The position numbers and the translations under genes were made by a program. The notes under the pieces were generated by a model. That model saw nothing but the letters and a program-made list of their open reading frames with translations, was not told the DNA's origin and searched no databases. From Actinomycetes bacterium (GTDB taxonomy: Bacteria; Actinomycetota; Coriobacteriia; Coriobacteriales; Eggerthellaceae), in NCBI GenBank assembly GCA_023403475.1, contig JAEYEL010000189.1, positions 1 to 59,387 of the forward strand: a stretch of 59,387 nt of DNA, written 5' to 3'. Below, piece by piece: positions 1-59,387 of this stretch. Each line of letters begins with the position of its first letter. Position 1 is the first letter of the stretch.

Positions 1-167
1 GTACTGCAGCAAGACCGATTCAACAGGAAGCCGTTCTTCGGGCGAAACGGCACCGGCGAGACGGGCCGAAAGGTCGCGGGTCTTTACCGGGGGAAGTGCG
101 AGCAGGTAGCGAACGCGTTCGGCAATGCCGACGACGAATCCGCAGGTTGAATGCTGGTTCACTCCGC

Positions 168-413
168 TTACTGTTGCGCGGCCTCGCGCAGGGCGCGGGT
201 TAGTTGGTCGGCGCAGGAGGTTTGGCGGGTACCACAGGTGTTGCCTTCCAGAATCCGTATCACGTCGTCTGCCTTCATGCCGGTTACCAGTTTCGATATG
301 GCACGCAGGTTGCCGTCGCAGCCGCCCGTGAAATCGACGTGGGTCACCGTATCGCCGTCAAGTTCCACGTGAATCTCGCGCGAGCAGACGCCGCGCGTTT
401 TGTAAGTGTGCAC
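168..413 (-). CDS. TIGR03905-family TSCPD-domain small protein
   Basis: 81 aa with GVCS, GGCDGNL and TSCADQL motifs typical of the family. Confidence 0.8.
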   Translation of the reverse strand: MHTYKTRGVCSREIHVELDGDTVTHVDFTGGCDGNLRAISKLVTGMKADDVIRILEGNTCGTRQTSCADQLTRALREAAQQ

Positions 414-504
414 TGCTTCCTTCTTTCCGATTACTTCTCGATTTGCTTCCCTTTGCGCGGAAAACGGCTTCGCGCTGCTCCTGCGCGCCTTATCTTCCGG
501 CGTT

Positions 505-1272
505 TTAGAACAAGCCGCAGGTGAACAGGAACTCCAGCGACTTCAAGTTCGCCCCCACGTGCTCGCGCGTCCATTGCTGGCACACCTTGAGAACCGAAAA
601 CGCCGCATCTGCGTCCATGCCGCACGTGGACGCCTCGGCGAACGTCGCACCCATAAGGTAGCGCATCCAGCCGACGGTTCGCGCGGGCAGGTGCACCGTG
701 GCGGTATGCCCTCGGCAATGTGAGCAGACAAGACCGCCTTCGCCGTAAGAGAAGGGCAGATCGCCTTGTGACGAAGCGTCTATGGGGGCGCCGCACACCG
801 CGCAGGCATGCAGGCTGGGACGAAAGCCCGAAAACGCGAAGGTTTTCAGCAGATGCGCAGCGCAGATGCCGGGAGCCGCCTCAGCGTCGAGGGCGTCAAG
901 CGTTGCGAACGCAGCGCGCGTGCAGGCGAAAAGTTTGGGGTTTTCGAGGTCGGCCTGCGTTACACGGCTCGCAAGCTCGGCCATGGGCGCGGCGGCGGCG
1001 GCATGCTCGATGTTGCGGCGCAAACGCTCGTTTCCTTCGGCAAGACGTGCCTCCTTCACGATGTCGAGCGAACGGCCCTTCGAACAGAGCAGATCGGCGA
1101 CCGCATACAGCTCCAAACGCGAAGCGAACGGACTTCCCGGCTTCCGCGCGCCTTTCGCGACCGTGCGCAGCTGGGATCCGTCCCGCGCGAGCAGGGTGAG
1201 AATGAGATCTGCTTCCCCGAGCTTCGTCTTGCGCAGCACGATGGCACGCGTGGTGTAAGTAGGTTGGGCCAT
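505..1272 (-). CDS. recO: DNA repair protein RecO
   Basis: AIVLRKTKLGEADLILTLL...VAKGARKP N-terminus and CxxC...CxxC zinc finger; start chosen at ATG 1272. Confidence 0.92.
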   Translation of the reverse strand: MAQPTYTTRAIVLRKTKLGEADLILTLLARDGSQLRTVAKGARKPGSPFASRLELYAVADLLCSKGRSLDIVKEARLAEGNERLRRNIEHAAAAAPMAELASRVTQADLENPKLFACTRAAFATLDALDAEAAPGICAAHLLKTFAFSGFRPSLHACAVCGAPIDASSQGDLPFSYGEGGLVCSHCRGHTATVHLPARTVGWMRYLMGATFAEASTCGMDADAAFSVLKVCQQWTREHVGANLKSLEFLFTCGLF

Positions 1273-1289
1273 AGCTGATGCGAATTGCG

Positions 1290-2777
1290 TTAGACCCGCG
1301 CTATCTGCGGCGACGATGCAGCGATGCCGTTGTCGGCGCTCCAGGTGATGGTTCCCGAAACGGCCTTCCATTCGCCGTAGAGCGTCTGCGATCCGAAGAA
1401 CAGATAGTCGCGCGTTTCCACGACGCGGGCGGAGATGGTGTACTTCGTGGTGTTGTCGCCTGCGTAACTCACGTCGAGCGTGTCAGGGTTCACCTCGTAG
1501 GTTACGCCGTCGATGGAGAATTTCTCACTCGACTGGAAGTAGGTGTGCGTGGCGCTTACGAGCTCGGCCGAGCGCGACTTCGCCACGTTCACCGTAACGG
1601 CGGAGCCCGATGGCAGCTCGGCTCCCGCCTCCGGGTCGGTGCTCACCACTTGGCCTTCCAGCACGCTCTCGTCGTACACCTGCACTATACCGGGAACGAA
1701 GCCGGCATCGGCAAGGGCGGCCTGCGCCTCCTCGCCCGTCTTCCCCACCACGTTCGGCACCGTGTAGGGCGTGGCCACCTTGACGACGATGTGCGTGGAC
1801 GCCTTCACTTTCTGCCCGACTGCAGGATCCACCGAAAGGACGGAGCCTTTCGCAGCGTCTGAGAACTCGGTTTCATACTCCACGTTCTCGAGCCCTTCTT
1901 CCTTGAAAAGCCCCACGGCTTCATCGCGCGGAAGGCCTTCCACCTTCGGTACGACGCGTGCCACCGAAACATGGATGACAACCTCGGCGCCTTGTACCTG
2001 GCGTGAGCCCGCCGAAGGGTCGGTAAGCAGCACTTTCCCCTCGATATCATCGGATTTCACCTGCATGGGCTTCACGGAAAAGCCCTTTGCCTCAAGCTCG
2101 TAGGTGGCGTCGGCCTGCGATTTGCCCACTACGTCGGGCACGATGCGGCCGCCCCATATCTCCATGTGATACGTCGCCCCCGCCGCCGCGCCCGCAGCGA
2201 GAAGCACCATGAGGATGGCGATGACTACGCCCTTGCGCACGCCGCGACGCTTCTTCGAACTCGCATCGGGTGCGCGGAAGTCGCGCTGGGAGCCGGAAGG
2301 CGCCTCGCTTTGCGCGGGCATCTCCATGGTGTCGCCTGCGCGCCAAGTGGAGGCGGGCGGCACGTATCCGGGGTCTACCAGCCGTTCTATGCCGGAAAGG
2401 TCGGCGGTGCGGTCGGGGTCCCAGTCGCTCGGGCGACCGCCATCTCGCGTACCGAAATCCTCTTCTTCGGGCTCGCATCCGCGAGGGCGCTCGTCGTCGA
2501 GCGGGGCGAAATCGAACCCGTCCTGCCACTCGTACAGGTCGTCGTTTGCGAGGGTCTTTACCGCAGAATAATCCTCTTCATCTGGTGTTTCCACAGAAGG
2601 GATGTCTATCGAGGCGGTTTCGCCCGTCGATGGGCCGGCAAGAGCCTCAAGGGCACCATCTGATCCTTCGCCTGAAGCAGCGGCAACGGCGGCGATGCGT
2701 CCTGAAAGCGGGAAACCGCACTCGTCGCAGTATTTCGCGCCGTCTCGGTTCTCGGATTGGCAGTTAGGGCATTTCAT
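1290..2777 (-). CDS. Zinc-ribbon / transmembrane / triple PASTA-domain protein
   Basis: MKCPNC...CDECG, acidic linker, TM helix after KKRR, three VP(D/K/N)VxG PASTA repeats. Confidence 0.8.
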   Translation of the reverse strand: MKCPNCQSENRDGAKYCDECGFPLSGRIAAVAAASGEGSDGALEALAGPSTGETASIDIPSVETPDEEDYSAVKTLANDDLYEWQDGFDFAPLDDERPRGCEPEEEDFGTRDGGRPSDWDPDRTADLSGIERLVDPGYVPPASTWRAGDTMEMPAQSEAPSGSQRDFRAPDASSKKRRGVRKGVVIAILMVLLAAGAAAGATYHMEIWGGRIVPDVVGKSQADATYELEAKGFSVKPMQVKSDDIEGKVLLTDPSAGSRQVQGAEVVIHVSVARVVPKVEGLPRDEAVGLFKEEGLENVEYETEFSDAAKGSVLSVDPAVGQKVKASTHIVVKVATPYTVPNVVGKTGEEAQAALADAGFVPGIVQVYDESVLEGQVVSTDPEAGAELPSGSAVTVNVAKSRSAELVSATHTYFQSSEKFSIDGVTYEVNPDTLDVSYAGDNTTKYTISARVVETRDYLFFGSQTLYGEWKAVSGTITWSADNGIAASSPQIARV

Positions 2778-2880
2778 GCGAGCTCCTCGCGTGCTTTGCG
2801 TGTTCGTACTCGTTGTCATTGTAGCGGAAAAAACCCGTGTGCAAGCGCAAGCACCGCCGCTGCGCGAAACAAGCAGATGC

Positions 2881-2968
2881 CGATGCGGCAGACGCAGGCA
2901 GCTCGAAACCTCCCAAGGCGGGCGCCGCGCGCCACGTCGCCGATGCGGCAGACGCAGGCAGTTCGAAA
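2881..2968. repeat. Intergenic direct repeat, 28 bp x2, 60-bp period
   Basis: cgatgcggcagacgcaggcag(c/t)tcgaaa at 2881 and 2941. Confidence 0.85.
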
Positions 2969-2991
2969 TACCTTGGCCGAAGATCCGCGGC

Positions 2992-3912
2992 TTACGCGCC
3001 TTCGCCGTATCCGAAACGGCGAATCTGGGCGGCATCGCGCCGCCAGTTCTTCTTCACCTTCACGGAAAGATCGAGGAACACGCGCGTGCCCAGAAGCTGC
3101 TCCAAATCGGCGCGCGCCTCGATGCCAATTTGCTTGATGGCGACACCTTTTCTGCCTATGATGATGCCCTTCTGGCTTTCCCGCTCAACATATACCACGG
3201 CGTAGATGCGCGTAAGGTTGCGCTTGCGTTCGTGCTCCATTTCCTCGACGCGCACGCCGATGGCATGGGGCACCTCGTCGCGGAAGGTGCGCAGTATCTT
3301 TTCCCTGACGAATTCCGCCACGACCACCTCTATGGGCTGGTCGGTTTCCATATCGGGCGGAAACCACGCGGGCCCTTCCGGCAGCAGATAAGCCACCTCT
3401 TCCACGAACGCATCCACGTTTTTCCCGGTTTCGGAGGAAAGCGCCACCATCGCGTCCCACTTCATCAGCTTCTCGGCGGCTTCGCGCTGCGCGGAGATTT
3501 GGGCATCGTTTGCCAGGTCGGTTTTCGAAAGCACGCATATCTTCCTCGACATCGCCGCACGCACCTGCGCGGCCACCCATTCGTCGCCTCTGCCTATGGG
3601 CTTCGAAGCGTCGATGAGCATGGCCGCCACATCGACGTCTTCGAGCGCCTTCAAGGCCGACACGTTCAGCTCCTCGCCGAGCGCATCGTGAGGCTTGTGC
3701 AGGCCGGGCGTGTCCACGATTATCATCTGGAACTTTGGGCGCGTGAGCACGGCGCGGAATCGATGGCGCGTCGTCTGCACCGTGTTCGAGGTGATGGCGA
3801 TCTTTTTGCCCATAATGGCGTTCAGCAAGGTCGATTTCCCCGCGTTCGGCCTCCCCACCAGCGTGACGAAGCCCGATTTGAAGCCTTCAACCTGATTATG
3901 ACCTATTTCCAC
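2992..3912 (-). CDS. era: GTPase Era
   Basis: GRPNAGKST, QTTRH, DTPG and KH domain; GTG start at 3912 after AAAGGA. Confidence 0.95.
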   Translation of the reverse strand: MEIGHNQVEGFKSGFVTLVGRPNAGKSTLLNAIMGKKIAITSNTVQTTRHRFRAVLTRPKFQMIIVDTPGLHKPHDALGEELNVSALKALEDVDVAAMLIDASKPIGRGDEWVAAQVRAAMSRKICVLSKTDLANDAQISAQREAAEKLMKWDAMVALSSETGKNVDAFVEEVAYLLPEGPAWFPPDMETDQPIEVVVAEFVREKILRTFRDEVPHAIGVRVEEMEHERKRNLTRIYAVVYVERESQKGIIIGRKGVAIKQIGIEARADLEQLLGTRVFLDLSVKVKKNWRRDAAQIRRFGYGEGA

Positions 3913-4009
3913 GTTTCGTCCTTTGTCGTTTTCCTTGGCTTGTTTTTCGAAAACCATGCTACCTATTTGAACCTTCTTCTCGAGCGACAAGGGCAGAACC
4001 CTTGCCCTA

Positions 4010-4084
4010 CGCACAACCCGCGGGAACCGCTACCCGAAGGTCGGCGCGACGGGCGCACAACCTGCGGGAACCGCTACCCGAAGG
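4010..4084. repeat. Direct repeat, 31 bp x2, overlapping the dgkA 3' end
   Basis: cgcacaacc(c/t)gcgggaaccgctacccgaagg at 4010 and 4054. Confidence 0.85.
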
Positions 4085-4442
4085 CGAGGGAGCAGATGCG
4101 CGGCAGGTACACGAAGCACGCGACCGCCACCGAAGCACATGCGAGCAGAAGGACGGCGCCTGCCGCAGCGTCCTTCGCCAACCCTGCCAGCTCGTGATAT
4201 TCGGGCGATGCGAGATCCACCACCGCCTCCATGGCCGTGTTGGCGCATTCGGCCGCCATAACAGCGCCGATGCAGATAACGACCGCGCACCACGATGTCG
4301 CGTCGATGGAAAGCGCCAGCCCCAGCGCCACCGCGAGAACCGCCGCCGCACAGTGTATCTTCATGTTGCGCTCGCGCACGATGGTTTTAAGGATGCCCCG
4401 TCCCGCGCAGGCGAAAGCGCGCCCAAGCGTTGCCTTCGCCAT
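4074..4442 (-). CDS. dgkA: Diacylglycerol/undecaprenol kinase family protein
   Basis: ERNMKIH, ECANTAMEAVVDL and AKDAAAGAVLL motifs; lies between ybeY and era. Confidence 0.88.
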   Translation of the reverse strand: MAKATLGRAFACAGRGILKTIVRERNMKIHCAAAVLAVALGLALSIDATSWCAVVICIGAVMAAECANTAMEAVVDLASPEYHELAGLAKDAAAGAVLLLACASVAVACFVYLPRICSLAFG

Positions 4443-4443
4443 G

Positions 4444-4917
4444 CTACGCCCGCCTATTCACCCATGCGGCCAAAATCTCGGCCTCGAGACTCTCCATGAC
4501 CGCGGCTTCGTCGTCTTCCACGTGATCGTAGCCGCACAGATGCAGAAGCCCGTGTACCAAAAGCAGGCTCACTTCCTCTTCGAACGTGGTTTTGAACTCG
4601 TAGGTTTGGCGCATCGCCACGTCGGGGGCGATGATCACGTCTCCTAATTCGAACACAAGGTCGGGCTCTTGGGCGGAAACGGCGGCGTCGAAGTCGTTTT
4701 CGACTCCGTCGCACTCGAACGAGAGCACGTCGGTGGGGCCTGACTTCCCCCGATAGCGCTCGTTGAGGTCCGCGATGGTCTCATCGTCTACAAAACTGAT
4801 GGAGACTTCGGTGTTGTCGGGCTTTTCCTCGTGCGCAAGGACGAAGCGCGCAAGCTTCTCCAGGGGAAGCCGCTCAAGATCCTCCTCGCGGTAGTCGTAG
4901 TTGAAAAGAATATCCAT
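4444..4917 (-). CDS. ybeY: rRNA maturation endoribonuclease YbeY
   Basis: LNERYRGK, PTDVLSF, HGLLHLCGYDH. Confidence 0.95.
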   Translation of the reverse strand: MDILFNYDYREEDLERLPLEKLARFVLAHEEKPDNTEVSISFVDDETIADLNERYRGKSGPTDVLSFECDGVENDFDAAVSAQEPDLVFELGDVIIAPDVAMRQTYEFKTTFEEEVSLLLVHGLLHLCGYDHVEDDEAAVMESLEAEILAAWVNRRA

Positions 4918-5087
4918 GTTCCTTGGGCCTTCCTTTGCGCTTCGTCGCAGGCTTGCCGCAATGGCCGTCGCGGGCGAATGTCTCGCGACGAGCACCATGC
5001 TCGTGCCGGCAGGCGTCGTCGAAGCGATGTGCGTCCGGTTTGCCATAGGGGTGATTGTATCACGCCCGCACCGTCGAAGATAAGCCG

Positions 5088-6341
5088 TCACTGAACGATT
5101 ATCTCCACAAGGCCGCCAACTACGGCGGCGGGCGGTGCGGCCACTTCGTAGTAGCTTTCGGTCATGGCGCGCCCCCCTTCCTCCACAAGGGCGAACTCGC
5201 GTGTTCCCTTGCGGCGAGCGTAATCGCTTCGCCGCAGTTCCTCGGCCAACAGGCGCAGCGTTTGAGCACGCGCGCTTTTCTCCTCGGGCGGAATCTGGTC
5301 GGAACGTGCCGCCGCAGGCGTGCCTTTGCGCTGCGAATAGGGAAAGACGTGAATCTTCGAGAAGGCGCATTGGCGGGCGAGGACAAGCGTTTCTTGGAAG
5401 TCGTCTTCGGTTTCGCCCGGGAACCCCACGATGATGTCGGTGGAAAGCGAAAGCTGCGGCAGGCGTTCGCGCAGATGGGAAACGAGGCGCGCGTAGTCGC
5501 GCGCATGGTAGGGCCGCGCCATCTCATGCAGAACCTTCTCGCTTCCTGACTGCAGAGGCAGATGCAAATGACGGCAAATGCGCCCGTCCGCATGCGCCAT
5601 GAGGTCTACAAGGTCGTCGTCCACGTCGCGCGGCTCGATGCTCGATATGCGGAAACGGCACGGCAGCTCGCCTTCGCAGCGCAGGCTCGCCGTCGCGTCG
5701 AGAAGCAGGCGCAACAGGCCGGACAGACGCAGCTCTCCTTCTTTGTACGAACCCAGGTTGATGCCGGTGAGCACTATCTCGCGCACGCCCGCCTGCGCAA
5801 GCTGCGTGCATTCCGCGAGTACTTCCGTAGACGGGCGGCTTGCGGCGCGGCCGCGCGCAACATGCACGATGCAGAACGTGCAGGCATTGTTGCAGCCGTC
5901 CTGCACCTTCACGCCAACGCGCGTGGGAAAACCGGTTCCCGCACGAAGGGAAGCGACGGCTTTACGGGCAGGCGCGATGTCGAGCACGGAAAAGGTTGCG
6001 TTCGCATCGAGCTGCGCGCGCGCCTGCTCCAAAGCTTCGCCCAGACCGTTCTTCGGAACCACGCACACGCGCCCATCGAGCCCTTCGTAGAACGCTGCGT
6101 CGATTGCGGCTGCGCATCCCGTAACGAACACGAGCGCATGGCTGTTCGCGCGCAGGGCGTGGCGGACGGCTTTTCGCGTCTTCTTCTCGGCCTCCCCCGT
6201 TACCGTGCAGGTGTTCACCACTATAAGATCCGCTTGCGCAAGAGGTGCCGCCGCGCCACCCGCAGCAATAAGCTGCGCTGCAGCAGCATCGGATTCGACG
6301 CGGTTCACTTTGCAGCCCAGATTCACGACGGAAAAGTTCAT
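5088..6341 (-). CDS. mtaB: tRNA methylthiotransferase MtaB (MiaB-like radical SAM)
   Basis: LGCKVNRVES, NTCTVT, GCNNACTFC, DIIVGFPGET; ATGA overlap with rsmE. Confidence 0.88.
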   Translation of the reverse strand: MNFSVVNLGCKVNRVESDAAAAQLIAAGGAAAPLAQADLIVVNTCTVTGEAEKKTRKAVRHALRANSHALVFVTGCAAAIDAAFYEGLDGRVCVVPKNGLGEALEQARAQLDANATFSVLDIAPARKAVASLRAGTGFPTRVGVKVQDGCNNACTFCIVHVARGRAASRPSTEVLAECTQLAQAGVREIVLTGINLGSYKEGELRLSGLLRLLLDATASLRCEGELPCRFRISSIEPRDVDDDLVDLMAHADGRICRHLHLPLQSGSEKVLHEMARPYHARDYARLVSHLRERLPQLSLSTDIIVGFPGETEDDFQETLVLARQCAFSKIHVFPYSQRKGTPAAARSDQIPPEEKSARAQTLRLLAEELRRSDYARRKGTREFALVEEGGRAMTESYYEVAAPPAAVVGGLVEIIVQ

Positions 6342-7159
6342 AAGCGCCACCCGTTTTGGTTATCCGAACAGCCGCCCCCCAACCCACCCAGCTCGTAGAG
6401 AACGAGCGCGGGCGCCACCACGCCCGCCGTCTCCGTGCGCAGGATAGTAGGACCGAGCGACACGAGCCGTGCGCGCCTGTTGCAGGAAAGAAGCGCCTCC
6501 ACCTCGCTTTGCGCAAGACCGCCCTCAGGCCCCACCACCACGGCGACGCGCGCATCGGCTGCAGGCGTGCGCGTCTGCGCGAGCGCCTGCTCGATAGCCT
6601 CGTGCAAGCTCGCCGCGCGCGGCGCCTCTTCCCAGCATACCAAAACGCAGGTACACTGGCCCAGAAGCGCGCACGCCTCGCGCACGCCCCTAGGCTCGAT
6701 GACCTCGGGGATAATCCGGCGGCCCGACTGCATGGCCGCGCTCTTAGCTATGGCGCGCCACCGCTCCATGCGCTTTGTCGCCTTCCTCGCATCGAGCTTC
6801 ACCACGGAGCGCTCGCATGCAAGCGGAACGAACGCAGCGACGCCTATTTCCGTGGCGTGGCGCACCACCGCCTCCATCTTGTCGCCCTTCGCCAAGCCCT
6901 GCAGAAGGACAACGACCGGCCCTTCCTCCCCCGTATCGAGCCTTTGCGCCACGCGCACGAGAGGGATATCGCCGTCGAAGGACACTATCTCGCATTCGAA
7001 GTAGTCCTGCGCCGCATCGATCACCGCCACGTGCTCGCCCGGCGAAAGCCGAAGCACGCGCGCATGCTTCGCGTCGTCAGGCGAAAGCCGCAACGGAAAA
7101 GCCGTTGCGCCCTCGAGTGCAACGGCTTGCTCCTCCAAATAGAAATGCGGTAGGGACAT
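6338..7159 (-). CDS. rsmE: 16S rRNA m3U1498 methyltransferase RsmE
   Basis: HARVLRL, VGPEGGL, LGPTILRTETA. Confidence 0.95.
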   Translation of the reverse strand: MSLPHFYLEEQAVALEGATAFPLRLSPDDAKHARVLRLSPGEHVAVIDAAQDYFECEIVSFDGDIPLVRVAQRLDTGEEGPVVVLLQGLAKGDKMEAVVRHATEIGVAAFVPLACERSVVKLDARKATKRMERWRAIAKSAAMQSGRRIIPEVIEPRGVREACALLGQCTCVLVCWEEAPRAASLHEAIEQALAQTRTPAADARVAVVVGPEGGLAQSEVEALLSCNRRARLVSLGPTILRTETAGVVAPALVLYELGGLGGGCSDNQNGWRL

Positions 7160-7243
7160 AAGGCTCCGTTCGAAATCGGCGAAATCGTACCTGTTGGCGC
7201 AGCGGGTCAGCGAGAGGGTTCGGCTCCCCTCGCGGCGTCGGCA

Positions 7244-7273
7244 AGTTCCGCCGTTCGCCAAAACGGCGGAACT
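7244..7273 (-). terminator. Hairpin directly after the dnaJ stop
   Basis: agttccgccgtt / aacggcggaact 12-bp perfect stem; no strong U-tract. Confidence 0.5.
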
Positions 7274-7276
7274 CCG

Positions 7277-8416
7277 TTAGTTAAAAGCGTCGCGAAGCTT
7301 CTGCAAGGGAGAACGCGCTTCGGACACGTCCTCGCCCATTTCGTCTGCAAGCTCTTCCAGAAGCTCGCGCTGGCGCTTCGTGACCTTCTTCGGCACCACC
7401 ACGTTCACATGCACGAACATGTCGCCGCGTGCGTCGCTGCGGAACTTCGGCATGCCGCATCCGCGCACGCGTACCACCTGCTCGTTCTGGCACCCTTCGG
7501 GAATGCGCACCTGCACCTTCTCGTCTTCGAAGATGCCGTCTATCTCTATCTCGGTTCCCAATGTGGCCTGCACAATAGACACGTTCGCGCGCGCATGCAG
7601 ATTGTCGCCGTCGCGTTCGAAGAACTCATGCGGCTGAATGCGCACGGTCACGATGAGGTCGCCTGCAGGCGCACCCTGCATGCCGGCCTCGCCGAAGCCG
7701 GACAGGCGCAGCTGCTGCCCGTCGCGTATGCCCACAGGAATTTCCACCGAAACGCGCTGGCGGTCGGGAACGCGGCCCTGGCCTTCGCATTCCGGGCAGG
7801 GGTTCTCTATGGTCGAGCCGGTGCCGCCGCAGGTCTTGCACGTGGTGGCCGTCTGCATGTCGCCCAGAAACGTGCGCTGTACGGTGACCACGCGACCCTT
7901 GCCGCCGCAGTCGGGACAGGTCACCTCTCGGCCGTCTGCGCCCAATCCCGTTCCCTTGCAGTCGGGGCACGGGGCCAGACGGTCGTAGACTATCTCCTTC
8001 TTCACGCCGGCCGCCACCTCGTCAAGCGTCAGGCGCAGGCCGACGCCCATGTCGCGTCCTTCGCGACGCTGCGCGCGACCGCCGCCCGCGCCACCGAAGA
8101 ACGAGCTGAAGATGTCGCCCATGCCGCCGAAACCGCCGCCGAACAGATCGTCGAAGTCGACGTAGCCGCCCCCGCCGTAAGGAGAGCCGCCTCCCGCCGC
8201 GCCGGGAATGGTTCCGAAGCGGTCGTACTGGGCGCGCTTCTGCGGATCGGAAAGCACATCGTACGCTTCATTGAGTTCTTTGAACTGGTCTTCGGCGTTA
8301 GGCGCCTTGTTCACGTCTGGGTGCAGTTCGCGCGCGCGACGGCGAAACGCCTTCTTTATCTCCTCGTCGGTGGCGTCTTTCGCCACGCCTAGCACCTCGT
8401 ACAGATCTTTGGCCAT
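7277..8416 (-). CDS. dnaJ: Chaperone DnaJ
   Basis: J-domain HPD, G/F region, four CxxCxGxG repeats. Confidence 0.97.
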
Positions 8417-8572
8417 GTGCCCTTGCTACCTCTCTATCTTTCTGTATCTTCTGCAACGTTTTCACGTCCTGCTCCAACCCGGGAAAGCCCTATACCCTCG
8501 CACAACGGCATCGTGCGCAGGAGGAGCGCGCTTACCCGGACAAGAAGGCCCACCCGACTAACCGCATCGTCC

Positions 8573-9592
8573 TCACACATCGTCAAGCGCGACGCTTGCC
8601 GCGCGAACTGCGCGGATGACCTGCGAATAGTCCATGCGCGTGGGGCCTATGACCGCCACGACGCCCGCCGTCGCCCCGTGCCCGTAGCGGCTTGCCACCA
8701 CCGAAACGCCTGAAAGCCCTGGCGTCTTGTTCTCGCTGCCGATGCTCACGTTCGGCCCCTCGCTGCGCGTGGCTGCATCGTCGAGCACGTGCAGAAGCAC
8801 CGTGTCGTCTTCAAGCATCTGCATGACGGGCAGAAGCGTTTCCGCTTGACTGAACTCGGGCTTCTTCAAAAGAGCGCTCATGCCTATACGGTGCGCGCGC
8901 CCGGCCTCGCTTTCCTGCAGGCAGGAAAGCACCTCGTCGAGCACGATGCGCACCAAAGGGTCGCGGAAGGCCTCGGCCATGCCACGCCCCAGGCCCTCCT
9001 CCACTTCCTTGAGCGTTTTCCCGCAGAACACATCGCTCATGAACTTCTGTACCGACGCAAGGTCTTCCGCCTCGACCGGCACGTCGAAGTCCATCTGCCG
9101 ATTGAACACGCGACCGTCCTGGGTGACGAGCACCACGAGCGCGCGGTGCGAGGAAAGCGATATGAGCGAGATCTGCTTGACGCGCAGTGTGAGCACCGAA
9201 GGCGCCAGCACCACCGAAAGGCAGTCGGTCAGCTTCGTGAGCGCCGCCGAGGTTCGTTCGAGCAGCGCGTCGAGCTCGGTTGCGCTGCGGCGCAGCTCGT
9301 CTACCACCTCGTCGTAGCGCGTATCGGCTGGAGCCATGCCCGAATCGAGCAGTTTGTCCACGAACGCGCGATACCCCGCATCGGTAGGTATGCGCCCGGC
9401 GGAAGTATGCGGCTGAACGATGTAGCCGCCGTCTTCCAAGACGGAAAGCTCGTTGCGCACCGTGGCGGGACTCACACCCAGTTGATAGCGCTCCGTCAAC
9501 GTGCGCGACCCAACAGGCAGCGCACGCGCGACGTACTCCTCTATGAGAGCCGCCAGCACTCGCTGTCTTCTATCGGATAGCACGCTTGTCAC
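8573..9592 (-). CDS. hrcA: Heat-inducible transcription repressor HrcA
   Basis: VSPATVRNEL, QPHTSAGRIPT, IGPTRMDY. Confidence 0.97.
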   Translation of the reverse strand: MTSVLSDRRQRVLAALIEEYVARALPVGSRTLTERYQLGVSPATVRNELSVLEDGGYIVQPHTSAGRIPTDAGYRAFVDKLLDSGMAPADTRYDEVVDELRRSATELDALLERTSAALTKLTDCLSVVLAPSVLTLRVKQISLISLSSHRALVVLVTQDGRVFNRQMDFDVPVEAEDLASVQKFMSDVFCGKTLKEVEEGLGRGMAEAFRDPLVRIVLDEVLSCLQESEAGRAHRIGMSALLKKPEFSQAETLLPVMQMLEDDTVLLHVLDDAATRSEGPNVSIGSENKTPGLSGVSVVASRYGHGATAGVVAVIGPTRMDYSQVIRAVRAASVALDDV

Positions 9593-9620
9593 CTTCTCCG
9601 TTCTTCCTGTTTCCGGCTCG

Positions 9621-9659
9621 CAAGTTCTCAGATTCTCAAGTTCTCAGATTCTCAAGTTC
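9621..9659. repeat. 16-bp tandem repeat (~2.4 copies) in the hrcA leader
   Basis: caagttctcagattct caagttctcagattct caagttc. Confidence 0.85.
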
Positions 9660-9767
9660 GCAAGCCCTGTGCTTTCGAATCGTCGGCCACGCCCGGACAA
9701 AAGACGCCTCTTCTGCCCGCTGCGCACAAGCACCGAACGCGCCCGACGATTCCGTCAAAACGCTATT

Positions 9768-9794
9768 CTAGCAGCCAACCGCCGAGAGTGCTAA
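9768..9794 (-). promoter_or_regulatory. CIRCE operator (HrcA binding site)
   Basis: Minus strand TTAGCACTC-N9-GGCTGCTAG versus consensus TTAGCACTC-N9-GAGTGCTAA, upstream of hrcA. Confidence 0.9.
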
Positions 9795-9854
9795 AAATTC
9801 GCCGAAAGGGCAATCGAATTTGCCGGTTTTCGAAAACGTTGATTCGCTTGTCGC

Positions 9855-9882
9855 TTGACCCGTCGATATTGTCCGCTATAAT
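9855..9882 (+). promoter_or_regulatory. Putative sigma70 promoter for the LPXTG protein gene
   Basis: TTGACC-16 bp-TATAAT. Confidence 0.5.
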
Positions 9883-10029
9883 TCATAGGTATATTTTGGG
9901 ATCAGTAAGGGGTATTCCATGCTTTTTTCTATAAAAAAGCGCAGAATGATGAACCTACTCTCTCCCTTCGGTGTGTTCGCTGCCGGGAAAAGTTACAAGC
10001 GGACAGAAGACGTTATGGAGGAACGGAAG

Positions 10030-11889
10030 ATGAGGAAAAAAGCTCTGGGCCTTTTGCTCGCTCTGTGCACGATGCTGTTTCTGCTGCCCGTGCAGGCGTT
10101 TGCCGATGGCCCGCTGCCCCAGGTCCAGCTTGATCTAGGCGCGGCGAACACCGAAAACGACGACTACAAAATCACGGACAGCGCCATCAACCTTCGCAAA
10201 GAAGGCGTGGTGTACGAGCTGACCGGCGCAACCGACAAAAAGATTCAGATCTGGGGCAGCAACAGCCCCGACCCCGTTAAGACGTTCTATCTGCGCCTGA
10301 ACGATGCCACCGTCAACGGCGGCATCGACATATACAACCCTTACGGCGCGAAGCTGGTCATCGAGGTCGCCGATGGCACGACCAACACCGTGAAAAAAGT
10401 CTATGCCGTCGATCTTGCCATCACCGGGAAGGGCACGCTGAACGCGTCCGACTTAGGCTCGACGCAGCAAAACAGCAACGATAGTCGCCACTTGACCAGC
10501 GCCCTTTCCATCAAAGACACCACCATCAACGTCACCACAACAGGCAATCCCAGCCAGTGGAACGGCATATGCGTGCTCGACGGGGATGCGAACGTCATCT
10601 ACACCACGGCCACCGATTACGCTCCGCTAGTCTTAGGGCAGACATACAACTTCTCTCATTCTCTGACCATGAAGGGCAATTCCAAGCTCTACTGCCTGCA
10701 TTCCAACGCCGATGATCCTTCGAACTATGCCGTAGACGGTCTGTCCGGCTATAACGGCTCTATCACGCTGCAGGACAACGCCTATCTGGAGGCGCAGGGT
10801 CGTGCCGCATCCGGTGGAAATGCCGGATGCGGCGTGGTCTGCGATGGAGATATTACTGTAAAGGACAACGCCACTCTTAAGGCTACCGCTCAAGGTCCGG
10901 CGATCAGCACATGGGGCGATGTCAAGGCTTTCGGCGGCAAGATCATCGCCAAAAGCTCCGGCTCGAACGGCATTTACGCCAGCGGCGCAATTGGCATCGG
11001 CAACGCCGAGGGCGAAATCGAAGGGTTCTATCCTGCCCTGTTCGGCAACGGCAACGTGTCCGTGGACAACAGCGTGCTTGTGGCCACATCCACTGACGAT
11101 GTTGCCATCTATTCAGCCAGCGGCACGGTAACGCTGAAGAACAGCAAGGTGGACGCCAACGGTGCCGACGGTCGCTATGGCATCCTTTCCAGCAACGGCG
11201 TCAACGCCTCCGGCTCTTGGATTGAGACCACCGGGCCGGAGACGCTGGACGAAGAACCCGACAGCATTGAGAACAGCGTGCTTTTCAACGGTAACGATGG
11301 CAAAGTCATCGGCAACGCCGGCATTCCCAGCGACGCGACCGTAGACGCGAACATGACGTTGGACGTCCCCGAAGGAACGAAGCTCATCGTGCCACAGGGC
11401 AAAACCCTGACCAACAACGGCAAAATTGCTGTAAAGGGCGCAATTGAAAAAGCCGGCACTATTGTCTGCAACAGTCACAGCGGCGGCACGGCCACCTGCA
11501 AGGGCAAAGCTAAGTGCGATGTCTGCGACGAGCCTTACGGCGAGACCGACCCGAAGAACCATACGAACCTCAAGCTCTTCCCGGCGAAGGCAGCCACTGC
11601 TGACGCAGAGGGAAATATCGAGTATTGGTACTGCGACGGCTGCGGCAAGTATTTCAGCGACAAGGAAGCCGTGAAGGAGATCAAGAAGGCCGATACCGTG
11701 ACGGCAAAGATGGATTCGAAGGTTGTCTCCCTGGACGACGAGAAGTCCGCCGACGCAAAGCCGGCTAACAAGATCCCGCAGACCGGCGACAGCAGCAACC
11801 CTGCCCTTTGGATCGCCCTGCTGTTCGTGAGCGGCGTCGTGCTGGCGGGAACATCGCTCATGGTCAAGAAGAACAAGAATGGCAGATAG
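10030..11889 (+). CDS. Sortase-anchored (IPQTG) surface protein with beta-helix-like core and Cys-rich C-terminal modules
   Basis: Signal peptide MRKKALGLLLALC...VQAFA after GGAGG; G/N/T-rich repeats; CDVC and YWYCDGCGKYF; IPQTG + hydrophobic helix + KKNKNGR. Confidence 0.8.
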   Translation: MRKKALGLLLALCTMLFLLPVQAFADGPLPQVQLDLGAANTENDDYKITDSAINLRKEGVVYELTGATDKKIQIWGSNSPDPVKTFYLRLNDATVNGGIDIYNPYGAKLVIEVADGTTNTVKKVYAVDLAITGKGTLNASDLGSTQQNSNDSRHLTSALSIKDTTINVTTTGNPSQWNGICVLDGDANVIYTTATDYAPLVLGQTYNFSHSLTMKGNSKLYCLHSNADDPSNYAVDGLSGYNGSITLQDNAYLEAQGRAASGGNAGCGVVCDGDITVKDNATLKATAQGPAISTWGDVKAFGGKIIAKSSGSNGIYASGAIGIGNAEGEIEGFYPALFGNGNVSVDNSVLVATSTDDVAIYSASGTVTLKNSKVDANGADGRYGILSSNGVNASGSWIETTGPETLDEEPDSIENSVLFNGNDGKVIGNAGIPSDATVDANMTLDVPEGTKLIVPQGKTLTNNGKIAVKGAIEKAGTIVCNSHSGGTATCKGKAKCDVCDEPYGETDPKNHTNLKLFPAKAATADAEGNIEYWYCDGCGKYFSDKEAVKEIKKADTVTAKMDSKVVSLDDEKSADAKPANKIPQTGDSSNPALWIALLFVSGVVLAGTSLMVKKNKNGR

Positions 11890-11912
11890 CTAACAGCCGC
11901 GAACTAATAGCT

Positions 11913-11951
11913 AAGCCCCTCTCTGCCTGCGTGCGGCAAAGAGGGGCTTTT
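11913..11951 (+). terminator. Rho-independent terminator
   Basis: aagcccctct...agaggggctttt. Confidence 0.8.
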
Positions 11952-12013
11952 ACGTTACCGCGCGCGACGGTGCGGATTCTCCCTATGCTGGCGGCTTCCA
12001 ACTGGAGAGCGGG

Positions 12014-12778
12014 TCAGTCAACGAGTTCGTCTTCTTCGAAGGTCTCCACCCATATATCGTCGCGGAATCCGTCGGTCAGCAGCTCTTGGGCGCGTCCTTG
12101 CGAGATAAGCCCCCGTTCGAACAGCAGGCAGATGCGATCAAGATAGTCCCCGTCAGCCATCTTCGCGTTGCTTCCCCGTCGCGGCTCGTACAGAGCCGTT
12201 GGATAACCCAATCGCCGTGCCGCCGTCTTCACGTTTCGGCTGAGCATTTCCTTCTGGGAACGATTCACCACATCTTCGTCTTCGAGCCGCACGAGCAGCG
12301 CCATCCTTGAGATTCCGAACTTCTGCTCGATCCCCACGACCGCCGCGATCAGATGATCCTCGTCCGTCACTCCACCTTTTTCCAGCCCCCGCTTCCTCAA
12401 TTCCCTACGTAGGGCATGATAGGGCAGAAGGAGAAAGGAGGCGAACGAATCCGCCGTCCGCTCAACCTCACCGTAGCGCCGAACATCTTTCGGGCAAATC
12501 ACCATGGAAGCACCTTCGTCGAAAAAAAGATGGTACAACTCGTGCGCGAGCGTGAAGCGCTGTCTCCCCAAAGTCTGAGAGGAATTGAATGCTATCAGAT
12601 TAAAATCTTCGTGCTTGATGCACATGCCGCTTATGTTGTCGCCCAGCGGATAAGCGACCGTTGTGAGCCTCGGAATTTCCCGCGCACAGGCGAAGATGTC
12701 AATCGAGGAAAGGTTGTCTTTTCCCCAATCAGCCCGCAATGTCTCGGCCAAGCGAGCCGCATCTTCCTTACGCGCCAT
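12014..12778 (-). CDS. ImmA/IrrE family metallopeptidase
   Basis: RQRFTLAHELYHL (HExxH) and ERTADSFASFLLLP. Confidence 0.9.
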   Translation of the reverse strand: MARKEDAARLAETLRADWGKDNLSSIDIFACAREIPRLTTVAYPLGDNISGMCIKHEDFNLIAFNSSQTLGRQRFTLAHELYHLFFDEGASMVICPKDVRRYGEVERTADSFASFLLLPYHALRRELRKRGLEKGGVTDEDHLIAAVVGIEQKFGISRMALLVRLEDEDVVNRSQKEMLSRNVKTAARRLGYPTALYEPRRGSNAKMADGDYLDRICLLFERGLISQGRAQELLTDGFRDDIWVETFEEDELVD

Positions 12779-13160
12779 ATTCCGCTGCCTTCTCTAGGGT
12801 CGCCATCTCTTCAAGGTTGCGGGCTATCCTGCCGACGGCCGCAATGGATTCGAGGTCTTTTCCGCCCAGCCCTTCGCTGCGGAATGCAACGGCTTTCTGC
12901 GAGACAGACGCAGATTCGCCAATCAAATCATCCAGCGAGCAGAAAAACAGGTCGCACAGCGCTTCAAGGGCAGAAACCCCAATGGAACGCTGACCGTTCT
13001 CAACCTTGCTCACAAGCGTCTGGTCGATACCCAAGAACTGCGCAATATGCTCTTGGGTAAACCCATGTTCCTTGCGCAGCCTCTTAATGTTCCCGCCAAC
13101 AACCTCATCGACACCAGCCACAACGGCCTTCTCTCTTTCCAAACAATTATCAAAGTGCAT
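12768..13160 (-). CDS. XRE-family HTH regulator (true start may be GTG 13121)
   Basis: IKRLRKEHGFTQEHIAQFLGIDQTLVSKVENGQR; overlaps the ImmA start. Confidence 0.88.
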   Translation of the reverse strand: MHFDNCLEREKAVVAGVDEVVGGNIKRLRKEHGFTQEHIAQFLGIDQTLVSKVENGQRSIGVSALEALCDLFFCSLDDLIGESASVSQKAVAFRSEGLGGKDLESIAAVGRIARNLEEMATLEKAAEYGA

Positions 13161-13174
13161 CTATTTGACTGAAT

Positions 13175-13798
13175 CTATTCGCATATGTCGGAATCAAAGT
13201 CGCCTCTGTTGTAAAAATACGTAGTCATATCGACAAAACGCGGCAACCGCCCGTCTTTTTCTTGCACATATTCCTCAAAGACAAAGTCTTTTCCCATATA
13301 TTGGGACATATCGCAACAATTCTTATACTGCTGTTTTCGCGCTTGAACGAGGGAATATGCGTTCAAATTCAAGCACTCAATAGTATCTGCGCCCTCATTC
13401 GTAACCCCTTCAATTCGACCATCCGTTAGAAAACGGAAATGATCCTCGCAGTCCTCCATAAGCGGAGAGACGAACGTTAATGAGTTATAGCGGTTTTCTT
13501 TAGCCCTTCCGCAAGTATTGTCAGATGTGCAAGAGACCAAAAGATTGCTATAATCCATTGAGCTTTTCGGAAAGGATGATTGTGGCTTGATATGCTCATT
13601 ATGCGAGCTGGAAGAATCAATCGATTTACAACAATAGCAGCAAATCATTTTTTGTTGTGCCAGCATATGTTCGCGCACTTGTTTTCGCAGCAATTGGCCA
13701 GTCTTTGTATTTTCCAAATCGTCATATCGACTATTGGGATGTTTGCGCACATACGCACCCCAAAAATCCGGTGCGGTATCTTTAATTATTCTTCTCAT
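13175..13798 (-). CDS. ptuB: Septu PtuB-like HNH endonuclease (TIGR02646-like)
   Basis: QQKMICCYCC, HNEHIKPQS, YSNLLVSC, TIECLNLN; overlaps the ATPase gene. Confidence 0.8.
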   Translation of the reverse strand: MRRIIKDTAPDFWGAYVRKHPNSRYDDLENTKTGQLLRKQVREHMLAQQKMICCYCCKSIDSSSSHNEHIKPQSSFPKSSMDYSNLLVSCTSDNTCGRAKENRYNSLTFVSPLMEDCEDHFRFLTDGRIEGVTNEGADTIECLNLNAYSLVQARKQQYKNCCDMSQYMGKDFVFEEYVQEKDGRLPRFVDMTTYFYNRGDFDSDICE

Positions 13799-15056
13799 AC
13801 AGCAGTTCGCCCCTTTTCAGACGACCCTCTAATTCAATAACTACTGGATGATTTAAGCCAACAATCTCTCGAATCATTGAAATTAGCTGCCTGGCTTCAT
13901 CGAAATGATTTCCTTCGATTTCATTAGTAGCGCTATCGAGCAATGCCTGAAATTCAGGATTCGTCGATTTCGTACCCATGTATTCTTCGAGAATGTAATT
14001 TGAGTCGAAGCCATCCATTCTGTCAACGGTATTAACGATGATTTTCTGTCGCGCGTCGCTGGACAGCATAAAAAGTTCGAAGCTTTCATCAGCTTCGCCA
14101 AGAACTTGCGGAGAGTGGGTCGTAATAAGAAACTGAATGTTTGGAAAAGTTTTTCTCAGAGTAGGCAAGATGAGCCGTTGCCATGAAGGATGCATATGGA
14201 GCTCAATTTCATCAATCAGAACAATGCCTTCCCCATCCAATGGATTTGCGGAATCCCGATTTGCAAGAGCTAGCCTGCGAGCTAAATCCCCCAGCAACGC
14301 GAGCGTACACTTTTCGCCATCTGAAAGTTGATCAACACTATACTCTACACCATTTTTGGTTACCGACAATCTGAGGGGATTACGCTTGACTCGCAAATCA
14401 CTAAATTCCGGGAGCATTGCCTGAACAGCCTTTCTTACACATTGCAAGGAAGCGTCCCTGTATGCAAAATCTTGCCGTTCTCGAATCAGTTCGGCTTCGT
14501 AGTCCTCTTGATTCCGAAACCATTTGAAAAAAGTTCTGTAATCCAGCTCGTTTTCAATTGCCCTCTCCAATGCAGTCCACTTTGAGAACTGATGTTTGTT
14601 TCGTATGCGGAGGGGAACGTCCAAAACAGAGCGATTTGTTCCGTAATTTACAAAAATAGGGATATTTTTATTCTCATCACCATACATCGAGATATACTGC
14701 TCGAGGAAAGCGTCATACAATTTTTTGTGTGCGGCAACCACGGCACCTTTCCCAGGGCGCGCTTTTGTATATTCCTTCTTCAATAGAAAGTTCGCTCCAC
14801 CAAGTTCAAATTCACCGGATATCTCTAATTTCGATGCTCCAGAATGAACCAGAGTGCTATCCAAAGACCTGAACGCCGATCCTTGAGCTTGGTTAAGTCG
14901 ATACAGCCAATTCCAGCAAAGATAATTAACCGCCGCAAGGACGGAAGACTTGCCAGTTCCGTTTACACCAAAAACGACGACCGACTTTCCACTCATATTA
15001 AGACTGCAATTTTCAAACCCTTTGAAATTTTGCAGGCATAAACTCAACAATCTCAT
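13782..15056 (-). CDS. ptuA: Septu PtuA-like ABC/AAA ATPase
   Basis: GVNGTGKSS, QLSDGEK, LIDEIELHMHPSWQR, ITTHSPQ. Confidence 0.82.
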   Translation of the reverse strand: MRLLSLCLQNFKGFENCSLNMSGKSVVVFGVNGTGKSSVLAAVNYLCWNWLYRLNQAQGSAFRSLDSTLVHSGASKLEISGEFELGGANFLLKKEYTKARPGKGAVVAAHKKLYDAFLEQYISMYGDENKNIPIFVNYGTNRSVLDVPLRIRNKHQFSKWTALERAIENELDYRTFFKWFRNQEDYEAELIRERQDFAYRDASLQCVRKAVQAMLPEFSDLRVKRNPLRLSVTKNGVEYSVDQLSDGEKCTLALLGDLARRLALANRDSANPLDGEGIVLIDEIELHMHPSWQRLILPTLRKTFPNIQFLITTHSPQVLGEADESFELFMLSSDARQKIIVNTVDRMDGFDSNYILEEYMGTKSTNPEFQALLDSATNEIEGNHFDEARQLISMIREIVGLNHPVVIELEGRLKRGELLYEKNN

Positions 15057-15237
15057 TGCAACACCTTAAGCATGTAACGAATCTTCACCTTCCGCACTTC
15101 GATGTCCCCTCATAAACTATGGAGAAATAATAACACACCGTATGTCATTGCAGCATATTGTCATAAAATTTTACTTATGTGATTTTAAAAATATGACATT
15201 CGGTAAGCGTCCGTCAAACAGCTTCTCAGCCCACATC

Positions 15238-17499
15238 TCATTCCTGGATTTTCCAAGCGAATGGCCAGTTTGCAGGTTGGGGCTTTTCTTTGAGCGCGGG
15301 GAGGCTGCTCACTATTTCGAGGGTTTCCATGGAGACACGCACCACTCGTTTTACGAGGTCGACGATATAGCGCGGGTCATCGGAATAATCGTTGGGGTCG
15401 TTCACGATGCCCGATGGCTTATCCGTGCGAACTTGATAGCGATCCATCAACCAGCCGATGGCGCTCTTGCCATTCACCACGTAATCGTAAGCTCGAACGG
15501 GAATATTGCGCAACGTAAGGTTTTCCGCAACGCGCAGCACCGTCACGTCCTCGCCTTTAGGGTGCTCGTCGTCTTTCGCGCATTTGCCGAAATGCATCTT
15601 TTCGGTGCGCCCGGGGTTAGCGCTATCGCCTTCTTCGACAATGCCCGGCCACGGGTCGATCATCTCGTAATTCAAGTGCAAGTTAGCCAAAGCGCGACCG
15701 GCAATCGCAAAGCTTGCAAAGTCTTCGGCCAAGGGAATGCGTGGAAGTTCTTTCTTGAGGTTCGCTTCGAAGCGCGTGCGGTATTCCTCAGAATGAAGAA
15801 TGCCGTATATGTAGTAGAATATATCCTCCTTGGTCAGCTCTGGCCCTCCGTCTTTTTTGGCACGCGGTTTTCGCCCATGACGCGCGCCGAACGCACCGGG
15901 ATAAACAGCGCGGAAAACATGCAACGCCTCGTCAGTTATGGCATCATGACGGATGTAGGCGCACTGCGATTGATCGTCCCCCAAACGCATCTGCTCGCCG
16001 CTCTGTGCGCCGAAAAGAGATTGCTGACCGTTATCGCCCACAAGCTCAGGAGAGTCAGCCTCTTCATACCAATAAAGAGGGAAGCATTGGCCATGATGGA
16101 TGAGCTCAAGATCAGGGAGATGATCGGTCACCAAACAACCACGCTCCGACACGCTTATCACTAAATTCCCATAGCAACGAGAAGAGTGTTGCTGGTAGGT
16201 CATTTCGACCCCGCCTTTTTCCGCCAGCATCGAAGAGACCATGGGTTGCTGGTAGGTCCTTTCGTTCATTACGCGGTCGTAGTAAACCCATTGCTTACAG
16301 AAAGGTCGATATGTGCCGAGTCGAACGCAAGATTTATCGTATTCGAGCAAATTGCATTTACCCGCAAAGTCGAGCATGCGACGCGTCCAACTGAAACGCT
16401 CTGTATCGTATCGTACCTTACGTTTCTCCTTTTTCGCCACCTTCATTTCGGCATTCATTTCCGACATCAGTCTCTCCATGTTTGCAGCAACGGAAGCATC
16501 GGAATAACCCCAAGCCCATGGGTCACGCTGCGTTTTCAAACCCGAAGACCAGATTTCAAACATACCAAGAGGAGGCTTCCTCTTTTCGATTCCCATCGGG
16601 GCAAAATCGTAAAAGGAATCATCGCGCTGATTAAGCCAGTCTCCATGGCGATCAGGAACAACCGTGACCCATTCGTCTGTCTTCTCGTAAGCAGCCTCAC
16701 GCACAATAGAAAGCTTCTGCTCACGAGAAAGATAGTCGCCGACATCGTAATAACGAATAGAACCATGATCGATGGAATTGGGATTCTTCACCAACATAGT
16801 TATAGCGATAGGAGCCCGAGAGCCAGACCCAAAAATCTTGCCACCCTCTTTTCGGGATTCTTCTCCCTGTGTGCGTTGGTTTCCCCGCAAGTGGAACACC
16901 CATATGCTGCTAAACTCGTCCGCAAGGCATTTCCTCATGCCGCTCATCGCCTGACCATCCACCCATCCTGCATTGCTGACGAAGCAGATAACGCCTTTGT
17001 CACCAACACGGTCGGACGCCCACCGAAAAGCACGGATATAGGAATCGTAAAGTGAGTTCTTGTTCGTAGCATCGGTTCGAGCAGCGTACGTTTCGGCAAT
17101 GCGAGCATCGAGCGAAGGATAATTCTCGTTCGCATTGTTGTCATTTGCATTCTTCTGTCCGGCGGAATACGGGGGGTTTCCCACGATGACCCTAATGGGA
17201 AGCTTGTTTTGGGCTAATACGCGCTCGGAATTCTGGGTGAACACCTCGGTGTCAAGGGTATCCCCCTCTTCCGTCATCTGGAACGTGTCGGTCAGTACCG
17301 CTCCTTCAAAAGACACGTATTCCCCGCCCATGCGGGCGTGGTAGGCTTGCTCGATGTTGATGGTCATGATGTAGTATGCAAGCAGCAAAATCTCATTGGA
17401 ATGCAATTCGCACTTGTATTTATGCGGCAGCTCTTTGTCGCTAATGATATCGGATGCTATAAGCTCGGCCATGAACGTGCCCGTACCGGCGAACGGATC
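15238..17499 (-). pseudogene. Type ISP (LlaGI/LlaBIII-like) RM enzyme, C-terminal half (methyltransferase + target recognition domain)
   Basis: DPFAGTGTF (motif I), VGNPPY (motif IV), YRPF, KELPRIP, YVVNGKSAIGW; starts abruptly at the attL core. Confidence 0.9.
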
Positions 17500-17525
17500 T
17501 AACAAAATGCCATCTTTGATACAAA
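17498..17525. other. attL: TC core + 7 bp + 19-bp arm
   Basis: TC taacaaa atgccatctttgatacaaa. Confidence 0.9.
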
Positions 17526-17637
17526 ACGACACCCCTTCGCGCAGGGGTGTCGTCTCCTGGCCCAGGGGTGTCGAAATTTCCCAAAGGGGTGTCGTTTTGG
17601 TCAGTGGGGGTGTCGGAATCACGGATCAGGGGTGTCG
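17522..17637. repeat. Left-end array: five (A/G)GGGGTGTCG copies at ~21-bp period plus one inverted copy
   Basis: Copies at 17543, 17564, 17585, 17606 and 17628; inverted cgacacccct at 17527. Confidence 0.92.
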
Positions 17638-17742
17638 CTTTTCCTTTTAGGAGATGCCTGCTCGGCACCAGATCGCGAATCAAAATCGCAGCAAAACACG
17701 TTTTCTTATTCACAATAAGTTTAATGACTAGCATTAAACTTA

Positions 17743-17771
17743 TTGCATTCCGCATTATATTGCTATAGAAT
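17743..17771 (+). promoter_or_regulatory. Putative sigma70 promoter of the DUF2975 operon
   Basis: TTGCAT-17 bp-TAGAAT. Confidence 0.5.
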
Positions 17772-17807
17772 GACCGAATCATCGGATAACTCGTGAAAGG
17801 AAGGCAA

Positions 17808-18380
17808 ATGGAGAGGCTGAACAAGATAGCCCAAGTGGCCGCCGTCGTATTGGAGGTCGTATTCTTCGTCGCGCAGGGGCTGCTCCTGCTCGCGTTCCTA
17901 GCGTCGTTCATCTACCCCGACGGCATGGGAGCGTTTGTCGGGGATATCTCGGATGCCCGCTTCGAAAGGGTCGAGCTCAACGGCTTCGGGATAAACGTGG
18001 CGGCAAACGGCCAGATCCTTTGGGGACAGATGCGAATAGCCCTCATCTGCGGCTTCATAACGAGCGGCCTCATGGCCATGGTTTTCCGCAACGTGTCCCT
18101 CATCTTCAAAACGACCCGCGGCAAGACGTGGTTCTCGCAGGGAGAGACGCCGTTTCAGAAGGACAACGTGCGCATGGTGCGCGAGATAGGCATATTCTGC
18201 ATATCGGTGCCCGTCGTGGCGGAGGCCTTCAACATCCTGGCTGCCGCATGCTTCGGAGCGGATGTGACGGACGGCGCGGTGTCAATAAACGGCATCATCC
18301 TGGGCGTGCTTGTGCTCTGCCTGTCGCAGTACTTCGCCTACGGCATGCAGCTCCAGCGCGAGACCGACGGGCTGGTGTAG
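17808..18380 (+). CDS. DUF2975-family membrane protein
   Basis: Four TM segments, TPFQKDNVRMVREIG, FAYGMQLQRETDGLV; followed by a YozG-like HTH. Confidence 0.82.
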   Translation: MERLNKIAQVAAVVLEVVFFVAQGLLLLAFLASFIYPDGMGAFVGDISDARFERVELNGFGINVAANGQILWGQMRIALICGFITSGLMAMVFRNVSLIFKTTRGKTWFSQGETPFQKDNVRMVREIGIFCISVPVVAEAFNILAAACFGADVTDGAVSINGIILGVLVLCLSQYFAYGMQLQRETDGLV

Positions 18381-18383
18381 GCC

Positions 18384-18614
18384 ATGGGCAGGATCAAGCT
18401 CACCTTGAACGTCATGATGGCGCGGCGCGACATGTCGCTCAACGAGCTCGCCGAGCGCGTGGGGATAAGCCAAGTGAACCTCTCGAAGATCAAGAACAAC
18501 CACGTGACCGCCATCCGCTTCTCGACGCTTGCGGGCATCTGCGAGGCGCTTGACTGCACGCCGGGAGACATCTTGGAATACATTCCTGAAGGCGACGGAG
18601 CGGAAAGCGAATAA
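18384..18614 (+). CDS. YozG-like XRE HTH regulator
   Basis: LAERVGISQVNLSKIK...AIRFSTLAGICEALDCTPGDILEY. Confidence 0.9.
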   Translation: MGRIKLTLNVMMARRDMSLNELAERVGISQVNLSKIKNNHVTAIRFSTLAGICEALDCTPGDILEYIPEGDGAESE

Positions 18615-18775
18615 TCGGGCGCGAGTGCGATTTGCCGCGCTGAACAGGCTCTCGTAACCAGCGGTTGCCTTGATCTCCGAGAATTAGCATCCGCAGGTTG
18701 GTGGCATGCAACGCCCCGGTGCCCTAGATTCGTCCATGCCGGCACATATGGACGAACGATACAAAGGAACTAATC

Positions 18776-19798
18776 ATGGCATTCAGAGAGAATCTGCTGC
18801 ACCTTCGTGCGGCGAACAACATGACGCAAGAGGCGCTTGCGGCCCGCATCGGCGTGAGCCGCCAGGCAGTGGCGAAGTGGGAGTCGGGTGCATCCACGCC
18901 AGAGATGGAGAAGCTGCTCGCCTTATGCGAGCTCTTCGGATGCACGCTCGATATCCTCGTGACGGGCGACCTCACCGCCGAGCAGCCTAACCCCTCGCTC
19001 GCGCAGAAAGGACAGCCGTCCGACCTCTTCGGCTACGACGAGCTCATGCGCACGTTCGACTGGAAGATCCCGACGGGTGTGGCGCTCATCATATTGGGAG
19101 TTGCCTTCTGCGCGCTGTTCGGCGGATTGTCGGATGCCGGTGTCTTGGCTGAGAACATAGCCGCAGGATTCGGCGTGCTCTTCCTCTTCGCAGGCATAGG
19201 CTCAGGCCTGGCGCTCATAATTCCGGCAGGGCTTGCGCATTCGGCATTCGTGAAAAAGCACCCTTACTTAGAGGACTTCTATACGGAGGCGGACAAGGCG
19301 AATGCGCGGTCCCAGTTCGCCCGAGAGTTCGTCTTCGGCATCTGCCTTATTTTCCTGGGGATAGTTCAGGTAGTCTTCTTTGCCTCAGGTGCCGATGAGG
19401 CATCCATAAGCGATGTCTTCCCCGCCTTCTCCATGCTCGTCTGCATAGCGGTCGGGGTCTGGCTCATCGTGCATGGTGCGCTCATCTTGGGGCGCACGAA
19501 CATCGCCGAGTACAACAAGGAATCCGCAAACGAGGTGAGCCTGTCCGACATAGACAGCGCGAATCTGACGGACGAGCAGCGAGCCCGCGTCCTTGCGCTC
19601 AAGCACGAGAGCCGAATTGTGGGGTCTGTATGCGGATGCATCATGATCGTGGCGACTATCATTGCGCTCAGCATGCTGTTTGTACCTATGGGCAAAGGCG
19701 ATGAGGTTTACGAGTTCTTCTGGCTCCCTTGGCTTATCGGCGGCCTTCTCTGCGGCGCCGTAACGCTGATCTTGAAGGCATGCGGTAAAGCAGATTGA
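18776..19798 (+). CDS. XRE HTH regulator with multi-pass membrane domain
   Basis: TQEALAARIGVSRQAVAKWESG followed by about six hydrophobic helices. Confidence 0.85.
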   Translation: MAFRENLLHLRAANNMTQEALAARIGVSRQAVAKWESGASTPEMEKLLALCELFGCTLDILVTGDLTAEQPNPSLAQKGQPSDLFGYDELMRTFDWKIPTGVALIILGVAFCALFGGLSDAGVLAENIAAGFGVLFLFAGIGSGLALIIPAGLAHSAFVKKHPYLEDFYTEADKANARSQFAREFVFGICLIFLGIVQVVFFASGADEASISDVFPAFSMLVCIAVGVWLIVHGALILGRTNIAEYNKESANEVSLSDIDSANLTDEQRARVLALKHESRIVGSVCGCIMIVATIIALSMLFVPMGKGDEVYEFFWLPWLIGGLLCGAVTLILKACGKAD

Positions 19799-19801
19799 TG
19801 C

Positions 19802-20131
19802 GCAGAAGCAATCGACGCATCGAATGCGTGCATGGCAAGCCTCACCAAAGACGAGTGGGATGCCAAAGAGCTTCTGGAAGAGGCCATCAAGGTGCAGCTT
19901 CGCATCGCAGTGGCGACAGGCGACCCGAAAAGCGATGAGGCGCAGAAGCTGGCACGTATGCACAAGAAATGGATAACGATCCACTGGGGCGAGGGTTACC
20001 CGATTTTGGAGTACATAGGAGCAGTCAGGGGATATCTGCAAGACCCCCGGTTCATCGAGTACTATGACTCGGCGGCAGGCGAAGGGGCGGCGAAGTTCCT
20101 CGCCGATGCCGTGGAGACCGCATACTTATAA
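19802..20131 (+). pseudogene. TipAS-like antibiotic-recognition domain, probably a 5'-truncated MerR/TipA gene
   Basis: DPKSDEAQKLARMHKKWI...YLQDPRFIEYYD...GAAKFLADAV; TipA-like coding (AEAIDASNA) continues upstream of ATG 19832 to the previous stop. Confidence 0.65.
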
Positions 20132-20138
20132 TGTTCCC

Positions 20139-20264
20139 ATGAAACAAATGATAAGAGACATGAAACCAAGCGAATACCCCTTGCTCAAGGACTTCCTCCT
20201 CGATGCGATATACATCGGTGACGGAGCGGACGAGACCGAGTGGATGATAGTTCGGAACCTTTAG
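20139..20264 (+). pseudogene. GNAT acetyltransferase remnant (internal deletion)
   Basis: MIRDMKPSEYPLLKDFLLDAIYI resembles a GNAT N-terminus, joined directly to a short C-terminal-like tail; 41 aa. Confidence 0.45.
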
Positions 20265-20373
20265 CGAGTGAAACCACTGGCTCTGGACGGTACTGGCATC
20301 CCGTCGAAACGGGCGTGTGGCTCCATGCGACCCCGCGTCACCAAAATAATCTCAAAAAAGTTCGTGAAAACCC

Positions 20374-20404
20374 TTGCTCGTGACGCGGCGTCGCATTGTA
20401 GAAA
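20374..20404 (+). promoter_or_regulatory. MerR-type promoter/operator
   Basis: TTGCTC-19 bp-TAGAAA with spacer dyad GTGACGC-g-GCGTCGC, directly upstream of the MerR gene. Confidence 0.7.
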
Positions 20405-20426
20405 CGCATGCAGGAGGTGAAAAGCC

Positions 20427-21203
20427 ATGGATGAAAACAAATACACAACCGGAGAGCTGGCAGATGCATGCGGTACCACGGTGCGCACCGTCCAATACTA
20501 TGATGGCAAAGAGCTGCTCTCGCCTTCAGGATATACGGAAGGAGGAAGGCGCCTGTATACGTTGTCAGATGCGAAGCGGCTGCGCCTTATCCTCATGCTG
20601 AAATCCTTGGGGCTTGCGCTTTCGCAGATCAAGGGCGTGCTTGAAAGCCCGAACAGCGCAAGCATCCTAAGCGCCCTTCTCGATGAGCGCGAACAGGCAA
20701 TCGTCGAGGAGCAGAAGCGGCAAAACGAGGTGCTGGGCACCATACAGGAGCTCAAGGCGAACATCCTGCTTTCCGGCGATCTCAAGACGTTGGCCGACAC
20801 ATCCATGGCAAAACTCATGGAAGATGCAAAAGCAAGAAAGCGTTGGCATGGATTGATGATCCTGCTCGGCATCGTGATGGACGTGCTGTGGATCGGAGCG
20901 CTTATCTATGGGATAACGAGCGGCATATGGTGGCCGTTTCCCGTAGCACTTGTGATAGTCGCTATTCTAGTGCTTTGGATGGTGTGCCGCTACGATTCGC
21001 ACGTGACATATCTCTGTCCCGCCTGCGGTGCGCAGTTCCGCCCGCGCCTCGGGGCATTCTTCGTCTCGCGCCACACGCCCAAGACGAGGAAGCTCACCTG
21101 TCCCTGCTGCGGCGAGAAAGACTGGTGTGTGGAGCACTACCATGCGAAGCGGGTCGACATCGCATCGGGCGAATGTCTGCCGGGCACATGCAATAGAAGC
21201 TAG
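20427..21203 (+). CDS. MerR-family regulator with TM helices and C-terminal zinc ribbon
   Basis: YTTGELADACGTTVRTVQYYD, GGRRLY; two TM helices; CPAC...CPCC. Confidence 0.88.
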   Translation: MDENKYTTGELADACGTTVRTVQYYDGKELLSPSGYTEGGRRLYTLSDAKRLRLILMLKSLGLALSQIKGVLESPNSASILSALLDEREQAIVEEQKRQNEVLGTIQELKANILLSGDLKTLADTSMAKLMEDAKARKRWHGLMILLGIVMDVLWIGALIYGITSGIWWPFPVALVIVAILVLWMVCRYDSHVTYLCPACGAQFRPRLGAFFVSRHTPKTRKLTCPCCGEKDWCVEHYHAKRVDIASGECLPGTCNRS

Positions 21204-22768
21204 AGTTCGCTGCCGTCCTTGAAGGTGACGGTAATGGTGCCGTCCTCATGCACGGTCGCGAAGTCCACGATGGCATGCCACAGGCGCTCGTCGAATTTTG
21301 CCACAACGTCGGGAGCGGACTCCATGTCGGCTATGAACACATCGGCATCTGCACGGGCGGCCGCTCTCCTGGATATCTCCGCATCCGCCTCGGCGAGCGC
21401 GGCCTCGGCCTCCTCCGCGCGCTTCACGAGCGCGTCGTAGCGGCGGCGGTAGTCCTCCTGGTCGAGGGCGACGCGGGCGTTCTCGGCGATGCACTTGTCG
21501 ATGAGGGCGTATGATGCCTCGACCTCCGCGCGGAGCACATCCCGCTCCTCCTCCAGAGTTGCCGTCGCCAGAGCGGCATCCATGGCACGGCGCAAGGCTG
21601 CGCAGACCTCCTCGCGCTTCGGGAGCAGCTTGTTGACAGCCTTGACGAAGGCTTCTTCCAGCTCCTCCTCCGTCACGTGCGGCGTCGGGCAGACCTCGCC
21701 CTCGAACTTTCCGTTGCACTGCCAGATGACGCGGCGGTACTTGTCGTTGGAGTGCCATACCTTGGGGCCGTACCATGCGCCGCAGTGGGCGCACTTGACC
21801 TTCGAGGAGAAAGGGGACGCGCAGCTTCTGTAGCCTCCCCGCGAGCGGGCTGACACCTCGCGCTGCGCCGCCTCGAAGACGGCCGGTTCGATGATGGCCT
21901 CGTGGTCGCCCTCGACGTAGTACTGCGGCACCTCGCCCTCGTTCACCTTCTGGCGCTTGGTGAGGAAGTCCACCGTGAACCGCTTCTGGAGCAGGGCGTC
22001 TCCCTTGTACTTCTCGTTTGTGAGTATCGACTTCACGGTGCCCTGCACCCACTTGCCCTTGCCGCCTGGGGTGGGGATGCCGTCCTCTGTGAGCGCGACG
22101 GCGATGGCGCGGTAGGTCTTGCCCGAGAGGAACATGGAGTAGATGCGGCGCACCACCTTCGCCTGCTCGGGGTTGACGACGAGGCTCCCGTCCTCGCCAC
22201 GGTCGTAGCCGAGGAAGCGCGAGAAGGGAACCGTCACCTTGCCGTCGGCGAACCTCTTCCGCTGGCCCCATGTGCAGTTCTCCGAGATCGAGCGGCTCTC
22301 CTCCTGCGCGAGCGACGACATTATGGTGAGCAGGAGCTCGCCCTTGCCGTCGAAGGTCCAGATGTTCTCCTTCTCGAAGAAGACCTCGACTCCCGCCTCC
22401 TTGAGCGAGCGTATTGTGGTGAGGCTGTCGACGGTGTTCCTGGCGAATCGGGAGACGGACTTCGCGACGATGAGATCGATATCGCCTGCGAGGGCGTCCG
22501 CCACCATGGCCTTGAATCCCTCGCGGCGCTTGGTGGACGTGCCCGTTATGCCCTCGCCTGTGTATATGCCTGCGAGCACCCAGCCGTCGCGCTCCTCGAT
22601 GTAGCGCGTGTAGTAGTCCACCTGCGCCTCGTAGCTCGTGAGCTGCTCCTCGTGGTCGGTGGACACGCGGGCATATGCCGCCACACGGCGCACGGATGCG
22701 GCTCCAACCGGGGCTGCGGTGAAACGCTGGCGGGTCGCGGGTATGGTGGTGACGCGCCTACTCGCCAT
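21200..22768 (-). CDS. Large serine recombinase (integrase)
   Basis: AAYARVST catalytic Ser, KSVSRFARN, LAQEESRSISEN, ILTNEKYKG, CAHCG zinc ribbon, coiled coil; 522-aa open frame. Confidence 0.95.
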   Translation of the reverse strand: MASRRVTTIPATRQRFTAAPVGAASVRRVAAYARVSTDHEEQLTSYEAQVDYYTRYIEERDGWVLAGIYTGEGITGTSTKRREGFKAMVADALAGDIDLIVAKSVSRFARNTVDSLTTIRSLKEAGVEVFFEKENIWTFDGKGELLLTIMSSLAQEESRSISENCTWGQRKRFADGKVTVPFSRFLGYDRGEDGSLVVNPEQAKVVRRIYSMFLSGKTYRAIAVALTEDGIPTPGGKGKWVQGTVKSILTNEKYKGDALLQKRFTVDFLTKRQKVNEGEVPQYYVEGDHEAIIEPAVFEAAQREVSARSRGGYRSCASPFSSKVKCAHCGAWYGPKVWHSNDKYRRVIWQCNGKFEGEVCPTPHVTEEELEEAFVKAVNKLLPKREEVCAALRRAMDAALATATLEEERDVLRAEVEASYALIDKCIAENARVALDQEDYRRRYDALVKRAEEAEAALAEADAEISRRAAARADADVFIADMESAPDVVAKFDERLWHAIVDFATVHEDGTITVTFKDGSEL

Positions 22769-22940
22769 CGCGCTCCGCCTTCTTCTTAGCCCAGGCCCTC
22801 TTCATGGCCTCGCTCATGCGCCGCTTCTCAGCATCCGTGCGCGGCCGTCTGCGCCTGGGGTCTTGGTAGGCGCTCTGTATCTCCCGGCCGTCCTTCAGAT
22901 GTATCGTCATGCTTCCGTGGTCTATGCCGATATGGTCGAT
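22758..22940 (-). pseudogene. 3' remnant of an upstream (second recombinase-like) gene, truncated by IS3
   Basis: IDHIGIDHGSMTIHLKDG, then frameshifted TDAEKRRMSEAMKRAW...DGE* overlapping the recombinase start. Confidence 0.55.
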
Positions 22941-22979
22941 TGACCTGTGTCAAGATTTCGGACACGGAAGCTCGAGGAA

Positions 22980-23857
22980 TTAGGCGGCCATGGGAAGCAC
23001 CTTTGATTCTGGCATCGTCCGCTCGAAGAACGATTCCATGGCTTTCGCGGGTATCCGGTAGCCGATGGTGGAGTGCGGCCGCCTGCGGTTGCAGCCGGCC
23101 TCGATGAACCCGACGACGGCGTGCTTGGCGTCGGCCCTGGTGGCGAAGCTCCTGCGATAGTACATCTCGTTCTTCAGGGTCGCGAAGAAGGACTCCGCAA
23201 CGGCGTTGTCGCGGCAGTTTCCGGTGCGGCTGCAGGAAAGCCGCACGTCGTTGGCGCGCGCCCGCTCGGCGAGCGTCCTGCCGGTGTATTGGGCGCCCCT
23301 GTCGCTGCAGAATATGGCGTTTCCGGCCACGTAGCCGCGCGACTTGGCCGACTCGAGCGCCGCCGCCCGCGATGTCGGCGGTCATGCGGTCCGAGAGCGA
23401 CCAGCCGACCACCATGCGCGCGCAGGTCGATCACCGTGGCCAGGTACAGCCATCCCTCGCCGGTGCGCAGGTACGTGATGTCGCCTGCGAGCCTGCAGGT
23501 GGGAACGGGGCTGGTGAAGTCGCGGCGCACCGGGTCGGGGCGCGGCTTCGCCTTGGGGTCTGGGATCGCGGTCCTCTTCTTGGCGTTGGGCGCGCGGCCG
23601 CGTATGCCCGGCCCGCGCATCAGCTTCAGCGCCCTGTAGCGCGCAAGGCGGCGGAAGTCCGGCGGCGGCATCGCGTGCGCGAAGCGGAAGCCGAACCTGC
23701 GGTCGGGCTCCGGCCGCACGCGCATCACCGCGTCGCGCTCGACGGCCCAGTCGTCTTCCGGGCAGCCGTTGGCCAGCCGCGAGCAGAGGCTCGAGCGGCT
23801 CACGCCGAGCACGCGGGCCATCAGCTTCACGGGGAATCCGGCCTTCTCCGCCAGCAT
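22980..23857 (-). pseudogene. IS3 orfB DDE transposase, frameshifted
   Basis: GDITYLRTGEGWLYLATVIDL and SDRGAQY...DNAVAESFFATLK lie in different frames. Confidence 0.85.
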
Positions 23858-23874
23858 GAGCCGGTAGCGTGCGG

Positions 23875-24159
23875 CTACGCCTGCTCCCCGGCGAAGAAGG
23901 CCGCCGCTTTCTTCGGGAACGCGTTCCCCGTCTCGAGCTCGCGTATGCGCTTGCGCGCCTCGCGCAGCTCGCGGTCCTCGGCCTTCGGGTCGGGGTGGTC
24001 GGAAAGCTCCCGCCTGCGCTTTATCACCCATTGGTTGACCGTTTTGGAATTGAGGCCCAGTTCCCTGCAGCATTCCGAGATCGGCCTTCCCGTCGAGATC
24101 ACGTAGTCGGCGGTCTCGCGCCTGAACTCGTCGGCGTGCTTGGCGGCTGGGTTGGCCAT
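23875..24159 (-). CDS. IS3 orfA HTH protein
   Basis: EFRRETADYV...RELGLNSKTVNQWV...KKAAAFFA. Confidence 0.85.
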   Translation of the reverse strand: MANPAAKHADEFRRETADYVISTGRPISECCRELGLNSKTVNQWVIKRRRELSDHPDPKAEDRELREARKRIRELETGNAFPKKAAAFFAGEQA

Positions 24160-24244
24160 GCTCGCCTTCCTTTCGTCGTCGTTGGTATGCATTCTAGATG
24201 ATTGGCTCCTCTAGCATGCGTGTCCGAAAGAACGATACAGGTCA

Positions 24245-24561
24245 GAGATGAGCAGCACCTCCTCGGGCGTGGTGAAGTCGGCGAGTTTCGACCCCTCGAG
24301 CACGTCCGCGCCGTCCCCCTCGAGCAGAGCGTCGAGCGAGGACACGTCGCCGCTTGCCGCGTAGGCGCACAAGCCGCACTCGCCGTCGCAGAGCCACACC
24401 TTCTTCTGCGGGCAGCGGCACCTGCCGTGGTACTGCATGCGCTTGCGGTGCGCATCAATCGGGTTCTGATAGGCGCGATAGGGCTCCTCGTCCATCTCCA
24501 CCCACCGCTTGAGGCCCCTGATGTAGACCTTTTTCTTGCAGTCGTTATTCCGGTTGCGCAT
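24245..24561 (-). pseudogene. Sigma-factor-like mobile-element regulator, C-terminus removed by IS3
   Basis: HRKRMQYHGRCRCPQKKVWLCDGECGLC...SLD...TPEEVLL, then runs into the IS end. Confidence 0.6.
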
Positions 24562-24564
24562 GGC

Positions 24565-24775
24565 GCGCCTCCTGTCTCTTCTGGAGACGGAGGCGTCGCG
24601 GGTGCGCACGAGAAAAGGGCGGTCGCAACCGGACGGGTTTCACTCCGTCTCTGATTGCAACCGCCCTTTCGGTAGGCCGTCGCTTTTTTGCCTTCCCTGC
24701 CCGAGCCCGAAACTGCCCTAGGTGCGCCCGTGCAGGCTTATGTGTTGCGGGTGGTTTAACGTCATACCCAGGACG
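24565..24775 (-). promoter_or_regulatory. Structured 5' leader: pseudoknot, terminator-like hairpin and SD-sequestering hairpin
   Basis: CGTC-CTGGGTAT-GACG-TTAAAC-CACCC; GAAAGGGCGG...CCGCCCTTTTC; GCCTCCGTCTC...GAGACAGGAGGC. Confidence 0.55.
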
Positions 24776-24789
24776 GCGTCAGCCGCGAG

Positions 24790-24972
24790 CTAAACGCTCG
24801 CGACGCGGATGCCTTGAATCTCGTTGAAGAGGTCGGACAAGTCGCACTCGTCCATGGCCTCAAGAACACCGCCGTAACGCTTGACGGCAGCTAAGGCATC
24901 CTGGTAAGACTCGATGTCCTCAATGAGGTCGAGTTCGAATTGGATGCTGTATATGAAGTCGTTAACAGTCAT
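24790..24972 (-). CDS. Small acidic hypothetical protein
   Basis: 60-aa ORF MTVNDFIYSIQFELD... with plausible composition. Confidence 0.4.
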   Translation of the reverse strand: MTVNDFIYSIQFELDLIEDIESYQDALAAVKRYGGVLEAMDECDLSDLFNEIQGIRVASV

Positions 24973-25230
24973 TAATCCCACCAACCAAATCACTCTTCGT
25001 TCTGCGTTTGAATCCAAGGTACCGAGGAGGGATAGGCCGTCGTTAGGGCTCGGCGTTGAGAAAAAGTTGAGAAAAAGTTGGAGCCATTGGATAGGGACGG
25101 TTGGAAGGGATTTCGCAGCCTGTGCGCGACCAAATGTGGATATCGAATTCACATTTGTGCATTTCATATATTTCTGAATGAACCCGATTGCTAAAATTGA
25201 GACAGCAATTGATGGATCTACTTCAAGGGG

Positions 25231-25440
25231 TTGAAAGTGTCTTTTAGCTACAAGAAGCTTTGGAAGTTGCTCATCGATAACGACATGATGAAGAAGGATT
25301 TGATGAAAAAGGCGAAGATTACGTCCTCTACCATGGCGAGGCTTGGGAAGGATAAGCCGGTAAGCATGGACGCACTTGCAAGAATCTGTAGCGTGCTCAA
25401 TTGCAACATTGGGGACATCGTCGATTTCGTCAAAGATTAG
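25231..25440 (+). CDS. Cro/C1-type HTH regulator
   Basis: SYKKLWKLLID...VSMDALARICSVLNCNIGDIV. Confidence 0.88.
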   Translation: MKVSFSYKKLWKLLIDNDMMKKDLMKKAKITSSTMARLGKDKPVSMDALARICSVLNCNIGDIVDFVKD

Positions 25441-25476
25441 AGTTCCAGAAGCTAGCAGGAGAAGGGAAGTCCTCGT

Positions 25477-26943
25477 ATGCGCTTGTGCTTCGGCACATTC
25501 TTCAAGCTTGCGACCCAGGCGAAGGCAGGGGGTAAAGAGTGCGACCTTTGCACGGCAATCCTCAAGTGTTCCGGTGCAGATCTTTATAATCTCACGGGTC
25601 CTGAGGCATCCCGCTTGAAAAGCGGAGCCGACAATCCTCCACAGGATGTCCTCAACGCCCTACTGGATGCCGACATCCACGATATCGCAAATGCTTTCAA
25701 AGAAACCGTCATCCCTCGCATAAAGGGAACTTGTCATAAGCCCCTCGTTCTTGCGCTCCTCAAGGTCATCGAAGAAGACAAAACCATAAGCGGTGACATG
25801 GTCGTTGGTATTGAAGGTGGATATGAAAAGAGCAAGTTGCTAAATGCCAAGTTTTTTACCTTCGACGAGTTTCTGGCAAACGTGCTCGTCTACGCCGCGA
25901 AGGATGTCCGCAACACGGATTGCAAGAAGGACATAAAGGAAATCAGGAAGGATTATCTCAAGCAGTTCAGCTCGGAGTCAGGCAACATAACCTTCGAAGA
26001 TGCCGTTGTCAGCCATTCAACCCCTTTGGAGAAGACACTGCTTGACAACGATTTCGACGAAACATTCGCGCTTGTTTCAGAGACGCATGCAGGCTTGCCC
26101 GACCGTCCGTCTTCCGTCCGCATCTACTCTTTGTCTATACAGAACGACTTATTCAGAACCAACGAGCTTAAAGAGTTAGTCTTGAAGAATCTGGGCAGAT
26201 ATGTCTTCTCGAGAGCCCGTTGCAACAATTACGCCACAAAGCAGATGACAGAAAGCCTGGTCTCAATAGCGTTGGGAAGCCTGAAAAACGACCCGAAGGT
26301 TTTGTCGGAAGGTGCAGGCTCTGTATTTGGCGAAATCCTCGTTTACTCTTTCTTGGAACACGTATTGCAGGCACCCAAGATAATGAGCAGGATTGAGTTT
26401 TCAAGTGTCTCAGGCGCACGAGCCGTACGGAGCGAAGGCGTCCATCTGGCACTCACAGGAGACGAGAACAAGCCGTTCACGCAGCTCGTCTTCGGAGCGT
26501 CCGAGGTCCTTGGGGATATTGACAGTGCCATAGACAAAGCGTTTGAGCGGGTTATGGATATCCGGGGTAACAGCAGCGGCGAGCTCCAGACGGTGGAAGC
26601 CGCAATCTCGAACAACGTCTTCGACCCAGGCACGACCGACTATCTCATCGGCCTTTTGAAGCCGTCTCGGAAGAACAGGAGGCCGGCGGAACAAGCCTTC
26701 GGCATCTTTCTCGGATATTCGGTGAACATAGACGACGAAGCTTTCCTCGACATGAGCCGAGAGGACGCGATTGTCCAGCGGGTCAAAATGGATGCCGCCC
26801 ACGCGACATCGAGAATCCGCAAACTCGTTACGGAGTTAAACCTCCAAGGACATTCCCTCTACGTATATATCCTCCCGCTCAATGACGCGCTTAGTGATAA
26901 GGAAGAGATCATGAATGACGTTTTCGAAGGGAGGGTCTTCTAA
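25477..26943 (+). CDS. hamA: Hachiman HamA-like (DUF1837) protein with N-terminal extension
   Basis: GEILVYSFLEHVLQAPKIMSRIE, EGVHL, LVFGAS, YVYILPLND; stop overlaps the helicase start. Confidence 0.72.
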   Translation: MRLCFGTFFKLATQAKAGGKECDLCTAILKCSGADLYNLTGPEASRLKSGADNPPQDVLNALLDADIHDIANAFKETVIPRIKGTCHKPLVLALLKVIEEDKTISGDMVVGIEGGYEKSKLLNAKFFTFDEFLANVLVYAAKDVRNTDCKKDIKEIRKDYLKQFSSESGNITFEDAVVSHSTPLEKTLLDNDFDETFALVSETHAGLPDRPSSVRIYSLSIQNDLFRTNELKELVLKNLGRYVFSRARCNNYATKQMTESLVSIALGSLKNDPKVLSEGAGSVFGEILVYSFLEHVLQAPKIMSRIEFSSVSGARAVRSEGVHLALTGDENKPFTQLVFGASEVLGDIDSAIDKAFERVMDIRGNSSGELQTVEAAISNNVFDPGTTDYLIGLLKPSRKNRRPAEQAFGIFLGYSVNIDDEAFLDMSREDAIVQRVKMDAAHATSRIRKLVTELNLQGHSLYVYILPLNDALSDKEEIMNDVFEGRVF

Positions 26944-29582
26944 TGGCGGCACCGCGCGCGGCCACCTTCGGCGAGGCTCTTCATTGGGATTTGGCGAATG
27001 ACGGCTACCTTCAAGAGATTTACGAGAACCTCCTGTTCAACTATGCGCTGGAGCTCTTCGGCTTTAAGAGCATCCAGAAGCGGGAAGTTGTCTTGGAGGA
27101 CGCCCTGCGCTTTGCCGACCTCCTGACGAAAACAATCGATCATGATAATCCGGATGCCGACAAGAGCTGGGCGCAGGAGATGGTCTGTCTCCTCAACGTC
27201 ACGATGCCAGAAACGCCGGCCCTCAGATACATCACCGGCAATGTGTACGCGGATGCCTCGAACTACAAGGGGCTGCAATTGGCTTCGCCTGAGTACACGA
27301 GCGCCGACCTGTTCGAATCCGCCTTCCATGAATTCGAGAAGCAGTATCTCAAGATTCCGGGAAGCGATATCGATAACGCGCAGTTCTTTCGTCCCCAGAA
27401 GGAAATCTATGAACGTATGTCCGAAGGCAGTTTCAGTTATTCGGGCCCCACATCGATGGGCAAGTCGCTGATCATGCGAACGTTCATTAAGAACCAGGTC
27501 ATAGACACGCGCGAAGAGAACTTCGCGATAATCGTGCCTACCAAGGCACTCCTCAATGAGATAAAGAGCGAGCTCATCCAGAGCTTGGGCGAGCTGCTGC
27601 AGGTCAAGAATTACCGCGTGGTCTCCTCCGCAAGGGATCTTCTCCTTGAGGGAAACCACAACTTCATCTTCGTTATGACCCCCGAACGCCTCCTCCAGCT
27701 CCTCGTTTCCCGTCCTGATATAACTGTCGATTACCTATTCGTCGACGAGGCTCACAAGATCTCATCGAAGGGAGAGCGCAGTTCCTTCTACTACAAGGTC
27801 ATAGATGTCTTATTCTCCAGGAAGCAAAAGCCGCACGTCATATTCGCGTCCCCGAACATCCCCAACCCAGAGATCTACCTCGAGCTCATACCGCCATCGC
27901 AAAGAGCAGATGTCCAGAGCATATCCTCGACCTTCGCCCCTGTAAGCCAGATCAAGCTCATACTCGATCTGGTCGACAACGAGATCAGCGTCTACAACGA
28001 CCGCAAGGCGGACAAGGACAGTTGCGGCGATGGGAGAATCAAGGTCTGTGGCATACAGCCAGGGACTCGCCTTATCCACATGGTCGAGCACATCGGCTCA
28101 GACAAGCAGAACATCGTCTATTGCAGCTCGAAAGACAAGACCATCTCGGCCGCAATCGAATACGCCAGGACGCAGCCAGATACCAAGGATCCCATCTTGC
28201 TTGCGCTGTCTAACGACATCAAGGAGCAGATACACAAGGACTACTATTTGGCCGACCTCATCAAGAAAGGGGTTGCATATCACGTCGGTTACCTTCCATC
28301 GAACATAAGGGCGCGTATAGAGGATGGCTTCAAGGACGGTCATATCCGCGCGCTGTTCTGCACGAGCACGCTTATAGAGGGGGTGAATCTTCCCGCTGAC
28401 AACCTGTTCATAACAGGAAACAAAAACGGCAACTCGAAGATGACCCAGGTGGAGTTCAGGAACCTAGTGGGACGAGTGGGCAGGATCGGCTACAACCTTT
28501 ACGGCAACGTTTTCCTTGTCAGAATGGATGATGACATCCAGGTTGAGAACTATGATGCTCTGCTCGGAGGCAGCGTCGAGCCGCAAAAACTGTCGATTGA
28601 CACGCGCCTCAGCAGTACGCAGAAAAAGGCCATCGTTGACTCGCTGATCAATCCTGATGGTGATAACGAAGTGTGGATGAACAGCAATCAAGAGCAGCGA
28701 TCACTTATGAACCGCTTCTCGATGATGCTCTCGAAAGACATCGCCGATAACCGCGAAAGCTATGTTCGCGAGAGCTTCAGGAGAGTCATGAGCGACGAGG
28801 ATGCCGATCAGATAAAAGCAGCCTTCGAAGATACCGAGCAAACCGACGACATCACCCTCACCTATGACCAAAGAGAAGGCCTACTCCAAGCCATAGACGA
28901 CGGATTGGTCTATCCAGAAGTACCCCAGGGCAAACGAATCGAGCACGACACCTTGTACGGTTTCCTGGTGAAGCTCGCCGAGGTTTTCAAGTGGGACCTC
29001 TATGAAAATAAAGGACTTGGATCCAAATCCTCCACTGGCGAATACGGAAAGCTCAAGTGGTACTCGGTAGTGCTTTCCCAATGGATGTGCGGGTTCGGAC
29101 TCAACCAAATCATTAACGGCAGCATAGCGTACAAAAAAGAACACCCCTATACAGGCGTGTGGCTCGACGGAAGGCTACGTGCTGAGACATATGACGGCAG
29201 TCCAGAACACAACAACTACATTATCGCCGATATCCTGGGGACTCTTGAGAACGTGGTTCTCTTCAGCTTGACCAACTATCTTCGCGAGTTCTCGGACGCA
29301 GCAAAGAAGCGTCAGGGAGTTGAGGAGATTGAGAATGACTGGTCCGACATAGTCGAATACGGAAGCACGGATTCCCTCGTGCAGTTCTTGCAACGAGCCG
29401 GGTTTTCCCGAGAAGTTGCTCAATACATACGCGGCCACGCATCGACTTTCCAGACCGACCAAGATGGCAACGTCAAGCTAATAGGTGATGCCCTGTTCAG
29501 CAGCGAGGACGAAACCGTAGTAGCCGAGACGGAGGATGTACATTTCAATTTCCCTGAGTTGTTCCTTAAGCCCCAGTTCTAA
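26943..29582 (+). CDS. hamB: Hachiman HamB-like Ski2-type DEAH helicase
   Basis: GPTSMGKS, VPTKAL, TPER, DEAH, CTSTLIEGVNLP, NLVGRVGR. Confidence 0.8.
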   Translation: MAAPRAATFGEALHWDLANDGYLQEIYENLLFNYALELFGFKSIQKREVVLEDALRFADLLTKTIDHDNPDADKSWAQEMVCLLNVTMPETPALRYITGNVYADASNYKGLQLASPEYTSADLFESAFHEFEKQYLKIPGSDIDNAQFFRPQKEIYERMSEGSFSYSGPTSMGKSLIMRTFIKNQVIDTREENFAIIVPTKALLNEIKSELIQSLGELLQVKNYRVVSSARDLLLEGNHNFIFVMTPERLLQLLVSRPDITVDYLFVDEAHKISSKGERSSFYYKVIDVLFSRKQKPHVIFASPNIPNPEIYLELIPPSQRADVQSISSTFAPVSQIKLILDLVDNEISVYNDRKADKDSCGDGRIKVCGIQPGTRLIHMVEHIGSDKQNIVYCSSKDKTISAAIEYARTQPDTKDPILLALSNDIKEQIHKDYYLADLIKKGVAYHVGYLPSNIRARIEDGFKDGHIRALFCTSTLIEGVNLPADNLFITGNKNGNSKMTQVEFRNLVGRVGRIGYNLYGNVFLVRMDDDIQVENYDALLGGSVEPQKLSIDTRLSSTQKKAIVDSLINPDGDNEVWMNSNQEQRSLMNRFSMMLSKDIADNRESYVRESFRRVMSDEDADQIKAAFEDTEQTDDITLTYDQREGLLQAIDDGLVYPEVPQGKRIEHDTLYGFLVKLAEVFKWDLYENKGLGSKSSTGEYGKLKWYSVVLSQWMCGFGLNQIINGSIAYKKEHPYTGVWLDGRLRAETYDGSPEHNNYIIADILGTLENVVLFSLTNYLREFSDAAKKRQGVEEIENDWSDIVEYGSTDSLVQFLQRAGFSREVAQYIRGHASTFQTDQDGNVKLIGDALFSSEDETVVAETEDVHFNFPELFLKPQF

Positions 29583-29739
29583 AAAAGTTTTTCTGACTTC
29601 CGAATAATTAAAGATGGGTGCTAACCATTCGTAGCCGTTCATGAGTTTCGTTCGACATTTCTCATGAAGGGAAGGAGCGTTTAGCTATCTGCGGAATCTC
29701 CAAATGTTATACTTTTATCTAAATGTGTCCTTTTGAGAG

Positions 29740-30498
29740 ATGGTCCATATGAGCCCACAAAGACGAACAAAAACAAGCCAAGGTCAGCAGCAACTGCTGC
29801 GGCCAAAGACGGAACCCGATTCATTAGTGGACCGTGACGAATGGATTGAAGACGCAGTAGCCGGGTTTGTAACGAAAAGCAACGCGAATCGTCAAATCTA
29901 TCGGATTATTCTGGAAACCCTATGGCCTAAAGGCCACGGTATACCGGGGCCAGTAATTGACAGGGAAGAGATCAGGAAGGCCATCAGTGAGGCAAAAGGG
30001 AAGGATTACCATGACCCTTTCCGACGCTTGCGCGAGCTACAAGGCGATGAAGGTTTCCTAGGCATAATAAAAAGCGGTCAGAAATATCAGCTGGTGCATC
30101 TCAACATTTCTCCAAAGAAACAGCCAAGAACCTCGCTATCTGACACGAATTGGAAAAAGGTACTCGAGAAGTACGGAAACGTTTGTGCTGCCTGCGGGTG
30201 TGCTCCTGATGAGAACGGCCTTCAACAAGACCACAAAGTTCCTCGAGCAAGAGGTGGCACAGACGCAATCACCAACTGGCAACCTTTATGCGACTCTTGC
30301 AATATTGACAAAAGCGTTGCCTGTAGAGGGTGTAAGAAAGATTGCACACAGTGCGGTTGGGCTTATCCAGAATACTACCGACCCATTCGCCTTTCCGGTC
30401 AAACAATACGCGACATAAACGACTATGCAGAAAAGCATCATCTGGATCCCAGCCAATTCGTGACGGAGATTGTTTACGAAGTTATCAGGCTCGATTAA
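29740..30498 (+). CDS. HNH endonuclease, probable Type II restriction enzyme
   Basis: CAACG, QDHKVPRARGG, NWQPLCDSCN and an additional Cys cluster; convergent with the m5C methyltransferase. Confidence 0.7.
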   Translation: MVHMSPQRRTKTSQGQQQLLRPKTEPDSLVDRDEWIEDAVAGFVTKSNANRQIYRIILETLWPKGHGIPGPVIDREEIRKAISEAKGKDYHDPFRRLRELQGDEGFLGIIKSGQKYQLVHLNISPKKQPRTSLSDTNWKKVLEKYGNVCAACGCAPDENGLQQDHKVPRARGGTDAITNWQPLCDSCNIDKSVACRGCKKDCTQCGWAYPEYYRPIRLSGQTIRDINDYAEKHHLDPSQFVTEIVYEVIRLD

Positions 30499-30507
30499 GC
30501 ACTCTCG

Positions 30508-32109
30508 TCATTTAGCGGTTCGATACGCATCAAGACGAGCATCGTCCAGAAGAATCATCTGCTGAATCCTTGCAATCGCAATACCTAGTGCCCGACCAAC
30601 TAATGGCGGAATTGCATTTCCGATTTGTGCGTTCCGAGGAACGTCCACACCGCGAGCTGGACCGTTCAATGTGTATCTACCGTAGAAGTGATAATCATCG
30701 GGGAAAGATTGGATACGTGCCATCTCCCTCAGCGTAATAACTCTTGGATGTTTAAAATGTATCAATTCTTCTGGAGCTGTCGTTATGGTAGAGCAAGGCT
30801 TCTTTGTATCTAGCACGAACCTTTTGTTTGAGTGACATCCGTTTTCGTATAGAAAGTCCTTGCTTAGCCTTCCTGCTGGTTGTGTTTCATGCGCCTTTTC
30901 ATATAAGGCTATTGTCTTTTTGCTATGTCTATTGAATCTATGACAGTTGGGAACTTTGCTTTTCAAGCAGTTCGCGCGCATCAGTTTTTGGTAGGCACTT
31001 TTAGCCGGCAGATACGTGCAGGTATTAAACCCTGGAAACTCCGGATCCGGAACTACATGAGATCCAGCCAAATCACCAATTGCCTCTTTCACGGTTACGT
31101 ATTGATCGGCAGATAATCCAAGTTCGATGCGTTGTTCTCGTCCGACTTCGGCAAGAACGTCTTTAAAGAGTGACTCTGCGTCCAGTTGGCCAGCAAACTC
31201 ATTAGAAACAGCAAAAAGCAAAACCCTTTTTCGAAGCTGAGGCACTCCATAATCGGCTGCGTTGATGGTCACTTTGCCGACGCTGTAACCAAGTTCTCCT
31301 ATTCTCTCAGCAGCTTCTTCAGCAACAGATCGTTTTGTCTTATCGTTAGGACGCAAGACAAACTTCTTTCCAAACCCACCGACATTTTCCACTAGTGCAA
31401 ATAGTGGCTTAGTTATCCCTATCATCTCAATTTGCTTAAAAACTAAGGAGTTTCGAGGATCGTTTCCATTCCTCGAGCCTGCAACGGAGAAGCCTTGACA
31501 AGGCGGTCCGCCGGCCAAAAGTGTGACTTTTCCAGAAAGACCTTCAAGGTGACCCCGAAGAAAGTCATTATCAAGCACATCCGCTATATCGTGTGGAGCT
31601 TTTTCCAGCCATTCAGGCCATGATGCAAAGTGGTTATACGGTGCGTCTTTTCCCACCAAGTTTTTTTCAAACGTCTTGTAAGCCATAGGGTCTTTCTCTA
31701 TGGCGAACATTCCAGACCAGCCGGCTAAACCGAGCCCAAGTGACAATCCACCACAGCCAGCAAAAATATCAATATATGTCTGCACAGATGGTTCAGCGGT
31801 AGAAGATTGGGCTTCTGCAACTTCCCCGGCAATCATCGTGTCTATTTCACGCATTTTCTTAATGACACGCTTTCCTGTTTGCGTGACTGTGTACCCGCTC
31901 TTCTGCTTATAAGTCTCAATGCAATGCGCATGTCTAAGCGTCTGAATCCAATTGTTTATCGTTGCAGGGCTGCTGCCGTACTCTTCTGCGAGAGCAGTTT
32001 GCGATAGCCTAATTACGGGAACATCTTTCATTTCGCACTGATGCTCATCAAGCCAACACAAGAAACGATATTCTTTCGCTGCAAAAGAAACTGTTGATTC
32101 TCCGCTCAT
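30508..32109 (-). CDS. dcm: DNA cytosine-5 methyltransferase with N-terminal winged-HTH
   Basis: DIFAGCGG, GGPPCQGFS, ENV, PQLRKRV, REMARIQSFPD, QIGNAIPP; first ~100 aa LSQTALAEEYGSSPATINNWI. Confidence 0.92.
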   Translation of the reverse strand: MSGESTVSFAAKEYRFLCWLDEHQCEMKDVPVIRLSQTALAEEYGSSPATINNWIQTLRHAHCIETYKQKSGYTVTQTGKRVIKKMREIDTMIAGEVAEAQSSTAEPSVQTYIDIFAGCGGLSLGLGLAGWSGMFAIEKDPMAYKTFEKNLVGKDAPYNHFASWPEWLEKAPHDIADVLDNDFLRGHLEGLSGKVTLLAGGPPCQGFSVAGSRNGNDPRNSLVFKQIEMIGITKPLFALVENVGGFGKKFVLRPNDKTKRSVAEEAAERIGELGYSVGKVTINAADYGVPQLRKRVLLFAVSNEFAGQLDAESLFKDVLAEVGREQRIELGLSADQYVTVKEAIGDLAGSHVVPDPEFPGFNTCTYLPAKSAYQKLMRANCLKSKVPNCHRFNRHSKKTIALYEKAHETQPAGRLSKDFLYENGCHSNKRFVLDTKKPCSTITTAPEELIHFKHPRVITLREMARIQSFPDDYHFYGRYTLNGPARGVDVPRNAQIGNAIPPLVGRALGIAIARIQQMILLDDARLDAYRTAK

Positions 32110-32292
32110 CGAACGCCTTCCTACAATCCTCCGGATGCACTAATTTTTTATAGGATATTGCATTTTGGAAGGCAAAGCGATGAGAACTCTGCATCCTCCC
32201 TTTATCTCCAAGATAAGCGGGCAGTGAAAAACGATGTGTATATGCGCCTTGAGATAGTAGGCAACCAGCACTCGACGAATTCACAATCTGAT

Positions 32293-32388
32293 GCACCTTT
32301 TAACGATACCTTGCACGTTTCAACGATAGCCCTACACCTTTTAACGTTTGCCCGCACATTTCAACGTTAGGCGCACCTTATAACGATA
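32293..32388. repeat. Right-end array: five 16-bp copies (GCACNTTTYAACGWTA-like), 19-21-bp period
   Basis: gcaccttttaacgata 32293, gcacgtttcaacgata 32313, acaccttttaacgttt 32334, gcacatttcaacgtta 32354, gcaccttataacgata 32373. Confidence 0.9.
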
Positions 32389-32521
32389 CGTCCGTCTAGC
32401 CGCAGACAGAAAAAGAGTATCTGGAGCCAACCCGACGCTCCTACACCCGTCCAATCGGTTGCTCTACAATGAAATAACCGCAGGTCAATCAGCATATTTC
32501 CTGCTGTCTCTTATGCTGCCC

Positions 32522-32549
32522 TTTGTATCAAAGATGGCATGATTCTTTC
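32522..32549. other. attR: 19-bp arm + 7 bp + TC core
   Basis: tttgtatcaaagatggcat gattctt TC. Confidence 0.9.
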
Positions 32550-35500
32550 CAGAATATGCACTCCCGGGCTTCCCAGCCCTTCGCCGAATTCCTGCTTCAG
32601 CATGCGATCCGTAGCGCGCAGAATGTATTCCACAATCTCGTTGGGCGTATATACAATGCCCATCTTTTCAGCCGTGCCCTTGAAAGCTTTGCTGAAAAAG
32701 CCCTCGTACAATTCTTTGATAATGGCTTGCCTGCCGGCATCGCTCTGTACGACGGATATACGGCTGCGCACGCTTTCGTAGAGAGTTTCCAACACCTCGT
32801 CGTCCTCGCGCTGTTCTATGCTGTACGAACGTAGCACGGAGAGCATTTGCTCCATGGCGATGGATACAGGATTGCTTTTCGCAAACGATTTCTCCCCGAA
32901 CAGCGCTTCGAAAACCGGCAGGGTGATAAGATGTTGCGCGAGCATCTCCGTCGCCTGCTTTTCGGTGATGCCGGGGTTCAGGCTATCTCGCAGCCCCTTC
33001 ACGAATTTGCCGAACTCGATTTTCGCATGCTCATCGGACGTTACGATATTTTCGATACGGGCAATATGGCGCTGTGCGATTCCGGCTATGTCGTCGGCCC
33101 AATCTTCCCAGTACACACGCGTGCCGCATTTCTTGACGAGCTTCGCCTCCATTGCGCTTTGCCAATCGAAAGCCGACCAATCGAGCGCCAGTTTATCTTG
33201 CACGACCTTAGCTTGATCGTCTCCGTCGAAACCCATCGAATCAACGAGAACGTTGCTGTTGCCTGTCCCCTTTTCGTCAAGTGCCCATGCGTTGATCTTC
33301 GCATCCAGTCGTTCGTCATGGCTTCTCAAGGCTTGTAAAACTTGCCATACGGCAGCGAACGCTTTGTCGTCGTCAAGAGCTTGTTCAGGCGACACACCGG
33401 CGGGAACCACAACCGGCAGGATAATGTAGCCATAGCGTTTCCCTGCCGCCTTGCGCATAACGCGACCAACCGCTTGAACGATTTCAACTTGACTCTTTTT
33501 CGGCATCATAAACAGCACGGCATCCAAATTGGGAACGTCCACGCCTTCTGAGAGGCACCGCGCGTTGGTAAGCACGCGACAGACATCCCTACCAGAGCTT
33601 TCCTCCAACCAACGCAGCTTGCGCTTACGCGTAGCCGAGTCCATACTACCATCCACATGTTGACATTCGACGCGCAGCGGGTTATCGATTCCCGCCTTGC
33701 CCGCATATACGTCGACCACACGCATGAACAGCTCGGCAAAAAGCTTCGACTCTTCGATGGTCGAGCTGAAAGCGACCGCACGATGCATCGGGTTCGGAAG
33801 GCCCGTCAGCCAATCTTCCACACTTTCGCTCTCACCTATGTCCGCTCGATAAAGATTCAGGTCGGCAACCTGCTCGCCTCGCGAAGCCAAGCCTTTCCAA
33901 CAACCGAGAATCTTCGCCGTTTCCGGCACGTCGAAACCGCCCTCGGCCGCCATGGCTTGCTGATACACAGCTGACGCCATCGCCTCCGACACGGTCAGAA
34001 CGAGCACGCGGTAATCCGCGAGTAAACCCTTTTCCACCGCTCGCCCGAATGAAAGCCGGTAAAACTCTTCGCCGTACTTTTCCGCATCGTCCATTGAGGA
34101 AAGCTCGAAGCTCTCCTCATGTGCCTTGCGCTTTGCGGCGGTGCCGTACACGCGCGGCGTCGCTGTCATGTAAAGACGTTTGCGAGCATGCAGAGCATCC
34201 GCATCGTGCACTTTGGTAAAGGCACTTTGCTCTTCTTTCGAGGCACCCATATCTCGAGCACCGGTTGTCCTGTGCGCCTCGTCGCACACGCACAGGTCGA
34301 ACATGGGCAGGCCTGCCGACTGCGCATCGATAACGGCTTGGATGGATTGATAGGTGGAGAAAACGACTGTCAGCCCTTCGGGGTTTTCACCACCGACCTG
34401 TTTTACGATTTCCTTGGCATCAGTCGATGCGGGAAACGGAATATCTTTGAGCGATGACTCCCAAACATCTTCGGTACGGGACGCTTTGGCATCGGAACAT
34501 ACCACCGCACAACGTAAAGGTTCTCGAGCTTGGTTCGCCCACACTCTCAGCGTTTGCGAGACAAGGGAAATCGACGGCGCGAGAAACAGCACGCGTCCAC
34601 GCGGACACAGTTCCTCAGCAAGCCTCAACGCCGTAAGCGTCTTTCCCGTTCCGCACGCCATAATGAGCTTGCCTCTATCGGCCTCGGAAAAACCAGCCAA
34701 GCATTTTTCAATAGCTTGCCTCTGATGCTCTCGAGGCTCGAGCACTGCCCGATGCTGCGGATTCGCACCAGACAGGAATGCATCCCAGTCAACATCAGCG
34801 CGAGCCATCTCTTCGGGAAACAGGCGCACCGTCCCCCACTTCCGCGCCACTTTATCGAGGCTGGGACTAAAGTGCTCCGTAGTAGAAACTATCATGCTGC
34901 GAGCATACCGTTTCTCGGCACCTGCCGCTCCATAGAACGTCGATACCGTTTGGTAGTCAAGGCTGGCATTTTCGTCATAGCATTTGCACTGAATAGCCCA
35001 GTACTCGTTTCTGCCGCGCTCTTTCGCCACAAGGTCGATTCCAATATCGCGTCCATCGTTGGTGGGAGCATCGTTCCACATCCACACATCTTCGAGACGT
35101 GTTTTCCAGAGAGGGTCGTTCTTCAAATAGAAACGAACTGCACGCTCGAAGCGAAGGCCTTTATCCACCTCAGATGAACATTCCGCGCGAATTCGGTCGA
35201 TTACGTCGTAGATGCTCGTTTTGGTGCTTGCAGGCCGATATGCATTCTCCACCGCAGCAGACGGATATCCCAAAACCTGCACTGCTATCTCATCGAGAAT
35301 TCCGTCGGGAATCTCGGCAACTTTTTTCGTCCATGCTTTATTGAGAATCGGATTATACAATCCGATTTTTTCAATACCAGAAAATCTCTGCTGCCCCGAA
35401 CGCATGCACGCTATCCAATAGCAAATCACCTGAAGGATGTTTTGCGGCGATGGCTCTTTCTTCGAGCACTTCAAATCCCACAGTGTATCGCCCGCCAAAT

Positions 35501-36035
35501 AATCGCCATCGCCCGCCTCGAAAATGTCGGTCAGCCCACCGAAAAAAGTAAAGCTATCGGTTGCGCTTTGCCCATATTGACCGAAGAACGAGGAGGCACG
35601 CGTAACCATAGTGCGGATATCGGCGATGGTTTTCTCATCCGGAACGATTTCACTCACTTCCCTAAACGATTGAACGCCGACGCGGTATGCCACATCATAA
35701 CCCGACAGCCTGCAAGCTGCCACGACGCTCTCATCGTCCAATCCAAGCGCCGCTGAGTTCTGTATTGTTTCGACCATTTGCAAGGCTTTTCCAAGCTCCG
35801 CTTTCCCCAATAGAGCAGCACCCTTAAGAGAAACGCCAAACGCCTCGGCTGCAGTGGAACCCAAGCAAAACCTTGTCAGATAGTCTACGGCAATACCCAC
35901 AAGAGCAGGAGAAATGCTAAAGATGCCGTTTATCGACATGCCATCATCGTAGAGCACGCTTTGAAATTCCGGCAGTTTGACGTACCCACCCCTAGGTTGT
36001 TTCACGCTGTTTACCAATTGGGTCACAGAAGGCAT
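32550..36035 (-). pseudogene. Type ISP RM enzyme, N-terminal half (extra nuclease-like domain, Mrr nuclease, SF2 helicase, coupler)
   Basis: GIDLVA..AIQCK, MACGTGKT, DEAHRT, NARCLSEGVDVP, QAVGRVMRK, GIVYTP, GVHIL; the ORF reads into attR and stops at 32511. Confidence 0.92.
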
Positions 36036-36233
36036 CTGAAACCTCCGAATTCATTTCGTCTTGTCTCAGCGGAACGACCGCATTTTCAAGAATTATAACT
36101 TCCCAGAGAAGCAAACGGCACGAGAAAAACCAAGCGTTCTTCCCATCTGAGCTTCGCCTCATTGGCGTATGAATCTCTACGGTACAACACTTAACTTGCA
36201 AGCGGATTACTTCTCATGTAAGCTGACCAGCTT

Positions 36234-37346
36234 TTACGGCGCCAGGTCGAAGATTTTACCGTAGAGCTCGTTGCCGCAAAGCCAGCCTTGGCCGGTGGGG
36301 CGGAAACAACCGTTGCGGTGCTCGACAAGGCCGAGGCGCACAAGCTGAGCGAACGCCTCCCGCACGTTCGGCAGCAGATGCTCGGCTGCCGCTACCTGCT
36401 CTTCGGAAACGCCACGCGACATGCGCATGGCGAGCATGAGATCTTCGGCGGCCATCTGCGCAGGGTTCAAGTCGTCAGTGACCACGCCGTCCTGCACGCG
36501 CATGCGGCGCTCCTCATTCTGCGTCATCGTGGCGGCAGACTTCCCCAGGCCCAGATACGCAACGCCCGACCAGTAAGATATGTTGTGGCGGCACTCGAAT
36601 CCGGGCTTCGCATAGCTCGCCACCTCGTAGCGCGCAAAGCCCGCCTTGCCAAGGATGCGCTCTGCCGCCTCCATCTGCGCCGCCTGCACGTCCTCATCGG
36701 GTTCGGGAAGCTCGCCCGAAAGCAGCGCCCTATCGAAGGGCGTATGCGGCTCTATGGTGAGCGGGTACACGCTCACATGCGCCACGCCGAGCGAGACCGC
36801 AGTCCGCACGCTTTCCGCAAACGACTCTTCCGACTGTCCAGGAATACCGCACATGAGATCGACGCTCACGTTCGTAAACCGGGTTCGCGCCGCCGCCACC
36901 GCAGTTCGCGCATCGTTAGCGGAATGAGCGCGCCCAAGCGTTCGCAGCATCGCGTCATCGAAGCTCTGAACGCCAAGGGAAAGCCTGTTCACGCCGAGCG
37001 CCCACACGTCGCGCACCATGTTCTCGGTCAGGCTTTCGGGGTTTGCCTCCATGGTGCATTCTACATCGGGTTCAAGGCGCATGGAAAGCGAGAGCGTGTA
37101 GAGCAGCATGGAAAGCCGCGCCAGGCCCACATGGCTCGGCGTGCCGCCGCCCAGGTACACGGTTTCGATTTGGGCAAGCTCGCCTTCCTTCGCCTTGCGG
37201 CGGATCTGCAGGCACAGGTCTTCCACGTACGCGTCGATCTCGGGCGACGACGACGGCATCGCTGCCGTCGTGAAATCGCAGTAGGCGCACCGTTTCACGC
37301 AGAACGGCAGATGCAGATAGAGCGCTTTGTAGGGATCATGCGGCAT
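36234..37346 (-). CDS. hemW: Radical SAM heme chaperone HemW (HemN-like)
   Basis: LYLHLPFCVKRCAYCDF, GGGTPS, RLSLGVQSF, YEVASY. Confidence 0.92.
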   Translation of the reverse strand: MPHDPYKALYLHLPFCVKRCAYCDFTTAAMPSSSPEIDAYVEDLCLQIRRKAKEGELAQIETVYLGGGTPSHVGLARLSMLLYTLSLSMRLEPDVECTMEANPESLTENMVRDVWALGVNRLSLGVQSFDDAMLRTLGRAHSANDARTAVAAARTRFTNVSVDLMCGIPGQSEESFAESVRTAVSLGVAHVSVYPLTIEPHTPFDRALLSGELPEPDEDVQAAQMEAAERILGKAGFARYEVASYAKPGFECRHNISYWSGVAYLGLGKSAATMTQNEERRMRVQDGVVTDDLNPAQMAAEDLMLAMRMSRGVSEEQVAAAEHLLPNVREAFAQLVRLGLVEHRNGCFRPTGQGWLCGNELYGKIFDLAP

Positions 37347-37498
37347 GGTCGGTTGCCTTCTTTCCGTTCGGGGGAACAGTAAACGTTTTCCGCCCGTTTC
37401 TAAGGGTTGCTTCCCTGCAGCTCCAAAGATTTTGAAAACAGGTGCCAGGGCTTGAGCAACCGTAGCGCGAAAGCCCCGTTCGCCTTCGCTTCGAAAGG

Positions 37499-38476
37499 CT
37501 AGCACCCATCGGGCGCCTCGATGCGCACGATGAGCTCATCGAAAAGGGCGTCGAAATCGGCGACGGTGGTGCAGGCGTTTATGCGGGCTCTTGCGGCGGC
37601 GGCGCCGGGCAGGCCGACGAGATACCACATGGCGTGCTTGCGCATGCGCACGATGTTTTTGCCCTCGCGCTCGGCGAGCAGGTGCGCGTGGCGGCGCGCC
37701 ATGGCGATGCGCTCCTGCGCGGCGGGCTTCGCGGGCTCGGGCTTGCCCGCAAGCGCGGCGGCGGCCTGCGCGAACACCCAAGGGTTCCCTTGCGCTCCCC
37801 GCCCGATCATAACGGCATCGCAGCCGGTCTGCGAAACGAGCGCTATCGCGTCGGCGCCGCAGCGCACATCTCCGTTGCCTATGACGGGCACGCTCACGAC
37901 CTGTCTCACGCGGGCGATGACGCCCCAATCGGCACACCCGCGGTAGAACTGTTCGGCGAACCGCCCGTGAACGGCCACGGACGCTGCGCCGGCACCCTCC
38001 ATATAGCGAGCGAATTCCGGCGCTGTCTCCTGCCCCAGTGCCCAGCCTCGCCGGAACTTCACCGTCACCGGATGCTCGACTGCACGCGAGACTTCCCGCA
38101 CGATTTCGGAGGCCAGCTGCGGGTTGCGCATGAGCGCGCTGCCGTCGCCCTTTGAGGTTATCTTTCGCGCCGGACAGCCCATATTGATGTCGAGGTACGC
38201 AAGCGCGTTTCCCATCTCGTCTTCCACCCACGCAGCCTCGGCCGCCATGACGGCGGGCTCATGCCCGAAAAGTTGCACCGCCACCTGGCGCTCGCCAGGC
38301 GCCAGGTGCAGAAGGCGCCTCGTCTTCGCGTTGGCATAGGAAAGCCCCTTCGCCGACACCATTTCGGTGTAGCCCAAGCTTGCGCCCTGCTCAAGACAGA
38401 GCGCCCGGAACGCCTCGTCGGTCACGCCCGCCATGGGCGCGAGCAGAAGCCTGTGCGATGCGAAGAAGTCCCTCAC
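37499..38476 (-). CDS. dusB: tRNA-dihydrouridine synthase DusB
   Basis: LAPMAGVTD, DINMGCP, VHGR, IGNGDV. Confidence 0.93.
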   Translation of the reverse strand: MRDFFASHRLLLAPMAGVTDEAFRALCLEQGASLGYTEMVSAKGLSYANAKTRRLLHLAPGERQVAVQLFGHEPAVMAAEAAWVEDEMGNALAYLDINMGCPARKITSKGDGSALMRNPQLASEIVREVSRAVEHPVTVKFRRGWALGQETAPEFARYMEGAGAASVAVHGRFAEQFYRGCADWGVIARVRQVVSVPVIGNGDVRCGADAIALVSQTGCDAVMIGRGAQGNPWVFAQAAAALAGKPEPAKPAAQERIAMARRHAHLLAEREGKNIVRMRKHAMWYLVGLPGAAAARARINACTTVADFDALFDELIVRIEAPDGC

Positions 38477-38504
38477 GTGCCTAGTCCCTCGGTGCTTGAG
38501 CGCC

Positions 38505-39029
38505 TTATGCCCACACGACTGCGCTCTTGCGCGCATGCGCCTTGCCCACGCCGCCTTCCGCAGCGTAGCCCAAAGCGCAGGTTCCGTGCACCTCGTAGTC
38601 TTGCGGAAGGCCGAACTCCGTGAGAATCGCACGCACGGAAGGGTCGTCGCAGGTGTCGAGCAGTTGGTTTATCCACACGCTGCCTAGCCCCAGGCTATGG
38701 GCGGCGAGCATCATGTTCTCCATGGCGCAACCATCATCCTGCTTTCCCAGATGCGCCCCGCGCACGTGCCCCACGATGATAATGGCCGCCGGGTTGTACA
38801 TGTCGTAGGAATCGCATGCAAGCGCCCGGCGCATGGCCTCGCAAAGACGGGCGATTTTCGTGCGGTCGTCCACCACGATAAAGCACCACTCCTGCTTGTT
38901 CACCCCCGAGGGCGCCCACTGCCCGCAGGCCACAACGGTCTCCAGATCCTCGCGCGCTACCGGCGCATCGGCGTAGGCGCGCACCGACCGCCTTCCCAGA
39001 ATGTTCTCGATAACCGCATTGGTCTTCAT
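38505..39029 (-). CDS. Nitroreductase family protein
   Basis: RRSVRAY, APSGVNKQ, ENMMLAAHSLGLGSVW. Confidence 0.9.
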   Translation of the reverse strand: MKTNAVIENILGRRSVRAYADAPVAREDLETVVACGQWAPSGVNKQEWCFIVVDDRTKIARLCEAMRRALACDSYDMYNPAAIIIVGHVRGAHLGKQDDGCAMENMMLAAHSLGLGSVWINQLLDTCDDPSVRAILTEFGLPQDYEVHGTCALGYAAEGGVGKAHARKSAVVWA

Positions 39030-39131
39030 GATGGAACCTTCCTTTCCTTCCGCTTTCCTAAACGGAACTGTATCGAAAACCCGCTGCGCAAGGCAAAGGT
39101 CGAGGGCCTTTACCTTGCGGCGGAGTTCGGA

Positions 39132-39326
39132 CTACGCGAGAATCCCCATCATGCCGCCAAGGGCGAAGCAGGCAAGCAAGATAAACGCCAAAACCACGAG
39201 CGCGAATCCGCAGCCCAAGGCCAGCTTCGCGTTGCGCGACATACCAGCACGCTCTCGTTCGGCGGCAGCCTTCTTCTCGTCGAAGGGGTCGTCCAGCCAG
39301 TTGTAGCTTTCCCGTTTCCGCTTCAT
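39132..39326 (-). CDS. Small membrane protein
   Basis: 64 aa, charged N-terminus (WLDDPFDE) + TM helix; co-oriented in the operon. Confidence 0.6.
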   Translation of the reverse strand: MKRKRESYNWLDDPFDEKKAAAERERAGMSRNAKLALGCGFALVVLAFILLACFALGGMMGILA

Positions 39327-39437
39327 AAGACCAACCCTGCCTCCTTCGCTTTCGCTTGCGATCTCACCTGCGGGATGCGCGGCATTCGTTTCCGCACCGC
39401 GCGTACCTCCGTGCAGGGCGGAATTCCCGCATCCATG

Positions 39438-41240
39438 TTAATCGTCCACTTTCAGAATGGCCATGAATGCCTCTTGGGGCACCTCCACGTTGCCGATGGA
39501 CTTCATACGCTTCTTGCCCGCCTTCTGCTTTTCCAGAAGCTTGCGCTTGCGGCTGATGTCGCCGCCGTAGCATTTCGCGAGCACGTCTTTGCGCTTGGCC
39601 TTCACGGTTTGACGCGCCAGCACGCGCCCGCCTATAGCAGCCTGTATGGGCACTTCGAACAGCTGCCTCGGAATTATCTCCTTCAGCTTCTCGCACAGCA
39701 CCCGCCCGCGGTCGTACGCCTTGTCTTTGTGCACGATGAACGAGAGCGCGTCGATAGGTTTGCCCGAAAGCAGAATATCGAGCTTCACCAGCTGCGATGG
39801 CTTGTAGCCTGAAAAATCGTAGTCAAGGCTGGCGTATCCTTTCGTGCTCGACTTAAGCTTGTCGAAATAGTCCATGATAAGCTCCGAAAGCGGAATGTCC
39901 CAAAGCATTTCCACCGTGGTGGGCGATAGGTAGTTCATGGTGACGAAGGCGCCGCGGCGGGCAACGGTAAGGTCCATGACCGCACCGACGTAGTCGGGCG
40001 GGATGAGTATCTTCGCTTTCAGGTAGGGCTCTTCCACGCGCTCGATCTCGCCCGGGTCGGGCATTTCCTGCGGCGAGTGGAGCGAGATCATGTTCCCCTC
40101 GCGCAGAAACACATGGTATTCCACCGAAGGCGCCGTGGCCAGAAGGTCGAGTCCGAACTCGCGCTCCAAGCGCTCCTTGATGACCTCCATGTGCAGAAGG
40201 CCCAAAAAGCCCACGCGGAAGCCGAAGCCGAGCGCGTGGGACTTCTCGGGTTCCCACGCAAGCGCCGGGTCGTTGAGCGAAAGCTTCTCGAGCGCCTCTT
40301 TCAACGGCTCGTACTGGTCGCCTTCGATGGGGAACAGACCCGTGTACACCATAGGCTTGGCCTCGCGATAGCCGGGCAAAGGCTCGCTCACGCCACCTTC
40401 TGCGTTGGTGACGGTATCGCCCACCTTCACATGGCGTACGTCTTTGAGGCCGGTTACCACATATCCCACCTCGCCAACCGAAAGCGCAGGCAGAGGAGTT
40501 TCGGTGGGACGGCGCGCACCCACTTCCTCCACCAATACCTCGGTGTCTGTGGCCATCATGCGCACGTGGTCGCCCTTGCTCACGGAGCCGTCCACCACGC
40601 GCACGAGCGCCACCACGCCGCGATAGGGGTCGAAATAGCTGTCGAAGATGAGCGCGCGCAGGGGCGCGGCGGCGTTTCCGGTCGGCGCGGGAATGTTGTA
40701 CACCACCGCTTCCAGAAGGTCGCGCACGCCCGCGCCCGTCTTGCCGGAAGCTAACACCGCATCGTCTGCGGGAATGGCCAGCCCCTCCTCTATCTCGGCG
40801 CGCACGCGTTCGGGGTCTGCCGCCGGCAGGTCTATCTTGTTGATGAGCGGGATGATCTCGAGGTTCGCGTTCATGGCCATCATGGCGTTCGCCACGGTCT
40901 GCGCCTCCACGCCCTGGGTGGAATCGACCACGAGCACCGCACCCTCGCAGGCGGCAAGGCTGCGGCTCACCTCGTAGGTGAAATCCACGTGTCCAGGTGT
41001 GTCGATGAGGTTGAACTGGTAGGTCTCGCCGTCGTCGGCGGTGTATTCCACGCGCACGGCCTGGCTTTTGATGGTGATGCCGCGCTCGCGCTCTATATCC
41101 ATGGAGTCGAGCAACTGCTCTTTCATGTCACGTGCGGCCACTGTCCCCGTCTGCTCGAGAATACGGTCGGAAAGGGTCGACTTCCCATGGTCGATGTGCG
41201 CGATGATGGAGAAGTTGCGAATATGGGTTGGATCTGTCAT
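39438..41240 (-). CDS. lepA: Elongation factor 4 (LepA)
   Basis: [35 protein letters not shown]. Confidence 0.98.
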
Positions 41241-41769
41241 AGCTGCTTTCTTCGTGGTTCGTTGTAGCATTCGTCTAGGCGCCGTTCGCTTGCGCTCTGT
41301 TCGCGCGGGCGCTGTTTGTATAGGCACCGTTCGTCCGTACCCTGCTCATGCGGGCATCGCTCGCCTATGCCCTGCCATTGTACCGTGAAACGCACGTTCC
41401 CACGCATGTTTTACGCAACCGCCAGATTTTTCGGGATTTTGGGATTTTCGGCAAGGCAATGCGAATCTCTGGTATGATACCGGCTTGTGTCCAGCGATAC
41501 ATGCGTGCGTCCATAGCGACGCACCGTCCGCAGACGTGGCTGCTTTAAGGATGAGTGTTGCTGGGAGACCGAACGGTCGGCGAAACAGAGAAAACCCGCT
41601 GTTTCCTACGCAACGCATACGGCTGGCTCGCAGAGCGGCTTTTCGCGGTTGCCCATTCTTCGGACTCCCTTCGTCATTTCCTCTCCCCAAGCGCACGTAG
41701 GCTTCGCTCGACGCGGCAATGAAGAAGCTTCGCTTTAGAGGAGCGAAACGAGATTTCGAAAGGAAAGAA

Positions 41770-42249
41770 ATGGCGAACATCAAGAGCCAGAAGAAACGTA
41801 TTATCACCAACGAAAAGGCCCGCATGCGCAACCGCGCCGTGAAGTCGGAGCTCAAAACCGCCGTGCGCCGCGTGAAGGACGCCGTGGCAGCAGAAAACGG
41901 CGCCGAAGCGTACGCCGCCGCGCTTGCCGCATGCCGTTTGATGGACAAGGCCGCCGGCAAAGGCATCATCCACAAGAATCAGGCCGCCAACCGCAAAAGC
42001 GGCATCATGCGCCTTGCGAACACCGTGGTGACCGATGCGGATCGCGCCGCGTACGTGAAACCGCCCAAGAAGGAGCAGAAGACCGGCTCGAAGAAAGCAG
42101 AGGCCAAAGCTGCCCGCAAGGCCGCCATGGAGCAGGCGAACAAGGAGAAGGCGAAGCGCCGCGAGAAGCAGCTAAAGGAAGAGGCCGCCGCCGCGAAGCG
42201 CAAGGCGAAGGCCGCCAAAGAGGCCGAAGCGGAAGAGTCTGCCGAATAA
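41770..42249 (+). CDS. rpsT: 30S ribosomal protein S20 with long Lys/Ala/Glu C-terminal extension
   Basis: [10 protein letters not shown]...[14 protein letters not shown]; 159 aa. Confidence 0.95.
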
Positions 42250-42265
42250 GCAACGCCGAATAAGC

Positions 42266-42312
42266 AACCCCTGCGATCTGCAAGGACCGCAGGGGTTCTT
42301 GCAGATCGCTTT
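42266..42312. terminator. Hairpin(s) between convergent rpsT and holA
   Basis: aacccctgcg...cgcaggggtt interleaved with gcgatctgcaag...cttgcagatcgc. Confidence 0.65.
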
Positions 42313-42313
42313 G

Positions 42314-43294
42314 CTACCTTTCCGTGCGTGGAACGACGGCGAGCACCCAATCGAGAAGGGCGTCGTGCGCATCAGCCCCGCTCTTCATGGCGCGGTCGGC
42401 ATCGCGAGCGAGCACCATGGCGCGCCTCAGCTCTTCTACCGTGAAACCCCGCGCCCATGTCAGGTGGTTCTTAACGCGCCAATCGGGCACTTTGAGCGTA
42501 GCCGCCAGCTCCCGAGGCGTACCTCTTTCCACAAGGCTTTTCGCGCATATGAGCTCGCGCAGGCGCGTGGCGCACATGGTGATGAGCGCGATGGGGGCAA
42601 CCGATTCCATGCGTCCCAGATACAGCATGCATTTGCGCAAGTCGCGAGCGGAAAACGCATCGACGAACTCCCAAGGCTTCACCTCAGCCGTTCTGCTGAC
42701 CAGCGATGCCACCTCGTGTTCGTTCACCGCGTCGGACCCTCTGTGCGCAAGCGCGATTTTCCTTACTTCGCTGTTCAGATGCACCGTGTTCTCGCCGACC
42801 AACTCCACCAGCTTCGCGGCGGCGCCCTGCGTGAACGTCACGCCCTGCCCCACCGCCATGGAGCGCACCATAGCGGGCAGCTCGTGGCGCTTCACCGGAG
42901 CGCAGTCTATAACGGCCTTTTTCCCCTGTTTGGCAACGGCCTTGTACAACCGCGTGTTCTTCGCAAGCTTTTCGGCTTCAAGGCAAAGGACGGTGGTGGG
43001 GTTAGGCAAGCCCAGATACGACACGACCTCATCGGAATCGGCTTTTCGCAGCTTCTCGACGTTGCGCACGGCAACGAGGCGCACGGAGCTTGCGAAAGGA
43101 ACCGTGTTGCACGCCGAAACGATATCGGCGCCCGTTGCCGCTTCTCCGTCGAATTCGTCGGAATTGAATGACAGATCGCCTTCCTTGGACAGGCGATCGT
43201 AAAGCCGCTTCATCACGGCGGCGCGCTTGAGCTGATCCTCGCCGACAGCGAGGTACACCGGAAGCAGGGATTCTTGTTTTCCGTCGTTTGCCAT
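42314..43294 (-). CDS. holA: DNA polymerase III delta subunit
   Basis: VYLAVGED, TVPFASSVRLV, ADRAMKSG; comEC-holA-rpsT synteny. Confidence 0.9.
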   Translation of the reverse strand: MANDGKQESLLPVYLAVGEDQLKRAAVMKRLYDRLSKEGDLSFNSDEFDGEAATGADIVSACNTVPFASSVRLVAVRNVEKLRKADSDEVVSYLGLPNPTTVLCLEAEKLAKNTRLYKAVAKQGKKAVIDCAPVKRHELPAMVRSMAVGQGVTFTQGAAAKLVELVGENTVHLNSEVRKIALAHRGSDAVNEHEVASLVSRTAEVKPWEFVDAFSARDLRKCMLYLGRMESVAPIALITMCATRLRELICAKSLVERGTPRELAATLKVPDWRVKNHLTWARGFTVEELRRAMVLARDADRAMKSGADAHDALLDWVLAVVPRTER

Positions 43295-43303
43295 AGGCGC
43301 ATT

Positions 43304-45637
43304 CTAGCGCAGCGTGGTGACGCGAAGCCTATCGGGCTCCAATTTGCATGAAACATCCCCCTGCTCATCGGTGCGAAACACCTCGGCGCCCGCCGATTCG
43401 AGACACGCGATGGTTTCAGGAGCCGGATGTCCGTAACGGTTGTTCGCGCCCACGCTCAAAAGCGCGATGCTCGGAGAAAGCGCGCGTGCGCAGGCGGCGT
43501 CAAGCGCCGCGCGCGAGCCGTGGTGCCCCACCTTGTAAATATCGACGTTCGTCGCAAGGCCTGCGTCTTCGATGGCATGTATCTGGGCGGCCTCCGCATC
43601 GCCGCAGAAAAACGCCGTCCAGTTCGCAATGCCGTCGGCTTCGGGGTCATAGGAGGCAAGCAAACACAGGCTGTCGGCGTTGCCTCCTTCGCAGGTGAAC
43701 TTGTAAGGCCACACGACGCGCAGGCTTATAGCGCCGCAGCGCACGGTGTCGCCCACCTTAAGCCCCACCGCACCGTCTCTTCCCGCTACGACCTCGATGC
43801 TTTCGCGCAACTTCTCGCACGATGCACAGGGGCATTCGAGCGCATCGGCTGCAACGAGGGCGGAATCTAGGCCCACCACGCCGCGCAGCGAGGCAAGCGA
43901 GCCGCAGTGGTCGTCGTCGGCATGCGTGACGACCACGGCATCGAGCCTCCATACGCCGTGGCGGGCGAGCGCCTCTCTGAGCGCTTGGCTACGGTTGCCC
44001 GTGTCGATGAGAACGGCGTGCCCTTCGCTTCGCACCAAAAGCGCGTCTCCCTGCCCCACGTCGAGCATGACTATTTCGCTTCCCGCCGCATAGGGTGCGC
44101 CGAGCGCCCATACGGCGAAGACGGCTGCGCAGACACCGCCTATAGCCGCAAGCGCAGCGGTGCGCACCCGCGGCCAGAACCACCAAAGCGCCCCCGTCGC
44201 GGTCACCGAAAGCGCTATCATGGGAACAACAGGGGCATTTACGGGAACACAGGCAAAGGGTGCAGACGCGCATGTTCGCACTATGCCGTTCAGAACGTGC
44301 GCGAACGTTCCCGCAGCGGCCATCAGGAAAGGCGCCGCAGCGGGCACGGCCAAAGACCCGAGCGCCGCCACAAGCCCTCCCGTGCACACGACGGCGAACA
44401 AGGGGGCGCATACGACGTTCGATACGGGAGCCACAAGCGACGCCTGCGCGAAAAGCGCAGCGGAAGCGGGCATGGTCGCCACGCTCGAAGCGAGCGTGAG
44501 CGCAAGCGCATCGCGCACGAACCGGGGAAGAGGGAGGGCACCGCCTTCCAGCCACGACGACACAAGCCCCGAGAGCAGCACGATACCCAACGTAGAGCCG
44601 GCAGAAAGCGCGAACGACACGGAAACGGATGCTTCGGGAGAGGCGACGATAAGCGCCATGATGCAGACGGCGAGCGCGTTCAAGGGGGCAGGACGCCTTT
44701 GCGCGGCATACGAGGCCATGCCGACCACCGACATGACGGCGGCCCTTACCGCCGATACGGGCACGGCCGAAAACACAAGATACAGAAAGACGAACGCAGC
44801 CTGAAGCACCACGGCGAGCGGCTTCGGTGCGCGCAAAGTGCGAAGAACAAGCGCCGTAAACCCGCTCACGATGACGAGATGCGCGCCGGAGACGGCAACC
44901 ATGTGGGCAAGACCTGCCGCCTTGAAATCGCCGTACAGCGTCGATTGCGCGAGCGAGGTCCGCGCACCGCAGACAAGCGCCTGCAAAACGGACGCTTCGT
45001 CGCCTCCGACTTTCGAAAGGGCGCAAATCGCCGCATAGCGCAAGGCGAGCAGCGCCTTTACCGCGCCTTCCCTCTCGACCGGCCGAACATCGCCTATGTG
45101 CGCAACGGCCGGGGCACCGTGCTGCCAGCAGTACGAGGCCTGCGTGCCTTCGGGAAAAGACAGGCTTGCCCGGGCTGTGAAGGCATCGCCGTACAAACGC
45201 TCGGCATCGTCGTTGAAGAGAACGCGCACGAGCAGGGAATCGCCGCTTGGCGAGACGGCGCGTGCAAAGCCTTGGGAACCGTACGCACTTAAAGATGCGT
45301 CTTCTTCAAGCGTGAACAGCCAAGTTCCAGCAGGCTCGCTTTTGGCCTTTTCCATGTCGGCATGCAGGGAGGCGGCGCCCGCGCAACCGCAGCAGCAGCC
45401 CAGCGCGATGCCCGTCAAGGCACCGAGCACGAGGTGGGCGCCGTGCTTCCACAAAACCATAACGAGTACGAGAACCAGCGCCCCGCTTGCCAAGGCGACA
45501 AGAGCAAGCCCTTCCCCTGCGCAGCTCTGCCCCAGCGAGTACGCCACGGCAGCCGCACACCACATGCTCAAAGCAACCGCCAAAAGGCAGGGCAGCGAGG
45601 GACGCAGGGGAACCGCGCTATCGGCTACCTCGCGCAT
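43304..45637 (-). CDS. comEC: Competence protein ComEC/Rec2
   Basis: GLAHMVAVSGAH, DVGQGDA, THADDDH, KVGHHGS, NRYGHP. Confidence 0.93.
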   Translation of the reverse strand: MREVADSAVPLRPSLPCLLAVALSMWCAAAVAYSLGQSCAGEGLALVALASGALVLVLVMVLWKHGAHLVLGALTGIALGCCCGCAGAASLHADMEKAKSEPAGTWLFTLEEDASLSAYGSQGFARAVSPSGDSLLVRVLFNDDAERLYGDAFTARASLSFPEGTQASYCWQHGAPAVAHIGDVRPVEREGAVKALLALRYAAICALSKVGGDEASVLQALVCGARTSLAQSTLYGDFKAAGLAHMVAVSGAHLVIVSGFTALVLRTLRAPKPLAVVLQAAFVFLYLVFSAVPVSAVRAAVMSVVGMASYAAQRRPAPLNALAVCIMALIVASPEASVSVSFALSAGSTLGIVLLSGLVSSWLEGGALPLPRFVRDALALTLASSVATMPASAALFAQASLVAPVSNVVCAPLFAVVCTGGLVAALGSLAVPAAAPFLMAAAGTFAHVLNGIVRTCASAPFACVPVNAPVVPMIALSVTATGALWWFWPRVRTAALAAIGGVCAAVFAVWALGAPYAAGSEIVMLDVGQGDALLVRSEGHAVLIDTGNRSQALREALARHGVWRLDAVVVTHADDDHCGSLASLRGVVGLDSALVAADALECPCASCEKLRESIEVVAGRDGAVGLKVGDTVRCGAISLRVVWPYKFTCEGGNADSLCLLASYDPEADGIANWTAFFCGDAEAAQIHAIEDAGLATNVDIYKVGHHGSRAALDAACARALSPSIALLSVGANNRYGHPAPETIACLESAGAEVFRTDEQGDVSCKLEPDRLRVTTLR

Positions 45638-46362
45638 ATGAGGTCGGCTAGCTGCTCGTACTTCTTGTCGCCTATGCCCGACACCCGCTTCAAGTCCTCG
45701 GTCGATGCAAACGCGCCGTTCGAAGATCGATCGGCCACGATCTTTTCAGCCGTCGCCTTGCCGATGCCGGGAAGGGCGTCAAGCTCTTCGACGGTGGCAG
45801 TATTGATGTTCACCCGAGCCGATGCACCTTGCGAAGACCCGTTCGGGTTGGCGGCGAGCGCCTTTTCCCATCCTTGCTCGTATTGATCCGCCGTCGGAAC
45901 GATCACCTGCTCTCCGTCGAGCACGGTCTGCGCAAGGTTGAGCGCGTCGGGCGCCGCATCGGCGGTAAAGCCGCCGGCAGCGGAAACGGCGTCGTTCACG
46001 CGCGAGCCCGCTGCCATTTCGTAGACGCCGGGCGAAACGACGGCTCCGCCTACGTGCACGAACACGGTACCGCCGGAACCTTCCCCTTGCTTTCCCCCTT
46101 GTTCTTTTCCTTCCTTCCCTCCTCCTTCCGAAGCAGGCTTACCGGCGCCTTCCGCATTTTCGGAACCTGATGCCTCCGTTTGCTCGATAGCCGTCGCGCG
46201 CTCCACCGAAAACCCGCCGTTCGAGCATGAAACCCACGCGACGATGCCAAGGGCAAGCAGCACGGCAACGATAAGCCCTGCGGCAATGCGCTTCTTGTTC
46301 GCGTCGAAATGCAGCCGTGCGGCCAACGTCTCGGATGATGTTTGAAACGGCATGGGCGTCAC
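45625..46362 (-). CDS. comEA: Competence protein ComEA
   Basis: TM anchor, VHVGGAVVSPGVY SLBB domain, VNINTAT..LPGIG HhH. Confidence 0.93.
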   Translation of the reverse strand: MTPMPFQTSSETLAARLHFDANKKRIAAGLIVAVLLALGIVAWVSCSNGGFSVERATAIEQTEASGSENAEGAGKPASEGGGKEGKEQGGKQGEGSGGTVFVHVGGAVVSPGVYEMAAGSRVNDAVSAAGGFTADAAPDALNLAQTVLDGEQVIVPTADQYEQGWEKALAANPNGSSQGASARVNINTATVEELDALPGIGKATAEKIVADRSSNGAFASTEDLKRVSGIGDKKYEQLADLICAR

Positions 46363-46565
46363 CTGTCCTTCGTTTTCCTGCGCATATCATGATAGCGAGC
46401 AAATCCATCATATATATGGCGCAACTCCATCAAGGACATCGCCCGAACCAATCATCTTCCCAGCAAAACCTCGCCCTTAGCCAAGCAAAGGCGAACCGTT
46501 TTGCAAGCAGGATTCTTTTGGATCTCAAGCGGAAAGCAAGCGGAACGCAGGCAGGAAGCAACCGA

Positions 46566-46640
46566 GGTTCAATCAGGTTTCTGTCAGGATTCAATCGGGA
46601 TTCTATCGGGTTTCCGACAGAAACCTACCGGGATTTAGCG
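46566..46640. repeat. Degenerate 11-bp-period repeat upstream of comEA
   Basis: ggttcaatca ggtttctgtca ggattcaatcg ggattctatcg ggtttccgaca ...; 10-bp IR at 46576 and 46616. Confidence 0.6.
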
Positions 46641-46680
46641 GGAACCGATCGCATTTTCGTCGCCCACGTCGAGCGTGATG

Positions 46681-46719
46681 AAAAGCAGAGAGGGCTTTGC
46701 CGCGATTGGCAAAGCCCTC
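46681..46719 (-). terminator. Terminator after thiI
   Basis: gagggctttgcc...ggcaaagccctc stem with nearby T-run on the minus strand. Confidence 0.7.
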
Positions 46720-46726
46720 CCAATTC

Positions 46727-47953
46727 TTACGCTCCCGTCTCCGCCCGTTTCCTTGGTGGGCGGTACGCAGGGCAGGCGTAATCGTGAGGCTCGGCTGCTT
46801 TCGTAAGCTCCTCAACCCAGCGCGCTATGGGCATCTGCGCCTCGGCTGCCTCGACCTCGGCAATCTTCGCATGCGTTTCGGGGTTGCGCGGCATGAACAG
46901 CGTGCAGCAGTCGGGGGCGTCTTGGGACGATATGTCGAAGGTTCCCAGCTGCTGCGCCTGCGCGATGATCTCCGTTTTGTCGAATCCGATGAGCGGTCGG
47001 AACACCGGCATATCGACCGACGCATCGGTAGCCCGGATGTTGTCGAGCGTTTGCGAGGCAACCTGGCCAAGGCTTTCCCCGGTCACGAGCGCGCCCGCAT
47101 GCTCGATGCGCGCGAGCCGCTGCGCAACGCGGAACATGAGCCGCCGATATAGGATAACGCGCAAAGGCGGCGGGGCCGTAAGCGATATTTCGCGTTGCAC
47201 GTCGCCGAACGGCACCACGTACACGCGCGCGATGCAGCCCGTCCGCTCCAGAACGCGCGCTATATCGTCAACCAGATACTCGCTCGTGTCCGAAGTCTGG
47301 GGCCTTCCCGAAAAATGCACGCCAATGCACACGGCGCCACGACGCGCCATGCGCCAAAGGGCAACGGGCGAATCGATGCCGGAGGAAAGCAGGCAGGCGA
47401 CGCGCCCCGAACTGCCAACGGGCAGCCCTCCGATGCCGGGGATGCTGCGCACGTACACATAGGAGGCGTTCTGCACAACCTCGACGCCCACCGTCAGGTC
47501 GGGATCCTTCATGCGAACCGCAGCGTCGGGAAATGCCTCGCAAAGCTTCGCCCCTATGATGCGGTTCATATCCATCGACCTTACGGGGAAATCGGTGTGA
47601 TTTCGCCTCGCGGCAACCTTGAAGCTGGAAAACGCACCCGCCTCGCCCATGGCAAAGACGGCGACGAAAACCATCTCGTCTAGATTCTGCTCGCATTTGA
47701 ACCCGCAGGAAACGCGGGCGACACCCGGTATGCCGACGATGGCGTCTGCGCAGGACAGCGCCACATCATGCGGCGTTCCTTCCTTCAAAAACACGCAGAG
47801 CCTGCCCGATATGCGGCGGATGGTCACAAGCGGATAGCAGGCAAGATGCGCCTCGAGGTTTTTCAAAAGGCGCATCTCGAAAGAAGCACGATTGTGACCC
47901 TTAAGCCCTATCTCGTGGTAATGAACCAGAATGATTCGCTGATGTTCAGGCAT
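46727..47953 (-). CDS. thiI: tRNA 4-thiouridine synthase ThiI
   Basis: EIGLKGHNR, LLSSGIDSPVA, TGESLGQVASQT. Confidence 0.95.
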   Translation of the reverse strand: MPEHQRIILVHYHEIGLKGHNRASFEMRLLKNLEAHLACYPLVTIRRISGRLCVFLKEGTPHDVALSCADAIVGIPGVARVSCGFKCEQNLDEMVFVAVFAMGEAGAFSSFKVAARRNHTDFPVRSMDMNRIIGAKLCEAFPDAAVRMKDPDLTVGVEVVQNASYVYVRSIPGIGGLPVGSSGRVACLLSSGIDSPVALWRMARRGAVCIGVHFSGRPQTSDTSEYLVDDIARVLERTGCIARVYVVPFGDVQREISLTAPPPLRVILYRRLMFRVAQRLARIEHAGALVTGESLGQVASQTLDNIRATDASVDMPVFRPLIGFDKTEIIAQAQQLGTFDISSQDAPDCCTLFMPRNPETHAKIAEVEAAEAQMPIARWVEELTKAAEPHDYACPAYRPPRKRAETGA

Positions 47954-47959
47954 TGCGCG

Positions 47960-48220
47960 CTAGTGGTTCTTTGCGTCTATAGACTCCGGATCGTAAGACA
48001 CATCGCCGCGCGCTATCTCGCCGAACGCGATGGAGAGGGGCTTCTTGTCCGCCGCGCGGGCAATTTCCACGGCCGTCTGCAACTGAATGGCGCGATCACG
48101 CTGGCCGCGCATCATGTCGTTTATGTCGTGCGCACGCTTCGAGGCGAGCGCGCAAAGAAGGAAGCGGTCGTTGTCGGTGCGTTCCAGCAAATCATTGATT
48201 CTCGGTTCTATGATGCTCAT
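47960..48220 (-). CDS. rpoZ: RNA polymerase omega subunit
   Basis: PRINDLL, ASKRAHDIN, KPLSIAFGEI; follows gmk. Confidence 0.9.
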   Translation of the reverse strand: MSIIEPRINDLLERTDNDRFLLCALASKRAHDINDMMRGQRDRAIQLQTAVEIARAADKKPLSIAFGEIARGDVSYDPESIDAKNH

Positions 48221-48242
48221 GTTCTCTCTATCCTCGCGATAC

Positions 48243-48800
48243 TTACGTCTGACTGTCAACATAGCGTACCAACTCGCGTACTGCTGCGTCAAGATCGTCG
48301 TTTACCAGCCGTTTGTCGTATTGCGAACTGCAGGCGAGTTCACGTTCGGCCTCCTCCATGCGCGACCTTATGACCTCTTCGCTTTCGGTTCCGCGACCGC
48401 GCAGCCTTTCTTCGAGAACCTTAAGCGACGGGGGCTCCACGAAGACGAGCTTAGCCTTGGGAATTCTCTCGCGCACCTGAAAAGCGCCCTGCACGTCTAT
48501 CTCGAGCACAACCTGTGCGCCTTGCGCCATGCGCTCCTCCACGCTCGCACGCGGGGTGCCGTACTTGTGCCCCGAATACGTCGCCCATTCCAGAAGGCCG
48601 TCCTCGTCGATGAGCTTCTGGAATTCCTCCTCGGTGCAAAAGAAGTAGTGGACACCTTCCACCTCGCCTTCGCGCGGCCTTCGCGTCGTCACGGAAACCG
48701 ATACCCAGGCATCGGGAACTTCGTGCAGCAAACGGGCCACCAGCGTGCCTTTCCCGGCACCTGATGGCCCTGAGATGACGAAAAGATTTCCGCAGCGCAT
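48243..48800 (-). CDS. gmk: Guanylate kinase
   Basis: SGPSGAGKGT, TTRRPREGE, YGTP. Confidence 0.97.
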   Translation of the reverse strand: MRCGNLFVISGPSGAGKGTLVARLLHEVPDAWVSVSVTTRRPREGEVEGVHYFFCTEEEFQKLIDEDGLLEWATYSGHKYGTPRASVEERMAQGAQVVLEIDVQGAFQVRERIPKAKLVFVEPPSLKVLEERLRGRGTESEEVIRSRMEEAERELACSSQYDKRLVNDDLDAAVRELVRYVDSQT

Positions 48801-48808
48801 GCAGCGAA

Positions 48809-49117
48809 TTAGCCCAAACGCTCCAGTAGAGCACTGCGCTGACGGTCGCCCAAACCGCGCAAGCGGCGGCTTTCCGCGATCTGCAGCTCCCTCATGATCT
48901 TCTCGGCCTTGGCCTTGCCGTAACCGGGAAGCGTCTCGATAAGTGTGGAAACCTTCATGCGGCCGATGATAGGGTCTTCCTTCATGTCAAGAACCTGGGC
49001 AAGCGAAAGTTTCCCGCTCTTGAGCTCGTCGCGCACAAGGGCGCGCTTGATGCGAGCAGCTTTAGCCTTCTCGAGAGCCTCTTGACGCTCTTCGGCACTA
49101 AGTTGAGGAATAGCCAT
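48809..49117 (-). CDS. mihF: Actinobacterial integration host factor
   Basis: PQLSAEERQEALEKA, MKVSTLIETLPGYGK, RRLRGLG. Confidence 0.93.
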   Translation of the reverse strand: MAIPQLSAEERQEALEKAKAARIKRALVRDELKSGKLSLAQVLDMKEDPIIGRMKVSTLIETLPGYGKAKAEKIMRELQIAESRRLRGLGDRQRSALLERLG

Positions 49118-49293
49118 CGTGTAATCTCCTTCTTTTCGAACGATGCCGACGATACTACCACGCATCCGTCCGTTGCACCATGTCAATTGGCTGAATTTTT
49201 CAAAATTTCAGCGGTTTGGCACACATTTTGCAAGAAGAGCGCCCACTAACCTGCATTTTACCCCCATAAGCGCTGGGGCAAGCCCTCTAAAAC

Positions 49294-50019
49294 CTATAAT
49301 CCCCGCACAATGGCCTCGAACGCCGCCGCTGGGTATTCCGCCTGCGTGACGGGTCGGCCGACGACGATGTGGGAGGCTCCGTTGGCGAACGCCCGAGCGG
49401 GCGTTGCCACGCGGCTCTGGTCGTCAACGGCGGCGCCTTCGGGGCGCACGCCGGGCGTGACGATGTAGGCCGCAGCCCCTAACGCCTCGCGTAGGCAGGC
49501 GGCCTCGTTCGGCGAGGCCACCACGCCGGAGATGCCCGCACGCGCCGCCTGGCTTGCCAGCGCCGTCACCTGGTCGGCCATGCTGCGGACAACGCCCGTT
49601 TCCGCAAGGGAGGCTTCGTCCATGCTCGTGAGCACCGTGATGCCGAGCGTGACCGGCTCGTCCCAGCCGCGCTCCTCCGCCGCCCGCGCGGATCCGCGCT
49701 TGGCTGCGGCCATCATGTCTATGCCGCCCACCGTGTGCATGGTGAGCATGTCCGCCCCGCACAGGGCGGTGAAATAGGCGGCTCCTTCCACCTGGTGCGG
49801 GATATCGTGGAATTTGAGATCGAGGAAGACCTTGAACCCGCGATCCTTGAGCGCGCCCACGACGGCGGGGCCTTCCGCATAGAAGAGCGTCATGCCCACC
49901 TTGACCCATTTCGCACGGCCGATAAGGCTGTCGGCGATACGGTACGCCTCATCGGCGCCGCAGTCGAGCGCCACGATGACACGATCACGTGCCGGGATGT
50001 CGTCGAATACGCTTAACAT
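49294..50019 (-). CDS. pyrF: Orotidine-5'-phosphate decarboxylase
   Basis: VIVALD, FLDLKFHDIP, VTPGVRP. Confidence 0.96.
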   Translation of the reverse strand: MLSVFDDIPARDRVIVALDCGADEAYRIADSLIGRAKWVKVGMTLFYAEGPAVVGALKDRGFKVFLDLKFHDIPHQVEGAAYFTALCGADMLTMHTVGGIDMMAAAKRGSARAAEERGWDEPVTLGITVLTSMDEASLAETGVVRSMADQVTALASQAARAGISGVVASPNEAACLREALGAAAYIVTPGVRPEGAAVDDQSRVATPARAFANGASHIVVGRPVTQAEYPAAAFEAIVRGL

Positions 50020-50076
50020 GGCAGATCTCCTTTCGGTTTGCTTCCTTCCGCTTCGTCTTGCTTCCCTCAGAACGCC

Positions 50077-51210
50077 TCAGCATTCCAAAGATCCTATCAG
50101 CTCGCCCACGTCCCTCACGCCCATCTCCTCGCAATAGCGGGCGATTCCGTCTATCACATCCATCGTCGCCGCCGGGTTTGCGAAGTTCGCCGTGCCCACC
50201 GCAACCGCCGTGGCGCCTGCGAGCAAAAACTCCACCGCGTCGATGCCGGTGCAAACGCCCCCCATGCCGAGCAGGGGAACGCGCACCGCCTTGTGCACTT
50301 CCCACACCATGCGCAAGGCCACGGGCTTCACGGCAGGGCCGGAAAGCCCGCCGACCACGCGTGCGAGCTGCGGCTTGCGGCACCGCGCGTCGATAGCCAT
50401 GCCGAGCAGCGTGTTGATAAGGGAAAGCGCGTCGGCTCCGGCGCTTTCCGCTGCGCGGGCTATCTCGGTGATGTCGGTCACGTTCGGCGTGAGCTTCACG
50501 ATGAGCGGGCGGTTCGTGACCGCACGGCATCGCGCCACCACGGCTTCCACGCTTTTGGCATGGCAGCCTATGGTCATGCCTCCCGCATCGACGTTCGGGC
50601 ACGATATGTTCACTTCGTAAGCGTGAACCGACGCATCTTCAAGCGCTTCGATGACCTGCACGTACTCGTCGAACGAATGCCCTGAGACATTCACGATGAC
50701 GCAGGCTTTCCGCTCCGCCAACCAAGGCAGGTCGCATTCCTTCAAATGCGCCACGCCCGGATTCTGCAGCCCGATGGAGTTCAGCATGCCGCAGGGCGTC
50801 TCCGCAATGCGCGGGGAGGCGTTTCCCTCCCACCCATGAAGCGAAACGCCCTTGGTGGTAACCGCCCCGAGCGTTGCCACATCGACGAAATCGGCGTACT
50901 CCCTTCCCGCCGCGAACGTGCCCGAAGCCGTCGTGACGGGGTTCTTCATGGCAAGACCGCCTAGGTTGACCTCCATGTTCACGGAAGTCGGCAAAGGTCG
51001 TCGAACCTTTGCCGCAGACCGCGCGCGCCTCTCGTCCAGACCAGGTAGAGGGCGACATGTCGGCATGTCGCCCGAGCGAGTTTCGCACGAGCCGAAAGCG
51101 CCGGTGGCGCTTTCGTGCGAACTCGGGACTATCTGAGCGACCGAAGGATGCGCCGCCATGTCGCCCGAAGACGCAGGTTGACTTAACGAACGTTGCGCCT
51201 CCATCACCAT
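50077..51210 (-). CDS. pyrD: Dihydroorotate dehydrogenase class 1B catalytic subunit (start uncertain; conserved core begins ~50976)
   Basis: [37 protein letters not shown]. Confidence 0.93.
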
Positions 51211-52046
51211 TTCACCTCCTGGGCGTTGAATATCGGCCCGTCCACGCAGGCCCGACGTTTGCCGCGCGTCGTGTCCACCACGCACGACAGGCAAGCCCCC
51301 ACCCCGCACGCCATACGCCGCTCCAGCGACACCTCGCAGAAAACGCCCGCCGCGCCCGCCTGCTCAGCGACGATGCGCATGAGCGGCTCTGGGCCGCACA
51401 CGGCCGCGTAATCGTAGGGCGCATCTTCCGCAGCAGCCTGCGCAAGCGCCTCCTTTGCAAGCGAAGTGCAGAAACCGGCTCGTCCGAAAGAGCCGTCGTC
51501 GGTGGCGCAGCGCGGTGCGTTGTCGGCGCAGCATTCCGCACCGGCAAGCAGGCTTTCGTAGCGCGCGCGGCATACGAGCGCGTGCGCGGTCTGCGCCCCG
51601 AGCACCACGTCGGTGCGCACGCCCGCGCCTACCAGCTTCTCGCACAGCATGAACAAGGGCGCCGCGCCCACACCTCCTCCCACGAGCAGCGCGCGCCGCG
51701 CATTTTCGGGAGGCCGCCAGCCACGTCCCACAGGGCCTATGAGCCAGACGGGCTTGCCGTTCCTCCCGTACGCCGCCGCGCTTTCCGCGCCCAAACCAGC
51801 CATGTGCGCGGTTCCGAAGCCGACCACTTGGTAGAGCACATCCAAAGTGCCCGCTTCCGCATCGCGCGCGTAGACCGAGAACGGGCGGCGCAGGATATGG
51901 TCTTCCATACCCGGCACCTTCATGTGCACGAACTGCCCCGGCTCGACGCTTGCCGCAATACCGGGCGAGAAAAGCGTCATGACGTGCAGGCCTTTCCCCA
52001 CGCACTCGTTTTTCAGGATACGCGCGCATTCGTTTTCCAACGTCAC
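51204..52046 (-). CDS. pyrK: Dihydroorotate dehydrogenase electron transfer subunit
   Basis: [29 protein letters not shown]. Confidence 0.93.
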
Positions 52047-52057
52047 GGCGCCACCTC

Positions 52058-55000
52058 CTAGCAAGCCCATTGGGGCAGATCCTGCAACGCCACAACCTGC
52101 AGGCCGTTCTCGCGGGCAACCTCCATACCTGAAACCATAGCCTGGGCACCGGCAAGCGTGGTGGCCTGCATGACGCCGTGCTTCACGGCCTCCAGACGCA
52201 GATCGTAGCCGTCGGCGCGGGTCGCATGTCCGAACGGCGTGTTAACCATGAGCGAGATCTTCCCCGCCGCTATAAGGTCGCGCACGTTGTTCTCGCCTCC
52301 CTCGCGCACCTTGCGCACCTCCTGGCATTCCACACCGGCCGCTCGCAGCGCCCGTGCCGTGCCGTGGGTGGCCACCACGTGGAACCCGAGGCGCACGATA
52401 TCGCGTGCGATGGAGACCACGGCGCGCTTGTCGCGATCGCACACCGAGATGAACACGGTGCCGCCTGCGGGCAGCGCGTAGCTTATGGCCAGCTGCGTCT
52501 TCGCGAAGGCCGCAGGGAAGTTTCGCGCGATGCCCATGACCTCGCCGGTCGATTTCATTTCGGGACCTAAGACCGTATCGGCGCCGGGGAAACGCCCGAA
52601 GGGCATGACGGCTTCCTTCACGCTGAAATGCTCCAAGCGCCTGTCGTCGGGCGGAAGGTCGAGCGTGGCCAGCTTCTCGCCCGCCATGACGCGGGCGGCC
52701 ACCTTCGCAAGCGGCACGCCTGTTGCCTTCGAAGTGAACGGCACCGTGCGGCTTGCGCGCGGGTTCGCCTCGATGATGTAGATGACCTGGTCTTTGATGG
52801 CGAACTGGATGTTGATGAGACCCACCACGCCCAAGCGGAGCGCAAGGCGGCGCGCGATGGAGCGCAGCTGCGCGACGATAGCTTCGGAAAGCGCGAAGGG
52901 GGGCGTGCAACAGGCCGAATCGCCCGAATGGATGCCTGCCATCTCTATGTGCTCGAGCACGCCGCCCACGTAAACCTGCGTCCCGTCGCATACGGCGTCG
53001 AGATCCACTTCCACCGCGCCCTCCAGGAAGCGGTCGAGATAGACCGGGTGGTCGGGGGATATCTTCGCCGCCTCCTGCATGTACTTTTCAAGCTGCGCCC
53101 CGTCGTAGACGATGCCCATGCCGCGCCCGCCGAGCACGTAGCTGGGCCGCACGAGCAAAGGAAAGCCAATCTGGTCGGCTACGACGCACGCTTCCTGATA
53201 GGTGGAGGCCATGCCGGCAGCCGGGTAGGTGATGGACATCTCGTCGAGCACGGCGGCAAAACGGTCGCGATCTTCCGCCAGGTCTATCGCCTCGGGCGAT
53301 GTTCCCATAATGGGAACGCCTGCGGCTGCCAAGGCGTTCGCCAACTTGAGCGGCGTCTGCCCTCCGAGCGTGACGATGACGCCTTCGGGACGCTCGACAT
53401 CCACGATATCCATGACGTCTTCGAACGTGAGCGGCTCGAAGTAGAGCTTGTCAGACGTGTCGTAGTCGGTGGAGACCGTTTCGGGGTTGCAGTTGACCAT
53501 GATGGTCTCGAAGCCCTCTGCATGCAGCGCGTAGGACGCATGCACGCAACAGTAGTCGAACTCGATGCCCTGGCCTATGCGGTTCGGGCCGGCCCCGAGT
53601 ATCATGACGCGACGGCGGGAGCTTCGCGCAACCTCGGTCTCGCATGCGTCGTAGGTCTTGTAATGGTAAGCCGTCTTGCTGGGGAATTCCGCAGCGCACG
53701 TATCGACCGTTTTGAACGCGGGCACCACGTGCAGAAGCTTTCGGCATGTGCGCACGGTAAGCTCGTCGGACCCGGTGAGCTCGGCTATTTGCACATCGGA
53801 AAGTCCATAGCGTTTGAGCAGGAGAAACGCATCGGCATCGAGCGCATCGAGCGCCATGCCGCGCAAATTTTCCTGCACACGCACAATATCGGCCATGCGC
53901 GCGACGAAGAAGGAGTCGATGCGGCTCGCCTCGCTCACCTCGCCCACGCTCCAGCCGCGCCGTAAGGCCTCGGCCAAGTAGAACACGCGGTCGGCGGTGG
54001 GGCGGCGCACGAGGTCGGCCAGCTCGTCATCGGTCGCCTGCCCTTCAAGCCCCTTGCCGTCCGCACCCAGACCGAACCTTCCGTTCTCAAGCGAGCGCAG
54101 CGCCTTGCCCAAAGCCTCCTCGAAGGTGCGCCCGATGCTCATGATTTCGCCCACGGCCTTCATGCGGGTGGAAAGCGTGTCGTCGGTGCCTTGGAACTTT
54201 TCGAACGCAAAGCGCGGCACCTTCACCACGCAGTAGTCGATGGAAGGCTCGAAGCAAGCGGGCGTGGCCTTGGTGATGTCATTCACTATTTCGTCGAGCG
54301 TATAACCCACCGCCAGCTTCGCCGCCGCCTTCGCAATGGGAAAGCCGGTCGCCTTCGACGCGAGCGCCGAGGAGCGCGACACGCGCGGGTTCATCTCGAT
54401 AACCACCATGCGGCCGTTTTGCGGGTTGACGGCGAACTGCACGTTGCTGCCGCCCGTTTCCACGCCTATCTTCTCCAAAATGGCAAGGGAAGCCGCCCGC
54501 ATGCGCTGGTATTCCACGTCGGAAAGCGTCTGGGCGGGGGCGACGGTGATGGAGTCTCCCGTGTGCACGCCCATGGCGTCGAAGTTCTCGATGGAGCACA
54601 CGATGATGCCGTTGCCGACCGCATCGCGCATCACCTCCATCTCGAATTCCTTCCAGCCTTCGATGGACTCCTCCACCAGCACCTCGCCGGCAGGGGAAAG
54701 CTCCAAGCCCTGCCCCACGATGGAGACAAGCTCGTCTTGGTCGTGCGCGATGCCGCCTCCTGCGCCGCCCAACGTGAACGAGGGGCGCAGCACCACCGGA
54801 TATCCCAGCTCGCCCACGATGCGAAGGGCGTCTTCCACCGAATAGGCGTAGCCGCTTTTCGCCGTCTCGATGCCAAGCTGCGCCATGCACTCGTTGAAAA
54901 GCCTGCGATCCTCGCCGCGCTCGATGGCGGCCAGGTCGCAGCCGATCATCTCGACATCGTACTTATCAAGTACGCCCGCACGCGCCAGTTCCACCGCCGC

Positions 55001-55291
55001 GTTCAGGCCGGTCTGCCCGCCGAGCGTGGGAAGCAGCGCACAGGGGCGCTCGCGTTCGATGACCTGTTCGATGAACTCGGTTGTGATAGGCTCAACGTAG
55101 GTGCGGTCGGCAAGCCCCGGATCGGTCATGATGGTGGCCGGGTTCGAGTTCACGAGCACCACGCGGTAGCCGTCTTCCTTAAGCACCTTGCACGCCTGTG
55201 CCCCCGAGTAGTCGAACTCGCAGGCCTGCCCGATGACGATAGGCCCCGACCCGATGACGAGGATGGTGTTGATGTCTTCGCGCTTAGGCAT
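52058..55291 (-). CDS. carB: Carbamoyl-phosphate synthase large subunit
   Basis: [34 protein letters not shown] domain. Confidence 0.98.
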
Positions 55292-56747
55292 TTTCGGCCC
55301 CCTCTCCTGCCGGACGGCTTGCCTGCTCCTTTGCCGTTGGAGGTGCGGCCGCAAGGCCAGCGGAACCGAATTTCCACCCGGCAAGGCGGTCGGCGGCTAT
55401 GTCTATGTCGAGGTAGTCTTTTCGGCCTTCCATAAGGCGGGTGAAGGCGGTGAACAGGTAATGGGAATCGGTCGGCCCGGGAGACGCTTCGGGATGGTAC
55501 TGCACGCTGAAGGCGGGAACGTCGAGAAACGCCATGCCTTCGGCGGTGCCGTCGTTCATGTTCACGTGCGTAAGGCGGATGCGGCCGAAGCGCTCGTTTT
55601 GCACCACGGGCGCGATTCCCGCGCGCGCCCAGAAGCGCAGATCGTCTTCATGGCCCTTGAACCCGCCGGAAAGCTCGGGCACAAGCGGCCCTAAGCTGGG
55701 AAACAAGAGCCCGAAGCCGTGGTTTTGCGCCGTTATCTCCACGCGCCCCGTGAGCAAGTTTACGACCGGATGGTTGCCGCCGCGATGGCCGAATTTCAGC
55801 TTCTCTATTGCGGAGCCGGCGGCTTTGGCCATCATCTGGTGTCCAAGGCAGATGCCGAACATCGGCACGCGCCCGAGCAGCTTCTCCACCTGCTCGTAAG
55901 TGCCCGCCACCGCCTCCGGGTCGCCAGGCCCGTTGCTTAAGAACACGCCGTCGGGGTTTGCCGCCAGCACCTCTTCGGCAGGCGTGTTCCACGGCACCAC
56001 GGTAAGCTCGCAGCCTGCGCGCACGAGGTTGTGGAAAATGGAGCGCTTCGCGCCGCAGTCGTAGGCTATCACGCGGAAGCGGGGCTTGGCAGGCGCGCTC
56101 ACCGCGAACGAATGGCTTTTCGGCAGCGCTTCGACACCCACCTTATAGGGAGCGGCGCAGGAAACGGTAGCCGCAAGGTTGCACCCTACGATGGACTCGC
56201 TTGCGCGCACCTTCGCAAGCAGGCTTTCCACGCTTGCGTCCTCCGTGGAAAGCACGGCGCGCTGCGCGCCGGCGTCGCGCACGTGGCGAACGAGCGCGCG
56301 CGTGTCCACGCCCTCGATGGCGACGACGCCCCGCTCGCGCAGGTAATCGGGCAAGCTCATGTCGCTTCGCCAGTTCGAGGGGCATGCGCACATATCGCGC
56401 ACCACAAGGCCTCGCAGGGCCGGACGTTCGCTTTGCGCATCTTCGAGGTTCACGCCGTAGTTCCCTATCTGGGGATACGTCATGGTCACTATCTGCCCTG
56501 CGTAGGAAGGGTCGGTTATGACCTCGAGATAGCCTTCCAGCGAGGTGTTGAAGCATATCTCTCCGTACACCTCTCCCCGCGCCGCGCACGACGTTCCGGA
56601 AAACGCTGCGCCGTCCTCGAGCACGAGAAGAGCCTTGGATGCACGGGGAAGCGCCCCGCCTAACGTCGCAGGCCTCTCTTCTGTCCCGTCCTCAAGCTTC
56701 GATGTCTTTCGCAAAAGCCTTTCGCTCGTATCGCTCAAATCATCCAT
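55284..56747 (-). CDS. carA: Carbamoyl-phosphate synthase small subunit
   Basis: [32 protein letters not shown]. Confidence 0.97.
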
Positions 56748-56785
56748 CCTCTCAACAGGCGACCTTGCCGCCGAAACCCGCTTCG

Positions 56786-56880
56786 AAAAAAAAGCGCCCT
56801 CGTCACAGACGAAGGCGCACGCATGCTTCAGCTTCCAATATGTCGCGCACCTTGTCGGTCTCTCTGTACCGCCTTAAAGG
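56786..56880 (-). promoter_or_regulatory. PyrR-type attenuator upstream of carA
   Basis: CCTTTAAGGCGGTACAGAGAGACCGACAAGG binding-loop-like hairpin, then GCGCCTTCGTC..GACGAGGGCGC-T8 terminator. Confidence 0.8.
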
Positions 56881-56979
56881 TTGCAGTCAGTATACGCCCG
56901 CAAAGCGCAACCGTCCAGCGAGAAGACGACGATTCCCCGCAAGCGGTGTGAATGGGCGAAGCCGTTCCATAAAGCCGTT

Positions 56980-57660
56980 CTACAAACCCATCTCCGCCTT
57001 CATCTTGGCAAGCTCGGCCTCCACCGCCTCGTCGCTTCCGACGCCCGCATACTTCTCCTCGAGCACCTTAGCTGCATCGACGGGCTGTTGGTTCAGCTCG
57101 TTCATGGCGTTCGCGCGGTCGAGCATCGCGTCGGCCTTCGCCTCCATGCGGTCGAACCCGCTCATGGCGCCTGCCGCCTTGTCTGCCGAAGAGGCGAACT
57201 TGTTGACTTTTTCCTGGGTCTTCGCCACGGCGACCTTGGCCTTGACCGCTTCGCGGCGCTCGTTCAGAGTTTCGATGTCGCTTACCAGCTTGTCATGCAT
57301 CTCGCGCATCTTGACAGCGTTCTCATGGGCTGCGTCGTAGGTTGCTTTGAGGCTTGCCCCCTTGGCTTCAAGCTGCTGCTTTTTGCCCAGGAAGGTACGG
57401 GCATCGCCCTCGTTGCCTGCGGAAAGGGCTTTGCGGGCAAGCTCGTCATAGCGAGAGACCTCCGCCGCGTTCTCGTCGAGAACGCGCTTCGTGCGCGTTT
57501 CCTCAGCCATGACGCCGGCGGTTTCCTTCTTCACCTCGGCCAAAGTTTCGGTAAGCTCGCGCATGTACTGGTCGATCATCTTCGACGGATCTTCGCATTT
57601 GTCCAGAAGATCGTTGATGTTCGCTTTGATGATATCGGCAAAGCGGTCGAGTACTCCCAT
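56980..57660 (-). CDS. pspA: PspA/IM30 family protein
   Basis: MGVLDRFADIIKANINDLLDKCEDP; coiled coil; ELAKMKAEM. Confidence 0.92.
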   Translation of the reverse strand: MGVLDRFADIIKANINDLLDKCEDPSKMIDQYMRELTETLAEVKKETAGVMAEETRTKRVLDENAAEVSRYDELARKALSAGNEGDARTFLGKKQQLEAKGASLKATYDAAHENAVKMREMHDKLVSDIETLNERREAVKAKVAVAKTQEKVNKFASSADKAAGAMSGFDRMEAKADAMLDRANAMNELNQQPVDAAKVLEEKYAGVGSDEAVEAELAKMKAEMGL

Positions 57661-57723
57661 GCTGCATCTCCTTTTCCGGCCTTGCGGCCCTCCTGTCGGC
57701 TGTACGCGTTCGACGCGCAGCCC

Positions 57724-58794
57724 CTATTGCTTCTCCTCGTATTTTTTCGCGAGGTCTTCCACGTCTTCGTCGCCGAACTTCTCAAGCGGCGTGCTCAGAA
57801 TGCGTTCCATGTCGGCTTGTTCCTTTTTCTTGCGGGCGGCTCGCCTCGTCACCACGAAGAATACGACGGCGACGATTGCCGCCAAGACGAGCAGAACGCC
57901 TGCGCCCACCTTCACGGCGGGCGAAACGGAAAGCCCCTGCTCGCTTCTCTGATCGGACATTATCTGCGAGCCCGTCTTTTCGAAGGCGAGCGAGAACATC
58001 TCCTCTTCGCTTGAAGCCGACTGGTAATATCGGTCCAAGTTGTCGGCCAATACGTTTACCGCCGCATCGTCCATGACGCCCTTTGCGGCCGAACCGATCG
58101 CATATCCGCAGTTGAAATGACCGTTTCCGTCATCGCAGAAAACAAGGAGGAAGTGTCCCTCGTCATCGAAAAGGGAATCGTAGAGATCTTCCGCGCGCAA
58201 GCCCAGTTCCTGAACGGACGTAGTAGCTCCGTTCGGCAGGATGTAGACGTAAGGACGCACGCCCGTTTCCTTGTAGAACGATTTCAGGCCGGCTTCCATC
58301 TTGCCGGAATCGTGTATCCAGTCTCCATCGGTGTCGGTGTACCAGGCCGTCTCGATCGAAGCCGAAGCAGGCAACGCCTCGCGTGCAGGCGCTGCCTGAT
58401 AGGAAGATTCCTCAGACCCGAAAAGAACGCCCAGGAGAACAAGGGCGACGATCACGAAGGCGGCGATGGCGAAAACGGCTCCGCAGCCGCCGCAGCCGCT
58501 TGACGATCCGCCGTTCTGCTGCGGGCTGTTGTTCGAAGGCGGCCTGAAGGCAGGCCCGCCGCCCGAGCGAGAGCCCGAGAGCAGATGCCCGAGTATCATG
58601 CCGGCGGCAAGATCGCCGAAACCGGAGCCGCCACCGGAAGGGCCTCTTCCGAAGGAAGAGCCGCCGCTGCGCCCTCCGCCGAAGCCGCCGCCCGAAAAGC
58701 CACCAGAAGATCTACCTCCGCCGGAAAAGCCGCCTGACGAGCGCCCGCCGCCAGAGAATCCTCCGCTGAAACCGCCGCCGCCCGATCTTCCCAT
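57724..58794 (-). CDS. Gly-rich, TPM-like membrane protein (Psp-associated)
   Basis: GGFSGGGRSS repeats, two TM helices, FYKETGVRPYVY, VMDDAAV. Confidence 0.7.
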   Translation of the reverse strand: MGRSGGGGFSGGFSGGGRSSGGFSGGGRSSGGFSGGGFGGGRSGGSSFGRGPSGGGSGFGDLAAGMILGHLLSGSRSGGGPAFRPPSNNSPQQNGGSSSGCGGCGAVFAIAAFVIVALVLLGVLFGSEESSYQAAPAREALPASASIETAWYTDTDGDWIHDSGKMEAGLKSFYKETGVRPYVYILPNGATTSVQELGLRAEDLYDSLFDDEGHFLLVFCDDGNGHFNCGYAIGSAAKGVMDDAAVNVLADNLDRYYQSASSEEEMFSLAFEKTGSQIMSDQRSEQGLSVSPAVKVGAGVLLVLAAIVAVVFFVVTRRAARKKKEQADMERILSTPLEKFGDEDVEDLAKKYEEKQ

Positions 58795-59061
58795 AACGCC
58801 CCTTCTCCACACTTCTCCCGAAGCCCTGGCAACGCCGGCATGTACTCTTCGCATAGCATAGCGAAAGCGCCCGCGCGACAACGCCTCTCTCATGCCGCGT
58901 ATTGTAGCAGCAAACCCTGCAGCCGCCCCACGTCGCCATCCATTCAACAAACCGCACATCGAACCTTCGGAACCGGATCGAGCGTCGTTCTCTTCCGAGA
59001 GGCGCCGCGCCCCATCGCGCGAAAGCCGACGCGATCGGGCGCACGCGTTTCCACGATCCCG

Positions 59062-59387
59062 TTACTCTACCACTTTGCCGTCTTCCATGGCGGCATAGCC
59101 GCCCACGTAGGTGTCGGTCGCACGGGCGGTGAGATGAGCGCCCAGAAAGCCGCTGTTTTTCGCCTTCGATTCGAACTGCGCGGCATCGACGGTCCATTCC
59201 GCGTTCGGGTCGATGACGGTGAAGTCGGCCGGACTGCCGGGCTCTAGCGCCACGCGCTCCACGCGCAGGATGCGGCGCGGGGCGACGGCCATAAGCTCCA
59301 CCATGCGCTGCCATGTTATCACTCCCGGCTTCACCAGGTGCGTGACCACGAGCGCCGCCGAAGTCTCCAGCCCTATCATGCCGAAGG
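59062..59387 (-). CDS. pyrC: Dihydroorotase, C-terminal part (runs off the window)
   Basis: FGMIGLET, PADFTVID, SKAKNSGF. Confidence 0.9.
   Translation of the reverse strand, partial: FGMIGLETSAALVVTHLVKPGVITWQRMVELMAVAPRRILRVERVALEPGSPADFTVIDPNAEWTVDAAQFESKAKNSGFLGAHLTARATDTYVGGYAAMEDGKVVE

Follow-up and report, generated by a model that had tools for sequence, protein, structure and literature searches.

A 15-kb serine-recombinase island splits a Type ISP restriction–modification gene at the motif I aspartate codon, a site used by related recombinases in other N6-methylase genes

The window, i.e., the whole analysed stretch of 59,387 nucleotides, contains a 15-kb non-conjugative island with a large serine recombinase (LSR). 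Most probably (at about 80%, by our estimate), the attP of this island recombined with an attB inside a Type ISP restriction–modification gene, and the choice of the Asp codon is a property of the recombinase family. In this model, the island would be mobilised by its single LSR, which would act on an attP whose TC/GA core is flanked by two 26-bp arms. The ISP gene would be part of the chromosome of the high-GC Coriobacteriia host, and the crossover would take place at the first two bases (GA) of the Asp codon with which the SAM-binding motif I (IL/DPFAGTG) begins. The codon would be set by the recombinase family, the relatives using the same arm motif and the same codon.

The element is 15,050 bp long (17500–32549), has a GC content of 55%, and carries a TC dinucleotide at each boundary. 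The left junction reads ...ggcgaacggaTC/taacaaaatgccatctttgatacaaa at 17498/17500, and the right one reads tttgtatcaaagatggcatgattcttTC/cagaatatgc at 32548/32550; the sequences quoted for both junctions in a preliminary description of this DNA agree with the contig. The window contains exactly two copies of the 19-mer TTTGTATCAAAGATGGCAT, on the minus strand in the left arm and on the plus strand in the right arm (Table 1), and no further matches with up to three mismatches were found there; two matches were obtained in 0 of 100 shuffles. The two copies form a perfect inverted repeat at the element ends. Since the distance to the TC is 7 nt for both copies, joining the ends gives a sequence that is symmetric around the 2-bp core (22 of the 30 arm positions, 19 of them contiguous), as had been described. 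The same non-palindromic dinucleotide at both ends and the two 26-bp arms forming an attP are those of an LSR element. Both attP and attB can indeed be reconstructed, as had been suggested. Directly inside the left arm, there is an array of six GGGGTGTCG copies, a number reached in none of 100 shuffles; comparable arrays adjoin the arm at 23 related arm sites.

Table 1. Features of the island and of the interrupted gene, with positions in the window.
Feature	Coordinates	Strand	Evidence and remarks
Type ISP gene, C-terminal half	15238–17499	−	Motif I Asp-Pro, NPPY, Type_ISP_C specificity domain; 753 host codons
Left TC copy of the crossover dinucleotide	17498–17499		Reads GA in the coding direction; bases 1 and 2 of the Asp codon
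Left att arm	17500–17525		7-nt spacer, then 19-bp inverted repeat (17507–17525)
Six GGGGTGTCG copies	17527–17637		One inverted, five direct; 21–22 bp period
DUF2975 membrane protein	17793–18380	+	Profile match
Small HTH_26 regulator	18384–18614	+	Profile match
HTH_3 protein	18776–19798	+	Profile match
Stand-alone TipAS domain	19832–20131	+	Profile match
MerR-family regulator	20427–21203	+	Profile match
LSR P0003, 522 aa	21200–22768	−	Co-oriented with the split target gene; sole copy in the genome
IS3-family insertion sequence	22941–24244	−	HTH_Tnp_1, rve_3/rve; transposase over three frames; 70% GC
HTH_26 regulator	25231–25440	+	Profile match; precedes the Hachiman genes
HamA, Hachiman	25477–26943	+	HamA 5.5e-32; HamA1 3.1e-115
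HamB helicase, Hachiman	26943–29582	+	HamB1 E = 0
HNH endonuclease	29740–30498	+	Profile match
C5 cytosine methyltransferase, N-terminal HTH	30508–32109	−	Profile match
Right att arm and right TC core	32522–32549		19-bp repeat (32522–32540), 7-nt spacer, TC (32548–32549)
Type ISP gene, N-terminal half	32550–36035	−	PDC-S61-like N-terminal domain, Mrr-type nuclease, SF2 helicase, ISP coupler; ends ...GVHIL

After in silico removal of 17500–32549, the minus strand has an open frame that spans 1920 codons and encodes 1915 aa from the MPSVTQLV start, and the peptide across the joint reads GEGLGSPGVHIL/DPFAGTGTFMAELI (...GVHIL/DPFAGTGTF). The in-frame ORF predicted earlier for the excised state was thereby confirmed, as was the location of the split inside methyltransferase motif I, at the 2-bp core. 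Without the island, the nuclease, helicase, ISP coupler, N6-methylase, and Type_ISP_C domains follow in this order in one frame, which by domain content is a Type ISP enzyme. The N-terminal half matches the Mrr_cat_2, ResIII, Helicase_C, and ISP_coupler (1e-44) profiles; the C-terminal half matches Type_ISP_C (9e-91), Eco57I, and positions 916–1639 of the REase_MTase_IIG profile. The Type ISP enzymes LlaGI and LlaBIII are single polypeptides with an Mrr-type nuclease, an SF2 helicase, a coupler, an N6-methylase, and a specificity domain. The split enzyme has the same domains in the same order; however, it adds an N-terminal domain of ~258 aa matching PADLOC PDC-S61 and is interrupted. Intact ISP homologues, for which a search had been suggested, were found: P0005, which is 79% identical, reads ...GSPGVHILDPFAGTGTFMAELIASDIIS at the restored junction peptide, and G039 contains an open frame of 1916 aa. 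In the 62-nt attB region, only 39–43 nt are identical in other ISP homologues.

The insertion parts the nuclease–helicase half from the methylase–specificity half. Judging by this domain layout, the function of the ISP enzyme is probably lost, and restriction and modification would therefore disappear together, a loss that the cell should survive. An alternative is that the C-terminal half is expressed from inside the island as an orphan methylase that continues to methylate DNA, only restriction being lost. Its frame does extend through 41 element codons as far as 17622, where there is a GTG, the arm-encoded ...GILL ahead of DPF mimics the native ...HIL, and related junctions often have open frames of 4–70 codons upstream of the motif. 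However, the part of the methylase domain preceding motif I (Pfam N6_Mtase positions 1–51) remains on the other half, no promoter-like site was found in 17300–18000, and the arm contains stop codons in some relatives (L050, L067). All this makes an active orphan methylase very unlikely. In turn, the N-terminal half continues past its junction for 12 element-encoded codons, to a stop at 32511. The genome is a draft of 214 contigs, and the contig might falsely join the island into the gene. Such an artefact is extremely improbable, given the same dinucleotide at both junctions, the perfectly symmetric arms, the exact in-frame restoration, and the recurrence of this architecture in a complete chromosome.

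The LSR of the island (P0003) has the domains of this class of enzymes, namely Resolvase (1.9e-30), Recombinase (6e-24), and Zn_ribbon_recom (4.7e-12), and its translation contains the YARVST serine motif. As for the other cargo, the adjacent HamA (DUF1837) and HamB genes, which abut at 26943, constitute a Hachiman system, and the HNH endonuclease and the C5 methyltransferase form a putative Type II restriction–modification pair. Neither conjugation-related Pfam matches nor replication or transfer genes were found among the element ORFs scanned.

The island could also be a reversible switch in the style of active lysogeny: under some condition, it would excise, restoring the ISP gene, and then re-integrate, which would turn host restriction on and off. 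No stop or frameshift interrupts either half over the 1915 codons, excision would leave no scar, and the translations retain intact nuclease, helicase, and NPPY motifs; a switch of this kind has already been suggested for serine-integrase ICEs in hsdM (PMC4701971, in the part available). On the other hand, no directionality factor was recognised in the element, and replication or transfer genes that could keep the excised circle are absent among the ORFs scanned. An active switch is made less likely by two more features, which count mildly against it. The IS3-type element, with 38-nt terminal inverted repeats (79% complementary), lies 173 bp upstream of where the recombinase gene starts, splitting a small neighbouring ORF. 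In addition, P0003 is the only one of 241 family members whose Y-x-D-[ED]-G-x-S-G motif has Gly in place of Asp, Asp being present in 234 of them. A working switch thus appears unlikely to us, and we regard the interruption as the outcome of attP × attB recombination at a codon characteristic of the family.

This family was surveyed at 240 related loci (241 rows including near-duplicates, 223 of them different). LSRs 56–68% identical to P0003 insert at the same motif I Asp codon, with a GA core on the coding strand, of other N6-methylase genes: Type I HsdM, MmeI-type IIG, polyvalent methylase genes, and probably Type III Mod. Other serine-recombinase genes are targets of this family too, likewise at an Asp codon, and one insertion is in an amidase gene. 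The sites have in common the arm motif TTGTATCA, followed by 17 nt and the GA/TC core, and the site of the island fits this pattern too. The arm-plus-GA-NCC pattern is present on the recombinase strand at 28 of the 240 loci versus two on the opposite strand. Among the downstream ORFs tested, 18 of 20 match N6_Mtase from exactly Pfam position 52 or MmeI_Mtase from position 25; the Asp at the junction studied here corresponds to position 34 of the UPF0020 profile, the same register as in the relatives. At the 199 sites with TTGTATCA-N17, the next dinucleotide is GA in 83 cases and TC in 64, any other being found in at most 13. Host ORFs of at least 60 aa at GA-class sites (n = 55) comprise 22 with N6_Mtase and 24 with Resolvase. 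HsdM_N together with N6_Mtase was found in 13 of 42 TC-class host ORFs, and four inspected individually end at profile positions 46–51. A recognisable junction is present in a minority of the related loci (24 of 240 in a strict test; 11 of the 74 whose downstream flank is 9 kb or longer). Both ends were reconstructed in two independent cases, which support this pattern: for a 58.8-kb element in a 496-aa HsdM of the complete chromosome, split between Pfam positions 51 and 52, and for a 5.2-kb element in the gene of a 550-aa recombinase.

The preliminary description proposed that the integrase targets motif-coding DNA of a host defence gene. The Asp codon of motif I is indeed common to the N6-methylase targets of the family; however, the insertions in recombinase genes and in the amidase gene indicate that the target is a conserved coding motif and not specifically a defence gene. 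Likewise, elements of relatives do sit in other N6-methylase genes (HsdM, MmeI-type), but none of the 240 loci lies inside a Type ISP gene. The sequences compared thus strongly support LSR targeting of motif-coding DNA at the family level, with no Type ISP specificity. No recombinase closer to P0003 than 62–68% identity was found in three collections, and therefore the specificity of P0003 itself rests on one insertion; among 400 genomes sampled from the same class, the best match has an identity of 40–41%. The arm at the ISP site coincides at 20 of 25 positions, by manual count, with that of L021, a relative targeting a recombinase gene. Because of such likeness, the ISP site could be a secondary site of P0003.

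With the exception of the amidase gene, all recognised target classes are restriction–modification methylase or recombinase genes. This can be explained by adaptive counter-defence: the family would have evolved to hit genes whose loss safely abolishes restriction (HsdM, Mod, single-chain IIG/ISP enzymes) and the integrase genes of rival elements, so that a barrier or a competitor is disarmed and the island's own defences are substituted. Restriction by Type I, III, IIG, and ISP systems depends on the methylase part as well; thus, these knock-outs are not self-lethal, which agrees with such a scenario, as does the delivery of Hachiman and of the methylase/HNH pair. However, a conserved motif yields the same pattern without selection for disarming, survivorship would likewise purge lethal hits in Type II methylase genes, and restriction acts on incoming DNA, i.e., before integration. 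Moreover, the main text of the LSR catalogue of Durrant et al. 2022 highlights Mg-chelatase/comM and prolyl-isomerase targets and reports that LSR targets are not enriched in or close to anti-phage genes (PMC10083194). An adaptation of this kind is, in our opinion, rather improbable. A broader conflict strategy is possible, and we propose it tentatively. A large and widespread integrase family, including the integrases of both abundant gut prophages similar to Ca. Heliusvirales and small defence islands, may have att sites around the Asp codon of a catalytic motif and land almost only in Type I/IIG/III/ISP methylase genes, where restriction is lost and the cell survives, and in rival integrase genes. 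Integration would then disarm host restriction or a competitor, here substituting Hachiman and a new methylase/nuclease pair, and the iteron-like arrays by the arm would belong to an undescribed system of integrase control. We prefer the explanation by landing-site reliability. A coding motif that is short, highly conserved, dispensable, and spread horizontally would be a reliable landing site in many hosts, and this seems to explain the choice of target most economically; the island would meanwhile import its Hachiman system and the C5-methylase/HNH pair.

Gene-splitting serine-integrase elements that act as switches include SPbeta in spsM and skin in sigK. Another such element is the A118 prophage in comK (PMC4701971, in the part available). 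As in these three, an LSR element interrupts a coding gene here and precise excision would restore it; however, their excision has been demonstrated and is under developmental or environmental control, whereas that of the present island, which is not a phage, is a prediction from the sequence. Related cases are the Tn1806-like streptococcal ICEs, which carry serine-integrase triplets and are inserted in, and split, hsdM, the gene of an Eco57I-domain methylase, and the methylase–helicase gene snf2; conjugation demonstrated the use of three different methylase genes by one such ICE, and the authors raise a possible loss of methylase function and its excision-dependent restoration (PMC4701971, PMC12942858, in the parts available). 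Site-specific insertion by serine integrases splits restriction–modification methylase genes in both cases. However, these ICEs are conjugative, 49–72 kb in size, and have three integrases and 4-bp flanking repeats (TGGG/GGGA), as far as the available parts of these papers describe them. The present island has one integrase, a 2-bp TC/GA core at an Asp codon, defence cargo, a Type ISP target, and a Coriobacteriia host. An assignment of the island to the Tn1806-like ICEs was considered and rejected: the element has a single recombinase gene, no further copy exists in the genome, and the ORFs scanned lack conjugation-related Pfam matches.

The closest annotated recombinases (57–64% identity) belong to the records PV036416 and PV036449 of Ca. 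Heliusvirales gut phages. One record ends in the N-terminal part of a split MmeI-type gene, beside the same arm motif; however, Ca. Heliusvirales are tailed prophages of 47–65 kb whose two recombinase genes are arranged in tandem. The main text of the Ca. Heliusvirales paper (PMC11283538) contains none of the terms "integrase", "recombinase", and "integration site". The catalogue of Durrant et al. indicates in its main text that many LSRs, even distantly related ones, target one conserved site in a coding gene, with a dinucleotide core and with attB and attP rebuilt from the element boundaries (PMC10083194). That main text uses none of the words "methyltransferase", "methylase", and "restriction"; methylase targets may be listed in the supplementary target tables.

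The splitting of hsdM and Eco57I-type methylase genes by serine-integrase elements has thus already been published (PMC4701971, PMC12942858, in the parts available). What is new here is that LSRs related to P0003 share the motif I Asp codon as a site in diverse N6-methylase genes, in addition to recombinase genes. The reconstructed attP/attB pair belongs to a serine integrase whose relatives land at the methylase-motif Asp codon, and the related arms with many natural attB variants are a ready data set for learning specificity in integrase engineering. As for annotation, split hsdM, MmeI-type, mod, and ISP genes by recombinase genes may be insertion sites and not decay. In gut prophages, some of the genes called 'DNA invertase' may encode integrases, and stubs of host genes may be present in prophage records. 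In terms of defence turnover, a single recombination event would knock out one restriction enzyme and deliver two other systems. All this raises the question of whether hits on restriction and rival integrase genes are selected for or merely convenient.

The preliminary description had placed the element between two junctions sharing a TC dinucleotide, with a symmetric attP and an in-frame gene restored on its removal. The quoted junction sequences were read directly from the window and found at their coordinates, and the description was borne out on every point. The N-half of the Type ISP gene (P0001) runs to ...GSPGVHIL at the break and then through 12 codons of foreign sequence; the C-half (P0002) opens with 41 foreign codons, after which DPFAGTGTF... 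follows. TC is present at both junctions. The 19-mer TTTGTATCAAAGATGGCAT is inverted at the two ends, 7 nt from TC in each copy, and has just these two occurrences within the window; two matches were obtained in 0/100 shuffles. In silico deletion of the element gives a single uninterrupted frame 1920 codons long, in which GVHIL is joined to DPFAGTGTF; counted from the N-half's first Met, the product has 1915 aa. This is an integration event with a 2-bp core and a symmetric attP. The rejoined sequence agrees with naturally uninterrupted homologues: P0005, with 79% identity, is continuous through the same junction residues; one relative genome contains an uninterrupted open frame of 1916 aa. In other ISP genes, the attB region shares 39–43 of 62 nt, and the GA core is kept in all those compared.

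Features of the split gene, its surroundings and the inserted element (island parts were assigned by third-position GC content and Pfam/PADLOC)
Feature	Position in window (strand)	Description	Basis
ATPase gene and overlapping ORF, adjoining the ISP gene	13175-15056	AAA_21/AAA_15/SMC_N-type ATPase (424 aa); 207-aa ORF without Pfam match; both 43-45% GC	
C-half of ISP gene (P0002)	15238-17622 (-)	Methylase (Eco57I-type match; NPPY in translation), Type_ISP_C specificity domain	
N-half of ISP gene (P0001)	32511-36035 (-)	Mrr-type nuclease, SF2 helicase, ISP coupler domain	Pfam/PADLOC profiles
Extra N-terminal domain of P0001	35262-36035	Residues 1-~258; candidate family PDC-S61	PADLOC
Element (excised stretch)	17500-32549	15,050 bp, 55% GC	In silico deletion
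GGGGTGTCG array	17527-17637	Six copies, 21-22 bp period, directly inside att arm	
Large serine recombinase (P0003)	21200-22768 (-)	522 aa; Resolvase, Recombinase, zinc-ribbon domains	
Small Cys-rich ORF	24245-24609 and 22758-22940 (-)	Divided by the insertion sequence; directly upstream of recombinase	
IS3-family insertion sequence	22941-24244	38-nt terminal inverted repeats, 70% GC, transposase broken across three frames	
Island genes		DUF2975 membrane protein, small HTH_26 regulator	Pfam
Island genes		HTH_3 protein, lone TipAS domain, MerR regulator	Pfam
Island genes		Second HTH_26 gene, Hachiman HamA and HamB	Pfam/PADLOC
Island genes		HNH nuclease, C5 methylase with N-terminal HTH	Pfam/PADLOC

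The source genome is a 2.41 Mb draft of 214 contigs, 95% complete. Its GC content is about 62–64%, compared with about 50% for the ISP gene, and the low-GC block of the ISP and ATPase genes separates a Peptidase_M78 gene from hemN-like, dus and lepA genes. Lying between host genes in this way, the ISP gene was therefore already within a small foreign island. The ATPase gene and its overlapping ORF may form a further defence system within this host island. The best named ISP homologues belong to Eggerthellaceae, Slackia and Adlercreutzia. The extra N-terminal domain of P0001 is common to many ISP homologues of about 1900 aa and weakly matches a PD-(D/E)xK domain that accompanies defence reverse transcriptases.

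A close copy of P0003 was not found in the genome, metagenome and viral contig collections searched, where identity reaches at most 62–68%: the closest relatives are 62–64% identical, with one fragment at 68%. These relatives come mostly from Clostridia genomes, gut metagenomes and IMG/VR contigs; in a 400-genome sample of the host's class, matches were only 40–41% identical. The closest annotated records are gut phages of Ca. Heliusvirales (57–64% identity), which contain two tandem recombinase genes. In sister records, the recombinase genes are annotated as 'DNA invertase'. Some related loci recur in more than one collection (the 241 rows comprise 223 different sequences), and most loci stop short of the end of the element. 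In a FastTree phylogeny of 241 recombinases, P0003 sits on a long branch with unsure placement, and the junction label is scattered, with 19 changes, so that no methylase-targeting subclade can be named.

The preliminary description had supposed that the integrase targets motif-coding DNA of the ISP gene. The targeting of motif-coding DNA stands at the level of the family, since relatives land on the Asp codon in N6-methylase genes; a Type ISP gene is the target in 0 of 240 related loci. With the ISP halves as tblastn queries, no match was obtained in the first 80 loci, and over all 240 there was only one weak helicase match (L067) and no ISP sequence. Fuzzy 19-mer matches in the related loci were rejected as att sites, being conserved coding sequence inside the elements.

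A six-frame scan of the related loci for methylase motif I gave 18 matches, 17 of which lie on the recombinase strand just after a stop codon. The read-through peptide ahead of them is conserved, xCI[KN]xxxxx followed by DP, with FCIKDGILL before DP as its equivalent in our element. Besides our own site, 28 of 240 loci carry the nucleotide pattern TGYATHAH-N16-GA-NCC on the recombinase strand, and it is found twice on the opposite strand; a degenerate search for the upstream junction returned mostly noise. When 20 downstream ORFs were tested, 18 matched either N6_Mtase from exactly Pfam profile position 52 or MmeI_Mtase from position 25, and they include HsdM-like, MmeI-type and Eco57I-type proteins, an HsdM-HsdS fusion and a methylase-helicase fusion. 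Of the remaining two, one is an Amidase_3 domain entered at DPGHGG and one a chance match within a topoisomerase gene. Our own junction shares the register of the relatives, with the Asp at UPF0020 profile position 34.

The relaxed pattern TTGTATCA-N17 yielded 199 sites, which continue with GA in 83 cases, with TC in 64 and with no other dinucleotide in more than 13. Among the 55 GA-class host ORFs (each of at least 60 aa), 22 match N6_Mtase and 4 MmeI_Mtase (overlapping assignments), alongside 24 Resolvase matches, of which the first and only tabulated member starts at profile position 39, and one amidase. The 42 TC-class ORFs, read on the opposite strand, are N-terminal halves. Thirteen of them have HsdM_N and N6_Mtase, and the four inspected individually stop at profile position 46–51; one Type III methylase N-terminal domain and one large polyvalent protein were also present. 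Judged by eye, 14 TC-class peptides end in GDNL...K.IYI; this ending resembles the Type III match at L091 and the lead-in to the DPPY motif, and the peptides form a putative Type III class. The rule shared by the family is insertion at an Asp codon within DNA that encodes a conserved motif.

Both ends can be reconstructed in some relatives. One is a 58.8-kb element with GA cores and related arms (21/30 positions symmetric) in the complete chromosome from which L016 comes; deleting this element restores a 496-aa HsdM, in which HsdM_N and N6_Mtase positions 4–51 are joined to 52–306. A pattern search of whole genomes behind related loci, with noisy output, gave a usable partner arm only in the Merdibacter-type chromosome G447; none was found for L054 and L231. 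Within loci, arms pair at our own site, in L072 and, doubtfully, in L035, whereas an L046 pair was spurious; for the remaining loci, the second end falls beyond the sequence covered. At L072:6465-11646, a 5.2-kb element splits a recombinase gene, and the rejoined ORF of 550 aa reads YARLS...YT directly into DVGRTG...DLSRFGRN.

Family members inserted in other serine-recombinase genes (24 of 55 GA-class junctions) occupy the Asp codon of Y-x-D-[ED]-G-x-S-G, where insertion severs the catalytic serine region of the target. The arm of our element is more similar to those of recombinase-targeting relatives (L021), and therefore the ISP insertion may, judging by arm sequence, be at a secondary site. 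At L035:6534-11702, a relative seems to have entered an Amidase_3 gene at DPGHGG (Pfam profile position 4), where the coding context is similar in its Asp-Pro-Gly; this off-family target is doubtful because the partner arm is mismatched at 4 positions and its core is AA. The phage record PV036416.1, deposited as a 'complete genome', ends (positions 46380-47620) in MmeI_N and MmeI_hel domains abutting a TC-core arm. It therefore includes host sequence, in the form of the N-terminal part of a Type IIG gene that has been split. An intact attP was not found in two phage records, one of which has this host-sequence junction instead.

Profile searches recognised no phage structural, replication or conjugation genes in our element, for which 'small integrative defence island' is the most fitting description; P0003 is the only recombinase of its kind in the genome. 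A scan of 17300-18000 for promoters and terminators found no sites. Arrays like that of GGGGTGTCG are not confined to our element: in 24 of 147 arm sites, our own counted, a 9-mer is repeated at least three times within the adjacent 260 nt, mostly with a 19–21 bp period and with a repeat sequence that varies by element (e.g., L213, L037, L039, L212 and L170). These iteron-like arrays are candidate binding sites for a regulator or directionality factor, or a candidate origin.

The gene halves are intact, the sole point in favour of a reversible switch in which excision would restore the ISP gene. This is improbable given that the IS3 element, otherwise represented in the genome only by a 109-nt fragment with 83% identity, divides the small neighbouring ORF at a distance of 173 bp from the recombinase start, on its upstream side, and that the island has no means to maintain a circle. 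Moreover, P0003 alone has Gly in Y-x-D-[ED]-G-x-S-G (residues GIYTGEGITG), where Asp is near-invariant: the triplet is DEG in 230 of 241 family members, DDG in 4 and GEG in P0003, with 6 unmatched. In small resolvases, the equivalent residue is presumably close to the active site, and P0003 may, on its sequence, be impaired by the change. Since the Asp codon of this motif is also the insertion point of relatives in recombinase genes, Gly could equally be protection; immunity to insertion by kin is speculation.

Splitting of restriction–modification methylase genes by serine-integrase elements is already in print (PMC4701971, PMC12942858). The available sections describe streptococcal ICEs with integrase triplets inserted in hsdM (PMC4701971) and, in a 2026 conjugation study, one Tn1806-like ICE, flanked by 4-bp repeats, that was shown to insert in hsdM, in an Eco57I-domain methylase gene and in a methylase-helicase gene (PMC12942858). 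Unlike these ICEs, our element is a small defence island in a different host, has a single integrase gene, and crosses over at an Asp codon with 2 bp in a Type ISP gene. A literature search joining 'serine recombinase' with 'Type ISP' returned one unrelated paper only, and the main text of the Heliusvirales paper, as available, does not mention integrases or integration sites (PMC11283538). No published account of the Asp-codon rule or of the recombinase-gene insertions was found, and supplementary target tables, especially those of PMC10083194, may list methylase targets. The splitting of methylase genes is thus known, and the single-integrase Type ISP case is new.

On integration, the nuclease-motor half would lose target recognition and the methylase half the region before motif I, which would deprive the enzyme of both activities together. 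Such simultaneous loss would be harmless to the cell, to which the island would supply other defences. That the target was chosen as counter-defence is unlikely, because restriction acts before integration and, in the available part of Durrant et al. (PMC10083194), LSR targets are not enriched at defence genes. The choice of target is most simply explained by a site that combines conservation, dispensability and horizontal spread.
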